From contig CAXXOU010000004.1 in the NCBI GenBank assembly GCA_963677495.2, positions 1,376,001-1,440,000 of the forward strand: a stretch of 64,000 nucleotides of DNA, in the 5' to 3' direction. Below are positions 1 to 64,000 of this stretch, one piece after another. The notes beneath the pieces were generated by a model. That model ran no database searches. It was not told the DNA's origin and saw only the letters and a list, made by a program, of their open reading frames with translations. The DNA is from Candidatus Cloacimonadales bacterium (GTDB lineage Bacteria > Cloacimonadota > Cloacimonadia > Cloacimonadales > JAFGVF01). Position numbers and translations under genes: made by a program. Each line of letters opens with the position of its first letter. The first letter of the stretch is position 1.

Positions 1-1
1 T

Positions 2-361
2 TGGGAACACATAGGTTACAGATGTGGAACAGCCTATCCCTTCTTCCCATTCAACTTCAAAGAGAATCGACCATATAGAATCTTAGAGATTCCGCTTACC
101 GTTATGGATACAACATTGATGTCAAGTCATTGTATGCATTTAAAGCCATGGCAAGCTTACGGAAGAATCAAAAAATTAATCGATAATGCAATTAAATATA
201 ATTCGCATGTGAATATCCTATGGCATAACACAAGTTTTGAATCAATTGACTATCCGTTCTGGGGAAACCTGTTTTGGATGGTGCTGAAATACATTAAGAA
301 GAGAAATGGAATGGTTATTTCAATTTCAGATCTCTATCAAACATGGAACGAAAGAATTTAG
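2..361 (+). CDS. Polysaccharide deacetylase-like protein, 3' part (5'-truncated by window)
   Basis: Frame open from base 2: WEHIGYRCGTAYPF...LEIPLTVMDTTL...ILWHN, typical C-terminal motifs of CE4-like deacetylases. Confidence 0.6.
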   Translation, partial: WEHIGYRCGTAYPFFPFNFKENRPYRILEIPLTVMDTTLMSSHCMHLKPWQAYGRIKKLIDNAIKYNSHVNILWHNTSFESIDYPFWGNLFWMVLKYIKKRNGMVISISDLYQTWNERI

Positions 362-398
362 ATAAGATAAATAGAATATATATAAACAAGGAGAATTG

Positions 399-2654
399 AT
401 GCAACTCACCGACAATGCAATTACAGTTTTGAAGAAACGTTACTTTAAAAAGGACCAGGAAGGAAACCTAATTGAGGACTGGAAAGCTCTCACTACACGT
501 GTAGCTAAAGATATCGGCCAAGGGGATGAAGATAAGTTTACCAAATATTTTGATTTACTTAATTCAGGTCGTTTTCTTCCAAACTCACCGACTTTAATGA
601 ATGCCGGTAACGACTTACAACAGTTATCAGCATGCTTTGTGTTACCTATTGATGATAGTATGGATAGTATATTCACAACGATAAAGAATGCCGCCCTTAT
701 CCACAAAAGTGGTGGAGGAACCGGTTTCAGCTTTAGTAGACTTAGAGAATCTAATGCACGTGTTAGATCTACTAATGGAGTTTCAAGTGGTCCGATCTCT
801 TTCTTGAAGGTGTTTAATGCAGCCACAGACGCTGTGAAACAAGGTGGAACAAGACGTGGTGCTAACATGGCTATTCTTAGTATCGACCATCCACAGATTC
901 TTGAATTTATTAGCTGTAAGGAAGATACAACTAAACTTACTAACTTCAATATAAGCGTAGGTTTAACAGCTGATTTTATGCAAGCTGTTAGAAGAGATGA
1001 GGATTACAACCTTATCTCACCACATACAAAAGAAGTTACAGATACACTTAAAGCTAGGGACGTGTTCGAACTTATCGTTGAAATGGCACATAAGAATGGT
1101 GAGCCGGGTTTAATTTTCTTAGATAGGATTAATGCTCATAACCCAACCCCACATTTAGGTGAGATTGAAGCCACAAATCCTTGCGGGGAGCAACCTCTAC
1201 TACCTAATGAAGCTTGTAACCTTGGTTCCATAAACTTATCCGCATTCTATGATGATGGCAATCTTGACTGGGACGCTTTGAAAGAAACTACTGCACTCGC
1301 AACTGAGTTCCTTGATGATGTTATTGAGCGCTCCAATTTCCCATTACCTGAGATTGATGAGACCGTTAAAAAGAACAGAAAGATTGGTCTCGGTATTATG
1401 GGTTGGGCTGACCTGCTTTTCCAAATGAAGATTCCTTACAACAGTGAAGAAGCAGTAGCTCTCGCTGAAGAGATAATGGAGTTCATCGATTACCATTCCA
1501 AGAAACGTTCTATTGAGCTTGCTGTTACAAATGGATCATTCCCAAGTTTCGAAGGTAGTATCTATTCAAAAGGTTTATTGAAAAGAGAATCAAATAAGTT
1601 AGATTGGGATACCCTGAGCAAAGAGATGGCAGAAAAAGGCCTCAGAAACGCTACTGTAACTACTATCGCACCAACAGGTACATTGAGTATGATTATGGAT
1701 ACATCCGGTGGAGTTGAACCCCAGTTCTCCCTCGTCTACGTTAAAAATGTTATGGATGGAGAAAAACTTCTCTATGTTAACAAACATCTTGAAAATACTC
1801 TCAAGGAACATGGTATTTACTCAAAAGAGTTGATGGAGAAGATCTCTGACAATGGAACACTTCACGGGATTGATGAGATTCCTGAAGAGATAAAGAAAAT
1901 CTATGTTGTATCACATGATATTTCTCCTGAATGGCATATAAGAATGCAGGCTGCTTTCCAGAAATACACTGATAATGCCGTTTCTAAGACTATCAACTTC
2001 TCAAGGGAAGCTACTAGAGAAGACATTAAGATAGCTTATGAGTTAGCATACGACCTGAATTGTAAGGGTATCACTGTATATCGTGACGGTAGCCGTGAAA
2101 ACCAGGTTCTCAATGTTGGTACAACTGTTAATGACGGTACTGCTCCGGCTATACATGCCTTAGAGCCAAGAAAACGTCCTGAAATTACACAAGGCATTAC
2201 TCAAAGAATGCATACAGGTTGTGGACATCTTTATGTTACTATCAACGCAGATGAACATGGAGCTTGCGAACTCTTTACTCAGATGGGTAAAGTTGGTGGT
2301 TGTGCTTCTGCGCAGTTAGAAGGTATTGCAAGACTGGTTTCTATCTCTTTAAGAGCAAATATTGATTTAGACTCAATCATCAAGCATTTAAAAGGTATCA
2401 GATGCCCATCCCCAATGTGGAATAAGGGTAAACTGATAACTTCCTGCTCTGATGCTGTTGCTCAGGCTTTAGAAAACTATAGAAATATCTATGGTAACAA
2501 GACAATTACAAACTTCGAGGTTCAAGAGTCTGATACAGACGATGCACCTGCTATGCCTATGGGAATGATGAAAACATGCCCTGAATGTGGAAGTAGCATT
2601 GAGCATGCAGAGGGTTGTTTAAAATGTAATTCATGTGGTTGGTCTAAGTGCTAA
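399..2654 (+). CDS. nrdJ: Class II (adenosylcobalamin-dependent) ribonucleotide reductase with C-terminal TSCPD/Zn-ribbon region
   Basis: PNSPTLMNAG, SACFV, TNPCGEQPL, TIAPTGT, SKTIN, TVYRDGSR; C-terminal TSCSD and CPECG...C..CG..KC; AGGAG RBS before ATG 399. Confidence 0.92.
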   Translation: MQLTDNAITVLKKRYFKKDQEGNLIEDWKALTTRVAKDIGQGDEDKFTKYFDLLNSGRFLPNSPTLMNAGNDLQQLSACFVLPIDDSMDSIFTTIKNAALIHKSGGGTGFSFSRLRESNARVRSTNGVSSGPISFLKVFNAATDAVKQGGTRRGANMAILSIDHPQILEFISCKEDTTKLTNFNISVGLTADFMQAVRRDEDYNLISPHTKEVTDTLKARDVFELIVEMAHKNGEPGLIFLDRINAHNPTPHLGEIEATNPCGEQPLLPNEACNLGSINLSAFYDDGNLDWDALKETTALATEFLDDVIERSNFPLPEIDETVKKNRKIGLGIMGWADLLFQMKIPYNSEEAVALAEEIMEFIDYHSKKRSIELAVTNGSFPSFEGSIYSKGLLKRESNKLDWDTLSKEMAEKGLRNATVTTIAPTGTLSMIMDTSGGVEPQFSLVYVKNVMDGEKLLYVNKHLENTLKEHGIYSKELMEKISDNGTLHGIDEIPEEIKKIYVVSHDISPEWHIRMQAAFQKYTDNAVSKTINFSREATREDIKIAYELAYDLNCKGITVYRDGSRENQVLNVGTTVNDGTAPAIHALEPRKRPEITQGITQRMHTGCGHLYVTINADEHGACELFTQMGKVGGCASAQLEGIARLVSISLRANIDLDSIIKHLKGIRCPSPMWNKGKLITSCSDAVAQALENYRNIYGNKTITNFEVQESDTDDAPAMPMGMMKTCPECGSSIEHAEGCLKCNSCGWSKC

Positions 2655-2675
2655 CCTTATCATAATGAGGTATTA

Positions 2676-3293
2676 ATGAATCTATTTAGTATTTTCATGA
2701 AGGGTGGACTCTTAATGTTCGCCCTTCTAATCTGCGGTATTGTTGTAGTGGCAATTGCGATTGCAAAGCTTATGGAATTCAAGAAAATCAAGGATGTAGA
2801 TAATGTTATGGTTGAGGAACTGAACACTATCACCAACATCTCACATCTGAAAGGATTTCTCGAAACTCAGCTTTCTCCCACTCCCTTAGCAAGAATCATT
2901 GCTAAACTTGTAGAATTAAAAGAGATGAACCCAAAAGCATTGAAAGAAAATGCTGTGGGGATAGCAGAACGTGAAGTGCATAAGCTTGATAAACATCTTG
3001 GCGTACTTGCTACTTTTGCTGCAATTTCCCCTCTCATTGGTTTCTTGGGAACAGTAACGGGTATGGTTCGTGTGTTTATGAATATTGAGCGTTCACCTGT
3101 CGGAGTTGATGTTAGTGCTTTTGCCGGTGGTATCTGGGAAGCTCTATTAACAACTGTAGGGGGGCTTGTAATAGGTATAATCTCTATTCTTTTCTACAAC
3201 TACTTTGTTAGTTTCGTTGAGAACTATGCAAAGATGATTGAAGAAGCTCTTACAAGCCTGCTTATTAAGCTTGAAAGCAATGATTTGGATTAA
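2676..3293 (+). CDS. exbB: MotA/TolQ/ExbB proton channel protein
   Basis: SPLIGFLGTVTGM and GGIWEALLTTVGGL motifs, 3 TM segments. Confidence 0.85.
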   Translation: MNLFSIFMKGGLLMFALLICGIVVVAIAIAKLMEFKKIKDVDNVMVEELNTITNISHLKGFLETQLSPTPLARIIAKLVELKEMNPKALKENAVGIAEREVHKLDKHLGVLATFAAISPLIGFLGTVTGMVRVFMNIERSPVGVDVSAFAGGIWEALLTTVGGLVIGIISILFYNYFVSFVENYAKMIEEALTSLLIKLESNDLD

Positions 3294-3295
3294 TT

Positions 3296-3697
3296 ATGAA
3301 GATTAACACTCAGAAGAAGCGCATAAAAGAAACTGTCCTTATCTCTATGACCGACGTGATGTTTCTTTTGATTATATTTCTGCTGATATCTTCCAACTTC
3401 AATAACAATAAAGGGATGCAGGTTAAGCTTCCATCAGCTAAATCACAAACTCAAGCAAACGCTAATATCATACACGTTATGTATGATGAAAACTATAACC
3501 TATATTTGGAAGATAAGCAGGTTAACTGGAATGAACTTCCACTAAAACTCTCAACTCTACATGAGAAGAAACCTGACTTCACAGTTTTTATAAGAGCTGA
3601 TAAGAATATAGCCCTTGAAAACATTGTGAAACTTATGGATGCGATCAAGCTTGCCGGTTTCCAAAAACTCTATATAGCGACTAAAAATGGGCAATGA
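3296..3697 (+). CDS. exbD: ExbD/TolR biopolymer transport protein
   Basis: MTDVMFLLIIFLLI TM with conserved Asp, V.LP.A and IRADK motifs; follows exbB. Confidence 0.85.
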   Translation: MKINTQKKRIKETVLISMTDVMFLLIIFLLISSNFNNNKGMQVKLPSAKSQTQANANIIHVMYDENYNLYLEDKQVNWNELPLKLSTLHEKKPDFTVFIRADKNIALENIVKLMDAIKLAGFQKLYIATKNGQ

Positions 3698-4421
3698 TAG
3701 CTATTTAAAGAAAGGATTAATCTATTCAATAGCATTACACTTGCTATTATTCATCATTGGTTCTTTAATTAATTTTAGTGCCTTTCCATCATCTGCAAGC
3801 AGCGATATGCAAATATGGGAATTTGACTTATCTGATGAAGTAAACCTTCCTAAAGGATATCACCGATCTGATGAAAGAGTAAGTTCTGAAGAGCAAAAGT
3901 TTAGCAATGCACCTGTTGAAGAGGATTATTCAGCTAAGACTCTTACAAACATGGCTGATGACCTTTCTATTGATGATCTGATTAAAAGTAGAAATAGATT
4001 CGATAAAAGTGACCTGTTCAAAAGATCAGCTGAAGAAACTCCCGAAATCAAACGTCTTGAGATGAGAGACTACGATCCTCAAACTGAGATTAAAAGTAAG
4101 TATTTGGAACAGTTTGTTGAGTCAGTGTCAGGTAAAAGGCGAGACAATTCACCATTCCTTTTAGAGGGTGATGTTTTAATGCGACAAGTACTTTCCAAGA
4201 AGATTCCTGAGTATCCAAAGAACATAAGAAAGAATGCTAAAGTTACTCTTGAGTTTCAGGTCAACCCAAATGGTACTGTCTCTAATATTATTGTTTTGAA
4301 GAAGGCATTCCCTGAAATGGAAACTATCAGTATTAAAGCGTTGAAAGAATGGAAATTCAATGCAGTAGGACATGAAAAACCTATCAAGGGTAAGATTACA
4401 TTCATATATCAGGTAAACTAA
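3687..4421 (+). CDS. tonB: Energy transducer TonB family protein
   Basis: N-terminal SIALH TM motif; C-terminal PEYP...V.LEFQV.PNG.V...A.K.WKF domain. Confidence 0.75.
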   Translation: MGNDSYLKKGLIYSIALHLLLFIIGSLINFSAFPSSASSDMQIWEFDLSDEVNLPKGYHRSDERVSSEEQKFSNAPVEEDYSAKTLTNMADDLSIDDLIKSRNRFDKSDLFKRSAEETPEIKRLEMRDYDPQTEIKSKYLEQFVESVSGKRRDNSPFLLEGDVLMRQVLSKKIPEYPKNIRKNAKVTLEFQVNPNGTVSNIIVLKKAFPEMETISIKALKEWKFNAVGHEKPIKGKITFIYQVN

Positions 4422-5479
4422 TGAATTACATTATTAAATTCTCATCAGTCGGAGATGTAATTAAATATTTAGAGATTCTTGGAATTCCTATTAGCAATGA
4501 TGATGCGATAAAACTATTAGGATTAAATATAGTCAGTAGATCTAAACTTTTAACTGAATCCACTTTGTTTTCTGATATCTGTTTCACAAAACTGACCCCA
4601 TCAAACTATAAGAATCTGCTAACTTTCACTGAAAGCAAGCAGTTTATTCTAGAACAACTGTTAGGCTTAAAAGCGCTTAGTAAACCTTCAATTATGGGTA
4701 TATTGAACGTAACACCAGACTCTTTTAGTGATGGGAGTTTGTATTATCTAAAGCTTGATGCAGTAGAACATGCAGATGAACTGACCCAAAACGGTGCTCA
4801 TATCTTAGATATTGGTGGAGAGTCCACACGACCGGGAGCTGAAAAAGTTGAGTTAACTGAAGAGTTTGATCGAGTTGTACCAATTGTTAACCATATCATC
4901 TCCAACAGAGAAGTTACAATCTCAGTTGATACATATAAATCAGTTATAGCTCAGAAATCCATCGAGGCCGGTGCAAAGATTATTAACGATATTAGCGCTC
5001 TGCAATTCGATGAAGTTATGATTAGAGTCTTAGTGGAGAATCCCAAAGTAAAAGTAGTTATCATGCATATGCTAGGAACTCCTAGAACAATGCAAAGTAA
5101 CCCTGTGTACGAGAACGTTATTGAAGACATTCTAACCTTTTTCGAAGAGAGAATAGATTTTTGCTTAAAACATGGTATTACAAAAGACCGAATCATCATC
5201 GATCCCGGAATAGGTTTTGGTAAACGACATGAAGATAACTTGAATATCCTAAGATATTTATCCACATTTCATTCATTAGGGTGTGAAGTTCTCTTGGGAG
5301 CTAGTCGGAAAAGCTTCATCAATAGGATTGTTGAGTCAGATCCTATGGAAAGATTACCCGGAACCTTGGCAACAACATCTATTGCATATGATAATGCAAT
5401 TCAATATATACGCGTCCATGATGTAAAAGAGAACAAGCAGTACTTAGATGTTTTAGAAGCTACAAAAGGTGGTGTATAA
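4421..5479 (+). CDS. folP: Dihydropteroate synthase with ~85-aa N-terminal extension
   Basis: MGILNVTPDSFSDG, DIGGESTRPG, DPGIGFGK, GASRKSF, RVHDV. Confidence 0.95.
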   Translation: MNYIIKFSSVGDVIKYLEILGIPISNDDAIKLLGLNIVSRSKLLTESTLFSDICFTKLTPSNYKNLLTFTESKQFILEQLLGLKALSKPSIMGILNVTPDSFSDGSLYYLKLDAVEHADELTQNGAHILDIGGESTRPGAEKVELTEEFDRVVPIVNHIISNREVTISVDTYKSVIAQKSIEAGAKIINDISALQFDEVMIRVLVENPKVKVVIMHMLGTPRTMQSNPVYENVIEDILTFFEERIDFCLKHGITKDRIIIDPGIGFGKRHEDNLNILRYLSTFHSLGCEVLLGASRKSFINRIVESDPMERLPGTLATTSIAYDNAIQYIRVHDVKENKQYLDVLEATKGGV

Positions 5480-6222
5480 TGGGTCTATTGGTTCCATCTT
5501 TAATTGATTTAGTTGATATCCTTCTGATTGGAGGAGTGATTTTTCTCTTCTTGAACCTTACAAAGCAAACAAGCTATTGGTACTTTGTTTTTGGTTTGGT
5601 TGCTGCAGTAGTTCTATACTTTGTCGCTAACCTGCTTCATTTAAGGTTATTTTCATCTCTATTCAAGAGTGTTAAAGATTATTGGCTTATTATTATACTC
5701 ATCATCTTCCAACCGGAGATTAGAAAATTTTTCACAAGAAGTGGTATCTCCAGAATTTGGGAAGACACAAACACTAGAAAGGATAAAGACTTCTACTTCG
5801 AGCTCTTGGAATCTGTAACAGCTCTTGCTCACCAGCGTATTGGAGCTATCTTCGTTATTGAGAACAAGAGACGCCTTAACGACTATATCACAAGTGGTAT
5901 TGAAATTGATGCAAAGCTTTCATTGCCTATAATTACTAACATCTTCTCTCCTCTATCCAAGCTTCACGATGGTGCTGTAATTGTGAGAAAAGATAGAATA
6001 GTAGCTGCTAAAGTGATTCTTCCACTGGGAAACGATGAATTGACCAAGGAGAAACATGGGACAAGACATCTGGCCGGTGTGGGCATTTCTGATGTTACAG
6101 ATGCCTTTGTAATAATCGTTTCAGAAGAAACAGGTAATATCTCTTTTGCTTTCAATGGGAAACTAACTCGTAACATCTCTTCTGAAGAGCTACATCACAA
6201 GCTTAAAGATGCCTTTATCTAA
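5479..6222 (+). CDS. cdaA: Diadenylate cyclase, CdaA type (3 TM + DAC domain)
   Basis: IIFQPEIR, LHDGA, GTRH, VSEETG.IS motifs. Confidence 0.9.
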   Translation: MGLLVPSLIDLVDILLIGGVIFLFLNLTKQTSYWYFVFGLVAAVVLYFVANLLHLRLFSSLFKSVKDYWLIIILIIFQPEIRKFFTRSGISRIWEDTNTRKDKDFYFELLESVTALAHQRIGAIFVIENKRRLNDYITSGIEIDAKLSLPIITNIFSPLSKLHDGAVIVRKDRIVAAKVILPLGNDELTKEKHGTRHLAGVGISDVTDAFVIIVSEETGNISFAFNGKLTRNISSEELHHKLKDAFI

Positions 6223-6850
6223 TAAACCGATACTAATTGCAATCACCGGTGGCATTGCTTCAGGAAAATCTACATTCTGCCAACTACTTCGAGAGCATGG
6301 CTATCAGGTACATTCAGCTGATACAATAGCACATAATCAATACTCCAAACTCTCAGTACAACAAAGTCTTGTAGATATGTTTGGTGAGCAGATACTTGTT
6401 AATGGTGTCTTAAGCAGAGAAGTAATTGGTGATATTGTTTTTAAAGATAAAGAGAAAAGACTGGCATTAAATGAGTTGTTACACCCACTCATATTGCATG
6501 ATATGCAAAATATTTATGATAAATCAACTGAGCAATACTGTTTTTTTGAAGTTCCCCTCCTTTTTGAAGCAAAACTGGAACAATGCTTCGATTGTAATGT
6601 TTTAGTGTACAGTGAAAGGAGAATACAAGTTGGAAGGTTAGTTCAAAACCGAAACATTAGTAAGGAAAAAGCATTAGCTATAATCGATTCCCAGTTTAAA
6701 ATAGAGGATAAAAAACGCTTATCAGACTATATCATTTTAAACAACAATACTATCGATGCTTTAAAGACTAGTTTAGCTGATTTCCAAACCTACCTCCCTT
6801 CAATTATTGCGAAAAGTAAAATCAAACTCACCGAAAGTTACTCAAGCTAA
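6209..6850 (+). CDS. coaE: Dephospho-CoA kinase
   Basis: ITGGIASGKST P-loop, LLHP, EVPLLFE. Confidence 0.93.
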   Translation: MPLSNKPILIAITGGIASGKSTFCQLLREHGYQVHSADTIAHNQYSKLSVQQSLVDMFGEQILVNGVLSREVIGDIVFKDKEKRLALNELLHPLILHDMQNIYDKSTEQYCFFEVPLLFEAKLEQCFDCNVLVYSERRIQVGRLVQNRNISKEKALAIIDSQFKIEDKKRLSDYIILNNNTIDALKTSLADFQTYLPSIIAKSKIKLTESYSS

Positions 6851-6935
6851 TATCTTTCTATGATAAATAGTTGGTTTCATGACTAATTGATATATTATAT
6901 TTATAGTTCTTAAAATTAAGCAATGGAGGTATGAA

Positions 6936-7427
6936 ATGAAAGAACTTATGTTAAAGGCTATCCGGGGTGGAATGAAAGCAGAGATGGATTCTGTAACACT
7001 TTATGAAAATGCAGCATCCAAGACTGATGATCCTGAGGTAAAGAAGTTCTTCTTAGATAGAGCTGAAGAAGAAAAAAAGCATTACAATTTCCTTCTCAGC
7101 TATTATGATGCTATGGATGGTGTGGGTGATATAGCTGAGATTGAATTGAAAGACCCATCAATTAGTCCTGCAATCTCTGAAAACTTTGTCAAAAGAATCA
7201 GTGAGGATCAGTTCCTATTCTCAGCAATTTCAACTGCAGTCTTACTCGAAAAAAATGGTATTGATTATTACAAGAAATGTGCTCAAGATACTAAAGATAT
7301 TAAAGCTCTCAGTGACTTCTTCCATATCTTAGCAGATTGGGAAATGAAGCATTACGATGAACTTTTAAAGATTCAGAAAGACGCTGAAGAGATCTATTGG
7401 AGACTTAATAGATTCGAACCGTTTTAG
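6936..7427 (+). CDS. Rubrerythrin/ferritin-like di-iron protein
   Basis: Duplicated E...Y...EEKKH / E...Y...EMKH four-helix pattern; GGAGG RBS. Confidence 0.8.
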   Translation: MKELMLKAIRGGMKAEMDSVTLYENAASKTDDPEVKKFFLDRAEEEKKHYNFLLSYYDAMDGVGDIAEIELKDPSISPAISENFVKRISEDQFLFSAISTAVLLEKNGIDYYKKCAQDTKDIKALSDFFHILADWEMKHYDELLKIQKDAEEIYWRLNRFEPF

Positions 7428-7451
7428 TCTGTAACTTAATGAGATTTGAGT

Positions 7452-7482
7452 AGAGTAGTGTTTAAAAGCACTACTCTTTTTT
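7452..7482 (+). terminator. Intrinsic terminator
   Basis: AGAGTAGTG/CACTACTCT stem followed by T run. Confidence 0.8.
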
Positions 7483-7528
7483 ATATCTACGATTCCGTAC
7501 TCATCTCTCATCGAAGTTGTATACTTAA

Positions 7529-7598
7529 CAACGGGTAAACGACGGGTTGACCACGGCTCCCGTGGATTAGGCGTGGTTTACCCGTGGTTCATCTGTGG
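7529..7598. repeat. 11-bp-period palindromic array, CACGG/CCGTG family, copy 1
   Basis: Cores at 7530, 7541, 7552, then inverted at 7560, 7571, 7582, 7593; homologous to 33269-33340. Confidence 0.85.
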
Positions 7599-7612
7599 TT
7601 GGAAATCTTTCT

Positions 7613-7664
7613 GGAGTTAACCGACTACTTGTCAGGACATAGCTTCAAACAAAACAAAGACTTA
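7613..7664 (+). repeat. GGAGTT..GTCAGG intergenic box
   Basis: CTACTTGTCAGG and CAAAGACTTA shared exactly with 40482-40529; similar to 25300-25348. Confidence 0.7.
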
Positions 7665-7690
7665 GGTCGGTTTATCTGCCCACATAAACT

Positions 7691-7736
7691 CGGACTTACG
7701 TCGCAGCGATAACGTGACAGTGACGCAAGAACGAAA
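7691..7736. repeat. GC-rich dispersed module
   Basis: Reverse-complement homolog of 44906-44945 (CGGACTT.CGT.GCAGCGATA.CGTGAC...GC.AGAACGAAA) with a 6-nt insertion. Confidence 0.75.
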
Positions 7737-7840
7737 CTGGCTTCTAGTTGTCGGAATTAGCGATTCCCACTTTGTTGTGTGTGTGAATCACTTCTTCCTT
7801 AGTCATCAAACATCTACAACTCTTCTGCGATAACACAAAC

Positions 7841-8044
7841 TTTAACTAAACTCTTTATCAAAACGCAGACATCCCACTGTTTTCCCACTGTGCACGCACT
7901 GTGCACCCAGTGAAACAGTGGGTTGGCAGTGCCTTCACAGTGCGTGCACAGTGCAGACACAGTGCGTTGGTAGATAGAGTAGTAAAAGAGTGTGAATAGG
8001 GCAATAAATATAGCTAAGTTATTGCAAAAGGCACTGTGTATGTC
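7841..8044 (-). repeat. ~200-bp dispersed element with 11-bp-period CACTG/CAGTG array, copy 1
   Basis: Cores at 7875, 7886, 7897, 7908 | 7916, 7927, 7938, 7949, 7960; inverted homolog of 25503-25704 and 44951-45136. Confidence 0.92.
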
Positions 8045-8123
8045 TACGATAGCTGGAGTCATAGTAAAAGTGTCAAAAACACAACGTTATGACTCAAATG
8101 TTGAAAGTTATGGCATAGACGAT

Positions 8124-8462
8124 TTATACTTTTAACTCAACCCACGTATCTATAGCTCTTCTAAGATGCGGAATTACAATTGAACCACCGACTATGAGAG
8201 CTACATTTAAAGTCTCTATTACTTCCTCATCAGTTACACCTTCTTGCATACATCTATCCAGGTGGTACATGATGCAATCATCGCATCGAAGGACAGCAGA
8301 AGCAACTAACCCAAGCATCTCTTTTGTTTTTTCAGCTAGAGCACCCTCTTTATAAGTATTTGTATCCAAGTTAAGAAAACGTTTGGTTGTCTTATTTCCA
8401 TACTGGTCTAAAAGCTTATTAAGTCTTTCTCTTTCCACTCTAAAAGCATCAATTTTATTCAT
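8124..8462 (-). CDS. Carboxymuconolactone decarboxylase/AhpD family protein
   Basis: GAL..KTKEMLGLVASAVLRCDDCIMYH (CxxC..YH) motif. Confidence 0.85.
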   Translation of the reverse strand: MNKIDAFRVERERLNKLLDQYGNKTTKRFLNLDTNTYKEGALAEKTKEMLGLVASAVLRCDDCIMYHLDRCMQEGVTDEEVIETLNVALIVGGSIVIPHLRRAIDTWVELKV

Positions 8463-8589
8463 AGTATTGCTCCAAAAGTAATTTTTGATTATTTTATAGT
8501 TGACTATAGAGCAAAGATGATTTGTAAAGATATTTATGGACTAGAACTAAGTGAGAAATAGATAGAATTTTGATAAACATGGAGATACA

Positions 8590-10629
8590 ATGAGAAAAGT
8601 TATTCTATTATGCCTTTTGGCAGTAAGTTTGAGTGGTCTGTTTTCTGCAGAAAGCGAACTTTTTTACAGAACCCAAAGGTGGTTTGAGTTTAATCCATCT
8701 TCCCTACCAAATTGGATGACTCCGGAAGAATCAGCAAGAGTTGATGAAATTGGGCGTAACTTTCAGGAGACACCTCCCCCACCTGCACCTGTAAGAGCTG
8801 TTGCAGAATATGAACCAATGGATGCTGTTATGATTAGATACCCACTAGGTATCCCTGTTGATTTTATTGCGATGATGTCTCAAGAAATTGAGGTTATCAC
8901 TCTTGTAAGCAGTTATGAGCAGAGTAGCTGTAGCTCTACTTTCCAATCAGGTGGCGTGAATATGAGTAATGTGACTTACTTAAATACTTCCACTGACTCA
9001 TATTGGGCAAGAGATTACGGTCCTTGGTTTATTATGGATGGCAATGATGAATTAAGTGTTGTTGACTTCGTTTATAATAGACCTCGTCCAAATGATGACG
9101 AAGTGCCGATTACTTTTGCAAACACTTATGGTTTAAACCTATTTGGCATGAACCTTGAGCAAACAGGTGGTAATTATATGTGTAATGACCTTGGTGTTGC
9201 TGCACAAAGTCATATTGCATATACTGAGAATGGGAATAATCAAGCAAATGTTGATAATCTGATGCAACAATATTTAGGCATCACTGACCTTCATGTGATA
9301 CAGGACCCTAATAACACATATATTGATCATATAGACTGCTGGGGTAAATTCTTAGCACCGGATAAAGTACTTATCAGAAGTGTTGCACAATCTCATGCTC
9401 AATACGATGAATTGGAAGAAGTAGCTGCTTACTTTGCAACTTTAGATTGTGGTTGGGGATATCCTTTCGAAGTGATTCGTGTTTATACTCCGAATGACCA
9501 GCCATATTCAAATTCTCTTATTTTGAATAATAGAGTTTTTGTTCCTATTACAGGCAGTTCACATGATGCTGCTGCTTTACAGGTTTATGCTGACGCTATG
9601 CCCGGTTATGAAATTAATGGAATAGTGAACAATACATGGAATGGTTGGGAATCAACAGATGCCCTTCACTGTAGAACTCACGAGCTTGCTGATGAAGATA
9701 TGCTCTATGTTCAACACATACCTTATTTTGGTGAGCAACCTTTTGCTCCTATGACATTTGAAGCTTATATCTACCCATATAGTGGTTCTGCATTGTATGC
9801 AGACTCTTTATATGTTGAGATAGTACAGCCAGATAGCCCAACCCGAATGATGTACCCTTTAACTCAATTAAGTGGAAATGTTTATACTACTCAAGAGTTC
9901 TATCCGGAGCCTGGAGCAACATATCAATATGCGATTCATGCAGCTGATGAATCAGGTCGTTCAGCGAGTCAACCAATAATGGGTTTAACAGATCCACATG
10001 AGTTTACAACTGAAGCGGATCAAATAGCCCCCAGTATTGTTCATACTGCTCTAGAATCATCTGATGATACGGTTTTACCTTTACCAATATCTGCTGAAGT
10101 TACAGATAATTACCAGGTTCTCTCAGTGTACATGGAATATGAGATTGGTGGTGAAACTAGTATATTATCGTTAGTTAATCAGGGAAATGATACATTTAGT
10201 GCTGACTTTAATCATGACTCCACAGGAACATTCAGTGTGAGTTACAGAATTGTTGCTGAAGATGGTACTAACACAACTTACTATCCTGAGGGTAGATGGT
10301 ATAACTTCACAATTACATCAACAAATAATGAAGATAATCTACAGGTAATTGCAGCAAACTCCTTTGATTCTGTATACCCTTCACCAGCACTATTGAATTC
10401 AAGAACTGTCACCTTAAAATACAGCTCAGATTCAGAGCCTACATTTACTGTTTTCAACGTGAAAGGACAGAAAATGAAGACTATTACAGGGTCATACGGT
10501 AAGAATCAGAGCTCTGTGAACTGGGATTTAACAGATACTAACAACAAACAAGTTCCATCTGGGATTTACTTCATTCATATGAAGAATGCAAACTTTAAAG
10601 CTACAACTAAATTACTCGTTATAGAGTAG
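8590..10629 (+). CDS. Secreted agmatine/peptidylarginine deiminase family enzyme with C-terminal sorting domain
   Basis: Signal peptide; AEYEP, WARDYGP, GGN, HID, LHCRT motifs; C-terminal YP...FNVKGQ...WD...SGIYF. Confidence 0.85.
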   Translation: MRKVILLCLLAVSLSGLFSAESELFYRTQRWFEFNPSSLPNWMTPEESARVDEIGRNFQETPPPPAPVRAVAEYEPMDAVMIRYPLGIPVDFIAMMSQEIEVITLVSSYEQSSCSSTFQSGGVNMSNVTYLNTSTDSYWARDYGPWFIMDGNDELSVVDFVYNRPRPNDDEVPITFANTYGLNLFGMNLEQTGGNYMCNDLGVAAQSHIAYTENGNNQANVDNLMQQYLGITDLHVIQDPNNTYIDHIDCWGKFLAPDKVLIRSVAQSHAQYDELEEVAAYFATLDCGWGYPFEVIRVYTPNDQPYSNSLILNNRVFVPITGSSHDAAALQVYADAMPGYEINGIVNNTWNGWESTDALHCRTHELADEDMLYVQHIPYFGEQPFAPMTFEAYIYPYSGSALYADSLYVEIVQPDSPTRMMYPLTQLSGNVYTTQEFYPEPGATYQYAIHAADESGRSASQPIMGLTDPHEFTTEADQIAPSIVHTALESSDDTVLPLPISAEVTDNYQVLSVYMEYEIGGETSILSLVNQGNDTFSADFNHDSTGTFSVSYRIVAEDGTNTTYYPEGRWYNFTITSTNNEDNLQVIAANSFDSVYPSPALLNSRTVTLKYSSDSEPTFTVFNVKGQKMKTITGSYGKNQSSVNWDLTDTNNKQVPSGIYFIHMKNANFKATTKLLVIE

Positions 10630-10648
10630 AATTTAAACTTATATATTT

Positions 10649-10673
10649 GGGCAGTTTATACTGCCCTTTTTTT
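10649..10673 (+). terminator. Intrinsic terminator
   Basis: GGGCAGT/ACTGCCC stem + T7. Confidence 0.85.
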
Positions 10674-10779
10674 GTATATGTTGAATCTTCATTTCAAAAT
10701 TACATAAAAAAGCTTGATTCTTATCATTTAACTATGCATAATGACATTATATTACTAACTCGCGATCATAGGGGACTAA

Positions 10780-12093
10780 ATGGATGCATATATTGCTATA
10801 TGTATAGCACTGATTTTTATTGATATTGCTCTTCTTTATGCTCTTTCTAAAATGAAAAAGGCAAACAAAGAGCTATCCGATAAGATAATTAAACTTACCG
10901 GACACATGGGATCAGATTCAGATCTGCAGATTCCGGAAGCATCGGATGCACAACAAGCACGAAAACTGGAAATACTTGGTCGCCTAGCTATAGGTATCGC
11001 ACATGATTTCAATAATGTACTTCAAGTTATAAATGGGCAATCTGAGTTAATGTTAAACAAGTTTTCTGACCAACCTGAAGTGATAAAGAACCTTCATACT
11101 GTTATTATAGCAGGTGAAAAAGGTGCTTCACTTGCAAGGCAATTATTAGTATTCTCCAGAAAAAAAGAGACTGAGCTAAAACCGGTAGATGTTAATGATG
11201 TAATAAAACCTATGAAAAAGATGCTTGAAAGAGTGATTGGTGAAAACATTCGATTAAATGTACAATTCAACCCCAGGTGTAGTATGGTGATGGCTGATGA
11301 AGTACTTATTGAAGAGATTCTAATGAATCTTACAGTTAATGCTCGTGATGCTATGCTGTTTGGTGGAAATATCACAATTAAAATCGAGGATATACTACCC
11401 GATAAATCAGTGGTTGCGAGAATAACTGAAGCTGAGCATATAAACTATCTTCGATTAACCATTCAAGATGAAGGTGAAGGCATACCAGAAGAGATTCTGG
11501 GAAACATATTTGATCCATTCTTCACTACGAAAGCAGATGATAAAGGTACAGGACTTGGTTTAGCAACTGTATATGGAATCACCCGACAGCTAGGAGGATT
11601 TATTGATGTTGTATCTAAACTTGGTATCGGTACTACATTCCATATTTACCTACCGGCTACTGATGAACGACGTGACATGGAACTAAACTTCCCTACAGAA
11701 GATGAGGTTTGTGTAAATAAAGATAAGAACATTCTAATCCTTGAAGATGATGCCATGGTCAATAAGTTAATCAATGACGTTATCTCATGTGATGGAATGA
11801 ATGTATATAGTGTTTATGATATTGCAGAAGCAACTGCAGTCTATGAGGAGCGAAAAGATGAATTAGACTTAATAATCTCTGATATTATACTTCCGGATGG
11901 AAATGGACCGGAGTTTGTTAAAGGTCTAATCGAAAATGGTATGGATCTTCCATTTATCCTTATTAGTGGTTACACAGAAGATAAGTTGCAGGTTGAAAAG
12001 ATTATTGATAAGGAACACTATTTCTTACATAAGCCATTTACAGTTCCGGATTTGAGAAACACTGTAAACAAAGCTTTATCACAGTCAGATTAG
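10780..12093 (+). CDS. Hybrid sensor histidine kinase/receiver (CckA-like)
   Basis: GIAHDFNNVL H-box, NARDAM, DPFFTTK, GTGLGL, C-terminal REC domain; single N-terminal TM. Confidence 0.9.
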   Translation: MDAYIAICIALIFIDIALLYALSKMKKANKELSDKIIKLTGHMGSDSDLQIPEASDAQQARKLEILGRLAIGIAHDFNNVLQVINGQSELMLNKFSDQPEVIKNLHTVIIAGEKGASLARQLLVFSRKKETELKPVDVNDVIKPMKKMLERVIGENIRLNVQFNPRCSMVMADEVLIEEILMNLTVNARDAMLFGGNITIKIEDILPDKSVVARITEAEHINYLRLTIQDEGEGIPEEILGNIFDPFFTTKADDKGTGLGLATVYGITRQLGGFIDVVSKLGIGTTFHIYLPATDERRDMELNFPTEDEVCVNKDKNILILEDDAMVNKLINDVISCDGMNVYSVYDIAEATAVYEERKDELDLIISDIILPDGNGPEFVKGLIENGMDLPFILISGYTEDKLQVEKIIDKEHYFLHKPFTVPDLRNTVNKALSQSD

Positions 12094-12096
12094 TTG

Positions 12097-13068
12097 TTAT
12101 TTACCCCTTAAAACTGTCCTGATTTTACTTCTAATCAATTTGTTAACTGATTGTAGTATGTTTCTCTTTGTTCTAATCTGAGCTATTGCTGTTTCTTTTG
12201 ATTGATTATTCAGCAAATCATTATAAACCTCCGATAAACCGGCAAATCTATACCCCTTACTTTTGCAGTACTTGATAAAGTCATGTAGTTTCTGAATATC
12301 ACCTAAATCAGGCTTAAACTGCGTATAAGTCGGGTTCCACTTAATAAGAGAATAACTATGAAGAAAGAGAGTGACATATTTCATCCCACTAATATTTAAA
12401 GCGTCTACTGCAAGTGTTAACTCCTCTAATGAACAGCTGTCAATATCCAACTTCTTCATAAGTGTTCTTTGTTTTATAGAAAATGGACCAAACTTGTAAT
12501 TTATACTATTATTGAATACGGTAACAGGGAACTCAGTAACTCTACCTTGTTGAGAAAGAATGTTTGGTTTCATGTTTTCAATTGAGCAATTTCTATGATT
12601 TGGAAAGAATGATGAATCCAGATGAATGCCAAACTCGGTCATGACTTCGAGAGTTGCGTTATTAGCGCCATAACCACCAGCTCTGAAGGCAATCGGTTTT
12701 ACCTTAGTAGTTTCCCTCATCTTCTTCAGAGATGCTTCAAATATGCATCTTTGCTCATCAAAAGAGTAATCTCGGAGCAGTGGTCTTTCAGCATCTAAGC
12801 AAAACTGTGGGTGAATATGTAGCTGTATATCACTTCCTTGCTCTAGAATGCTATAATTGAGCTTAGAAAACTTGTCATTAGAATGACCAATCTCGGCAAA
12901 ATCGACAAAGAAACTTCCATGGATATTATGCTCTGAGAACACATCAAGTATTCTTGGCACTCCATAGCTTTCCTTCCCGATTTTACCGAGAATCAGTCTA
13001 TCAAAATCTCCTAATCTTGTAAGCGATCTAATCGCTTCTACATCTATTGTTGGTATGATTGTTAGCAT
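12097..13068 (-). CDS. Polysaccharide deacetylase family protein
   Basis: TIDVE, QLHIHP, FRAGGY, DSS, LFLHSYS motifs. Confidence 0.75.
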   Translation of the reverse strand: MLTIIPTIDVEAIRSLTRLGDFDRLILGKIGKESYGVPRILDVFSEHNIHGSFFVDFAEIGHSNDKFSKLNYSILEQGSDIQLHIHPQFCLDAERPLLRDYSFDEQRCIFEASLKKMRETTKVKPIAFRAGGYGANNATLEVMTEFGIHLDSSFFPNHRNCSIENMKPNILSQQGRVTEFPVTVFNNSINYKFGPFSIKQRTLMKKLDIDSCSLEELTLAVDALNISGMKYVTLFLHSYSLIKWNPTYTQFKPDLGDIQKLHDFIKYCKSKGYRFAGLSEVYNDLLNNQSKETAIAQIRTKRNILQSVNKLIRSKIRTVLRGK

Positions 13069-13820
13069 TTCTTTTGAGCAATCAGAAGATATCCAGTTGT
13101 AAAATCTGAATCATATTCCAGTTTATCTAAGCTGAGTAGTATATATATTAATACATTTAACCAGATTGGTGCAAGAAGAGCTCTTAACAGAATTACCAGG
13201 CTTAAGAGAAGATATCCGATTTTAACAAAACCCTTACTCTGTCTGGTTTTGCTAATCACCCATGCCATTTTTGTTCTTATGAATCTCTTCTTTAGTCTGG
13301 CTTGCATTGCGTAATAACCACCCAATGGCACAGCTTTTATCGAAGTAAATCCGTTTTGTTCAGCTAGTAATTTCAGACCATATTCTGTTGTCCGCCAATA
13401 ATTATCCGGTGCATTCCATATTGGATATAGAAAATCACTAGATAGGAAAAGATAACCTTTTGGTTTTAGGACTCGATTTATCTCTTTAAAGAATTCATGC
13501 ATGTCTTTAAATACTGGTAAAACCTGAAAGTTTAAAACAGAATCAAAAGACTCATTTTCAAAAGGAAGTTTAGTTCCATCATTGCAAATGACATCTGTAT
13601 CAGAAGGTAATTTATCCAAATTACTATAATAATCTTCTGAATTAGTTCCGATCATAGTATCAACATTCTTAAACAGTTTTTGATATGGTTTCTTTCCACA
13701 ACCAATATCAAGTACTTTACCGTTTACCAAGTATTGATTCTTTTTTATTGCAGAACCCAATAGATGGTGGAATGTTTGGAATATCCACCTATCAACGAAA
13801 CTATAATATAGTTTTCTCAT
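13062..13820 (-). CDS. Class I SAM-dependent methyltransferase
   Basis: VLDIGCG, LPF.NESFD.V, RVLKP.G. Confidence 0.85.
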   Translation of the reverse strand: MRKLYYSFVDRWIFQTFHHLLGSAIKKNQYLVNGKVLDIGCGKKPYQKLFKNVDTMIGTNSEDYYSNLDKLPSDTDVICNDGTKLPFENESFDSVLNFQVLPVFKDMHEFFKEINRVLKPKGYLFLSSDFLYPIWNAPDNYWRTTEYGLKLLAEQNGFTSIKAVPLGGYYAMQARLKKRFIRTKMAWVISKTRQSKGFVKIGYLLLSLVILLRALLAPIWLNVLIYILLSLDKLEYDSDFTTGYLLIAQKKC

Positions 13821-13932
13821 TAACTCTCAAATTATATAACTTTAAAATACATACACTAATCTGTACAAGCATTTTGTACTTGAATTCTTTTATCAATCTC
13901 ATCATCCAATAACTCTCTAGTAATAATTTGAT

Positions 13933-16686
13933 TTAGCGAATTATAAGCAGTTTTTTTATCAAGCTATTTTTTCCATCTTTATATTTGTAGAAATAGATGC
14001 CTGAAGCAACTTTCTCATTTCTGTCAGATAAGCCATCCCATTTGTAAGAATTTTTTCCAGCTAGATAATCAGTATTCACTCTTTTAACTAGTTGTCCTCT
14101 TAGATTAAATACTTCTAAGGATGCTTGTGAGTTATTTTCTTTAACTGGCAGGATAAATGTCAATTCATTATCTAAACTCAAGTTGAAAGGATTTGGGAAA
14201 TGTGTGAGGCAAGTGTTGATCAGTTCTACATTCTCTGATAAAACTGATTGATTTACAATGGTTGCGATTATAGGATAGTAATCCAAATTAGTTCTGTTAA
14301 TCGACAAAGATTCTATAGCTATGTAAGTAGAGTCGAAAAATGTTTCACTACGTACTTGCATAACGACTTGACTCAATATTCCTGTTTCAGGTAACGGATT
14401 TATTCCAGCTGCTGTGAGGTATATTAGAGAATTTTGACTACTAAAAGAGTATTGCCAATTATCAGGGATATCGAATAGGTCAAATCTTTGAAAATCAAAC
14501 AGCTCATCATTATATGAAAGAATCAAATCAAGACTATATATACTATTCGATGCAGTGTATATTACAGGAACAGAAAAGATTTCAGTGTTCTCATTGACTT
14601 CACGATTTAGATGTAAGTATTCAATACTTTCATTAGAGATATCGAAGCACTCAGAGTTTGGTAATGAAGGAATAGTTTCGTTTATATAAGCACTCAAAGT
14701 TGCTGAATCATAAGCTGTTACATACTCATCAGTATCAACGTCAGCATTCTGTAACTGAACGTTTGTCAATTCTCTTGATCCAGAACATGCATCAAGTATA
14801 TACTGGCAATCAGATTCATCAAGAGAATAGTCAAGATTTACATCCCCAATTAAATCACTGTAAGATAATATTGCTCCATCAGAAGTATCATCAAAACTAT
14901 AAATCTCATTATAAGTGCCTTCAATGATTACACAATCTGTATAAGTACACTCAACATCAAGTCTAAAAATAAATGAAAAGATTGTATTTGATGTAATATA
15001 AACAGGATCACCGGACGCCTCTATTGTGACTATTCCATTAATATTGGAGACATCGAATGACCAGTTATTGTCAGTTAGCTCTGTATTAACTTCTGAGATC
15101 CCTAGATTAGTTAAAATGTTTTCCTCATATTGGACAGAAACATCAAAATTATCAATATAACAGTTCATATCACAGAAATCAATGTCCATTTCTGCAGTTT
15201 GACCAACTTGTACATTCTCTTCACTCAAGCTAACAGTTTTATATACTCTTCCAGATTGATTGAATCTGTGAAATGAGTTAACTGGTAATCCGGAATCTGT
15301 AGTAACTGTTCCATCTACCCACTCAATTACAATTGAATCTATTACTGTTGCTTGTCCAAGTCCAAAATGACTAACTATCGTATCTTGACTATTTCTACTT
15401 GATTGAACAAGAACTTTCCTCATTTGCCATTCAGAAGAGCCATCATCATCTGTATCAGCTAGAACCTTTATAATCGCACCAATACTTGTATACTCTCCAG
15501 GTATTTCTTGAAGAGGTATTTGTACCCAGTTATTGCTATTGCCAAGGTTACTATACAAGTTGTTCATCTCAGCCATTCCGGCATAACCGGCTCCACTAGA
15601 TTCAAAAAAGTCTAAACATCCATCATTATTGAAGTCTGCTACTGCCATTGAAATAGTAGGAAGGTTTGCTACATTAACTGATGAAGTAAAGTCTTCCATA
15701 TCAAATGTTCCATCTCCTTGATTCAGATAGAGATAGTTCTCGTATAAATTCCCAATTATTAAATCCAGCCAACCATTGTTATCAAAGTCTCCCCAACATG
15801 CTGTCCTAGAAAAGTTTTGTCCTGCAACAATATCAAAATCATTTGAAAGGGCAAATTGATTATCGTTATTTATAAGCAAATAGTTATCTGCATCCCCTGC
15901 AGCAGTTATGAATACATCTAAATCTAAGTCATTGTCAAAATCGGCCCATGTTGCTGAATTTCCACCTGGACATAATTCATATATAGTATGTTCTTCCGTA
16001 TATTCATATGTTCCATCAGCATTATTCATGAAAACAGCAGGTGGTTCATACATATTTTGAATGTATAGATCTTCGAGCCCATCAGAATTTAAATCAATCC
16101 ATGTACTACCATGCGTAGTGTAAGATGTATTCGAAAGTCCACATGAAAGATCTCGAGTAAAAGTTCCAGTACCATTATTTATGAAAAGTTGGTTGAAACC
16201 GGGTCCTAGGTCCCCAATAAACAAATCAATATCCCCATCGTGGTCAATATCACTCCAACTACAGCAATAACTTTGTTGCATGAAATCAAATTCTGAGCTT
16301 GTTAATGTATTCCAACTCCCATAAGCATACTGATATGCCAAGTAGTGAGGGGTGGAGTTCTCTGATAATAAGAGAATATCCATTAACCCATTACATGTAA
16401 AATCAGTTATTGTTCCCATGATATAAGGACCACTAACATTGCATAAGGGGTGGTCATTGTATGATGAGAAGTAGTTTCCATTGACATTCAGATAGATTTC
16501 ATTGTTTCTATCATTAAAATTGACAATTATCAAATCCTGAAATGTGTCATTATTGAGGTCACCCCAGGAACAACCTAATGAGTTTGAAGGTCTTGTAGAT
16601 ATGCCTAATGGTGTACGTTGAAAAACTTGTGCTTGCAAAACTACTATGAGCAGCTGGGAAACGACTAATAGAATTATTCTTTTCAT
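13933..16686 (-). CDS. Secreted FG-GAP/ASPIC-UnbV protein with cohesin-dockerin-cohesin-like modules and C-terminal sorting domain
   Basis: Multiple W.D.(D/N).DG..D repeats, HFGLG...I.W.DG, paired GDVN.D / ADVD.D loops, FPNPFN...SGIYFY. Confidence 0.75.
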   Translation of the reverse strand: MKRIILLVVSQLLIVVLQAQVFQRTPLGISTRPSNSLGCSWGDLNNDTFQDLIIVNFNDRNNEIYLNVNGNYFSSYNDHPLCNVSGPYIMGTITDFTCNGLMDILLLSENSTPHYLAYQYAYGSWNTLTSSEFDFMQQSYCCSWSDIDHDGDIDLFIGDLGPGFNQLFINNGTGTFTRDLSCGLSNTSYTTHGSTWIDLNSDGLEDLYIQNMYEPPAVFMNNADGTYEYTEEHTIYELCPGGNSATWADFDNDLDLDVFITAAGDADNYLLINNDNQFALSNDFDIVAGQNFSRTACWGDFDNNGWLDLIIGNLYENYLYLNQGDGTFDMEDFTSSVNVANLPTISMAVADFNNDGCLDFFESSGAGYAGMAEMNNLYSNLGNSNNWVQIPLQEIPGEYTSIGAIIKVLADTDDDGSSEWQMRKVLVQSSRNSQDTIVSHFGLGQATVIDSIVIEWVDGTVTTDSGLPVNSFHRFNQSGRVYKTVSLSEENVQVGQTAEMDIDFCDMNCYIDNFDVSVQYEENILTNLGISEVNTELTDNNWSFDVSNINGIVTIEASGDPVYITSNTIFSFIFRLDVECTYTDCVIIEGTYNEIYSFDDTSDGAILSYSDLIGDVNLDYSLDESDCQYILDACSGSRELTNVQLQNADVDTDEYVTAYDSATLSAYINETIPSLPNSECFDISNESIEYLHLNREVNENTEIFSVPVIYTASNSIYSLDLILSYNDELFDFQRFDLFDIPDNWQYSFSSQNSLIYLTAAGINPLPETGILSQVVMQVRSETFFDSTYIAIESLSINRTNLDYYPIIATIVNQSVLSENVELINTCLTHFPNPFNLSLDNELTFILPVKENNSQASLEVFNLRGQLVKRVNTDYLAGKNSYKWDGLSDRNEKVASGIYFYKYKDGKNSLIKKLLIIR

Positions 16687-16734
16687 GGTATCCTCCTATA
16701 ATGTTAATTAAGAGGATAATTTTCTAGTAGTCAA

Positions 16735-17940
16735 TTAATTAATTAATATTTCTAGTATTTTTTTCGTAGCAGACAATGCTTTTTCTCGAAGTTCTTCTGA
16801 AGTAATGCCTTTTGGTGCTATTTTGGCATTCTCATACATCTTATACAAATCCACTTCATCAAGTTCCCAATATTGTGCTAGATTACCATCTATTTCTAAC
16901 CATTCCATCATCTCTTCATATTTCCAATGCCATCCTATTGCTAGAGTTGGGACATTCGATGAAGTTGCTGCTATCAAGGAATGGAATCTTGAGCCAATGA
17001 AGAAATCACATTTACTGATTAGATACTTCACTTCCTCAGCTTCCATTTCCAATGTTTCAACTATTCTCAACCTATCGCTAGAAACTCTAGCTTGAATTCT
17101 TCTGCATAAGCTCAAATCATCTTTATCACCGAGTCCCTTTTTAGCGATTGTATGTGGAATTAAGAGAATCTCAGTATCCTGTTCATGCTTTAAGATCTTG
17201 TTTACAAGATCAATTAGTTTAGGTAAATACAAACCCTTTTCATCTAATCGATTACACACTTCATTGGGAGATAAACCGATGATTTTTCTTCCTTTAAACA
17301 TAGAGTATAAATTATCAACATAATCTGATTTCTTGATCTCAAGAGTTAACGCAATATCAGGATAAACCTCAACATTCTTCGTTACTCCAAGTTCTTGAAG
17401 GTTTTCATAAGAATGCCTTCCTCTAGCCATGATTAAATCTATGTGTGGGAATAACAGTGATGCCATCTTTCGATTATACTTAGACTTAAATGGTCCTAAC
17501 GACTGAGTAAACTTAACTACTTTTGTATTGTTTAAGATAGGTATCTGGAGAAATTTGCTGTAATGATACAGTTTCACTATCCCGAAGTTATCAATAAAAC
17601 TTATGCCTGAAGTACTAATTGCAAGATCACAATTATCATAGACTTCCAACACCTTATCTTTAGTAAACAAACCCTTCTTAACCCCTATTATGGATAGTAA
17701 AAACCTTATCCAAATCTTAACTAACGCTTTATCGAACTCGAACAAATGGTCTGTTAATATCTCTACTTCTTCCCCATTTGATAATGTGTAGGAGCCCTCT
17801 TTTACGTACTTAGAAGTGACATATACCTTAATATCAGGAATAGCTTTACGCAACTCCCTCACAATACAGTTGACCATCGCAACCGCACCTTTATTCCCTA
17901 CTACATCTGCTTCCGTTATAATTACTTGTTTTTGTCTCAT
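16735..17940 (-). CDS. Polysaccharide pyruvyl transferase family protein (WcaK-like)
   Basis: GNKGA.AM, QSLGPF, AR, PDIA, GSRFHSLI motifs. Confidence 0.85.
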   Translation of the reverse strand: MRQKQVIITEADVVGNKGAVAMVNCIVRELRKAIPDIKVYVTSKYVKEGSYTLSNGEEVEILTDHLFEFDKALVKIWIRFLLSIIGVKKGLFTKDKVLEVYDNCDLAISTSGISFIDNFGIVKLYHYSKFLQIPILNNTKVVKFTQSLGPFKSKYNRKMASLLFPHIDLIMARGRHSYENLQELGVTKNVEVYPDIALTLEIKKSDYVDNLYSMFKGRKIIGLSPNEVCNRLDEKGLYLPKLIDLVNKILKHEQDTEILLIPHTIAKKGLGDKDDLSLCRRIQARVSSDRLRIVETLEMEAEEVKYLISKCDFFIGSRFHSLIAATSSNVPTLAIGWHWKYEEMMEWLEIDGNLAQYWELDEVDLYKMYENAKIAPKGITSEELREKALSATKKILEILIN

Positions 17941-19196
17941 TTATCTCTTTTTTTTGAATCAGGTTTCATTACAAAGTGGAAGAAATAGCCTTTAAGCTTG
18001 AAGAATCTTCCTTTAGTACCTATATGCAAATCATCCATGTGGAAAGTCATATATTCTATGACAGCATTGATGTAATGCTTTAGCTTATACTTAATCCCTG
18101 CGTATGGCTTTATGTTTGGAACACTATTTCCAAAGAACTTACTAACCTTTGCATTTACTTCTGAGAATCTTTGTCTATAACTCTTTAAGTTATGTGACAT
18201 TATAAGGTCATTTTCAGAAGCTTCTTTAAGGTTCATGTTCTCAAGATAGGGCAAGACCTTTGTTTTTCTCACAACTATTATGTTCTCTGCCCCATCAGAA
18301 TCTTTGCACCAATTATCTCCAACTGATACATCTGCTAAATCTGCTAGGAAATCAAAGCAATAATAACACCTTTTCAAGTAACCCGACTTAAAGTACTCAT
18401 CTCTGGTGACATAATAATCATTCCCATCTTTAGTGGATACTTTCATCTTTCCTGGCCATGAGCCCCATCTATAATCGATTCTTTTTACATTCTCAGGAGA
18501 AACAAGCATATCCTTTAGCTTATTAATTACAGCTTTCCCATTATATGTCCCACCGCAGAACAACCCGATAGAAAATCTTATATATTCACGCAACTCAGGC
18601 TTTATCTGAATGATTTTGTTTAATGCATGTAGATGACAAGGCAAACCAACAACTGCTGTTCTTAATCTTAACTGCTGAATTTCGTGCAAAGGTTCAGCCC
18701 AATGAACATTAGTGTATATTGACCTTTGATATTTACCAAGATTATATGTATCTCTCAGCAGATAAGTTTGTGCCATATTTAGTTTTCCATCTTCCATTCC
18801 GGCAACCAATACAGCATCAACTGCCTTAGCATTTAGTAAGTTTGCCAGCAATTGTGTTATAAACCCACCTGATGCACCTTTTTGTCTATACTCATCATTT
18901 GTTGAAGATGCTATCATAATCTTCTTGTAAACACCAATATAAGGATTCTCAGGTTGCTTTCTATGAACAATTTCGGATAGTTTAGGGTGGTTTATATCAT
19001 CACCGGGGCAAACACTCAAACACAATCGGCATTTAGTACATTTGATATTGTTGATAAATGGGATATATTGCCCTCTATCTTCAGAATAGATTATCTCAAT
19101 TGCATTTACAGGGCATACAATCTCACACATTCCACAACCAAGGCAGAAACCTGCATCTCTAACTTTTACTACCGTTCGTTTGTTTATAGGACTCAT
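17937..19196 (-). CDS. 4Fe-4S ferredoxin + coenzyme F420 hydrogenase beta-subunit-like protein
   Basis: Two CxxCxxCxxxCP motifs, ASGG..T, VGLPCH, GLFC, RC..C.D...ADVSVGD.W. Confidence 0.85.
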   Translation of the reverse strand: MSPINKRTVVKVRDAGFCLGCGMCEIVCPVNAIEIIYSEDRGQYIPFINNIKCTKCRLCLSVCPGDDINHPKLSEIVHRKQPENPYIGVYKKIMIASSTNDEYRQKGASGGFITQLLANLLNAKAVDAVLVAGMEDGKLNMAQTYLLRDTYNLGKYQRSIYTNVHWAEPLHEIQQLRLRTAVVGLPCHLHALNKIIQIKPELREYIRFSIGLFCGGTYNGKAVINKLKDMLVSPENVKRIDYRWGSWPGKMKVSTKDGNDYYVTRDEYFKSGYLKRCYYCFDFLADLADVSVGDNWCKDSDGAENIIVVRKTKVLPYLENMNLKEASENDLIMSHNLKSYRQRFSEVNAKVSKFFGNSVPNIKPYAGIKYKLKHYINAVIEYMTFHMDDLHIGTKGRFFKLKGYFFHFVMKPDSKKRDK

Positions 19197-20350
19197 AATG
19201 CTTTATATAATTCCTTCAACTCTTCCGCATGGTATTTCCATAGATAGTTTTGTTTCACAGCATCTTTGCCATTTGTACCCATTTTGAGCATCATATTCTT
19301 ATCGTTATATAGTTTTTCAATCTGCTTCATCAGCTCATTAACATTGTCAAACTCATATATCAAACCACATTCGGAAGTTTCAACAATTCTTACAATAGGA
19401 TCACAATTAGAAGCTAACACAGGTATTCCCTTTGCCATGTATTGGAATAGTTTATGTGGGATTGTAGAATCAGTGTGTTCAGATTTCACATGAGGAATAA
19501 GAGCTATATCAGCTTTTGAAAGCTCAATCATCAAGTTCTCACTTGGAGTCCAACCCTCAAACACAACATTTGCTCCGGTCGATTCAACCAAATCTCTTAA
19601 CTCAGGTTCATATCTACCTTTTCCAAAAATCCTGAGAACAATGGCGGGATATTGTTTTGAAAGTTTACCCATAGCTTCAACAACATACTGAAGTCCTCTA
19701 TGGATAGTAATCCCACCACCATAGAAAAGAGTGAAACCTGCATGTTCTTTGCTCTCAATCTCTTTGAACTTATAATCAGGATAAGTATTAGAAACAACGG
19801 TTATCTTGGTGTCTTGAACACGCATTTGCTTTAATCGTTGCTTAGCTTCTTCCACAACCACTATCACATTGTCCGCAGCTTCAATCGAGTCTTTCTCATA
19901 ATCTTGCCACTGCTTTAGGTCGAACAATATATTAGCAGGGAATCGTTTTATATGCTCGGATAAACTAAGTAAGATTGGATAGTTCTCATGTATATCAAGC
20001 ACAAACTTAAACCCAAACTGCCTTCTTAAATCAATAATAACATCGCTTAGTGGTAGGTCATGCAGATGCACAGCATCAAACTTGTTATCTTCTAAAATCT
20101 CTCTCAGATACTTCTTCCACCATCCGAAATAGAATGATGTTTTCAAGCAACCAACAGAGCTTTTATATATCAGGCTTGGCATTAACTTTCTATGAATAGT
20201 AACTCCCGGATACTCATTATTGTTTTCTCCGGCAACGAGTTCACGACATGCAAGATGCACCTCATGTCCGGCTTCACTAAGAGCATCAATCTCATTTTCA
20301 ACCCTTAGATCAGGTGGAAAGTTACTTTCAAGAACCATCAATATCTTCAT
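19193..20350 (-). CDS. Glycosyltransferase family 4
   Basis: D.RV..E..AL, YGG.I...RGL, PHKLFQYMA.G.PV.AS. Confidence 0.85.
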   Translation of the reverse strand: MKILMVLESNFPPDLRVENEIDALSEAGHEVHLACRELVAGENNNEYPGVTIHRKLMPSLIYKSSVGCLKTSFYFGWWKKYLREILEDNKFDAVHLHDLPLSDVIIDLRRQFGFKFVLDIHENYPILLSLSEHIKRFPANILFDLKQWQDYEKDSIEAADNVIVVVEEAKQRLKQMRVQDTKITVVSNTYPDYKFKEIESKEHAGFTLFYGGGITIHRGLQYVVEAMGKLSKQYPAIVLRIFGKGRYEPELRDLVESTGANVVFEGWTPSENLMIELSKADIALIPHVKSEHTDSTIPHKLFQYMAKGIPVLASNCDPIVRIVETSECGLIYEFDNVNELMKQIEKLYNDKNMMLKMGTNGKDAVKQNYLWKYHAEELKELYKAL

Positions 20351-20800
20351 CTATCTTCCAAAATTCTTTAGAGCTCTTTCAGTTTCACGTTTTATATCTT
20401 TAGCTTGCTTATCATGCTTCTTATCGAATGTGTGCTTACCTTTAGCCGTTCCAATTACCACTTTACATAGTCCCTTAGCATTGATGAAAACTTCTAAAGG
20501 CACTATTGTCATGCCTGATTCCTGCACTTTCCGATTGATTTTCTCTGTCTCACTTTTATGCAGAAGAAGCTTACGTTTTCTTGTAGCTTCGTGGTTATCA
20601 TAAGTTCCTTTTTCATATGGACTGATATGGAGATTTAGTAACCACATCTCACCTTGTTGAACACGGGCATAACTGTCCTTGAAGCTAACTTTTCCCATTC
20701 TCACGGATTTAATCTCTGTTCCGGTAAGAACTATTCCTGCTTCATAAGTATCAACTATACTGTATTCATGTCTTGCTTTTCTATTTTTTATGGATAGCAT
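20351..20800 (-). CDS. smpB: SsrA-binding protein
   Basis: NRKARHEY, EAGIVLTGTEIKS, RKLLLHK.E. Confidence 0.97.
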   Translation of the reverse strand: MLSIKNRKARHEYSIVDTYEAGIVLTGTEIKSVRMGKVSFKDSYARVQQGEMWLLNLHISPYEKGTYDNHEATRKRKLLLHKSETEKINRKVQESGMTIVPLEVFINAKGLCKVVIGTAKGKHTFDKKHDKQAKDIKRETERALKNFGR

Positions 20801-20948
20801 TATTTCCTCAATTTGTAAGTATTTTATGTTTAAAATAGTATTGCTACTTCAATGTAGCATATTGATTTATATCACTGTCATATCTTACTGATATAAAATA
20901 GATATCTTATTCTCTATGTCAATGTCTAAATTAGTTTAGTACAGACTT

Positions 20949-21151
20949 TGTCACCCTGAACGGAGTGAATGAAGAGAAGCAAAATGAACGAAGTCGAACG
21001 GGTCGCTCTGATGGCTTCAGTGGATTTATGATAGAGTATTGACTTATCTTCTGACTGTTTTCCTTCGAAAAATGGCTCTTTTTTAGTTGGTAGACTAAAG
21101 CTATCTGAAAGTTCCCTCTACTCGTTCATACTTCACTCGATCGGGATGACA
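20949..21151. repeat. REP-like doublet (TGTCA...TGACA)
   Basis: Imperfect terminal IR TGTCACCCTGA..GAGTGAA / TTCACTC..TCGGGATGACA; left ~80 bp recurs inverted at 44727-44803. Confidence 0.7.
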
Positions 21152-21200
21152 GGCATGGTTATCGAATTTGCAACAGCCAAGTGAAAGATGATATAAGCAG

Positions 21201-21977
21201 TTACTCAATCAGCCCAGAAATAAGCCTACATAAATCCATTTTATCATTATCAATATGTTCAAGACCATAAGCATCAAGGAAGATATTTTTGTATTTATCA
21301 GTCTTTAAATTGAATTGAAGAGTCCAAACTCCCCAGAAAAGATCCCAATGCCTGTCCCCTACTCCTCCTGAACCTAAGTCTACAAAACCCTTTAGCTTAA
21401 AATCGTTTAGTATTATATTTGGCAAGCAGTAATCACCGTGAAGAACAACTTCATCAGTACTAAGATGTTTCAATTGATTGAATCTGTCTGTTATTGTCGC
21501 AATTGGTTCAGGTAGAAAGATTTTGTCTATCTTCTTCATTTCAAGGTTGAGTTCTGCTTCATGAATCATTTCACTCATGCGATTTGGGAAAGGACAGTTA
21601 TCTGTAGGGAGCTCATGTATTAATCTAAGACTTTCACCATAAACTTTAGCTAATTGCTTAGGGTTATCAAGATGAATCTTATTAATCCCATCTTCACCCT
21701 TAATTTCTCTTGTGATAAGATAATCATGCTCATCAATGGTCTTATAGAACACAACCTCAGAAGCTAAACGATGTTTATGGAAGAATTTTGTAAGCTCTGC
21801 TTCTCGAAGGAGTCTGCCCATTTTCTCGACTTTTAGATATAGGCTTTCCTCTCCCTTTAAAAGATATGTTTTCGCTAACTCTGAGCAACTACTGTCATAT
21901 AGTGTTTTGTTTTCTAAGAACGGATGTAACTCTTTAGGAAAATCATTTAACACCAAATCTATTTTCTTTCTTTGCAT
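21201..21977 (-). CDS. Aminoglycoside 3'-phosphotransferase-like protein
   Basis: LYLK, HGDYCLPNI, DLG..GVGDRHWDL; likely start ATG 21977 (MQRKKID). Confidence 0.8.
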   Translation of the reverse strand: MQRKKIDLVLNDFPKELHPFLENKTLYDSSCSELAKTYLLKGEESLYLKVEKMGRLLREAELTKFFHKHRLASEVVFYKTIDEHDYLITREIKGEDGINKIHLDNPKQLAKVYGESLRLIHELPTDNCPFPNRMSEMIHEAELNLEMKKIDKIFLPEPIATITDRFNQLKHLSTDEVVLHGDYCLPNIILNDFKLKGFVDLGSGGVGDRHWDLFWGVWTLQFNLKTDKYKNIFLDAYGLEHIDNDKMDLCRLISGLIE

Positions 21978-22000
21978 ACTACTTACCCAACTAGTAAGGC

Positions 22001-23797
22001 TTAATCTTTGTACCAAACATACTCGTATAACCACATAGTTTCATCAACTAATTTTATAAACTCTTCCCGCTTATTATAGTAATCAAGACCTTTTGAACGA
22101 GATGCAACATCATGTACAAAGTCAAAATCTTCTTCTGTCATGTTATTGATATTATTCATCATCTCCCCATACTTGGCTACAGCTACAGAAAAACGAAAGT
22201 CATCACTACATGCTTCAAAAGCAGTTACATTGGAGTCTATATTCTCAATAAGAGATTTCTTAAGAGGTTTATTCTTTGGTCGATAGCTAAATACAACTTC
22301 TGCTAAATCATTTGAGTCTTTATTTTCCCATGATTTGAAAGTCCCACTACACTGTTGAAAGCCTAAGGAATCATACACAGACTTATCATAGTCAACTCCA
22401 ACCGGTATTATCTCATACAATCCGGTAACGGAATGACCGGGATAAATATCGGTGGATTCAAAATCAAGTTTGGCAGCATATTTTAAAGGTTCTTTATCAG
22501 AACTTAATAGTCTAAAAGCTTGAACTTGATGGGGATTAAAGTTGACTTCTAATTTAACATTATTCGCAAGAATGTCACTAAATAAAGCGTCATTATCGAA
22601 CAACTCTACAGCTTCTCCAATATTTCTAACACTATGAAAATCAGCGTCTATCTGATCTGCAAAGAACTCAATTTTTCTATTGTTTGCATCATGTGGAGCG
22701 TAACTTATTAGGGAGACTGGAACATTGCTTTTAGAATAATTCGAAACTAAATCTTTCAAGTGAACATTTTCTTGCTCATCTTGCAAGTATCCGCAGTTAG
22801 AGAAAATGATTATACGGTTTTCGCCTTTTTGAATATAGCTTTTTTGAATGTCAATATAAGCTTTATCTAAGATTTTCGAATAATCAGTACATGAATTTTG
22901 ATTACCGGTTATCTCTCCAATAGCATATATAATAATGTCTTTTTTATCACCTGATGTTGTTGGTAATACTCTGTCGTCTCTCTGTCTTAATAGAATTGAA
23001 ATCTTATCATTCTCATCCAGATTTCTTGCTATCATTCTTAGTGATTCTCTCACTAACGGCATATGTGACATCATATAAGGATCAACAATAACAACTAAGT
23101 TCTTGGATTGGTCCAAATTAGGAATGTTGTTTTTTGCTTTTATGCCAATATGAACTATAAAACTATCTGCATTCCAAGGACACTTTCCTATCTCAGAATA
23201 GATTTTAAACAGATTATTATGTTTAGGAAGGGGGTAATCATACTCAAAATAGTTAACTAACTCTTCGATAATGATAGCTCTTTTACTCTTCTGATTTCTA
23301 GAGGTGATTCTTTTTTTCAGGATATCAAACGAATTGGTTTTAGGATTTATCGGAAATGAAGATGTTGTCTTTTTCCGAAAAAGCCCATCAATAAAATGAC
23401 CACGATGACTTATCGATTCTGAGTATCTGATGAAGAGATTCATTCCCCCTGTAGTATATTTATGAAGTTTAATCTTATACAAAGCCGTTGTATCTGCATA
23501 GACACTAACCTTCTTCTCCAGTCGATTATCATTACGACTTTGGATCCGGACAGTGTGTTCACCTAAGGGTAGATGTGAATAGAAGTACTTTCCGAATTCG
23601 TTATTGATTTTTCGGGCTGAAAAATGATTGTTATCAATCTGTAGACCTAAACTTCCATCATATAATGCACCATTTTCATGTCTAACTTCAAGAATTATTG
23701 CACCTAACTCCTTTGTCTCATCTTGCAGGTTAAGCTCAATTGCAATTGAAAGTTTTATAACTAAAAGCAGTAAAGCTATAGTCCAAGTATGTTTCAA
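22001..23797 (-). CDS. YfbK-like von Willebrand factor A / DUF3520 protein, degenerate MIDAS
   Basis: EELVNYFEYDY, CPWN, V.FNP..V..FRL, GHSVTGLYEI, DDFRFSVAVA; signal peptide. Confidence 0.8.
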   Translation of the reverse strand: MKHTWTIALLLLVIKLSIAIELNLQDETKELGAIILEVRHENGALYDGSLGLQIDNNHFSARKINNEFGKYFYSHLPLGEHTVRIQSRNDNRLEKKVSVYADTTALYKIKLHKYTTGGMNLFIRYSESISHRGHFIDGLFRKKTTSSFPINPKTNSFDILKKRITSRNQKSKRAIIIEELVNYFEYDYPLPKHNNLFKIYSEIGKCPWNADSFIVHIGIKAKNNIPNLDQSKNLVVIVDPYMMSHMPLVRESLRMIARNLDENDKISILLRQRDDRVLPTTSGDKKDIIIYAIGEITGNQNSCTDYSKILDKAYIDIQKSYIQKGENRIIIFSNCGYLQDEQENVHLKDLVSNYSKSNVPVSLISYAPHDANNRKIEFFADQIDADFHSVRNIGEAVELFDNDALFSDILANNVKLEVNFNPHQVQAFRLLSSDKEPLKYAAKLDFESTDIYPGHSVTGLYEIIPVGVDYDKSVYDSLGFQQCSGTFKSWENKDSNDLAEVVFSYRPKNKPLKKSLIENIDSNVTAFEACSDDFRFSVAVAKYGEMMNNINNMTEEDFDFVHDVASRSKGLDYYNKREEFIKLVDETMWLYEYVWYKD

Positions 23798-23805
23798 ATT
23801 AGTCC

Positions 23806-25146
23806 CTACTTCATCAATATCATTTTCTTAGTATCATTAGTTATCTTTGATTTAAGTCTATAGAAGTAAACACCAGATGCACATTTTTTGTTTTTTTTAT
23901 CCAGACCTTCCCAAACAATTTGATGCTTACCTTCAGTAAAGCCTTTGTAGTTCTTAACTAATTGACCACGGATATTGTATATGCTCAATTCTGCTCTGTC
24001 GTTTTTAGCTACATCGAAGCTGATTGTAGTAGTTGGATTGAACGGATTGGGGTATGCATTGAATAATGCTGTCTGCATTTGGGGTTGAGAACCAATCTCT
24101 TCATCAATGCCAACTGATTGTTCTAATGCAACAAGATATGGATAACCATTATTCAATACTGGATTGATAGTCCAAATATCCTCTGTCCCATTATTTGTCT
24201 CTCCATAGAAATCCCAAAAAAGATTAGTATAAGTTGTTACATCTCTCATTTGTGCTTCAGTACAATCAATGACATTGGTTAATATGCTTGTACTATCTTC
24301 AAAACACGCACCAAGACTGTTAATGTCACTACTCCAAACACAATTCTCAATCAATCCTGAGTTCAAACCAACAAGGGCATGAACATTTATAGGATTATTA
24401 GCAACCAAAGAGTAAGAATTACTCAAAATAGAAGAGTTGGAATTAACACCTACTAATCCCCCACAATTGCCAGAAGTAGTATCCATTATTCCGTAATAGA
24501 AGCAATCGTTGATATACGAGTTGGAGTTTTCACAAGCAAGCCCACCACCAGTAACTTGAGAGTTTATATTCACTTTACTTGAACATCTACTAACAATTGA
24601 ACCATTACAAGCATAACCTATTAAACCTCCAGCAAATGCACCGTATAGATTTCCGGAAACATGGCAGTTAGTTATCACAGTATTGCCTATTGTCCCTGCT
24701 AGACCACCACATATTCCCCACGAAATAGTAGGAACAGAAAAATCGAATGAAGTCAGTTTTATATTGGCAAACGTTGAATTGAGTGCATATGTCCATAAAC
24801 CCATAATAGTAATTTGAAAAGAATCAGCATTGTTAAAGAATAGGTTAGTTATCTCATAGTCTTGACCATCATAATGCCCTGTAAAAGGTAAATTCCAATA
24901 AGCTATAGGATTAAATCCCTCTCCTCCATTCCAGTTCTCTGTATCAGAAGCATCAATATCAGCTGTCTGTAAAAAATATGAGTTATCATCCCAAACATCC
25001 GGGGTTGTACTTAACCAAAGAAGGTTATCAAGATTTACAACTAAATACGGATCTGTTTCTGTTCCACTACCAGATGGCTGAACACCATCAGCTAAAACGA
25101 ACTGAGATGCAACAACAAATAATACTATCAATAGAATGCTTCTCAT
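23806..25146 (-). CDS. GLUG-motif secreted protein with C-terminal sorting domain
   Basis: GSGTETDPY, F.QTADID, GGL(A/I/V)G repeats, NNGYPYL, YPNPFNPTTTISF. Confidence 0.8.
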   Translation of the reverse strand: MRSILLIVLFVVASQFVLADGVQPSGSGTETDPYLVVNLDNLLWLSTTPDVWDDNSYFLQTADIDASDTENWNGGEGFNPIAYWNLPFTGHYDGQDYEITNLFFNNADSFQITIMGLWTYALNSTFANIKLTSFDFSVPTISWGICGGLAGTIGNTVITNCHVSGNLYGAFAGGLIGYACNGSIVSRCSSKVNINSQVTGGGLACENSNSYINDCFYYGIMDTTSGNCGGLVGVNSNSSILSNSYSLVANNPINVHALVGLNSGLIENCVWSSDINSLGACFEDSTSILTNVIDCTEAQMRDVTTYTNLFWDFYGETNNGTEDIWTINPVLNNGYPYLVALEQSVGIDEEIGSQPQMQTALFNAYPNPFNPTTTISFDVAKNDRAELSIYNIRGQLVKNYKGFTEGKHQIVWEGLDKKNKKCASGVYFYRLKSKITNDTKKMILMK

Positions 25147-25299
25147 AACTCCTCCAAGAAATCATTATGCCTTATTCGAATCTCAATACTATTCTCTACA
25201 TACAAATTTTCAATATCAAGTGATTTATTGTTTTTTTAATTTTTAGGTGTTAGTAGTGTATTATCTGTAATACTTCCTTCATACTTAATCATATTTTAA

Positions 25300-25348
25300 G
25301 GAGTTTACGGGCCTGTCAGGGTGTAGTTCTAAACGAAAACTGATGCAA
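25300..25348 (+). repeat. GGAGTTT..GTCAGG intergenic box
   Basis: GGAGTTTACGGGCCTGTCAGGGTGTAGTT, similar to boxes at 7613, 40482 and 44839. Confidence 0.65.
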
Positions 25349-25398
25349 GTCTGTAAGGGATATACACAGTGTCTTTTTCAATGACTTACATCATTGGA

Positions 25399-25488
25399 GT
25401 CATAGCGACCGAAAGGAGTTGGACTCATAGTGATGTACTTTCATCATTTTCACTATTCGCCCATCTCCCTATGGTCACTATTGCGACA
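25399..25488. repeat. Degenerate REP-like doublet
   Basis: GTCATAGCGACC...GGAG / CTCC...GGTCACTAT...GAC imperfect inverted pair. Confidence 0.45.
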
Positions 25489-25502
25489 GCTACAGAAATA
25501 TC

Positions 25503-25704
25503 TACACAGTGCCTTTACCAATTACTTAACTATATTTGCTGCCCTTTTTGCTTCCTTTCTCTGCTCTATCCACCAACCCACTGTGTTTGCACTGTGCACG
25601 CACTGTGAAGGCACTGTTATCGCACTGTTTCAGTGGGATCACAGTGCGTGCACAGTGGGAAAACAGTGGGTAAACTGCGTTTTGATTAATAGATTAGTTA
25701 AGGA
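25503..25704 (+). repeat. ~200-bp dispersed element with 11-bp-period CACTG/CAGTG array, copy 2
   Basis: CACTG at 25579, 25590, 25601, 25612, 25623; CAGTG at 25631, 25642, 25653, 25664. Confidence 0.92.
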
Positions 25705-25742
25705 GGGCAAAAACCGATAGGAACGAAAACAAAACTTATGTT

Positions 25743-25771
25743 TTGACATGCATGAAAGTAATCTGTTAAAT
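25743..25771 (+). promoter_or_regulatory. Possible sigma70 promoter
   Basis: TTGACA-17-TTAAAT upstream of peptidase gene. Confidence 0.35.
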
Positions 25772-25808
25772 GACATAATTGAAGGAAGAAACTGCAACAG
25801 GAGAATAT

Positions 25809-28637
25809 ATGAAAAAGGTAATTACAATATTATTGTGTTTAATAGCACTTACAATCACAGCCAAAGTTCCCGAAGAACTTGAATCCATATTGCGTGATAT
25901 TAAAGCTCAAAGTATGGAGTTCAAAGACTCTGAAGAACATAAAACGATAAGAAACTCACGAGAAACAAGAGATTATGCTTTAGGAGATACTGAGACATTC
26001 TGGAGATGGGATTTAAGCAATATGCCACCATCCTGGATTCAAACACCTTCAACATGTAGAGCTGTTGGGAATCACTGCTATATTTTTGTAGCAGACAGTG
26101 AGTGGAATACTCATATGACTCAAGCTGATGTTGATACTGCTTTGAATCATTTCGAGAACACTACTCCTAACCACCCTACGCAAGGAATTTATGACCTGAA
26201 TACTTCAAATTTCGGTCCTGTACCGGATGAACTTGATAATGATCCCAAAATGATTATTTTCTACTCAGCATTAGGCAGTTTTAATGGATCTTCATTTGAT
26301 GGCTACTTTAGTTCATATAATCAGGTAACTGAAAGTCAAGCCCAACAAATGAATCCTCCTGGTCATAGTAATGAATGTGAAATGATCTATATGACATGCC
26401 ATCCATTAGATCCGATTGAGCCAATCAGGCTTTCAGTTCTTGCCCATGAAATGCAGCACTTGATCCATTGGGGTATGGATATTAACGAGGATACTTGGGT
26501 GGATGAAGGATGCGCAGAATTTGCAATGCATCTGTATGGCGTACCAGATCCTATTGTATCTTTCCCCAGTAATCCTGATGATAATTTGACATCTTGGGAC
26601 CAGCATTTTGCTGACTATGTGCAAACCTATCTCTTTATGGTGTATCTTTCAGAAAACTATGGAGGAAATTCAATTATCTCTCAGATAGTTTCTGAACCTG
26701 CAAATAGTATTAACGGTATACAAGATGCCCTTTCACACCTTGGTGAAACAGATTCGTTTGAAACAATCTTTGCGAACTGGACAAACTCAAACTTTCTAGA
26801 TGATTATCAGACAATAGATCTACCAAACTTCAGTGTTTCCGGTTCATACAGTAATCTACCCATTCAAGATACAGGAACTGTTCAGGGATGGGCATCAGAC
26901 TATTATAGAATCAATTCAGGTGATAATCCATTTACAATCAACTTTACCGGTGCAACAGGTCAGTACTACGTAAGTGCATTAATGATTGATAATGATGATG
27001 ATTCAATTATAGTTCCTATGCCAATCACTGCAAATACAGGCACATTGAACATTCCAGCCTTTGATCCAGATTATGATAGTGTAGTAATCAATATCTGCAA
27101 CATATCTAATACTCCTGGAACTTACAGTTTTGAAGTTAATGAAATCCTTGAAGATCAGAGAGAGTTCTACGTTTACAACTATCTAAGCAGTACCCATAGT
27201 ATAGTTACTGCAACTTCCCATGGTTGGGGAGATCATTGTAACGTTTATGTTGATGATAGTCTTTGGGAGCTGGAAGTTACACAAGCTGATGTTGACCTTG
27301 TTGTTAGAGTATTTGAAGATTCAACAGCAGCTAACCCAAACCAAGGTATTTTTGAGATAGATACAGCAACTTTTGGTATGCCTTCTGATATAGACAATAA
27401 TGGTAAAATCAATATCCTAATCTTTGATATTGATGATGATGGCATCAATGGTTACTTCTCTGGTCTTGATCTTATGAATGCAGGTGGAAGTAACCAAATG
27501 GAGATTATCTATATTGATAAAAACCCTCATGGCTCAGGCATAAATAGTACATATTGCTTCTCTACTATAGCACATGAATTACAACATCTTATTCACTTTG
27601 AACATGATACTGATGAAGAGACCTGGGTGAATGAAGGTTTATCAGGATTGGCACAGTCAGTAACCGGTTGGATAAGTCCATATTGGATGATGATGTATAC
27701 AGCTAATCCGGATAATAATCTAACCGAGTGGAGTGCCGGAGCTGATTATCCACAATGCTATCTTTTCATGCAATATCTTTATGAGCACTATAATCTTAAT
27801 GATCAACAGATTATTGAAAACATTGTTGCAAATGATACAAACGGGATGAGTGGGATTGCATCTTCACTAAATACAACAGGTTGGGTTGACATCACTATTG
27901 AAGAGGTTTACATGAACTGGTTAACTGCGAATTATGTAAACAACAGCTCAGTTGAAAACGGTTTATATAGTTATCAATCAAACCCGATTGGTACAGGTCA
28001 GTTCAGTATAAACAATGCAGCCACACATACTACATATCCTGCTTCCGGGAGCTTGGATACTCAACATTGGGGAGTTGATTACTTGAAGTTTAACTCTTTC
28101 CAAGAGAGTTTCAAACTAACCTTCTTCCCTGAAGACACAAACCAATCTTTCACAGTAAGAGCAGTTGCATATGACAATGGAAATCCTGTTGCTGTTATCG
28201 ATTTAGATAATACAGGAGAAATGGAATTAGCATCTGATGTATACACTTATGATGAAGTTGTTCTGATTGTAACTTGTACAGAGGATGGCACAGGTACAGC
28301 AGGATATTACTATTTAGTTGAGGATTTACCAATCTCAAACGAAGATAATGTTAACTCGTTAGTGGATAGTTTCCATAGTTACCCAAATCCATTTATTGAT
28401 AATGTTTCTCTACAGATAAATCTCAAGCAAAGATCAAACATCTCAATTTCTGTTTACAATGTAAAAGGGCAACTAGTCAGAGAACTAGTTAAGGATATAG
28501 ATGTTTTAGATAGCTATTCTTTAGAGTGGGATGGAAAGCAAGAAGATGGTTCTCAGTCCGGGAATGGTATTTATTTCTTAAGAATGAGTATTAATAATGA
28601 GAGCTTTATACGCAAAGTTATGCTACTAAAGAAGTAA
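25809..28637 (+). CDS. Secreted zinc metallopeptidase with two tandem catalytic domains (M30-like) and C-terminal sorting domain
   Basis: LAHEMQHLIH...TWVDEG and IAHELQHLIH...TWVNEG; YPNPF...GIYF; GGAG RBS before ATG 25809. Confidence 0.8.
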   Translation: MKKVITILLCLIALTITAKVPEELESILRDIKAQSMEFKDSEEHKTIRNSRETRDYALGDTETFWRWDLSNMPPSWIQTPSTCRAVGNHCYIFVADSEWNTHMTQADVDTALNHFENTTPNHPTQGIYDLNTSNFGPVPDELDNDPKMIIFYSALGSFNGSSFDGYFSSYNQVTESQAQQMNPPGHSNECEMIYMTCHPLDPIEPIRLSVLAHEMQHLIHWGMDINEDTWVDEGCAEFAMHLYGVPDPIVSFPSNPDDNLTSWDQHFADYVQTYLFMVYLSENYGGNSIISQIVSEPANSINGIQDALSHLGETDSFETIFANWTNSNFLDDYQTIDLPNFSVSGSYSNLPIQDTGTVQGWASDYYRINSGDNPFTINFTGATGQYYVSALMIDNDDDSIIVPMPITANTGTLNIPAFDPDYDSVVINICNISNTPGTYSFEVNEILEDQREFYVYNYLSSTHSIVTATSHGWGDHCNVYVDDSLWELEVTQADVDLVVRVFEDSTAANPNQGIFEIDTATFGMPSDIDNNGKINILIFDIDDDGINGYFSGLDLMNAGGSNQMEIIYIDKNPHGSGINSTYCFSTIAHELQHLIHFEHDTDEETWVNEGLSGLAQSVTGWISPYWMMMYTANPDNNLTEWSAGADYPQCYLFMQYLYEHYNLNDQQIIENIVANDTNGMSGIASSLNTTGWVDITIEEVYMNWLTANYVNNSSVENGLYSYQSNPIGTGQFSINNAATHTTYPASGSLDTQHWGVDYLKFNSFQESFKLTFFPEDTNQSFTVRAVAYDNGNPVAVIDLDNTGEMELASDVYTYDEVVLIVTCTEDGTGTAGYYYLVEDLPISNEDNVNSLVDSFHSYPNPFIDNVSLQINLKQRSNISISVYNVKGQLVRELVKDIDVLDSYSLEWDGKQEDGSQSGNGIYFLRMSINNESFIRKVMLLKK

Positions 28638-28645
28638 TCAATTAT

Positions 28646-28679
28646 AAACAAGCCTACTGTCATTCAGTAGGCTTGTTTT
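28646..28679. terminator. Bidirectional intrinsic terminator
   Basis: 14-bp IR AAACAAGCCTACTG/CAGTAGGCTTGTTT between convergent genes. Confidence 0.85.
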
Positions 28680-28728
28680 ATATTATGATTAGCATTAAAC
28701 TAAGTCATTTCTTCCCTATGATTAAGGA

Positions 28729-29520
28729 TCAACTCCTCTTAAATATATCCTCTCTCAATGTATCAAACTCGGAAAAAGCTGTTCTCTTGATTATGGCAAT
28801 TAGCATCATTGATGATAACGACATTGTTGAGAAGATAGCTATCATTATGGCAATCTGATATTTGATAGCTGTCATTGGATTTGATCCGCCAAGTATCTGA
28901 CCGGTCATCATACCGGGTAAAGAAACAAGCCCAATATTCGCCATTGATGCTATGGTTGGCTCTAAAGCAGTTCTCATACTTTCAATAACTATCTCCTTCA
29001 AAGCTTCGCTCCTTGATGCTCCTAAAGAAAGGGCGAAATAGTACTCCTGTTCCCTATTCTTGAAATAGTTTAAGAATGTTCTTGTTACAATAATATTCGC
29101 TCTCATAGTGTTACCAAGAAGCATCCCCGCAATAGGTATTAAGTACTTAGCCGTAAATAGAAACTCCAAGTTTATGATTAGTTTTGTGAAATAGATAGTA
29201 TTAAACAATAATGGAACTACAATAGAGAACATTATTGGTAGAATGAAATGCTTTAATTTAAGTCCATTAGAATTGATGATAGTGATTGTAGAAACTACAC
29301 CCATTGCTACTAACCATCCAATGTTTACGAAGAGATTATCAAGAATGAATATATACTTCAGGTAGAACCCTATTAACGATAGTTGTACAATCATCCTAAA
29401 TACTGATACTAGAACCTTGAAAGATATCTTCAGTTTTGAAATAAGAATAACAGCAAAAGGTACTAATAGAAGCAATAGTGTAAATATTACTGAGCTTATA
29501 CCAAGATCCTTAGCACCCAT
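28729..29520 (-). CDS. fetB: UPF0014/YbbM (FetB-like) ABC permease
   Basis: R...QL..IG..L, IPIAGMLLGN, GLVSLPGMMTGQILGG..P..AIKYQI. Confidence 0.8.
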   Translation of the reverse strand: MGAKDLGISSVIFTLLLLLVPFAVILISKLKISFKVLVSVFRMIVQLSLIGFYLKYIFILDNLFVNIGWLVAMGVVSTITIINSNGLKLKHFILPIMFSIVVPLLFNTIYFTKLIINLEFLFTAKYLIPIAGMLLGNTMRANIIVTRTFLNYFKNREQEYYFALSLGASRSEALKEIVIESMRTALEPTIASMANIGLVSLPGMMTGQILGGSNPMTAIKYQIAIMIAIFSTMSLSSMMLIAIIKRTAFSEFDTLREDIFKRS

Positions 29521-29521
29521 G

Positions 29522-30133
29522 TTACCACCTTACCTTTCTTATATCATCCATATTCCAGACTTCATCATGTGACACAATGATTACTGTATTTGGAAGAGAT
29601 ATAAAGTAGTCTCTTATTATCTCTTTAAGTTCTGTATTTAAAGCTGAAGTTATTTCATCGAGTAGATAGTATTCCCGCTTTAGTAGTCTCATCAATACTA
29701 TCCCTATACGCTGTTTCTCCCCACCAGACAGTTCAGTTGTATTCCTCTGTAGGATTGATTCTTCCAAATGTAACCCAGCTAAGAGATTCAGTACTTCCCT
29801 TTTTTTATAGGAAAGATGCTTATTAGCATGATAGCTGAATACGTTTTGAATGATATCTTCAACTCTACCTTTCTGAAAAGAAACTGATTGTGGTAAATAT
29901 GCGAACTTCTGTCGTAGTTGCGTAATCGACTCTTTGTTGAGTTCATCACTTCCAATCAGTATCGTTCCTGAATCCGGTTGTTTGAAACCCATAATGAGCT
30001 TCAATAAGGTAGTCTTACCACTTCCTGACCCCATATTCAATAGAACCTTTTCTCCTTTCTCAATCGAAAGGTTGAGATGGTTGAAGATATCCTTGGAACC
30101 GTATTTTAATGATATATCATCTATTTTTATCAA
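29522..30133 (-). CDS. ABC transporter ATP-binding protein (FetA-like)
   Basis: SGSGKTT, LSGGEKQR, LLDEITSAL, SHD. Confidence 0.85.
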   Translation of the reverse strand: MIKIDDISLKYGSKDIFNHLNLSIEKGEKVLLNMGSGSGKTTLLKLIMGFKQPDSGTILIGSDELNKESITQLRQKFAYLPQSVSFQKGRVEDIIQNVFSYHANKHLSYKKREVLNLLAGLHLEESILQRNTTELSGGEKQRIGIVLMRLLKREYYLLDEITSALNTELKEIIRDYFISLPNTVIIVSHDEVWNMDDIRKVRW

Positions 30134-30142
30134 TGTAATTTC

Positions 30143-30382
30143 CTAAATTAAGTTTTTAATCTCAGCTTTTCTTTCAGTTGAAAGATTATGCCATCTAATC
30201 CCCTGCTTTGCTCCTTCTAAAGCATATAATTTGTTTAGACATACCGAAAAACCACTTTCTTTAAGCTTCATAACCAGTTCTTCCAAGCTTATCAGGTTAA
30301 ACTCTTCAATTGAAGAAACTCCTGATACTGTCAATTCTTCAGCTAGAGTCTTCCCAATATTTTGTAAATCAGTTAACTTCAT
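30143..30382 (-). CDS. TfoX C-terminal domain protein
   Basis: L.DL.NIG..L...L...G, LYALEGA..G..W..L. Confidence 0.8.
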   Translation of the reverse strand: MKLTDLQNIGKTLAEELTVSGVSSIEEFNLISLEELVMKLKESGFSVCLNKLYALEGAKQGIRWHNLSTERKAEIKNLI

Positions 30383-30529
30383 AACTACTCCAAATAGTTT
30401 GATGATTTAGTAGCTAACTCAATCCTCTTTATCTGTCAAGTTAGATAAAACTCATTGTTCTTCATTTATTTGCTTTACAAAAATATAGAGAGCAAAATTC
30501 TTTCAAAAATATATAAACGGAAGGTTGAA

Positions 30530-31309
30530 ATGAGAAACATTTTAGTAGCCGGAAATTGGAAAATGAATAAGACTCCACAAGAAGCTGTAGAGTTTTTAAG
30601 CAGTCTTAGTAAATTTAGTAATGAAAACAACCATCCAGAAGTTGATGTCATGATTGCCCCGACTTATTTAGCTTTAACTGATTCAAAGAAAGCAGTTGAA
30701 GGCTCAAAGGTAAACATTGCAGGTCAGGATGTCAGCATGAACATAAATGGTGCCTTTACAGGTGAGATTTCAGCTTCAATGCTAAAATCAATCTCGGTAG
30801 ATATGTGTATAATCGGTCATTCGGAAAGACGATCGTATCATAACGAAACTGATTCCAAAGTATATAGAAAACTTCATGTCCTTCTTGCAAATGGGATAAC
30901 TCCTGTTGTTTGTGTTGGTGAAACTCTTGAGCAAAGAGAAGCCGGTGAGACAATGGAAGTTGTTATTGAGCAAATTGATGAGAGCTTAAATGACCTTAAC
31001 CTTGAAACAGGTAAAGAAGTAGTAATTGCTTACGAACCTGTTTGGGCTATCGGAACCGGTGTTACTGCTACTCCTGAACAAGCAGAAGAGGTACATGCTC
31101 TTATCAGAAGAAGACTTGCAAAGCGTTTCAGTCCTGAAATTGCTGATAATATGATTATTCTCTATGGTGGTAGTATGAAGCCTGCAAATATGAGAGAACT
31201 ACTTGCATGCCCCAACATTGATGGTGGCTTAATTGGTGGAGCTTCACTTAATATAGATAGCTTCACTGAAATGATAAAAATAGCGATAAGTGTTAAAGAG
31301 GAGAATTAA
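30530..31309 (+). CDS. tpiA: Triosephosphate isomerase
   Basis: AGNWKMN, GHSERR, AYEPVWAIGTG, YGGS, GGASL; start corrected to ATG 30530. Confidence 0.97.
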   Translation: MRNILVAGNWKMNKTPQEAVEFLSSLSKFSNENNHPEVDVMIAPTYLALTDSKKAVEGSKVNIAGQDVSMNINGAFTGEISASMLKSISVDMCIIGHSERRSYHNETDSKVYRKLHVLLANGITPVVCVGETLEQREAGETMEVVIEQIDESLNDLNLETGKEVVIAYEPVWAIGTGVTATPEQAEEVHALIRRRLAKRFSPEIADNMIILYGGSMKPANMRELLACPNIDGGLIGGASLNIDSFTEMIKIAISVKEEN

Positions 31310-32553
31310 TGCTTGATCTTAGATATATAAGAGAAAACAGAGAGCTTGTTAAACAAGCAATTATAAATAAAAAAGCCAAAGCTGATATTGATACAATTAT
31401 CGAGCTTGATGAACAAAAACGTAAGCTTCAGTTCGACTTCGACCAAAAGAAAGCCCATCAAAACAAAGTCTCAAAAGAGATTGGTATGCGTAAGCGTAAC
31501 AAAGAGAGTGCTGATGATCTTTTACAAGAGATGCAAAGCATTGCAGGTGCTATCAAGGAGATGAAGAAAGAGGTTGATGAGATTGATGCTAAACTCAATG
31601 AGCAACTTCTCTGGATACCAAACATCCCACATCCTGACGTACTCGTTGGGGGTGAAGAGGATAATGAAGTATTAAGCTATCACGGTGATAAACCTGAGTA
31701 TGCTTTTGATCCAAAAGACCATCTTGATTTAGCAGAAACAAACAAGCTTTTAGATCTTGAAAGAGGTGGAAAGATTTCAGGTAGTGGTTTCCCTGTTTAC
31801 ACCGGGAAAGGTGCCAGACTCGAACGTGCCCTTATCAACTTTATGCTTGATTATCAGGTTGAGAAGAATGGTTATGAAGAGGTTGCAGTACCACTTCTTG
31901 TTAATAGAGCTACAATGACGGGAACAGGCCAGCTTCCTAAGATGGAAGATGACATGTATAAGATGACAGAAGATGACCTTTTCCTCATCCCAACAGCTGA
32001 AGTACCGGTTACCAATATCTATGCTAATGAGATATTGAAAGGTGACAAGCTTCCTATATGCCATGTTGCAGCAACTGCATGTTTCAGAAGAGAAGCCGGT
32101 TCTTATGGTAAAGACACACGTGGTCTTCAGAGATTGCATCAGTTCAACAAAGTGGAGATGGTTCGCTTTGTACATCCTGACAACTCATATCAAGTTCTTG
32201 ATGAGATGGTTGAGAATGCTGAGAGTATCTTAAAAGCCCTTGGACTTCACTATAGAAAACTTAGACTTGCAACAGGTGACCTTAGTTTCGCTTCTGCCAT
32301 GACCTATGACTTAGAAGTTTGGGCTCCCGGAACTGGTAAATACCTTGAAGTTTCTTCAATCAGTAACTTCGTAGACTTCCAAGCTCGCAGAGCATCTATC
32401 AGATTCAGAGACAACGATGGTAAAGTTAAATTCGTTCATACCCTTAACGGATCTGGTCTTGCAACTCCAAGACTCTTCATCGCTCTCTTAGAGACATACC
32501 AACAAGAAGATGGAAGTTATAAGCTCCCTGATGTGTTGGATAAATATTTATAA
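31309..32553 (+). CDS. serS: Serine--tRNA ligase
   Basis: LIPTAEVP, FRREAG, HQFNKVE, HTLNGSGLA. Confidence 0.97.
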   Translation: MLDLRYIRENRELVKQAIINKKAKADIDTIIELDEQKRKLQFDFDQKKAHQNKVSKEIGMRKRNKESADDLLQEMQSIAGAIKEMKKEVDEIDAKLNEQLLWIPNIPHPDVLVGGEEDNEVLSYHGDKPEYAFDPKDHLDLAETNKLLDLERGGKISGSGFPVYTGKGARLERALINFMLDYQVEKNGYEEVAVPLLVNRATMTGTGQLPKMEDDMYKMTEDDLFLIPTAEVPVTNIYANEILKGDKLPICHVAATACFRREAGSYGKDTRGLQRLHQFNKVEMVRFVHPDNSYQVLDEMVENAESILKALGLHYRKLRLATGDLSFASAMTYDLEVWAPGTGKYLEVSSISNFVDFQARRASIRFRDNDGKVKFVHTLNGSGLATPRLFIALLETYQQEDGSYKLPDVLDKYL

Positions 32554-32576
32554 ACATTTCAGATAATATATTCACT

Positions 32577-32606
32577 AAAAGCTACTCATTTTGAGTAGCT
32601 TTTTTT
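32577..32606 (+). terminator. Intrinsic terminator after serS
   Basis: AAAAGCTACTCA/TGAGTAGCTTTT stem + T run. Confidence 0.85.
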
Positions 32607-32891
32607 ATTTATCCATGGAGTCATTGCTAGGTTCATCTGATTAAGGAAGTTTGCCGACTATTTCAGCACAGCAACTCAGTGAGTTGCATTACATGTAGGG
32701 AATGCAGCCTGCTTGCCCACAGCTCGATAGAGCTGTATTCCCCGCGACAAAACCTGATTATATTTTCTAAAGAACTTTAGTAATTTATACCAATTAACGT
32801 CAGTGGCAGAGCTTAGCTTCGCTAAGCGGACAAGCTGGCAGCATGTCCTACGGTTCGACGTGCAACGTCGATGTACTTCTCTGCCACAATT

Positions 32892-32975
32892 CCAATGAGA
32901 CACCTATTGAATGCCCGTTAGCTTCCCGTTAGATTCCCGTTACAGCAAATGGGTTTTGGATTGGTTTCTGATGGC
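32892..32975. repeat. 11-bp-period array, CCCGT family
   Basis: CCAAT 32892, CCTAT 32903, CCCGT 32914/32925/32936; inverted-type ATGGG 32949, ATTGG 32960, ATGGC 32971. Confidence 0.6.
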
Positions 32976-33268
32976 AAAGAGATACAAGTTAGATTTCTAC
33001 TAAGGCAGAGCAATTTATCGCTAAGTCCTCTTCTGTCCATCATGTCCACAAATCAGATAAAACCATACATATATCAGTCAATGATTGCAATATAATTACC
33101 CTCTCACTGCTCTATCATAATAAAGCATAGAAAACTGTCTGATTCTTGTAAGTCTCTTGGGGCTCCCTAGGGCAAAATCATTAGATACTGTCTTGAAAGG
33201 GAGTAGTATTTGATGGTATTATAATCCGAATTAAGATGGTCTGATGACAGGTTGATGTCTGATTCCCG

Positions 33269-33340
33269 ACCACGGGTTGACCACGGGTTAACCACGGCTC
33301 CCATGGTATGGGCGTGGTTTATCCGTGGTTATTGCGTGGT
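33269..33340. repeat. 11-bp-period palindromic array, CACGG/CCGTG family, copy 2
   Basis: CACGG at 33271, 33282, 33293; inverted cores at 33301, 33312, 33323, 33334. Confidence 0.85.
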
Positions 33341-33433
33341 AAGATATAGCAGAAGTGATAGAGAGATAGTAGAATTAATATCTTAATAAGTTGTATATGA
33401 ATAGATATTTGTTACTAAACGATTAGCTGTTTA

Positions 33434-33466
33434 TTATAAAAAGGCACGATTCTCGTGCCTTTATAA
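33434..33466 (-). terminator. Intrinsic terminator
   Basis: AAAGGCACGA/TCGTGCCTTT stem with A run on + strand side. Confidence 0.8.
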
Positions 33467-33482
33467 TAACTTTAAGTAAACT

Positions 33483-34403
33483 TTATTTCTTCTTACGACT
33501 CTTTTCATATTCCTTCTGACGTTTTCGACGAATCTTCTTCATCTTACGCTTATACTTACGAGTCTCTTCATAATCATAACGATGAATCTTTTTGAGTACC
33601 GGAATCACACCATGGCGAGGGTTGATTTCGTAGAAACGTTCCTCTACGAGTCGGTTTTCTACATCATAAAGGTTCTCGTGGAGAGCTGTCATTCTGTTTA
33701 AGCCATCATATGATACAACTCTTGAGATTTTTCCTCTATTATTATAGTCATAATTTGTATAAGCAACTAAACTATCTTTATATGTAAGTTTTCTTTCCTC
33801 TTCGATGAGACCAAGTTCATTATAACTCTTTTCATAATGGAGAACAGGTTCACCGAATTTATTCAGTTCTACTTTCTTAACTTCTCTACCGAAATCATTA
33901 AGTTCAGCCCTTGTAGTATAAAGAGGATGTTCCCCAACTTCATCATAAAATGATTCGACAATAACCTTTTCCACAGTATCTTTCACAGCGGTCACACGCT
34001 CAATAATGTTAGTATAACCACCATATCTAGTATAGGAATATTCTCCCATTCTATCATTCCAAATCTCTACTTCACGACCTTCAAGATCATTAAACTTGTT
34101 ATACTTAACTCGTTCTATAGTTCTTGGGTCGAAGGTTCTTTTATAGATTGTTTTAGAATCTACTGCTGTGTTTGCAAGAAATGAATCAATATGATCAATC
34201 TCACCTTTACTATTGAAGTAGCAATAATCTCTAGTATCGAGATACTCAGTATCCTGTCCGAAATCTTGAGTTACAATATAGACTCTTCTCACCAATCTTC
34301 TGATGCCATTATAATGTAATCCATTAAATGATGTATCAATTCTACTGGCAAAAATAGAACCAATCATCAGTACTAGTAAAACAACAAATAGAACTTTTCG
34401 CAT
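33483..34403 (-). CDS. Exported hypothetical protein with YD/RHS-like beta repeats and polybasic C-terminal tail
   Basis: Signal peptide; repeated Y(D/N)..G units; tail KYKRKMKKIRRKRQKEYEKSRKKK. Confidence 0.6.
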   Translation of the reverse strand: MRKVLFVVLLVLMIGSIFASRIDTSFNGLHYNGIRRLVRRVYIVTQDFGQDTEYLDTRDYCYFNSKGEIDHIDSFLANTAVDSKTIYKRTFDPRTIERVKYNKFNDLEGREVEIWNDRMGEYSYTRYGGYTNIIERVTAVKDTVEKVIVESFYDEVGEHPLYTTRAELNDFGREVKKVELNKFGEPVLHYEKSYNELGLIEEERKLTYKDSLVAYTNYDYNNRGKISRVVSYDGLNRMTALHENLYDVENRLVEERFYEINPRHGVIPVLKKIHRYDYEETRKYKRKMKKIRRKRQKEYEKSRKKK

Positions 34404-34412
34404 AATCACGCC

Positions 34413-35048
34413 CTAAAATCGTCTTTGCTTATCTGTCTTACGAAGTGAATCAATCAAAGTATCCATATCACCGACAGGTAATTCTGTTTTATCTTTATAA
34501 AGAAGTGAATCAATCACAACTTTACGTCCACGACTAATATTTAACTTCACTTCAGATTTAAGTTTCACCCTTGAACCTGATGGAGGAATTGTATTAATAA
34601 TATATCCTTGTGGAATCTGATCTGAAAAAGCTGAGTCTGCAATAGCATAAGTTAAGTTTAAATCTAACAGAGCATCCACAGACACAGGGATAGATTTATT
34701 TGTTAGATAAGGTACTTCAATAAGTCTAGGTCCCTTGCTAACAAAAACTTTCACAGATCCATCCTGTTTTATCTTATTATCGGATGTTGGTCTTTGCCTG
34801 ATTATATCACCTCTGTCGAAATCGTTACTATAATCATATGAAACGACATCAAGATGAATTCTGTTCTTTGAACAAATCTTTTGGGCTTTTTGCACATCAT
34901 AACCTACTAAAGAAGGTACTAATACCTCCTTTCCTTTCCCAACAGCTAATGGTAAAATCACTTTAGCAACTAAGAAAGCAGTAACTATAAGAATACCAAT
35001 CATCAAGCCCGTTGAAAGTAAAAATGCCTTTATTTTTGTAACGTTCAT
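34413..35048 (-). CDS. PASTA-domain membrane protein
   Basis: N-terminal TM; two VP.L...Q.P/T.P...V...VSKG units. Confidence 0.85.
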   Translation of the reverse strand: MNVTKIKAFLLSTGLMIGILIVTAFLVAKVILPLAVGKGKEVLVPSLVGYDVQKAQKICSKNRIHLDVVSYDYSNDFDRGDIIRQRPTSDNKIKQDGSVKVFVSKGPRLIEVPYLTNKSIPVSVDALLDLNLTYAIADSAFSDQIPQGYIINTIPPSGSRVKLKSEVKLNISRGRKVVIDSLLYKDKTELPVGDMDTLIDSLRKTDKQRRF

Positions 35049-35058
35049 TTAAACTCCG

Positions 35059-36381
35059 CTAGTTAGTCTTTTGCAGTTTTGCAGCGAATGCACCATCTAT
35101 ATTATGGATATGTGGTTTTGTCAAATAAAACTCTTCATCAGTGTATATAAATGGGACAAAATCACTCGCCGGTACTAGTTTAAAATTCTTATGAGTTTCT
35201 AGAAATCGCTTTATCTGCTTCTGATTTTCATCAGGATTTAGTGTGCAGGTTGAATAGATTAAATATCCACCTTTTCTGACAAATTGTGATCCATAATCTA
35301 GAGCCTTAGCCTGTAACTTTAGCATCTTCTTGATGTCCTGATGTTCTTGCCACCTTAACTCAGCTTTACGACCAAATACACCCCAACCGGAACATGGTAC
35401 ATCAAGTAAAACTTTATCATATGCAGGTGCTAATGGACCATATTTTAAAGCATCAGATACTACGGTTTTAATATTTGAAAGTTGAAGACGTTCTGCTGCT
35501 TGCTTTATCTTCTTTACTTTGGAGGGACTTTTATCAATCGCAATTACTTCACCAGTATTTCTGAGTTTTTCAGCAACAAACGTTGCTTTACCACCCGGTG
35601 CAGCAAACATATCCAAAATATTATCCTCAGGTTGTGGATCTACCAGAGCTACAACTCCTGCAGCTGCTGTATCTTGAATCGAGTAGTATCCCTCTGCAAA
35701 AGCTACATCTTGTAAGACTTCTCCTGCTGAATCGGTTACAAGTAGTTGTGGAACTAAATCACTAACTTTGAATTCTAGATTGTGTTTAGTTTTGAAATAG
35801 TTAATTAACTTGGGAATAGTTGTAGCTATTTCATTAACTCTTACATGAAGTTTTGGGATGTCATTGAAATATATAGCTAAGTATTCAGCTTCCTCCTCAC
35901 CCCAAAGCTCTACCCATTTCCTTACTATATCCTCAGGATAGGAGTGTTCAACCGATATACGTTTAATAGTATCGTTTGGGAACTTTATCCCTGGTGTTCT
36001 TAGATAGTTCCTTAAAACAGCATTAATGAAATCCCCTGTTCTTGGATTTAAACTCTTCTTTGCCAGCTCAACAGTTTCATTCACAGCTGCATACTCAGGA
36101 ACTGAATCCATGTATATTAACTGATATAGGCCAATATAAAGCCAAATCTTTATTTGTATATCTGTTTTGGGATATTTAGTTTTATCAGATAATGTTCCAG
36201 CAATATATTCTAAGTTGTTTCTCATTTTTATAACACCCTTGACAAGGGTGTAAAAGAGATTTGCATCACCATCTGCTTTTCGTATTTTATTTGAACTGGA
36301 ACGAAGTAATGAATCTGAAAACTCATTACTTTTAAGGACTTTTCGGATTACTTTATAAGCTTCTAATCTTTCGTTGATCAT
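35059..36381 (-). CDS. rsmB: 16S rRNA m5C967 methyltransferase
   Basis: NusB-like N-terminus, AAPGGK, LDVPCSG.G, YSTCT. Confidence 0.9.
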   Translation of the reverse strand: MINERLEAYKVIRKVLKSNEFSDSLLRSSSNKIRKADGDANLFYTLVKGVIKMRNNLEYIAGTLSDKTKYPKTDIQIKIWLYIGLYQLIYMDSVPEYAAVNETVELAKKSLNPRTGDFINAVLRNYLRTPGIKFPNDTIKRISVEHSYPEDIVRKWVELWGEEEAEYLAIYFNDIPKLHVRVNEIATTIPKLINYFKTKHNLEFKVSDLVPQLLVTDSAGEVLQDVAFAEGYYSIQDTAAAGVVALVDPQPEDNILDMFAAPGGKATFVAEKLRNTGEVIAIDKSPSKVKKIKQAAERLQLSNIKTVVSDALKYGPLAPAYDKVLLDVPCSGWGVFGRKAELRWQEHQDIKKMLKLQAKALDYGSQFVRKGGYLIYSTCTLNPDENQKQIKRFLETHKNFKLVPASDFVPFIYTDEEFYLTKPHIHNIDGAFAAKLQKTN

Positions 36382-36382
36382 T

Positions 36383-36982
36383 CTAACCTTTTCTATAAAG
36401 TTGCTTGATAGCGTCTTTAATCAAAACCTGAACATCTTCATATTCTTTCTGTTCAGTAAGTGTTTTTAAAGCCTTTCTTGCTTCATGTTTCATATAACCA
36501 AGATTTAATAATGCAGTTTCAGCAGACAAGAAAACTTCGTTGTTGATTACATTTGCAGGTAACTGCTCAAGACCATGAATTGAATCGACTTTGTCTTTCA
36601 GCTCAACGATAAGCTTTGCAGCTGTTTTCTTACCTAAACCGGGTACTGTTGAGATGGTCTTTGTATCACCTTCTAGGATTGAACTAACTATTCTGGCTAC
36701 CGGCAAAGTTGATAGAACTGCTACAGCGAGCTTTGGTCCTACACCGGAAGTAGATAGTAATAACCTGAACATCCTTCTCTCATTCAAATCAGCAAAACCA
36801 AACAATCTTACTGAATCTTGAGATTGATGGTAGTGAATATGTAGTTTAAACTTATTCTTAATCTGTGGTAACTTTTCAAAAGTGCTTACAGGTATCAATA
36901 CAAAGAAACCAATTCCATTAACATCTAAAACTGCATACTCCGGATTCTTTTCTGCGAGTATTCCTCTTAAATATTCATACAT
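36383..36982 (-). CDS. ruvA: Holliday junction DNA helicase subunit A
   Basis: DVNGIGF, LFGF, SGVGPK.A, PGLGKKTA...ELKDK. Confidence 0.95.
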   Translation of the reverse strand: MYEYLRGILAEKNPEYAVLDVNGIGFFVLIPVSTFEKLPQIKNKFKLHIHYHQSQDSVRLFGFADLNERRMFRLLLSTSGVGPKLAVAVLSTLPVARIVSSILEGDTKTISTVPGLGKKTAAKLIVELKDKVDSIHGLEQLPANVINNEVFLSAETALLNLGYMKHEARKALKTLTEQKEYEDVQVLIKDAIKQLYRKG

Positions 36983-36984
36983 AT

Positions 36985-37464
36985 TTATAAATCAAACTTT
37001 ACTTTATTGTAGTGGCATAAGGCAACAGCTAGAGCATCAAATGCATCTTCTGAGTTTGGTATATTCTTAAGTTTTAGCATCTGTTCAACCATGTACCTAA
37101 CTTGGTTTTTTGAAGCATTTCCATTGCCTGTTACAGCTTTCTTTACTTCTCTGGGTGAGTATTCGTAAAACTTGGTCTCATTTTGAGCAATAGCCAGAAG
37201 TATAACACCTCTGGCATGACCCAATGTAAAAGCGGACTGAATGTTCTTACCGTAGAATATTGATTCTACAGCAATAACGTCAGGATTGTATTCGTTAATA
37301 ATCTCATTAATCTTTGTATATATATGATTGATTCTTATATGTAAAGAATCATTAGCTTTTGTTTTAACAACATCAGCACCGGCAGCAACTATTGTTCTTC
37401 GGTCAAGGTCCAATAGACCATAACCACATTTTATACTGCCGGGATCTATGCCTAATATTACCAC
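36985..37464 (-). CDS. ruvC: Crossover junction endodeoxyribonuclease
   Basis: ILGIDPG, LGHARGV, GNGNASK.QV, D..DALAVALCH. Confidence 0.96.
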   Translation of the reverse strand: MVILGIDPGSIKCGYGLLDLDRRTIVAAGADVVKTKANDSLHIRINHIYTKINEIINEYNPDVIAVESIFYGKNIQSAFTLGHARGVILLAIAQNETKFYEYSPREVKKAVTGNGNASKNQVRYMVEQMLKLKNIPNSEDAFDALAVALCHYNKVKFDL

Positions 37465-37469
37465 AGATC

Positions 37470-38216
37470 CTATTCAGCTAATCGCTGCATTACTTCGTCA
37501 GAAATCTCGTAGTTTGAATAAACTTTTTGAACATCATCACAATCTTCAAGCATATCAATGAGTTTCATAAGCTTCTCAGCCACTTCATCAGCATTAACAG
37601 TAGATTTTGGAATCTTGGTTAGTTCTGCATGTTCACAGTTATACCCAATCTCTTCTGCTGCAGATAAGCAACTATGGAAATCACTATGTTCAGTATAAAC
37701 AAGAAATGTATCATCTTCAATAACTACATCTGCAGCACCTGCTTCTAAAAGCTCCATCATAACTTCATCTTCATCCAAATCACCCTTGGCAATTGTGAAG
37801 AAACCTTTGTTTTCAAAGTTCCATGACACTGCACCATTTTCAGCTAATGAGCCACCATACTTAGAGAAAGTATGTCTAACTTCTGCAACTGTTCTATTCT
37901 TATTATCTGTAAGACAATCAACAATAATAGCAACACCATTCTGCCCATAACCTTCATAGGTTATATGGTCATAGCTTACGCCTTCAAGTTCACCGGTACC
38001 ACGTTTGATAGCTTTCTGGATATTATCTTTTGGCATGTTGTTCTGTTTAGCTAAAGCTACAGCTGTACGAAGAGCAGGATTAGTTTCAATATCTCCCCCA
38101 CCTGATTTAGCTGCTACAATAATCTCTTTGACGATTCTAGTGAAAAGTTTTCCACGCTTAGCATCTGCTGCGCCTTTTTTATGTTTGATTGAGCTCCACT
38201 TATTATGTCCTGACAT
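37470..38216 (-). CDS. yebC: YebC/PmpR family protein
   Basis: MSGHNKWSSIKHKK, YEGYG, TDNKNRT, DDVQKVYSN. Confidence 0.95.
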   Translation of the reverse strand: MSGHNKWSSIKHKKGAADAKRGKLFTRIVKEIIVAAKSGGGDIETNPALRTAVALAKQNNMPKDNIQKAIKRGTGELEGVSYDHITYEGYGQNGVAIIVDCLTDNKNRTVAEVRHTFSKYGGSLAENGAVSWNFENKGFFTIAKGDLDEDEVMMELLEAGAADVVIEDDTFLVYTEHSDFHSCLSAAEEIGYNCEHAELTKIPKSTVNADEVAEKLMKLIDMLEDCDDVQKVYSNYEISDEVMQRLAE

Positions 38217-38242
38217 TCTATTACCTCGTTTGTATATTTATT

Positions 38243-38268
38243 AAAATCGGGAGGTATTTCTACCTCCC
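38243..38268 (-). terminator. Possible terminator after EF-G-like gene
   Basis: GGGAGGTA/TACCTCCC stem with short A tract. Confidence 0.5.
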
Positions 38269-38311
38269 TATATATTCTTTATAAGATCATAACTTGTAAA
38301 GTTATTTTTTA

Positions 38312-40366
38312 TTACTCATTATCTGCATTTGCTTCTGCGATAACTTTCTTGGCATTATCAGCAGGAACTTTCTCATAATGAGAGAATTCGTTTGTGAATC
38401 TTCCACGTCCCTGAGTCAGTGACTTAAGTGATGGGAAATATGAGAAGAGTTCACTTTGTGGTAGGTTAGCTTTAAGAATCTGCTTACGACCTTTCTGCTC
38501 CATACCCATGATTTTACCTCTTCTAGTAGAGATGTCACCCATAACATCACCCATGTATTCATTAGGGATGATGATGTCTGCAATCATGATAGGTTCAAGA
38601 AGAACTGGTTTTGCAGTTTCAAAAGCAAGTTTCAAACACTGTGATGAAGCGATTTTGAAAGCCATTTCTGAAGAGTCAACATCATGGTATGAACCGAAAT
38701 AAAGTTCTACAGAGATGTCAACAATCTCATAACCAGCTACAATACCTTTCTTCAATGATTCGTTAAGACCTTTTTCTACTGCTGGAATGTAGTTAGATGG
38801 AATTACACCACCAACGATTGAGTTGATGAATTCGAAACCTTCACCACGCTGTCTTGGTTTAACTTTGAAGTAAACTTCACCAAATTGTCCTTTACCACCT
38901 GACTGTTTTTTATGTCTGTATTTTACATCAGCACTTCCTGTAAGAGTCTCTTTATAAGCAACTCTTGGGTTTTGAAGAAGAGCTTCAACTTTATATCTTG
39001 CTTTAAGTTTCTTTTGAAGAAGAGCAATCTGCTGTGAACCCATACCTGAAACTATATTTTCATGTGTTTCCGGATTGATGTACTGTCTGATTGTTGGATC
39101 TTCATTACTAAGTTTGTTTAAAGCTTCACCAATCTTATCTTCGTCTGACTGATTAGCAGCTCTGATAGCCTGCCAATAAACAGGAGTAGGTAAAACAACT
39201 GCAGGGTAAGCTTTCTTTGAGTTTGAGTTAACCATTGAGCAAAGGTTCTTAGCTGTTTTAAGTTTAACAAGTCCACCAATCTCACCGGCTTTAAGTTCGT
39301 TAGTATCTTTTCTGTTCTTACCCATAATGTAGAACATGTTACCAACTTTATCTTTTCCATCTTTTTCAGGAACGAAAACGTCAAGGGCGTTTGTAAGTGA
39401 CCCTGAGTAAACTCTGATGTAAGCAATGTCACCCATTACAGGATCAGCGATTGATTTGAAGATATAACCAAGAAGCTCACCATCAGGAGAGATAATCATC
39501 TGTTTTTCTTCACCATCTTCAAGGATATCAATCTCTTTAACTTCAGCTGGTGAAGGAAGATAGTTTACACAACCTTCGATGAAAGCTCTGATTCCCTGGT
39601 CTGTAGTTGCTGAGCAAGCAAATGCAGGCATAAGATTGCCATCTACAACAGCTTTCTTGATTCCGGCAACCATATCAGCTTCTGATAGTTCCATCTCTTC
39701 AAGGAATTTATCAAGTAATGCTTCATCTGTTTCAGCAATACTTTCCATGAGTTCCATTCTCTTCTCTTCAACAAGATCAGCCATATCAGCAGGGATATCA
39801 GCAATCTCATTGTCGATGTATGCTTTCTGCTTCACAAGGTCAACAACACCACGGAAACTTCCTTCTGCACCGATAGGAATCATAACAGGAACAGCTTTGA
39901 TTTCCATGTTCTCATAAATGAGCTCTATAACTTTGTTGAAATCTGCATTTTCGTTATCCATTCTGTTAACGAGAAGAGCTTTACCAATCTTTTTTGTTTC
40001 AAGAAGTTCTAAAGCCTGTTCAAGACCAACTTCAAATCCACCGGTAGCATTAGCAACTACAACAGCTGTTTCAACAGCAACAGTAGCAGTTGTCTGGTCA
40101 CCAATCATATCTGGATTTCCGGGGGTATCCACTATGTTGATTCTCCAGTCCTTCCAGTCAACATAACCAAGACCGGTCATTAGTGACATCTTTCTCTCAA
40201 TCTCTTCCGGATCAAAGTCAAGTACTGTATTACCGTCTTCTATCTTACCAATTTTGGATGTCATCTTTGCATAGTTAAAAAGGTGTTCTGCTAAAGTAGT
40301 TTTACCGGCTCCACTTCCACCGAAGAAACCGATATTTCTTATCTTGTCTAAACTGTATTGTTTCAT
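38312..40366 (-). CDS. fusA: Elongation factor G-like protein (EF-G2 type paralog)
   Basis: Full EF-G architecture (KKQSGG.GQF, GSYHDVDSSE.AF, LLEPI); non-canonical G1/G4; start ATG 40366 with GGGGGA RBS. Confidence 0.85.
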   Translation of the reverse strand: MKQYSLDKIRNIGFFGGSGAGKTTLAEHLFNYAKMTSKIGKIEDGNTVLDFDPEEIERKMSLMTGLGYVDWKDWRINIVDTPGNPDMIGDQTTATVAVETAVVVANATGGFEVGLEQALELLETKKIGKALLVNRMDNENADFNKVIELIYENMEIKAVPVMIPIGAEGSFRGVVDLVKQKAYIDNEIADIPADMADLVEEKRMELMESIAETDEALLDKFLEEMELSEADMVAGIKKAVVDGNLMPAFACSATTDQGIRAFIEGCVNYLPSPAEVKEIDILEDGEEKQMIISPDGELLGYIFKSIADPVMGDIAYIRVYSGSLTNALDVFVPEKDGKDKVGNMFYIMGKNRKDTNELKAGEIGGLVKLKTAKNLCSMVNSNSKKAYPAVVLPTPVYWQAIRAANQSDEDKIGEALNKLSNEDPTIRQYINPETHENIVSGMGSQQIALLQKKLKARYKVEALLQNPRVAYKETLTGSADVKYRHKKQSGGKGQFGEVYFKVKPRQRGEGFEFINSIVGGVIPSNYIPAVEKGLNESLKKGIVAGYEIVDISVELYFGSYHDVDSSEMAFKIASSQCLKLAFETAKPVLLEPIMIADIIIPNEYMGDVMGDISTRRGKIMGMEQKGRKQILKANLPQSELFSYFPSLKSLTQGRGRFTNEFSHYEKVPADNAKKVIAEANADNE

Positions 40367-40481
40367 ATTTTCCCCCGTATAGGTATTTTTTAACAATTTG
40401 AAAACCATTTTTGGAAAGCCAATTTGCTTGTCAATAAAAGCTTATATATTAATATAGATTACTATATATATACAAACTTTT

Positions 40482-40529
40482 GGGATTTAATTGGCTACTT
40501 GTCAGGGAGTAGTTTGATGCAAAGACTTA
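40482..40529 (+). repeat. GGAGTT..GTCAGG intergenic box variant
   Basis: CTACTTGTCAGG and CAAAGACTTA identical to the 7.6-kb copy. Confidence 0.7.
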
Positions 40530-40538
40530 TATCTGTTT

Positions 40539-40659
40539 GTCATTTCGAAGGTATCTGTACCTTCGAAATGGTCTTGGACCTTTCGAATGGTGCAACTCGC
40601 AGTATTCCGCGTCACATTAAAAGAGTACTATTTTCAAGGTCTGCGACCATTGAAAAGGT
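40539..40659. repeat. Array of five 14-bp ACC-N8-GGT-like palindromes
   Basis: Units at 40539, 40559, 40578, 40627, 40646; perfect 13-bp IR 40541-40553/40558-40570. Confidence 0.7.
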
Positions 40660-40700
40660 AGAACAATAGCAATTAACAAAACTTCTATGACCGTTCCCAA

Positions 40701-40730
40701 CTATAGGCTATAGGCTTAAGGCTATTAGCT
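40701..40730. repeat. Heptamer tandem repeat
   Basis: CTATAGG CTATAGG CTTAAGG CTATTAG. Confidence 0.55.
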
Positions 40731-40734
40731 AAAA

Positions 40735-43700
40735 CTACTTCATCAACATCATCTTCTTAGTTACGTTATAACTATTTGATTTCAATCGATAGAAATACAC
40801 ACCTGTTGCACATTGTTTATTGTTCCTATCAAGTCCTTCCCAAACAACTGTGTTCTTGCCTTCACTGAACCCTTTATAACGCTTAACCATCTGACCTCGT
40901 ATGTTATAAATAGAAAGCTCAGCTACATCATCCTTAGCTACATCAAAGCTGATAGTTGTAGTTGGATTAAATGGGTTCGGATATGCGCTATATAACTTTG
41001 TTTGTAATTGAGGTTGTTGTACTTCAGGTTCATAAATCCCAACAGATTGTTCTAACGCTACAAGATATGGATAACCATTGTTTAAGCTAGTATCAATAGT
41101 CCAAATATCTTCTGAACCATTTGCTGTTTCCCCGAGGAAGTCCCAACCTATATTTAAATATGACTGTATATCCCTCATCTCAGATGAAATCAAACTAATA
41201 ATACTATTAGTTGTGTTATCAGTATTACCAATACTATTAGACAATTCAGTAAGTGTAATGTTCCAAATACAATTACTAGCAGAGCTATTAACACTTGTAC
41301 CAATAAATCCTCCAGTAGATGAATCGACAACATTATCCGGGAATCTAGTTACAGAATAGCAATCCTCAATGAAAGAGTTGCCTAACAATCCTACTAAACC
41401 ACCTACATTTGATGCAGATGATACATAATAACTTTCTATACAACCAAGACTTGAAGATGTATAACAGTTACTTATCACTGAATCATCATTAGCTTCACCA
41501 ACTAAACCACCAACCGATTCAGATGCTGAAACTATTGATAAGCTATATGATTCAGTTAATGAAGAATTACTCAAAAAACCTACTAGTCCACCACTTTGAA
41601 TTCTTGCTCCGCTTGAGCCAAGGAAGTATGAATCTGAAATCATTGAATCTTGAGCAAAACCAATGAGTCCTCCTGCTTTTAATCCATCGGATAAGCTGTA
41701 GAAATCATGATATCCCCAATATTCTGAATAACATGCACCGGAGTGACCATTCACATAGCAATTGCTAATTGCAGTGTCACAAGCAAAACCTACTAGTCCA
41801 CCTGCGTTATTCTTACTAAGTACATTTACATTGAATATTTCTACATCAGTGATTAAACAACTATTAGTAGCTATTCCACATAAACCTCCAACAGAATCGT
41901 CTCCTTCAACAGAAACATTATTTAAATCTATATTATCAAGTGTCGTATTCGAAATAGATCCACAAACAACTCCAGTATTGTCTTCTCCTTCAAGTTCACA
42001 GTTATCAAACTTAAGGTTTTCGATTGTGCAACCCTGTGCTTGAGCAAAGAATCCGCAGTTCTCATCCTTGATAAGTGAGTAGTTAGATATTGTATAATTG
42101 TTTCCGTTTATATTTGAAATCATTTTTGGGATATAAAAATTAGCCTGATCTTGCAAATCGATGTCTGAGTTTAGACTAAAGCAAAAACTGGAAATTGAAC
42201 CAAAATGTATCAGATACTTAATCTCATCAAAACTGTTTAATTGATATGCTGAATCATTATATGTTAAGTAATCATCAATATAAATTTCGTCTATTGACAT
42301 ATCATTTGCAATCCAATCATAGTATAAGTCACTTGGAAGAGCAAACTCAGAAACTCGATGCCCAGAATTTATTATCACAGTTTCATAATCATAATAACAA
42401 TTACTAGCACTGTTTAACTCAAAATCTCTACCAAAAAAGCTATGTGAAACTATACAGTTCAAAGGTCCTGTAAATGTACATCTTGAAAAGGTTGAGTTTG
42501 AAGCATGAGCTACTAATCCATATCCATTAATTTCTGATTCACTTGAACAATTAGAAAGTGTACTGGAAATACAAGCCCCAACAACTCCACCCATCAAAGC
42601 ATAACTGGGAATTGTCTCACCGAAGAAACTACAATCGATAACTTCACTATTTATTGATCTTCCAATCACTCCACCACCATAGTTCATTATTTGAACCCAT
42701 TGCTCAATATATCCCTCAGCTTCAACACTACATATTGATGTGCAATTACTAACAAGTGTAGAAGATGCTGTTCCGATTATTCCCCCTGTAGCCTCATATG
42801 GATTATCACTATCTACACGACCTGATGTATGACAATTGATAATCTCTGAGTTATCAGAATTAACAATTAATCCTGCATAATGTGCGAAAGTATTGCTAAC
42901 GTTAAGGTTGGATATTATCGCATCATGTACATAACCAAACATAGCTGAATCAAATACGAATAAACTATCAACTACAAATCCACCACCATCGTAGATTCCC
43001 ATAAAATGATTATCGTAATCTCCAATTGCCTGAAAACCCAAATCCCATTCATAATCACCCATAACATCTGTTTGAGACGCTGAGGCATCAATATCATTGG
43101 TTTGGAGAAAATATGTATCATTAAACCCATTATTGTTTTCACAACTAACACTTATCCATTTCAAATCAGAGTATGAACTGATTTGGTAAGGATCGGTTTC
43201 TGTACCCGAACCATTAATAATATGATTCACAGTAACATAGTCTTCTTTTATTAAAGAATCTGAACCAGTTTCGTTTGATATTGTCAAAGTAACATCATAC
43301 ACACCAAATTCGTCATATGTCCAAATTGGATTCTGCTCATAGCTATCAATTATCCCATCACTTTCAAAGTCCCACTCCCAACTTGTTGGATTACCATAGC
43401 TGGAGTCAGTAAATTGTAATGTTTCTTCAATATCAACCACATCATTGCTAACTGCAAAGTTTGAGACAAGTTGCTGATTGTAAACAAATGGAAACCCATC
43501 ATTGATGTTTTCTTGTATACCCCAAATTTCTTCAGAGCCATTCACAGATTCCCCAACAAAATCCCATCCGAGTGAAGTATAGGTAGATTCTTGTCTCATC
43601 TCGTTTTCAGTACAATTTATTATATTATCAATAGTACCATCAGTGTTTGTATAAACAGCATACAATTCTCCATTATACAAAGAGTCATTCCAAACACAAT

Positions 43701-44502
43701 TATGTACCGAAGATGAATTGTTATTGTATAGCAATGCACCGACTTCTTGATAATCAGAAATATTCGATATTGAATAACAATTAAATATCTCGGAGTTGTT
43801 AAAGGCAGAACCAACTATTCCACCATGCCCTAATAGAATCCCTGCAAATCCGGTTAACTCCCCGTTGTTGAAGCAATTGGACACAATAGACTCATCGCAA
43901 TATCCGGTTATACCACCAGTCTCAAAGAATCCACTTACAAGTGCAGATGAACTACATCTAGAAATTGTAGAAAAGTTTATGCATGAGCCAACAATACCAC
44001 CGGTTCTTTCATCCCCAACTATTGATCCACTTACGTGACAGTTCGAAATAGTTGATGAATTTGCCAAACCAGCTATTCCACCAGTATTCCCTGAAGTTGT
44101 CAGGCAATCTAAATCAACTTCAAGTGATACATTTTCAATTTCAGAACTGTTAATTACACCAAATAATCCATTTTGAAACTCTACAAGTCCAATAAACAAG
44201 TCTACAATTTGATGCATACCCCCATCATAGTAGCCATAAAATGGTGCGTTAAGACTCCCAATCGGGCTAAATCCTACTCCTCCATTCCAATTCTCAGTAT
44301 CAGATGCATCAATATCTGCTGTTTGTAGGAAATGAGCATTATCATCCCAAACATCAGGGGTTGTACTTAACCATAAAAGGTTATCAAGATTTGAGATTAA
44401 ATAAGGATCGGTTTCTGAACCACTACCTGTGGGTTGTACACCATCAGCAAAAATAGTTTGAATTGAAAATAGGATCACGATAATAAATATAATGTTCTTC
44501 AT
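40735..44502 (-). CDS. Large GLUG-motif secreted protein with PKD domain and C-terminal sorting domain
   Basis: Two GSG(S/T)ETDPY modules, many GG(L/I)VG repeats, PKD (PTSWEWDF...G.YDVTLT), YPNPFNPTTTISF; GGAGG RBS before ATG 44502. Confidence 0.8.
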   Translation of the reverse strand: MKNIIFIIVILFSIQTIFADGVQPTGSGSETDPYLISNLDNLLWLSTTPDVWDDNAHFLQTADIDASDTENWNGGVGFSPIGSLNAPFYGYYDGGMHQIVDLFIGLVEFQNGLFGVINSSEIENVSLEVDLDCLTTSGNTGGIAGLANSSTISNCHVSGSIVGDERTGGIVGSCINFSTISRCSSSALVSGFFETGGITGYCDESIVSNCFNNGELTGFAGILLGHGGIVGSAFNNSEIFNCYSISNISDYQEVGALLYNNNSSSVHNCVWNDSLYNGELYAVYTNTDGTIDNIINCTENEMRQESTYTSLGWDFVGESVNGSEEIWGIQENINDGFPFVYNQQLVSNFAVSNDVVDIEETLQFTDSSYGNPTSWEWDFESDGIIDSYEQNPIWTYDEFGVYDVTLTISNETGSDSLIKEDYVTVNHIINGSGTETDPYQISSYSDLKWISVSCENNNGFNDTYFLQTNDIDASASQTDVMGDYEWDLGFQAIGDYDNHFMGIYDGGGFVVDSLFVFDSAMFGYVHDAIISNLNVSNTFAHYAGLIVNSDNSEIINCHTSGRVDSDNPYEATGGIIGTASSTLVSNCTSICSVEAEGYIEQWVQIMNYGGGVIGRSINSEVIDCSFFGETIPSYALMGGVVGACISSTLSNCSSESEINGYGLVAHASNSTFSRCTFTGPLNCIVSHSFFGRDFELNSASNCYYDYETVIINSGHRVSEFALPSDLYYDWIANDMSIDEIYIDDYLTYNDSAYQLNSFDEIKYLIHFGSISSFCFSLNSDIDLQDQANFYIPKMISNINGNNYTISNYSLIKDENCGFFAQAQGCTIENLKFDNCELEGEDNTGVVCGSISNTTLDNIDLNNVSVEGDDSVGGLCGIATNSCLITDVEIFNVNVLSKNNAGGLVGFACDTAISNCYVNGHSGACYSEYWGYHDFYSLSDGLKAGGLIGFAQDSMISDSYFLGSSGARIQSGGLVGFLSNSSLTESYSLSIVSASESVGGLVGEANDDSVISNCYTSSSLGCIESYYVSSASNVGGLVGLLGNSFIEDCYSVTRFPDNVVDSSTGGFIGTSVNSSASNCIWNITLTELSNSIGNTDNTTNSIISLISSEMRDIQSYLNIGWDFLGETANGSEDIWTIDTSLNNGYPYLVALEQSVGIYEPEVQQPQLQTKLYSAYPNPFNPTTTISFDVAKDDVAELSIYNIRGQMVKRYKGFSEGKNTVVWEGLDRNNKQCATGVYFYRLKSNSYNVTKKMMLMK

Positions 44503-44726
44503 AGTTTCCTCCAAGACGTATAAAACACTATTAACTAATCACCTAACTTACATAACAATACTATTATCGTCATAGAATCTTCTCATGTCAAGAGATTTAT
44601 TATTTTCTAAACGCAAATGTTAAAAGCCTATCTATTTCATATACATATTACTTATTGAAGATGCTTGAATGCTCTCCATTTTTTCAGTGAAAAATATTGA
44701 AAAGAGATGTCAATACTTCAGCAGAT

Positions 44727-44803
44727 ATCCACTAAAGCCATCCGAGCGTCCCATCGACTTCGTTCATTTCGTTTCACTTCATTCAGCTCCGTTCAAGGTG
44801 ACA
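44727..44803 (-). repeat. REP-like half element
   Basis: Inverted homolog of 20949-21025. Confidence 0.75.
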
Positions 44804-44838
44804 TAAACAGTGCAATTTGCAATGACTTACAGCATTTC

Positions 44839-44895
44839 AGGGAGTTTGTCGGCCTGATAAGGCAACGGACTTCCTAAAATGCACTACGAAGTCCC
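44839..44895 (+). repeat. AGGGAGTTTG-N17-CGGACTTCCTAAAA hairpin module
   Basis: Both motifs recur with identical spacing at 54460/54487. Confidence 0.75.
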
Positions 44896-44905
44896 TTTTC
44901 CCTGA

Positions 44906-44945
44906 TTTCGTTCTCGCGTCACGCTATCGCTGCAACGCAAGTCCG
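44906..44945. repeat. GC-rich dispersed module
   Basis: Inverted homolog of 7691-7736. Confidence 0.75.
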
Positions 44946-44950
44946 GAAAT

Positions 44951-45136
44951 GACATACACAGCGCCTTTTGCAATAACTTAGCTATATTTATTGCCCTTTT
45001 AACTCTCTTTTACTGCTCTATCCATCAACGCACTGTGTCTGCACTGTGCACGCACTGTGAAGGCACTGCCAACCCACTGTTTCACTGGGTGCACAGTGCG
45101 TGCACAGTGGGAAAACAGTGGGATAATTGCGTTTTG
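44951..45136 (+). repeat. ~200-bp dispersed element with 11-bp-period CACTG/CAGTG array, copy 3
   Basis: Cores at 45031, 45042, 45053, 45064, 45075 | 45083, 45094, 45105, 45116. Confidence 0.92.
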
Positions 45137-45352
45137 TCTAATGGATTGCATCAACTGCGTAGATGCAACTGCAAAATGACAGTAGAAGGAACACTATTTG
45201 AAAATATTACATTAACTAAGTCCTAACAGACAAACTGACACATTCGATTAAATCCATATTGTTGCCGAACAAGTTCATGACCTTTTATCCTTGACTATAT
45301 AAATGAGTAATATAATACTTAAGTTGATATAAATTAATATATGGAGGATATA

Positions 45353-46675
45353 ATGAAAAGAGTCTTAATGTTACTAATTCTACTCGTTGGGATACTTCAT
45401 GCTACTGAACAGGTAGTTGTTTATAATGATAATTTGGCACTAATCAAGGATGAGATTACACTTGAAAATGTTAAAAAAGGGAAAGGCTACTATACATATG
45501 ATGATATAACATCACAGATAAAACCTGAGTCTGTTGTCTTAATCCCAAAATCAGCAGACATCTCAGTGCTTGAACAGAATTTTGAGTATGATCTTGGAAA
45601 CACTGAAACTATTTTACAAAAATATATGGGAAAAGAAATTAATATTGAGACAGTAAATGGAAACAAATTTGATGGAGAACTTCAATTCAATGATACGAGG
45701 ACTATTGGATTAAAGTCAGCTGATGGTTCCATTTCTCTTATTAGCATCAAAGATATACAAAATATTCAGCTGGTTAAGATGCCTGAAAATTTCTATTTAA
45801 AGCCAACATTAAGATGGGAAATAGATTCAAAGAAGAAACTTAATCTTAATGCTGACCTTAGTTATCTTACCGGTGGCTTAAACTGGGAAGCAATATATAA
45901 TATGGTTTGGAATGATGAAAATCTAACATTTCATTCCTGGATAAACATGGATAATCATAGTGGCAAATCTTTTGATAACATCAAACTAAAACTCATTGCA
46001 GGAAATATAAACAGAATTCGAAGCAAATTTAAAAGAAAACGTAGAAGTTATGATCTTAGCGTAGCGGGAATAGCCAGTGCACCAACTACACAACAGGCAT
46101 TCCACGATTTCCATATGTACACAGTTAGTCATCCTGTTTCTATTAATGATAAGCAAACAAAGCAGATAAGATTGTATGACACGAAAATTGCAAAAGCAGA
46201 TCGACTTTATAAATACAATACTTTCAACGACGAAGTTGAAGGTTATATTAAGTTTAGGAATAATGAAGAATCAGGAATGGGTATTCCCCTGCCAGCCGGT
46301 AAAGTAATGGTTTATAGAGCTGATCAAACTGATAATGAAATGGCACTGATCGGTGAATCATTATTGAATCATACTTCAAAGAAGGAGGTAGTCGAGATTA
46401 AAACCGGAACTGCTTTCGATATTAAAGGTGAAACAGTTGTTGTTGAACAAAGGAATCATGGTAAAGGTAAATATACAAGAAAAATAGAGATTACTTTGAA
46501 GAATAGAAGTGATAAGAAAGCGAGGATTAGAGTTATCCATAGGTTTGATAACGGTACAAAATTGATAAAATCGACTCCTAAGCTCAAAGTTGAAAAGGCC
46601 GGAAAAGCTGCGTGCTATGTTGATATTGATGCTGATTCCGTAATAAAGATTTCTATTACTGAAAAGAAAGATTAA
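45353..46675 (+). CDS. DUF4139 domain exported protein
   Basis: VYNDNLALI, EQNFEYDL, PTL.W, YLTGGL.W.A.Y, G.PLPAG.V.VY, G.AFD. Confidence 0.75.
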   Translation: MKRVLMLLILLVGILHATEQVVVYNDNLALIKDEITLENVKKGKGYYTYDDITSQIKPESVVLIPKSADISVLEQNFEYDLGNTETILQKYMGKEINIETVNGNKFDGELQFNDTRTIGLKSADGSISLISIKDIQNIQLVKMPENFYLKPTLRWEIDSKKKLNLNADLSYLTGGLNWEAIYNMVWNDENLTFHSWINMDNHSGKSFDNIKLKLIAGNINRIRSKFKRKRRSYDLSVAGIASAPTTQQAFHDFHMYTVSHPVSINDKQTKQIRLYDTKIAKADRLYKYNTFNDEVEGYIKFRNNEESGMGIPLPAGKVMVYRADQTDNEMALIGESLLNHTSKKEVVEIKTGTAFDIKGETVVVEQRNHGKGKYTRKIEITLKNRSDKKARIRVIHRFDNGTKLIKSTPKLKVEKAGKAACYVDIDADSVIKISITEKKD

Positions 46676-46693
46676 ATTACTCCTTATACAATG

Positions 46694-46723
46694 AGCCCCT
46701 GTTCTACTGGATAGGGGCTTTTT
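46694..46723 (+). terminator. Intrinsic terminator
   Basis: AGCCCCTGTTC/GATAGGGGCT stem + T run. Confidence 0.75.
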
Positions 46724-46911
46724 GCTTAACAAAGCATACTTGAAATGTTGCCAAACCCAAAGAAAGTCATCTTCCAATATTACCAATAATAAATATTATT
46801 CATAGAATATTTTCAAGTATAGCGTGTTTATTTATTGCTTGACAACGCTTTATGACTTCCATTATTTTGAATGATGAATTAGTCTCAGAAAGTATATGGA
46901 GGTAAATATAT

Positions 46912-48168
46912 ATGAAACGGCTACTGTTTATACTGGCTATAGCATTATTGTTAGTAGCCTGTCAGAACGATACAACAAACTCTAATAATGGAGATTTCAC
47001 TCCCAAGGAATTTGTTGCACTTGATGTAGATCCTGACTTTAATTGGAGTAATACAAGATATCTTACACTTGAAGTTCAGGGTGATGCCACACTTTTAGAA
47101 GGTAGAAAAGTTACTCTCGAGAATTTAACTCATAAAGTATCAAGTGCATTTATATATGATGGCACACATACTTTTACTGTTGAAATCCCAAGTGAGCTTA
47201 TAGCGTTAAATGTTGTTTGTGATGAGTTGGGCTTCAGTCAAACAATCTCAACTTCTGAGCAGAATCAGATTGTTACGATCTCAGGTACCCCACAAAATAA
47301 AGGACCTAAAGTTGATTCTGATGGAGATGGAGTTGATGATTTAATTGATGATTTCCCTAATGATCCCGATAAAGCAGTACTTATCAGAGTTCCTGCTGTA
47401 GATGAAGATTACTGGGTATTTGAAGACTTGTGGCCTGATAAAGGTGATTATGACTTCAATGACTTGGTTATCCGTGAGTATGTTGAGCTACATATGAGTG
47501 CGACTAATATGTATGTTGGGGGAAGAGCAAAACTATGGCTCAACGCCATTGGAGCGAACTTCCATAACAGTATATTCTTGCACTTCATGGAGGCAAGCCT
47601 TGTGGGTGGAGAGTTGGTCTTCAATGAGCTTGCTGACCCTGATTTTGTTAAAAGTATTGAAACTTATCTGCCAAATATAAGGATTGATGAATACACTCCC
47701 AATACTATCGGTGCCTGGTATGATATTGAGTGGGAGCATTTTGGTTACCAGAACAATGGTTATGGTCCTCAAGACCACCCACATTCAAGAGAGTTTAACT
47801 TCACATTTGACGAGACAGGCATCCAGCCATCTAATCTGACTTTTGAATGGTACTTATCAATTGGAAATGAAAGAGAAAAAGAGTTGCATCATCCTATGTT
47901 TGCACCTACTGCAATAATGAACACATCCTATTTTAATACTGGAGATGATGCTACTAATATTGCAACTGGTTTCTACTACAAAACTGCTCTAAATCATCCT
48001 TGGGTTGTTCGAGTTTACGGAGATTTCAAGAATCCGAAGGAGTTTGTACAGATAACTGAAGCCTATCCTCACTTCCAAGACTGGGCTGAATCAAATGGCA
48101 GTCTACATCCGGATTGGTATAATACTTACGATCAAGATAAAGTATTCGACGAGTATTCGGCGAAATAA
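46912..48168 (+). CDS. LruC/DUF4842-domain lipoprotein
   Basis: Lipobox LVAC; DSDGDGV.D..DDFP.D; FEDLWP..GDYDFNDLV; AYP.F..WAES.G....DWY. Confidence 0.75.
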   Translation: MKRLLFILAIALLLVACQNDTTNSNNGDFTPKEFVALDVDPDFNWSNTRYLTLEVQGDATLLEGRKVTLENLTHKVSSAFIYDGTHTFTVEIPSELIALNVVCDELGFSQTISTSEQNQIVTISGTPQNKGPKVDSDGDGVDDLIDDFPNDPDKAVLIRVPAVDEDYWVFEDLWPDKGDYDFNDLVIREYVELHMSATNMYVGGRAKLWLNAIGANFHNSIFLHFMEASLVGGELVFNELADPDFVKSIETYLPNIRIDEYTPNTIGAWYDIEWEHFGYQNNGYGPQDHPHSREFNFTFDETGIQPSNLTFEWYLSIGNEREKELHHPMFAPTAIMNTSYFNTGDDATNIATGFYYKTALNHPWVVRVYGDFKNPKEFVQITEAYPHFQDWAESNGSLHPDWYNTYDQDKVFDEYSAK

Positions 48169-48195
48169 GTCCTTTTAGCTACAGACATAAATGAG

Positions 48196-48223
48196 AAGCA
48201 CCCTGAAAAAGGGTGCTTTTCTT
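48196..48223 (+). terminator. Intrinsic terminator
   Basis: AAGCACCC/GGGTGCTT stem + T run. Confidence 0.8.
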
Positions 48224-48333
48224 GTTTACAGGAAATTAAAAAATTATTTATTGCTATAACTAATATGAAGGGTTTTATGATAATTGATGTCAGCAATCAT
48301 AAATAGATTATAATGTTTAGAGTGAGGTACAAA

Positions 48334-49668
48334 ATGCAAAAGATTTTATCATTAACTATAGTATTACTACTCATTATTTTGAGTATTAATGCTGAAACGA
48401 TTTCTTTGAATAAAGCTAAAGAGATCGCTCTTAAAAGTAATCCGGGATTAAGTGCACAGAAAGAGAGTTTAAAATCCTCCGAATGGAACTATAATAACTC
48501 GATTATCTCTCTTTTTCCATCAGGATCACTCAGTGCCAGTTATAGGCAAAGTGACCAAGAGTTCTCCAGCTTTGGGTCAACATACTCTGAAAGTGGCTCT
48601 TATGGCGTAAATCTTAGTCAGCCTCTGTTTATGGGTGGTAAACTCATCAATGCTGCATTGATTGCGAAAACAAGCAGGGATATCAGCAAAATAACTTTAA
48701 CCGATAAGGAACTTGAGATTCTGAATACAACTGAAACCAAGTATTTCTCATTAATAGAAGCAATGAATCTCTTAGAGATTGCTACTGATCAATTAACGAT
48801 TGCAGACCAAAGAGTGCAAGATTCCCAAACAAGATTTGCACAAGGCACTATTTCTAAAGCTGAACTCTTACAAGTTCAGGCTGATGCAGCAGATAAGAAG
48901 GTGAGTCTAATACAGGCACAGCTATCATATGATGTAAGTTATAAGGACCTAAAAAACTACTTGCTACTCTCTGATGATTTCGAAATTGATGTTGAGATTG
49001 ATGATAGCTTTGAAAGTGAAATAAGCGAGCTGAATATGATCGATTCGGTTAATATGGATACTTTAGTTGATAGGATTGTCACCTTCAGTAATTCAAATAG
49101 CAACACAATGAAGATGTTGGAGCTTTCAACTAGTATCTCAAAGACGAATGTTAATATGGCAGTTGGTAATTTTATGCCAACACTAAATCTTAGCTATTCA
49201 TATACTAATTCCGGGGATGCTCGCGAAGACTGGAGTGAATATCCTTGGTCATCAACACTGTCTGTGTCTGCATCTCTTCCAATATTCCCATTGGTTGATT
49301 CCTACTCAGATGTCCAAAAAGCGAAAGCAGATTACAGAAAAGCTGAATATGACTTCATTGATAGCAAAAACGGGAATGCTCTTGGAGTAGAATCTTCTCT
49401 TTTAAGTCTACTAAGCTCAGCGAGAAAGTATGAAGCATCAAAGCTTAGTCTTGAGTATTCAGAAGAAACTTTCAAGCAGATGCAAGCAAGATATAATAAT
49501 GGTCTCTTATCAAGTACAGATCTACTTGATGCTGAGGTTATGTATAAAAGTTCAAGAATGAATGCTGTAAGCAGTAAGTTCGATTATTTAAAAGCAAAAT
49601 CAACATTAAAAAAGCAACTTGGATTATCTGATGACAGCAGATTAATCTCAATGATTTTAGAAAAGTAG
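48334..49668 (+). CDS. TolC family outer membrane efflux protein
   Basis: Signal peptide, AL..NP.L, duplicated halves, RY..G...DLLDA; first gene of RND operon. Confidence 0.85.
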   Translation: MQKILSLTIVLLLIILSINAETISLNKAKEIALKSNPGLSAQKESLKSSEWNYNNSIISLFPSGSLSASYRQSDQEFSSFGSTYSESGSYGVNLSQPLFMGGKLINAALIAKTSRDISKITLTDKELEILNTTETKYFSLIEAMNLLEIATDQLTIADQRVQDSQTRFAQGTISKAELLQVQADAADKKVSLIQAQLSYDVSYKDLKNYLLLSDDFEIDVEIDDSFESEISELNMIDSVNMDTLVDRIVTFSNSNSNTMKMLELSTSISKTNVNMAVGNFMPTLNLSYSYTNSGDAREDWSEYPWSSTLSVSASLPIFPLVDSYSDVQKAKADYRKAEYDFIDSKNGNALGVESSLLSLLSSARKYEASKLSLEYSEETFKQMQARYNNGLLSSTDLLDAEVMYKSSRMNAVSSKFDYLKAKSTLKKQLGLSDDSRLISMILEK

Positions 49669-49676
49669 AGGTAAGT

Positions 49677-50765
49677 ATGAAAAGAATATTGAGTTTAGGA
49701 ATAGTACTCATTCTTCTCGTTGGTTGCGGTAAACCGGGAGGACGTAGTCGTGGTGGCAACATGCAAGGGAAACAGGATACTGTTTTGAAATCACCGGTAC
49801 TTGTAAATGAAGTAAAGAAGCAAGATTTAAAAGAATATGTTACTGTTAGTGGAACGCTTTCAGGTATTATCGATGTTACAATGATGAGTGAGACATCAGG
49901 TACAATTTTAGAAATATACAAATCATTAGGCGATTATGTTGAGAAGGGTGAAGAGATAGCTCTTCTTGATAATGACCATATAAGGATTCAATATGAGCAA
50001 GCACAAGCAAGTTTCTTAGCTTCTGAAGCATCTCTTGCAACTGCAAACGCTTCATTTAACTCCTCAGAGCAACTCTTCAAAGATGGTTCTATTTCAAAAA
50101 TGGAGTATGATAATGCAGTTGCTTCTCTCAAACAAGCACAAGCAGGTTTAGCTGGTGCAGAAGCTAATCTTGAAGCATCAAAACTTAGTTTTGAGAAGTC
50201 TAGATTAACAGCACCTGTATCAGGATATATTGCTTCAACTGAGTTAGAGATTGGAAACAATGTAACTCAAGGCACAAAGCTACTGACCATCGTAGATTAT
50301 ACTAAGTTAAAGCTAAAAACAGGTGTAAATGAGTCTGAACTGTTTTCTATCAAGAAAGGACAAGCAGTTACTGTTAAATCAGAACTCGCAAATCAGATGC
50401 TTAAAGGAAAGATTACCGGCATTGGTATGAAACCATTAACCAATAGCTCAACATACCCCATCGAGATTGAAGCAAACAACCCTAAAGGTAATTTTGCTCC
50501 CGGTATGGTGGTTGTAGGTGAGATTCTTTCAAAGACATACAGAAAACAGATCTATACTTCATTAAATCACATTCTTGATGATTATGGTAAGAAGTTTGTT
50601 TATGTGATAAACTCAGAAGATAAAGCTGAGAAACGCATTGTTGAACTTGGAAGTATAATTGATGAGTACGTAATCATTAAGTCAGGTCTTGCTGAAGGTG
50701 ACAGACTTGTAACAGAGGGTATGGAGATGCTTAATGAAGGTGCTCCAGTAGAGATTAAAGGATAA
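49677..50765 (+). CDS. RND efflux membrane fusion lipoprotein
   Basis: Lipobox LVGC, G..VEKG, AP.SG.I, PGM, SGL..GD..VT.G. Confidence 0.9.
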   Translation: MKRILSLGIVLILLVGCGKPGGRSRGGNMQGKQDTVLKSPVLVNEVKKQDLKEYVTVSGTLSGIIDVTMMSETSGTILEIYKSLGDYVEKGEEIALLDNDHIRIQYEQAQASFLASEASLATANASFNSSEQLFKDGSISKMEYDNAVASLKQAQAGLAGAEANLEASKLSFEKSRLTAPVSGYIASTELEIGNNVTQGTKLLTIVDYTKLKLKTGVNESELFSIKKGQAVTVKSELANQMLKGKITGIGMKPLTNSSTYPIEIEANNPKGNFAPGMVVVGEILSKTYRKQIYTSLNHILDDYGKKFVYVINSEDKAEKRIVELGSIIDEYVIIKSGLAEGDRLVTEGMEMLNEGAPVEIKG

Positions 50766-50771
50766 AAACAT

Positions 50772-53700
50772 ATGTCAATTGCAAAATTCTCAGTACGTAA
50801 CTCAGTGCTGATTAATATGATAATGATCATGGTTTTCATTGCAGGTATCTATGCAATGATACAACTCCCTAAGGAGGAGATGCCACAAGTTGAGTTTGGC
50901 ATGGTCGTTATCTCTGTTGCTTATCCGGGGGTCTCTCCTGCTGAAATTGAGCAGATGATTGTCACTAAGATTGAGGATGAGATTTCTGATATAGATGATA
51001 TAGATTACATCGAGTCTACTGCCTCTGAAGGATATGCTCTGGTTCGTATTAGCTTCGAGGCTGACGCTGATATGGATGAAGCATGGACAGATGTGAACAC
51101 TGAAATGGATAAAGTAAACGATCTACCTGAAGATGCTATGGACCCGGTTCTTATGCGCATCAATATGAAGGAAGTGAATGAGATCTGTTCAATTGTTGTG
51201 AGTGGAGACTTTCACCCAAACACAATGCGAGACATCGCTGATACAATGGAACAAGGTCTAACCAACATAAAGAACGTATCTAAGGTTGAAACCAGTGGTA
51301 CAAGGGAACGAGAAATCTGGATAGAGGGCGACATCGAGAAGCTGAATGCTTATGGTCTTTCCCTAGACAATATCAGCCAAACAGTAGGGGCAAGAAACCT
51401 CAATGTTCCCGGTGGTTCTGTTCAGTTCGGTTCTGCAGAGTTTATTATCCGTTCAATGGGTGAGTTCACTGATGTTAACCAGATTAAAGAGCTGCCTGTT
51501 ATGATGGATAGCTCCGGTAGAGCTGTAAGAATCAAAGATGTAGCCACTGTTGTAGATACATTAGAAGAGTCTTCAGTTATCTCTAAACAGGATGGTGCAA
51601 ACAGTATTACTATTGAAGTGTACAAGAAAGCTCAAGGTAACATCGTAACTGTTATGGAGAACGTGAGAGAGTATTGTGCTGATTTCGAACAGACTGTTCC
51701 AAACCTTAAAGTCACTGTTCGTGATGATGGTTCAATTGCTGTTAACAGTGCTTTACGCTCATTAGGTTCAAATGCAATGATTGGTATTATCCTTGTGTTT
51801 GTTATCCTAACTATCTTCCTCGGCTGGAGAAATGCCTTATTTGCTGCTTGGGGAATCCCATTCAGTTTCTTCCTCACATTTGTAATGATGTTCTACTTCG
51901 GTGTAACTATGAACAACCTATCACTCTTTGCTCTAGTACTGGTACTGGGTATGATTGTGGACGATGCTATCGTTGTTATCGAGAACTTCCATCGTTACAT
52001 GGAGATGGGTTACTCACGGAAAGAAGCCGCTATTCAGGGTACTGAAGAGATTATGTGGCCTGTCATAGCTGCTGTCCTCACAACAATTACTTCCTTCTCC
52101 CCTATCCTTATGATGGAAGGAATCATGGGACAGTTTATGAGTGTATTCCCACTCGTCGTAATGTTTGCATTAATGGCTTCACTCTTTGAATCATTAATAA
52201 TACTTCCATCCCATTTGGCAGAGTTAAGCCCAAAAACTTTAAGTAAAAAGAAAAAGGACAGTTTACACGATAAACTCGTTAAAAGATATAGATGCACTGT
52301 AACAAGAGTGCTTAAACACAGATTCTTAACTATCTTTGTTGTAGTATTTTTGTTAATACTATCAGCTCTCGCTCTTATGTTCAGAATGGTTAAGTTTGAG
52401 TTCTTCCCACGTAGAAACTCTGATACTCTTGTCTTGAAACTTGAGACTCCGGTTGGAACAAGTCTTGAGCAGACAAACGTAGTTGTTTCTGAAGTAGAGC
52501 AGTTTGTTGCAAGCATGGCTGAAGCATCAGATATAGAAGCAGTTATCTCCCAAATCGGACTCATTAAAGGTCGAGGTACACGTTCTACATCTTCTAATAA
52601 TGCCGAAGTAAAGCTTGATATGATTGATATTGAAGAACGTAACTTCGATGACAATGTTATTAAGAATAAGCTACGTAAGTATATGAAAGACCTGCCGGGA
52701 CTCTACTCCTTTAAGTTCGATCAAGAGAGTAAAGGTCCACCAACAGGTAATGATGTTGAGATTCGCATTACCGGTGAGAGCTTAGAAAGACTTGAATATA
52801 TCGGTGAATATATCAAGAATCAATTAGCACAAATACCGGGTGTAGATGATATAGATGATAGTTTTGCTCCCGGTAAGCAAGAGATTCAAATCTTACCATA
52901 CCAGGATAGACTCTCTTATTATGGTCTTACAGCAGCTTCTATCTCATCTGCAGTACGCGGTGCTTCAAATGGTTCTACTATCTCCATTTATCGTGGGGAC
53001 GGTACAGAAGAGTTCGATATTGTACTGAAAGCGAAAGAGTATCAGATTGATGACCTCAATGAACTTAAGAATATGAAGATACGCTCATCTAAAGGAGCTC
53101 TTATACCACTGAAAGATGTAGCTGAGTTCAAAGTAGAAAGCGGACTTAACCAGATTCAGCACTATGATACAGACAGATATATTACTATCACAGCTGCTGT
53201 TGGCACTTATATCGATGATAATGGTAATGCTCAAAGTCGTACAACCGATGAAGTACAAAAGATACTTGAAGGTGATAAGATTCGTGGTACTAAAGGTCTT
53301 TTAACAGACTTTAACAACAAGTTCCCGGGTTATTATCTCACCTATGGTGGTGTGAACAAGATGATGAGACAGTCATATAGTTCACTTTATCTAGCTTTCA
53401 TGATTGCTATCCTCGGAGTTTATACTATTCTCGCAACACAGTTTAAATCATATATTCAACCTCTCATCGTGATGGCAACTATCCCGTTTGCCTTTATCGG
53501 TGTAGTTCTTGGCTTGATCCTGACCGGTTTGCCATTCTCATTGAATACTCTGATTGCTGTGGTTGCACTAGTTGGAGTTGTTGTTAATGACTCACTCGTG
53601 CTTGTTGATTTCGTGAATAGAGAACGTGAACAAGGTGTTGATAGATGGAATTCTCTTATTAATGCAGGTGCACTTCGACTCAGACCAATTATTCTTACAA

Positions 53701-53972
53701 CAGTTACAACAGTTGGTGGTATGCTACCTATGATTTTCTCATCAGCAGAATCATCAGCTGACTACAAATCAATGGCTGTAAGTATAGTTTTTGGACTTAG
53801 TTTCGCAACCCTGCTCACACTGTTTGTTATTCCTACTATCTACTCAATTGTAGACTCCATCTCAGGAAGATTACATGCGAGTCGTTTTGGTTCACACATC
53901 AGTTTTAAAGATGCTGTAATCAATACTGATAAAGGTATTGAAAACATAGATAATTGTAAAACAGGTAAATAG
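50772..53972 (+). CDS. RND efflux permease (AcrB/AcrD/AcrF family)
   Basis: GMIVDDAIVVIEN, VVNDSLVL, RLRPIILTT; 12-TM layout. Confidence 0.93.
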   Translation: MSIAKFSVRNSVLINMIMIMVFIAGIYAMIQLPKEEMPQVEFGMVVISVAYPGVSPAEIEQMIVTKIEDEISDIDDIDYIESTASEGYALVRISFEADADMDEAWTDVNTEMDKVNDLPEDAMDPVLMRINMKEVNEICSIVVSGDFHPNTMRDIADTMEQGLTNIKNVSKVETSGTREREIWIEGDIEKLNAYGLSLDNISQTVGARNLNVPGGSVQFGSAEFIIRSMGEFTDVNQIKELPVMMDSSGRAVRIKDVATVVDTLEESSVISKQDGANSITIEVYKKAQGNIVTVMENVREYCADFEQTVPNLKVTVRDDGSIAVNSALRSLGSNAMIGIILVFVILTIFLGWRNALFAAWGIPFSFFLTFVMMFYFGVTMNNLSLFALVLVLGMIVDDAIVVIENFHRYMEMGYSRKEAAIQGTEEIMWPVIAAVLTTITSFSPILMMEGIMGQFMSVFPLVVMFALMASLFESLIILPSHLAELSPKTLSKKKKDSLHDKLVKRYRCTVTRVLKHRFLTIFVVVFLLILSALALMFRMVKFEFFPRRNSDTLVLKLETPVGTSLEQTNVVVSEVEQFVASMAEASDIEAVISQIGLIKGRGTRSTSSNNAEVKLDMIDIEERNFDDNVIKNKLRKYMKDLPGLYSFKFDQESKGPPTGNDVEIRITGESLERLEYIGEYIKNQLAQIPGVDDIDDSFAPGKQEIQILPYQDRLSYYGLTAASISSAVRGASNGSTISIYRGDGTEEFDIVLKAKEYQIDDLNELKNMKIRSSKGALIPLKDVAEFKVESGLNQIQHYDTDRYITITAAVGTYIDDNGNAQSRTTDEVQKILEGDKIRGTKGLLTDFNNKFPGYYLTYGGVNKMMRQSYSSLYLAFMIAILGVYTILATQFKSYIQPLIVMATIPFAFIGVVLGLILTGLPFSLNTLIAVVALVGVVVNDSLVLVDFVNREREQGVDRWNSLINAGALRLRPIILTTVTTVGGMLPMIFSSAESSADYKSMAVSIVFGLSFATLLTLFVIPTIYSIVDSISGRLHASRFGSHISFKDAVINTDKGIENIDNCKTGK

Positions 53973-53991
53973 TTTTACCTAAACTCAAAAC

Positions 53992-54025
53992 AAAAGGCTA
54001 CCATGCTTCGGCTGGTAGTCTTTTT
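53992..54025 (+). terminator. Intrinsic terminator
   Basis: AAAAGGCTACCA/TGGTAGTCTTTT stem. Confidence 0.8.
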
Positions 54026-54099
54026 CCTATTTTGAGGCATCATTATTCCTGTAATCACTACTCCCCTACTCCCATATTCTCCCCCCTTTTCTCTCTCAT

Positions 54100-54235
54100 T
54101 TCTCAGCAGTAATTCTTGGTAGACACTTGACAAACACCTGGCAAACCCTTGGCCTATTCTTGGCCTAATTACCAAGAATTTACTAACCTATCACCAAGTT
54201 AAAACCTGTTTACAATCACTAATTACTGCTGAGAA
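54100..54235. mobile_element. 136-bp MITE-like or invertible segment: perfect 15-bp IRs around an 11-bp-period CTTGG/CCAAG array
   Basis: TTCTCAGCAGTAATT (54100-54114) / AATTACTGCTGAGAA (54221-54235); mobility not shown. Confidence 0.5.
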
Positions 54236-54314
54236 CAGAATGAGTGTATTGGCATACATCAAAATGAAAATGCATTAATCAGTTACTTTGCTCCCTTTCA
54301 ACCCAAAGGAATCA

Positions 54315-54387
54315 TATGGGATTTTCTCACGATTATCACGGGAATTTCTCGGGCAAAGCCCCGGGAGATTCTCGCGTGTATCCCTTG
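54315..54387. repeat. Degenerate 11-bp-period array (CACGGG/CCCGTG-like)
   Basis: TATGGG 54315, CACGGG 54337, CTCGGG 54348; CCCGGG 54360, CTCGCG 54371, CCCTTG 54382. Confidence 0.5.
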
Positions 54388-54459
54388 TATTGTAAGAGGG
54401 CATAGCGATGACTTGAGCTACGTAAAACGTCTCTCCGGGGCGTTTATCCCGTTTTTTTA

Positions 54460-54529
54460 AGGGAGTTTGCCAGACCATCGGGAAAGCGGACTTCCTAAAA
54501 AAAAACCACCAACCCTTTTTAGGAATTTC
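54460..54529 (+). repeat. AGGGAGTTTG-N17-CGGACTTCCTAAAA hairpin module
   Basis: Homolog of 44839-44895. Confidence 0.75.
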
Positions 54530-54583
54530 TCATGTGCATTTGCGAAAGCGGATTGAAAAACCCTCGCTAAATAACAGCAAGCA

Positions 54584-55207
54584 TTATCCCAATGGGATAA
54601 AATGTGAATAGCCATGAAATGCATGGTCGCATGTACAATTATAACCGTCGACCCCGAAGTGGGTCGAAGATGTTCTTAGTTGAACCGATGTTTGCACTAA
54701 GGATTATTCAGCCCATTTAGGGCTGTGGTTTCTGGTGATAGTTCCTATGGGCTTGCGCCCATAGCTATTCATCTTCAGCACACAAGGTGCTGTGATATAA
54801 ACACAGAATTGTGTCTAAAATATTCTACTTGTTAGATATGTAGCTTCCCTAGAACCCCTACTTTTAAGTAGGGGAACTAATTTGACGAACTCACCTTTCC
54901 CCACCCTCCCCACATTTCAGTTCGAAATGTGGGGAGGGTGGGGTTTCCATATTTGTAATGAAGCTATGCCACCAGATAAATCTGGTGGTTTTGGGGATAA
55001 TTTATGTAATGTACATAATCATATATTATATTGATTGTTAGCACTTACTGATAGATATTTTCAACCCACTTTGGGGTTGACTTTTCTGGAAAATCATTAA
55101 CCCCGAATTGCATTCGGGGCTACTCAAATGTAACCCCTTTGGGGTTAACAAAAGATGGGCATAGCGTCGCTATGCCCATAATATTAGTGCGAGCAGGGAT
55201 GCTCGCG
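54584..55207. repeat. Dense cluster of ~13 REP-like GC-rich hairpins
   Basis: e.g. TCGACCC/GGGTCGA, CTATGGGC/GCCCATAG, CCCCTACTT/AAGTAGGGG, 20-bp IR at 54899-54943, ATGGGCATAGCG/CGCTATGCCCAT. Confidence 0.8.
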
Positions 55208-55218
55208 TACCCGGTATA

Positions 55219-55860
55219 TTAATTCCCAATTAGATGTAACCAATCCCCAAAGAGGAACTGGATTCTACCGATTAGGAGTGAGATTCTAGCCATTACGGTA
55301 TAACCAAAGGCAGCACCGAAGCTTATCATCAGGAAGTAGATTCCAACTTTAGCTACAACACCGAATCCACCTTCATGCTTTTTACTGAAGTAGAAGTATG
55401 CAAGACCGGTTACAGTCCCAACAATCATTAGAGTCTCCCCTATCATTTGAGCTATGTTCCCGGATGCAAACGGATTAATCATTGTCGCAACAAGCTGCTG
55501 TATGAGGTCTGACTTGATGAATAAAAGGAAACTCAAACCGGAGGTTGTACCCATTAGTAATGAGATTGGGTAACGACTCAACCATTCAAGTTTAGGGATT
55601 AACCTTATTAGCATCATAACACCGAGAAGTGCAGGTACGATTAGTAACCAATTTCCACTGAAGTCAGTTGTTAATTTACTGTATAAGTTAGGAATCATTA
55701 TAAAGTAGATTGTATAGATAAACCAATAACCTGCTGAGAGACCGACGAATATCTGCTCAGCTACTTTGTATAATGGATTATCTTTATAAAGGAAGCTAAG
55801 GATAGCAAAGGTTAGAATTGCTCCAATCCAGATGCCGAGAGATGTCATTAAATCTATCAT
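55219..55860 (-). CDS. Conserved hypothetical integral membrane protein (~6 TM), gene 4 of operon
   Basis: SFLYKDNP.YK.AE...VG.SAGY, FLMISFGAAFGYTVMARISLLIGR; ATGA overlap with upstream gene. Confidence 0.8.
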   Translation of the reverse strand: MIDLMTSLGIWIGAILTFAILSFLYKDNPLYKVAEQIFVGLSAGYWFIYTIYFIMIPNLYSKLTTDFSGNWLLIVPALLGVMMLIRLIPKLEWLSRYPISLLMGTTSGLSFLLFIKSDLIQQLVATMINPFASGNIAQMIGETLMIVGTVTGLAYFYFSKKHEGGFGVVAKVGIYFLMISFGAAFGYTVMARISLLIGRIQFLFGDWLHLIGN

Positions 55861-56678
55861 TTCTTACCTCCTTTCTTCTTATCTACATAGTAGGCTATAT
55901 TACCCAAGGCAATGAAAATGATGATGATAAGATGTGCTATAGATTGTGCATCCATACCTGCAGTAGCCTTTCCGATACTACCAACAAGTTTCTCATATTC
56001 TGCTGCCCCTTTAAGTCCACCTAGTAAACCATGAAGTTGCTTTTGTTTATTTAAGTATGGTAACATCTGAGGAGCACTAACTGCTGTAGCACCACCGGCT
56101 ACCGGAACATTGTACTTATCATTGGCAACCATTATCCATTCTTTTAGCCCTGGTGTCCCTGCTGAGAGCGAGACAACGTAACCGATACTCTCAAAGTTCT
56201 TAACATTCTTCATGATAGGGATATCGCCAATCTGAGTACCGTTTATATCTTTGGGGTAAACATTAGCAAAGCTTCTGCCCATTGCTTGGATTGTAACCAT
56301 ACCACCGGCTTTATATCCTAAGTTGACATAGTCAGTTCCATATTCAACCGGATAGTCCTCTTCTAACGACCGAACAGTGTTTTCACCAATAATCACACCC
56401 ATTGGCCATAGAGCTGTCATAATCACTTTGTGCTTCTTACGGAATGCATGTTCCAGAATAGCTTTTGCCATTGGTTGAAGCTCCGCCTGACTGGCAGGAT
56501 CGAAGTCTAAGGACACAATTACCGGAGTATCTTCCGGTGTACTTTCAATCAATTCATATATATCAATTGAGTTTTGTGAAACTTCTAAATTGAATCCAAT
56601 CTTTACAAGTAACGGAATTGAGACACCGATGAACAGGAGTAGGAAGATTATTCTTCTATCGATTTTGAGGAGATTCAT
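55857..56678 (-). CDS. Conserved hypothetical membrane-anchored protein (TM - soluble alpha/beta domain - TM), gene 3
   Basis: YG.DYVNLGY.AG, GLLGGLKGAAEYE, MDAQS.AH; TAATG coupling. Confidence 0.8.
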   Translation of the reverse strand: MNLLKIDRRIIFLLLFIGVSIPLLVKIGFNLEVSQNSIDIYELIESTPEDTPVIVSLDFDPASQAELQPMAKAILEHAFRKKHKVIMTALWPMGVIIGENTVRSLEEDYPVEYGTDYVNLGYKAGGMVTIQAMGRSFANVYPKDINGTQIGDIPIMKNVKNFESIGYVVSLSAGTPGLKEWIMVANDKYNVPVAGGATAVSAPQMLPYLNKQKQLHGLLGGLKGAAEYEKLVGSIGKATAGMDAQSIAHLIIIIFIALGNIAYYVDKKKGGKK

Positions 56679-57373
56679 TATTTACCTCCTAAATGAGAAC
56701 GTTCGATCCCCAGAAGAATTCGAACAGAACTACCGATTACACCTAAAGCAGCTGAGACCATAATCGCTCTTTGACCTGCTGTAGCAGGATACTTCATAAT
56801 AAAGTCAGCAATGTTTGGAAGATGCATAAACCTTAGTCCTTGTGGTAACCAACCGGTTAGAGTGCTACCGACACTTGTTCTACCAAGCATAACGAGTATG
56901 GCTGCGATCAAAAGCAGAGTTGATTCAGGGGAGCGTGCAATGAAAGCTCTATAAGCTGCTGAAGCAATGAAGAAAGCAAGTAATGCAAACATTGTTGCTT
57001 GTAGATGTTGATAGACATTATTGAAGAGATAATCGAATGGTTTTGCTCCAAAGAATGCTTGCACAGCAAGTCCATCCCCAAGCATACCAGCCTGCTTCTC
57101 AGTGCCCCATAATAAGCCGATTATCACCATAACGAAGAAGGAGACTATAGTTATTATATAATACTGCCAGTTGTCCTTCTTATGCTTGATTTTGAGGAAA
57201 GTCATAGTTAGAAGACTTATCTGACCTAAAAGTATAGCAAAACCGGCTATAATCATGAACCAGTTCTCTAGACTTGTACGAATAGTATTAAACGGAGGGT
57301 GTGGAATGAATTCGGAGAAGATGATGAGCATTCCAACGAAGAATGTAATTATTAATGGTAGTGTTCTTTTCAT
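56678..57373 (-). CDS. Conserved hypothetical integral membrane protein (~6 TM), gene 2
   Basis: LQATMFALLAFFIASAAYRAF.AR, AGQRAI...AALG....RILLGIER. Confidence 0.8.
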   Translation of the reverse strand: MKRTLPLIITFFVGMLIIFSEFIPHPPFNTIRTSLENWFMIIAGFAILLGQISLLTMTFLKIKHKKDNWQYYIITIVSFFVMVIIGLLWGTEKQAGMLGDGLAVQAFFGAKPFDYLFNNVYQHLQATMFALLAFFIASAAYRAFIARSPESTLLLIAAILVMLGRTSVGSTLTGWLPQGLRFMHLPNIADFIMKYPATAGQRAIMVSAALGVIGSSVRILLGIERSHLGGK

Positions 57374-57380
57374 GTTCTCC

Positions 57381-58478
57381 TCACTTCATCGACAGAAAGT
57401 CACGTAGTCCGGTAATGCCGAACATCTCAAGGATGATACCGATTACCAGAATGATTATAAATATCGCTTTGCCCCAATCCTGACCTTTAAGACCACCAAG
57501 TTGAGCAGGTTCTTTAGAGAGGTATGCTGATGCTGCAAAGAGTTCCTCACCGATGAGTGTGAAGTCACAAGCAGCCACAAAGAATGGAAGCTGAGACGGC
57601 ATAGCAGTACCGGCTGTTTGAATAGCACCACTGGCGAAACCTGTCTCTGCCAAGATAAGAGATTCAGCATAGAATGTACCGAGATAAAAGTTAGCCGCAG
57701 GCTTATCTCTGACAATTATACCATCTACCCCTGCAACAAAACCAAACTGGTCATCAGTCAAATAGAAGATGGTTTCAGGATTGAATGCATCAGGTCTACC
57801 TGCTTGCATATAAGCTTCTTTAACTATCTCACGTGCAGCGGATAAGACCATTGATCGGCAAACAGGAACGATAATTTCAGTATCATAAGTAGCAGCTTTC
57901 TTAGCAAGATGGCTAAGAATTGTCAATCCTGCAATTGTCTGCATATCATCAAGATCGGAGATACCCGGGACAAAGAGAATCGGACGTCCCATCTCTGTAG
58001 CACGTCCTACAGCTTCGTCCATTGATTCGAGACCTGAGATTCTTCTTATATAGAGCTCTTTTCCTCTTCTTGCTGAAATTATAAAGAATAGTATTAGACC
58101 CATTAATACAATAGAAGCAATAAGAACCGGAACTTTGGTTTTGTTGAACCATTGAGCAACTGGTCTACCGGTTAACTCATTCGAAGTAATTAAAGAATCA
58201 GCATTATAGAAGTTTATTCTATATCTGTATTCTTTCTTATAATCTAGTTCCTTATCCTGGAACGATTTTGTTCCGTTTGTAACAGTAATAAGCTCTTCAT
58301 AAGAACCTTCTACATTCTCTTTTTCAACAATAACTTTATCGATAGCTTCATCGCCATAATCCCATTCCAGGAGTAGTACACTCCCATCATCATTAGGTAA
58401 GTCTGAAATTGCTGATTGAGTTGAGAAGATGCATAATGGTAAAAGTAGCAGTAAAATAGCTATTAGATGTCGTCGCAT
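57381..58478 (-). CDS. DUF6754-like membrane protein with N-terminal fibronectin-III-like domain, gene 1
   Basis: Signal peptide; D.PND.G..L.L.W...Y.YRI; IRRISGL...EAVGRATEMGRP; LIGEELFAASAYL. Confidence 0.75.
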   Translation of the reverse strand: MRRHLIAILLLLLPLCIFSTQSAISDLPNDDGSVLLLEWDYGDEAIDKVIVEKENVEGSYEELITVTNGTKSFQDKELDYKKEYRYRINFYNADSLITSNELTGRPVAQWFNKTKVPVLIASIVLMGLILFFIISARRGKELYIRRISGLESMDEAVGRATEMGRPILFVPGISDLDDMQTIAGLTILSHLAKKAATYDTEIIVPVCRSMVLSAAREIVKEAYMQAGRPDAFNPETIFYLTDDQFGFVAGVDGIIVRDKPAANFYLGTFYAESLILAETGFASGAIQTAGTAMPSQLPFFVAACDFTLIGEELFAASAYLSKEPAQLGGLKGQDWGKAIFIIILVIGIILEMFGITGLRDFLSMK

Positions 58479-58603
58479 ACACTCTCCGTTTTATTGTGAT
58501 AGCTAATTAATTAAAATCAGATTTTGAGTGTCAATGAAAGAGTTGGATTTGATTTAATCAGTTACTAACAAAATGAAACAAAAGAAAGAAATACAAAAAA
58601 ATG

Positions 58604-58631
58604 TTGACGATAAGAAACCTGTATGTATAAA
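58604..58631 (+). promoter_or_regulatory. Possible sigma70 promoter
   Basis: TTGACG-16-TATAAA upstream of hybrid kinase. Confidence 0.35.
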
Positions 58632-58666
58632 TCAGATTAGAAGCGATTCAGATAATGCGAGGAAAT

Positions 58667-61600
58667 ATGAAAAAAGTTATACTACTATCCCTATTCCTAT
58701 TAATTTGTGTTTCAGTATTCTGTCAATTAAGTGATAATATTCCCAATATTTTAGTCATTCAATCTTACCATTCAGGTTATAAATGGTCTGATGAAGTACA
58801 GAATGGTATTGTTAATACTCTACGGGATTATAATTCAAAGGTCCATATATCAACCGAATATATGGATACGAAAAGATACAGTACAAAGTTTGATATAACT
58901 GAAGCAAAACGCATTTTTACTCGCAAGTACAAAGAGATGAAGTTCGATTTAATTATCACTGTCGATAATTTTGCATACAATTTTATTCATGAAATTGGTG
59001 ATACTATCTTTCATAAAGTCCCAATTGTTTTCTGTGGAGTGAATGGTTTCGAATACTCAATGCTTAATGATAAGACCAATATAGCCGGTGTTAATGAAAA
59101 AGCAGGTATTCTGCAAAACTTCAAGTTAATCCGAAAAATACATCCTGATGTTGAAACAATTTTCGTAGTTAATGATGAGACATTAACAGGAAAAGAGTTA
59201 AATAGAGAGATAGACAAAGCTAAAAAATGGTTACCTCCAACAATTATGTTAGAGCAACCTCGCAATATTTCAATGGAAGACTTAAAGGTAAAACTTGGGA
59301 ACCTATCCCCAAACACTATTGTTCTCTATACAATATTTTTTAAAGATGGGAACAACAAGTTTTTTGAGTTTGATAATAGTATAATTGAAGTTGTTAATGC
59401 CAGTAATTCCCCTGTTTACGCTTGTTGGGATTTCAGTCTTGATTATGGTACTGTAGGCGGTTTCATGAATAATGGTGCCTATCAGGGCGAGAAAGCAGCT
59501 AAGAAGGCCATTTATATATTAGAAGGTAATGATCCACAAGAAGCCGGAATAGATATGACTAGTGCAAACAGATATATGTTTGACTATAAAGCACTTCAAA
59601 GATGGGAAATCAAGAAGAAGCAACTTCCAAACAGATCAATAGTAATAAACTCACCTGAAACATTTTTCGAAAAAAACAGGACACTGTTACTTCAGTTTGG
59701 TGCACTATTAGTGTTATTAATAGCTATTATCCTAATTCTTATAATAAATACTCTTAAAAGAGGAAAACTCCATAAGAAACTTGCAGAATCCCATGATAAG
59801 CTTACAAGTCTAGCTGGTAGTCTTGAATCTACTGTTAGAGCGAGGACGCAAGAGCTTGAAGATGAACGAACATTTATGTCTACTGTTCTTGATACGGAAG
59901 AAGCTATGGTTCTTGTGGTAAGTAATCGAGGAAGAATTAAAAGAGCTAATGTGTTCGCTAAAAAGCTTCTTGGGTATCAAGTTACTGATGAAGTTGAAGG
60001 AGAGTTCTGTACATTCATCTCCGATAAGAACATGGTTACTCATTTTAAGTCATCTTATGATAAACCTGAAATGTTTAGACATGGCATTACGCAAGAGTGC
60101 CCAATCCGATCATTACATGGTGTTGATTATGTTATACGTGCCAACTTTACAGGAATGTATACTAACAACGTTCTTGAATATGTTGTTATAACAGGTTTGG
60201 ACATTACAAAAGAGAAGAAAACCGCTAAAGAGTTAGCAACAAAAGAAAAGAGATTTAGACAGGTTTTTGAGAACAATGGGTCTGCAACTATATCTTTTAA
60301 AAGAGATGAAACAATTAATATGGCCAATGCTGAATTTGAAGCACTAGCAGGTTGTAGTAGAGAACAGGTTATTGGTAAAATGAAGTGGTCTGATTTTGTC
60401 CATCATTCTCAAGTCTCAAAGATGCGTAAGTATCAGGAACTCAGATGGCAGGGCGATCCACATATACCAAACAAGTATGAATTCAAATTTGTTGATGTTA
60501 ATGGCATAGTTAAGGACGTTTTGATAACTGTTGTTATGCTCCCTGAATCTGAGGAATCAGTCGTAACTCTGCTTGATATTACTAATAGAAAGAATGCAGA
60601 ACGAGCAACAAAGCAAGCAATGCGAGCAGAAAAAGCGGCAAATAAAGCTAAATCATCATTCTTAGCAAATATGAGCCATGAGATAAGAACTCCTCTTAAT
60701 GCTATAATTGGTATGTCTTACTTGATGTTCGATACAAAACTTGATGAAGAGCAAAGAGACTTCATTGAAACTATCAAGATAAGTAGTGATGCTCTTTTAG
60801 CTATAATTAATGACATCCTCGATTACTCAAAGATTGAAGCAGGAAAGCTAGAATTAGAAGCCATTCCATTCGAAATCACTGATCTTGTTGAAGATGTTCT
60901 CGATATGTTTGCCGGAACAGCAAGTAAGAAAGGTATAGAATTGATTTACCAAATTGCTGAAGATGTTCCTCTTACTATAGTTGGTGATCGCAACAAATTG
61001 AGGCAGATTTTAATCAATCTTGTTGGTAATGCACTTAAATTCACTGAGCAAGGTGAGATAGTTATTGAGGTTACAAATCAGAAGGTTGGAGAAGAGAATA
61101 GAGTTGAATTTAGAGTTGCTGATACCGGAATTGGTATTAAAGAGGACAATCTGAACAGATTATTTAAATCTTTCAGTCAAGTTGATGCTTCTACAACCAG
61201 AAAGTTTGGAGGGACTGGTTTAGGACTAGCAATTTCCAAGCGTTTGAGCGAAATGATGGGTGGATCAATGTGGGTTGAAAGTGTATATGGAAAAGGTTCA
61301 ATATTCCACTTTGATATACAGGTTGCTGCCGGAGAAACAAAGAAGAAAGTTTTCCAGAAGAAAGAGCAACCTAATCTTCAAGACAAACGTGCACTTATTG
61401 TTGATGATAATGATAAGAACAGACAGATACTGCAACATCAGTTATCATGGTGGGGTATGAGCTCAGAAGCTGTTGAGACTCCTTTTGAAGCTTTAGAACT
61501 AATACAGAAAGAGGACTTCGATATTGTACTTTCTGATTACCTCATGCCTGATATGGATGGTGCTGAGATGTGTAAGAAGATCAGGACAGATCTTAATATG

Positions 61601-62179
61601 ACGAGTTTACCGCTCATCATCCTTACATCAGCGGGAAACATTGAGGACTGCAAACCTTTCTGTGATAAAGTACTAACTAAACCCGTAAAAATATCTAACC
61701 TCTATAAAGTTATATACAACTTATTCTCCCATTCCGATGAAGAAGTTACCTATGAACGTAAAGATTTGGGATTTGATAGAAGTCTTGCTGATAAAATCCC
61801 ATTGAAGATATTAGTTGCTGAAGATAATTTCATCAATCAAAAAGTGATTCTGAAGATACTTGAAAGACTTGGTTATGATGCTGATATTGTTGAAAATGGT
61901 GAAGAAGTACTAAACATAGTGCCTAGAAATGATTATGATATCATACTGATGGATATTCAGATGCCAATAATGGATGGTATCATTGCTTCAGCAGAAGTAA
62001 GAGCTTTGGGAGACAAGATTAAACAGCCACAAATCGTTGCCTTAACAGCACATGCTATTGCTGATCAATTGGATAAAATAGTAACAGATGATATGGATGG
62101 TTTTCTTACAAAGCCTGTCTCCATTAACTCATTAAGAAAAGGCTTAGAGAACGCTTACAACAGAATAAAGGATAAGTAG
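58667..62179 (+). CDS. Hybrid sensor kinase: periplasmic ABC-substrate-binding-like domain, TM, 2 PAS, HisKA, HATPase, 2 REC
   Basis: [53 protein letters not shown]; two receiver domains. Confidence 0.9.
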
Positions 62180-62181
62180 GT

Positions 62182-62258
62182 TGGCGTCCCCGGCGCGATT
62201 CGAACGCACGGCCTTTTGATCCGGAGTCAAACGCTCTATCCAGCTGAGCTACGGGGAC
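62182..62258 (-). tRNA. tRNA-Arg(CCG)
   Basis: Minus strand GTCCCCGTAGCTCAGCTGGATAGAGCG...CT-CCG-GA...GTTCGAATC...GGGGACGCCA; cloverleaf with encoded CCA. Confidence 0.96.
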
Positions 62259-62308
62259 ACTTGATTACGTATTTTTCTGACTAAATTAATGTCAAGAAAA
62301 CAGAGTTA

Positions 62309-63421
62309 CTATTTCATAATAATGGGAAGTTCAACATAGAATTCAGCTCCACCTGTATCAGAATTTGAATAGGTAATAGTTCCACCATGGTCTGTAACAA
62401 TTTTCTTACAAATAGCTAAACCTATACCCTTCCCTTTTTCAGGAGAATTGCTTCTGAATGGTTCATACAAACTTGATAGCATATCTTCTGATATTCCTGG
62501 GCCATCATCTTTAACGGAGAATTTGATATAGTCTTCTCTCCCGTTAAAATCAAAATAGATGTTACCCTTATCTCCAACTGCACTAACAGCATTTTTTATA
62601 AGGTTTTCCATTAACCTTCTGAATCGTACGATATCAATATAATAGTACTCAGGAGCATTTCCTTCCCAATGAATCTGAATGTCTTTAAATTCACTTAGCT
62701 TCTTCACATACATCTCCATCTCATTGAAAAGTGTTTTGCTTGAGTATTTCTCGAAATAAAGTTCTGTTGAATTACCTTTAACAAACTCAACTATCTCTTC
62801 AATAATGTATGAGATCTTCTCTGCACTTTTGTTTATCTCACCAATATATTCTGAAGCTTCCGGAAACTCATCTGCCATCAATTGAGAACTGATAAAGATT
62901 GATGTCAAAGGTACTCGAACATCATGCATAATCTTACTTAAAGTTTGGCTTAAAGTAAAGAGCTTATTCTTCATAATGAACGAATCCACCATGTCAGCAA
63001 TCTTATTATTTGTCTGGGACAATCTCTTTGAAAGAGTGTTTAGAAGATTGAACATAACTATTGGGTTAGCATAACTAAACTCTAGAAAGTCACTGCCTTT
63101 AATCTCATAAGCTTCGATATCTGTTAAGGCAATAACATTTGCACTTCTCTCTCCGAGACCAAACACTGACATTTCTCCAACACAATCATACTCTTCTAAT
63201 ATAGTTAGCCTTGCTTCATCCCCTGTCTGATTCAACCCCTTGGTTATCTCAACCGAACCCGATTTAATTATCCAAAGAGCTGTGTCCCCATTCCCTTCAT
63301 TGATAAGTGTTGTACCCTTATCCAATGAAACTAGTTTAAACTTTTCAGCTACCTCTTGTAAGGTTTCTGGAGCTAATTGTTTAAACACTTTCACATTACT
63401 TAAAAAAGATATTTTATCCAT
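62309..63421 (-). CDS. Cyclic-nucleotide-binding domain histidine kinase
   Basis: N-terminal cNMP fold (G.V.I...GEMS...RSANV.A); MHDVRVPL H-box; NLIKNA, DDGPGI, GIGL. Confidence 0.85.
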   Translation of the reverse strand: MDKISFLSNVKVFKQLAPETLQEVAEKFKLVSLDKGTTLINEGNGDTALWIIKSGSVEITKGLNQTGDEARLTILEEYDCVGEMSVFGLGERSANVIALTDIEAYEIKGSDFLEFSYANPIVMFNLLNTLSKRLSQTNNKIADMVDSFIMKNKLFTLSQTLSKIMHDVRVPLTSIFISSQLMADEFPEASEYIGEINKSAEKISYIIEEIVEFVKGNSTELYFEKYSSKTLFNEMEMYVKKLSEFKDIQIHWEGNAPEYYYIDIVRFRRLMENLIKNAVSAVGDKGNIYFDFNGREDYIKFSVKDDGPGISEDMLSSLYEPFRSNSPEKGKGIGLAICKKIVTDHGGTITYSNSDTGGAEFYVELPIIMK

Positions 63422-63430
63422 ACAAACCTC

Positions 63431-64000
63431 TTATAAATATCTGTTTTTTTTACTAAGGTGATTAGTAACATAGTCCCTAACCCCTTCTTCTAATGTATTC
63501 ATTATTACACCTGTGGTTTCATGCAATCTTCTTCCATCAGCCTGTGTGAAATACTGATACTTGCCCCGAAGATTACTAGGCATTTCGACATAATCAATAT
63601 TAACAGTCTTACCCATTGCCATGAAAACTGCTTTTGCTAAATCGTTCCAACTTCTGGCACTACCTGTACCCAGGTTATATATACCATTCCATTCTGGATT
63701 TACAAGAAACTTGAACATTACATCAGTAACATCTTTTACATAAATGAAGTCTCGTTTTTGTTCTCCATCTGCATAATTGGGATGATAGGATTTAAATAGT
63801 GACACTGTTCCAGTTTCAAGTATCTGGTGAAAAGCTTTGTAAACTACGCTCTTCATACTTCCCTTATGATATTCGTTAGGCCCATAAACATTGAAGAACT
63901 TAAAGCCTGCAACTTTCGAGTCAAGTTTAGTTCTCTTAATGTATTCATCCATTAATTGTTTTGAATATCCGTACATATTCAATGGTCTTAAGCCATCTAT
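63431..64000 (-). CDS. hldD: ADP-L-glycero-D-manno-heptose 6-epimerase, 3' part (5'-truncated)
   Basis: PLNMYGYSK, FFNVYGPNEYHKG.M.SV, RDFIYVKD, KYQYFTQAD. Confidence 0.92.
   Translation of the reverse strand: MDGLRPLNMYGYSKQLMDEYIKRTKLDSKVAGFKFFNVYGPNEYHKGSMKSVVYKAFHQILETGTVSLFKSYHPNYADGEQKRDFIYVKDVTDVMFKFLVNPEWNGIYNLGTGSARSWNDLAKAVFMAMGKTVNIDYVEMPSNLRGKYQYFTQADGRRLHETTGVIMNTLEEGVRDYVTNHLSKKNRYL

Follow-up and report, generated by a model that had tools for sequence, protein, structure and literature searches.

Mirror-image arrays in which a short core word recurs every 11 bp exist in this Cloacimonadota genome as an earlier note had described them from one window, the whole 64,000-nucleotide stretch of DNA that was analysed. 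Genome-wide, about 330 intergenic copies were counted, which sort by sequence into about 17 families, and most families pair with their own copy of a small, unstudied gene, the array lying just upstream. Judged from sequence, the encoded proteins likely bind the arrays, because the gene–array pairing recurs in Bacteroidota, and they may be agents of array spread. On balance, it is somewhat probable that the arrays are gene-less copies of an element whose master lies upstream of a word-specific gene, with the protein likely binding the word and aiding the spread.

Architecture of the arrays in the window

All eight intergenic arrays claimed for the window were found in place. The F0 family (core CACTG/CAGTG, centre step 8, 67 genome copies) occurs at 7836..8003, at 25540..25710, in the orientation opposite to the copy at 7836, and at 44992..45160. 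At this last site, the orthologous gene in the sister species G001 also has an F0 array upstream. The F1 family (core CACGG/CCGTG, centre step 8, 41 genome copies) is present at 7496..7628 and at 33237..33375, the latter 246 bp from the F6 array at 32861..32991 (core CCCGT, degenerate right arm, 29 genome copies). The F2 array at 54086..54246 (core CTTGG/CCAAG, 40 genome copies) has outer inverted arms and a centre step of 13; the noted steps of 8 for CACTG and CACGG and of 13 for CTTGG are all correct. The array at 54315 had been called degenerate CACGG; it is instead a degenerate copy of a separate family, F4 (54277..54411; core CGGGA/TCCCG, 24 genome copies). The CCCGT array placed at 32892 is real, but its exact cores lie at 32914, 32925 and 32936 and its right arm contains none.

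The 11-bp periodicity and the inverted symmetry both stand out from the controls. Lag-11 runs, in which a 5-mer occurs at least three times, number 30 in the window against 0–1 at lags 9, 10, 12 and 13, and genome-wide there are 241 lag-11 regions against 4–54 at any other lag between 7 and 25 apart from lag 22, which has 92. A strict inverted-array detector found 5 arrays in the window, whereas six dinucleotide shuffles yielded 0 each. As for the Rfam match that the earlier note had named as telling against it, a search of the window at the gathering score gave a tRNA as its sole match, the arrays having none. Linkers had been described as variable, which is correct inside a single array, but from copy to copy they vary little in the CACTG and CACGG families and more in CTTGG and CGGGA. 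Column conservation of core and linker, respectively, is 0.98 and 0.85–0.94 for CACTG, 0.88–0.89 and 0.84–0.88 for CACGG, 0.83–0.93 and 0.70–0.76 for CTTGG, and 0.84–0.86 and 0.66–0.72 for CGGGA, so that in the first two families the linkers come close to the cores in conservation, an outcome that the earlier note had named as refuting it and that is thus borne out in part. Because of this linker conservation, each array family is regarded as copies of one element; conserved geometry with unconserved sequence, as first proposed, therefore holds between families but not within them.

A small gene paired with the arrays

No cognate gene had been seen in the window, and the candidate partners indeed lie outside it: at C4:1447755-1448207 for F0, 7.8 kb past the window end; at C4:453465-453917 for F1; at C4:946147 and C4:1498355 for F2; and at C4:23735-24223 for F4. 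They belong to a family of 22 members encoding proteins of about 150 aa. An array lies at most 800 bp upstream of 11 of the 22 paralogs, compared with 331/2271 genes outside the family (P 9e-5), and downstream of 0/22. Within 1.4 kb upstream, arrays are found at 14/15 genes of subfamily A and 0/7 of subfamily B, and nearly every subfamily A gene has its own word; among the 12 paralogs whose upstream array scored at least 40 bits, 10 distinct array families are represented (P 0.03). Searches of this genome found no partner gene for F6 or for F7 (17 copies), and for F8 the partner is a pseudogene truncated at its 5' end. One unit made up of array and gene has moved: 822 bp at 96.8% identity, starting at the outer edge of the array and ending with the stop codon, between unrelated flanks. 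dN/dS is about 0.04–0.2 in 8 gene pairs, and five back-to-back paralog pairs flank enclosed cargo genes. A promoter-like motif is weakly enriched upstream of the genes (23/89 vs 89/795), and the arrays sit directly upstream of boxes that we take to be promoter-like. Since many other repeats lie upstream of the paralogs and three partner genes adjoin Y1 transposase genes, hot spots could add to the gene–array association.

The pairing recurs in relatives, where homologs carry an inverted lag-11 array upstream in 23/70 cases and downstream in 1/70, with 1–3/70 at other lags. Orthologs keep the same array family in the F0, F2, F9, F11, F3 and F14 clades of a quick tree. In blind 200-kb slices, G013 gave 5 arrays, every word of which also occurs upstream of G013 paralogs, all 6 of the 6 arrays of G014 carry the word found upstream of L035, and G024 and G031, in which no gene was found, gave 0 arrays each; G027 has 22 homologs but 0 arrays in 200 kb, and 19/20 of the longer homologs of G021, G027 and G040 are without an upstream dyad array. 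Comparison of 144 syntenic gaps with G001 shows that filled and empty sites both exist (5 filled here only, 1 filled in G001 only), at junctions too diverged to define element ends. Some arrays hold the same place between species. Arrays were also considered as possible breakpoints of synteny, with 4/46 gaps with arrays staying syntenic vs 14/62 without.

In Bacteroidota, the same layout is seen in 74/80 listed loci from 22 genomes. Genes of the DUF6266 family (PF19781) have an upstream array in 11/19 cases (9 independent arrays) and a downstream one in 0/19, and further Bacteroidota loci gave 6/9 and 0/9; these genomes were picked for CCGTA arrays, and the other words in them came unselected. 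The likeness lies in the dyad arrays of 11-bp period upstream, each paralog having a word of its own, and in a similar N-terminal Gly...Arg motif with a long helix after it, whereas DUF6266 proteins have about 210 aa against about 150 aa in Cloacimonadota and align weakly over 55 residues. On sequence comparison, the N-terminal similarity is rated as weak: hhalign gave 23% at E 9e-4 over 55 columns, with Tyr72 outside the aligned part; one DUF6266 protein gave 0.3%; the PF19781 Pfam cut-off was reached by 0/77 members and by 0 proteins in G000; and 5 Bacteroidota genomes searched with the Cloacimonadota N-terminal profile gave no match. The array-bearing Bacteroidota G062 and G065 gave no match to the N-terminal profile, and G063, which matches it weakly, is without an array.

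Tyr72 and Gly14 are present in 99% of 240 homologs. The structure model (pLDDT 93) predicts an N-terminal three-stranded sheet and then a long helix. Searches with the partner protein in Pfam, PHROGs and PDB sequences gave no significant match, and Foldseek gave none at E 0.001 for the whole model or its N-terminal 64 residues, which does not amount to a new fold. The best VIA Z was 3.9 for the whole model and 2.9 for the N-terminal 64 residues, an AP2 domain reaching 2.2; ribbon-helix-helix chains made up about 12 of the best 50 listed, at Z 2.7–3.8 with helices only aligned, which is noise level. Y1_Tnp matched none of 77 members, the H-hydrophobic-H motif occurs in 5/240 homologs, and no longer or fused homolog of at least 285 aa was found among 7996 candidates, which is weak evidence. 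Y1/RAYT genes were also considered as the partner and set aside, as the flanks listed carry different repeats and the 14 Y1 matches in the genome are other genes.

Spread of the arrays and competing explanations

Copying within the genome is indicated by hundreds of short gene-less copies of up to 97% identity. Same-family arrays avoid one another: 5 neighbours closer than 10 kb were counted against 22.6 expected, a count as low as this arising in 0/1000 label shuffles; the exclusion reaches about 10–15 kb and holds for inverted and direct pairs, while six probes for other repeat families, in small numbers, showed no comparable depletion. No excess of 5–8-bp flanking repeats over shuffled pairing was found in 8 families, whose ends, taken from profile limits, are possibly off. 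Outer inverted arms are found in F2, F4 and F5. An IS3-like element lies 25–51 bp from an F2 array in 6/6 copies; the ends of the IS3-like and IS21-like elements beside arrays differ from the arrays' ends.

The orthologs, the recurrence in Bacteroidota, the moved unit and the empty sites all favour the element reading, and the earlier proposal of protein-binding scaffolds or a non-autonomous element class with specificity groups gains support from the candidate gene now proposed for most words. A master copy would lie just upstream of a small gene, with one gene per core word, and the protein would bind that word along a single face of the DNA helix, the predicted N-terminal sheet and long helix probably reading it. 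With a protomer at each 11-bp step of either arm, a symmetric nucleoprotein complex would form; the array upstream of the gene would autoregulate that gene, and the complex would drive or recruit a copying step and keep new same-family copies away from old ones. Candidate residues for strand transfer are Tyr72, Arg33 and Asp68, in the Cloacimonadota proteins only. Counting against this reading are F6 and F7 without a partner gene and F8 with a pseudogene, subfamily B and the longer homologs that mostly have no upstream array, G027, the weak DUF6266 similarity, the array-bearing Bacteroidota without a profile match, the choice of Bacteroidota genomes by their CCGTA arrays, the possible hot spots, and the arrays that hold their place between species. 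The full version can be put forward only tentatively: small elements, mobile or domesticated, that form a new class in two phyla, in which a protein of unknown fold reads a 5–6-bp word phased at 11 bp, polymerises on the two-armed array and copies gene-less arrays around the chromosome by tyrosine chemistry of its own, with family-specific target immunity and a dozen orthogonal pairs in one genome.

A rather unlikely alternative is that the proteins are sequence-specific binders only, such as autorepressors or nucleoid organisers, that other machinery (Y1/RAYT, IS hitch-hiking or recombination) spreads the arrays, and that the arrays are spaced out because selection acts on how the chromosome is organised or against repeats lying close together. 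In its favour are the position of the arrays just upstream of promoter-like boxes, the genes, of which most words have a single copy kept by purifying selection, a DUF6266 overlap in which the Gly and Arg of the N-terminus are the residues demonstrated in common, and the 14 Y1 matches, three of them beside partner genes. However, among the Y1 flanks listed other repeat families prevail and an 11-bp array is right beside one gene only, the 822-bp moved unit spans array start to gene stop, and the exclusion affects pairs of both orientations but not the other repeats probed.

It is quite improbable that the units descend from origins or partition sites of small plasmids, phages or integrative elements, with iteron-like repeats, DnaA boxes and a binding protein gene alongside, which repeated integration scattered as relics. 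The five paralog pairs enclosing cargo genes would suit such an origin, as would the finding that 87 of the 154 genomic TTATCCACA 9-mers, presumably DnaA boxes, lie inside arrays, nearly all in F5, F3 and F11; Atlas clusters near the N-terminus, unnamed or DUF6266, are mostly viral at scores of 0.87–0.88, a lead only. Yet 72,556 plasmids gave no match and 50,697 phages a best match of 27% coverage at E 0.5, no PHROG was common to more than one of 77 members, and the hundreds of closely similar gene-less copies point instead to copying inside the genome. A viral scan for the CACGG pattern returned 0, and a metagenome scan for the CACTG pattern gave 9 loci, mostly tandem satellites, without a partner gene. 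That the arrays are single-stranded RNA or DNA hairpins like REPs or terminators, with the 11-bp period a by-product of unit duplication, is highly unlikely: consensus folds reach -46 to -55 kcal/mol for F0, F1, F2, F4 and F5 and compensated pairs are slightly in excess in F4 (62 vs 44, P 0.005) and F1 (33 vs 25, P 0.03), but F0 shows no excess, F3, F6 and F7 fold weakly, uncompensated changes are 5- to 20-fold more frequent, arrays are not enriched between convergent genes (44/270 vs 116/809 gaps), Rfam is silent, and whatever the word, the period stays at 11 in both phyla.

Known systems and significance

REPIN–RAYT systems are described as many short gene-less palindromic copies in intergenic DNA, with a short gene in single copy for a given sequence family and several gene–family pairs per genome (PMC3337134), and REP-type repeats are described as targets of IS elements (PMC1525189). 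The arrays share all of these traits, the IS3-like element beside F2 arrays included. They differ in that the partner proteins have no HUH motif or IS200-like fold, target duplication is lacking here, a single array lies on one side of the gene (downstream in 0/22 here, 1/70 in relatives and 0/28 in Bacteroidota), and a 5–6-bp word phased at 11 bp, with little compensatory pairing, replaces a 20–40-bp stem-loop.

Iteron origins and the parC/ParR centromere of plasmid R1 have helically phased direct repeats beside a small cognate protein gene, and word and protein co-vary. Phased repeats beside a candidate cognate gene and DnaA-box-like 9-mers in three families recall these systems, whereas here the arms are inverted around a short centre, gene-less copies occur by the hundreds in the chromosome, no ParM/ParA or Rep gene is seen beside the units, and no significant ribbon-helix-helix or winged-helix match was obtained (best Z 3.9). 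Target immunity is known from Tn7, Mu and Tn3, and MITEs and IS ends carry repeated transposase sites. The outer inverted arms and the family-specific exclusion are reminiscent of these, unlike the missing target duplication in 8 families, the lack of a DDE or other known transposase domain, and a gene-bearing unit that ends at the stop codon without a right end.

Searches of openly available full text found no description of the arrays and 0 papers mentioning DUF6266; repeat catalogues may still list the arrays. These very abundant intergenic sequences, which as a class appear to be undescribed, are linked to a specific protein family in two phyla, which include cultured gut and soil Bacteroidota, and they offer a testable one-word-one-protein code, giving DUF6266 its first concrete hypothesis. 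Both the family-specific exclusion over 10 kb and the DnaA-box-like 9-mers hint that the arrays influence how the chromosome is organised or how its replication is controlled. If the new element class is true, DUF6266 would gain a function and natural orthogonal DNA scaffolds would become available; even binding alone, with a dozen orthogonal helically phased scaffolds per genome, would be surprising to a specialist.

Arrays and their families

The eight arrays that the earlier note had placed in the window were all confirmed in the sequence, where lag-11 runs of 5-mers number 30 versus 0–1 at neighbouring lags. The genome-wide scan that it proposed returned 241 lag-11 regions in the 3.4-Mb genome versus 4–54 at other lags, lag 22 (92 regions) excepted. 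Profile searches of the genome yielded 332 array copies in 17 clusters, in which some small families are merged, the largest being F0 (core CACTG, 67 copies), F1 (CACGG, 41), F2 (CTTGG, 40), F3 (37), F6 (CCCGT, 29), F5 (25), F4 (CGGGA, 24) and F7 (17). The array at 54315, previously read as a decayed CACGG array, belongs to F4. In an earlier catalogue of the genome, 271 of 273 arrays were intergenic, and gaps between convergent gene pairs were not enriched in them. Rfam gave no match for the arrays.

Copies within a family are near-identical. This extends to the linkers in F0 and F1 and less so in F2 and F4, where cores are more conserved than the looser linkers; the variable linkers described before hold within a single array. 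In F5, F3 and F11 arrays, two TTATCCACA-like 9-mers in inverted orientation take the place of one arm; the TTATCCACA 9-mer is presumably a DnaA box, and 87 of its 154 occurrences in the genome lie inside arrays, nearly all of these three families. Other repeat families adjoin arrays at 7620–7760 and 45160–45200 of the window, and the same repeats surround the genome's Y1 transposase genes. There are 14 Y1 matches in the genome; these genes were rejected as array partners because, among the flanks listed, they carry other repeats, most of the loci so listed (from L001–L010 and others in this genome) lying amid their own tandem REP-like repeats.

A candidate partner protein family

Clustering of array-neighbouring genes by family gave 22 proteins of ~150 aa, 12 of whose genes adjoin an array. 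Upstream arrays at distances of up to 800 bp occur at 11 of these 22 genes versus 331 of 2271 other genes, and none of the 22 has one downstream. When the family is split by tree, an array lies within 1.4 kb upstream of 14/15 subfamily A genes versus 0/7 subfamily B genes. The upstream families are nearly all different, gene by gene (F0, F1, F2 twice, F3, F4, F5 twice, F9, F11, F12 twice, F13 and a TTGAT family); an F8 array precedes a truncated partner pseudogene, and for F6 and F7, both abundant, a partner gene was not found in this genome. Five divergent A and B gene pairs each bracket 4–8 kb of cargo (C1:774894–782349, C3:291415–297694, C4:777579–783024, C4:1465698–1474728 and C4:1498355–1504079), and the cargo of the C1 pair differs in the relative G001.

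The family, with 357 representatives at 50% identity, gave no match in Pfam, PHROG or PDB sequence searches. The organism itself falls in Cloacimonadota, judging by the source names of homologous proteins. In the predicted model (pLDDT 93), three short strands lie within 14–34, with helices after them, and fold searches returned no clear match. G14 and Y72 are conserved in 99% of 240 homologs, R33 in 88% and D68 in 87%, and an HUH-like motif occurs in five; dN/dS is ~0.04–0.2 in eight gene pairs.

Pairing in relatives and in Bacteroidota

The partner gene is present, often in many copies, in 28 of 41 genomes searched. An inverted lag-11 array lies upstream of 23/70 homologs of relatives and downstream of 1/70 (other lags, 1–3), and in a quick tree orthologs retain their array family. 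As a test of prediction, genome slices were scanned blind: a 200-kb slice of G013 held five arrays, every word of which also stands upstream of a G013 paralog; a G014 slice held six, each carrying the word that precedes L035; and 400 kb of G001 held ten. No arrays were found in 200-kb slices of G024 and G031, where the partner gene was not found, or in slices of G004, whose one gene lacks an array, and of G027, which has 22 divergent genes. A simple rule is contradicted by the longer homologs of G021, G027 and G040, 19 of 20 of which lack a dyad array. The amplified homologs L128–L136 (G021) and L118–L127 (G027) have divergent, longer C-termini, and several in G027 follow a one-armed 11-bp CCTT motif. 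Two metagenome contigs that are apparently eukaryotic (L140:1100–1330, L141:1–330) also carry a CACTG dyad element of similar 11-bp type.

A scan of the GTDB collection with a pattern based on a G014 word matched 117 stretches; among the 80 matches listed, 74 came from 22 Bacteroidota genomes and the rest from Cloacimonas (3), Streptomyces (2) and Paracoccaceae (1). One array lay 82 bp upstream of a DUF6266 (PF19781) gene. Five of these genomes were examined; three hold 19 DUF6266 genes, 11 with an upstream array (nine independent arrays, words mostly different; other lags 0–2) and none with a downstream one. A mixed N-terminal profile added nine loci in three of five genomes, six with an array upstream and none downstream; G062 and G065 have arrays and gave no match. 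The genomes were picked by their CCGTA arrays, which makes CCGTA a selected word; the others, TACCT, TCGGT, ACACT, TTCGA, TCGGA, GTCTT and ACGTA, are unselected. One DUF6266 gene, in G052 (L138:340–960), lacks an array and follows an ORF that is integrase-like by sequence. That the DUF6266 and Cloacimonadota proteins are kin is suggested by a weak profile match (55 N-terminal residues, 23%, E 9e-4), an Atlas lead (0.87) and the common DNA context; the Cloacimonadota profile alone had no match in Bacteroidota, and the DUF6266 alignment ends before Tyr72, so that no catalytic residue is seen in common.

Signs of movement and a proposed reading of the system

Two F5 partner loci are alike at 96.8% over 822 bp, a stretch that begins where the array begins on its outer side and ends 8 bases beyond the last codon; their surroundings are unrelated. 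The search for empty sites suggested earlier found them: in 144 gaps syntenic with 400 kb of G001, arrays fill five only here, one only in G001 and none in both. For the F0 array at 45031, G001 has a matching array ahead of the same gene, and one array site is common to four Bacteroides genomes. Searches of G001 gave a single weak match for F1, four matches for F2 and none for F6. Target duplication was looked for in eight array families and not found. Only five pairs of same-family neighbours are less than 10 kb apart, where label shuffling predicts 22.6 and random placement between genes 27.8. This depletion is seen in both orientations, and one of the five pairs is really one array interrupted by an IS21-like element. 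Arrays of different families cluster, all 46 gaps below 600 bp (of 319) lying between different families. An IS21-like element occupies the precise middle of an F0 array (C4:1304825–1307300). An element that is IS3-like by sequence has six identical copies outside the window (C2:142625, C2:235206, C2:359505, C3:93495, C4:221018, C4:1237849), each with an F2 array at a distance of 25–51 bp and always to the same side, an apparent target specificity.

A period that stays at 11 bp while the word changes, the stronger conservation of cores than of linkers in F2 and F4, and the weak compensatory pairing favour a protein that reads duplex DNA, loading once per turn on both arms. We take iterons, parC and target immunity as comparison systems. 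REPIN-RAYT is closest by logic, each short single-copy gene being tied there to one repeat family (PMC3337134), and repeats serving as IS targets (PMC1525189); the present system differs in the HUH enzyme and in the flanking layout, and so falls outside that class. A full-text literature search, covering main texts, found no description of the array-protein system, nor did passages from PMC4060949 and bioRxiv 10.64898/2026.09.15.751765.

A strong alternative is that the partner proteins are binders only and the arrays are spread by other enzymes. Copying of the array by the protein-array complex itself is preferred because of the moved unit, the family-specific exclusion and the invariant tyrosine. 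The protein-array system is real and widespread, and apparently undescribed before. As we infer its function, each paralog would read the word that precedes its own gene, repress or activate itself there and mark the gene-less copies, and the same complex may copy the array.
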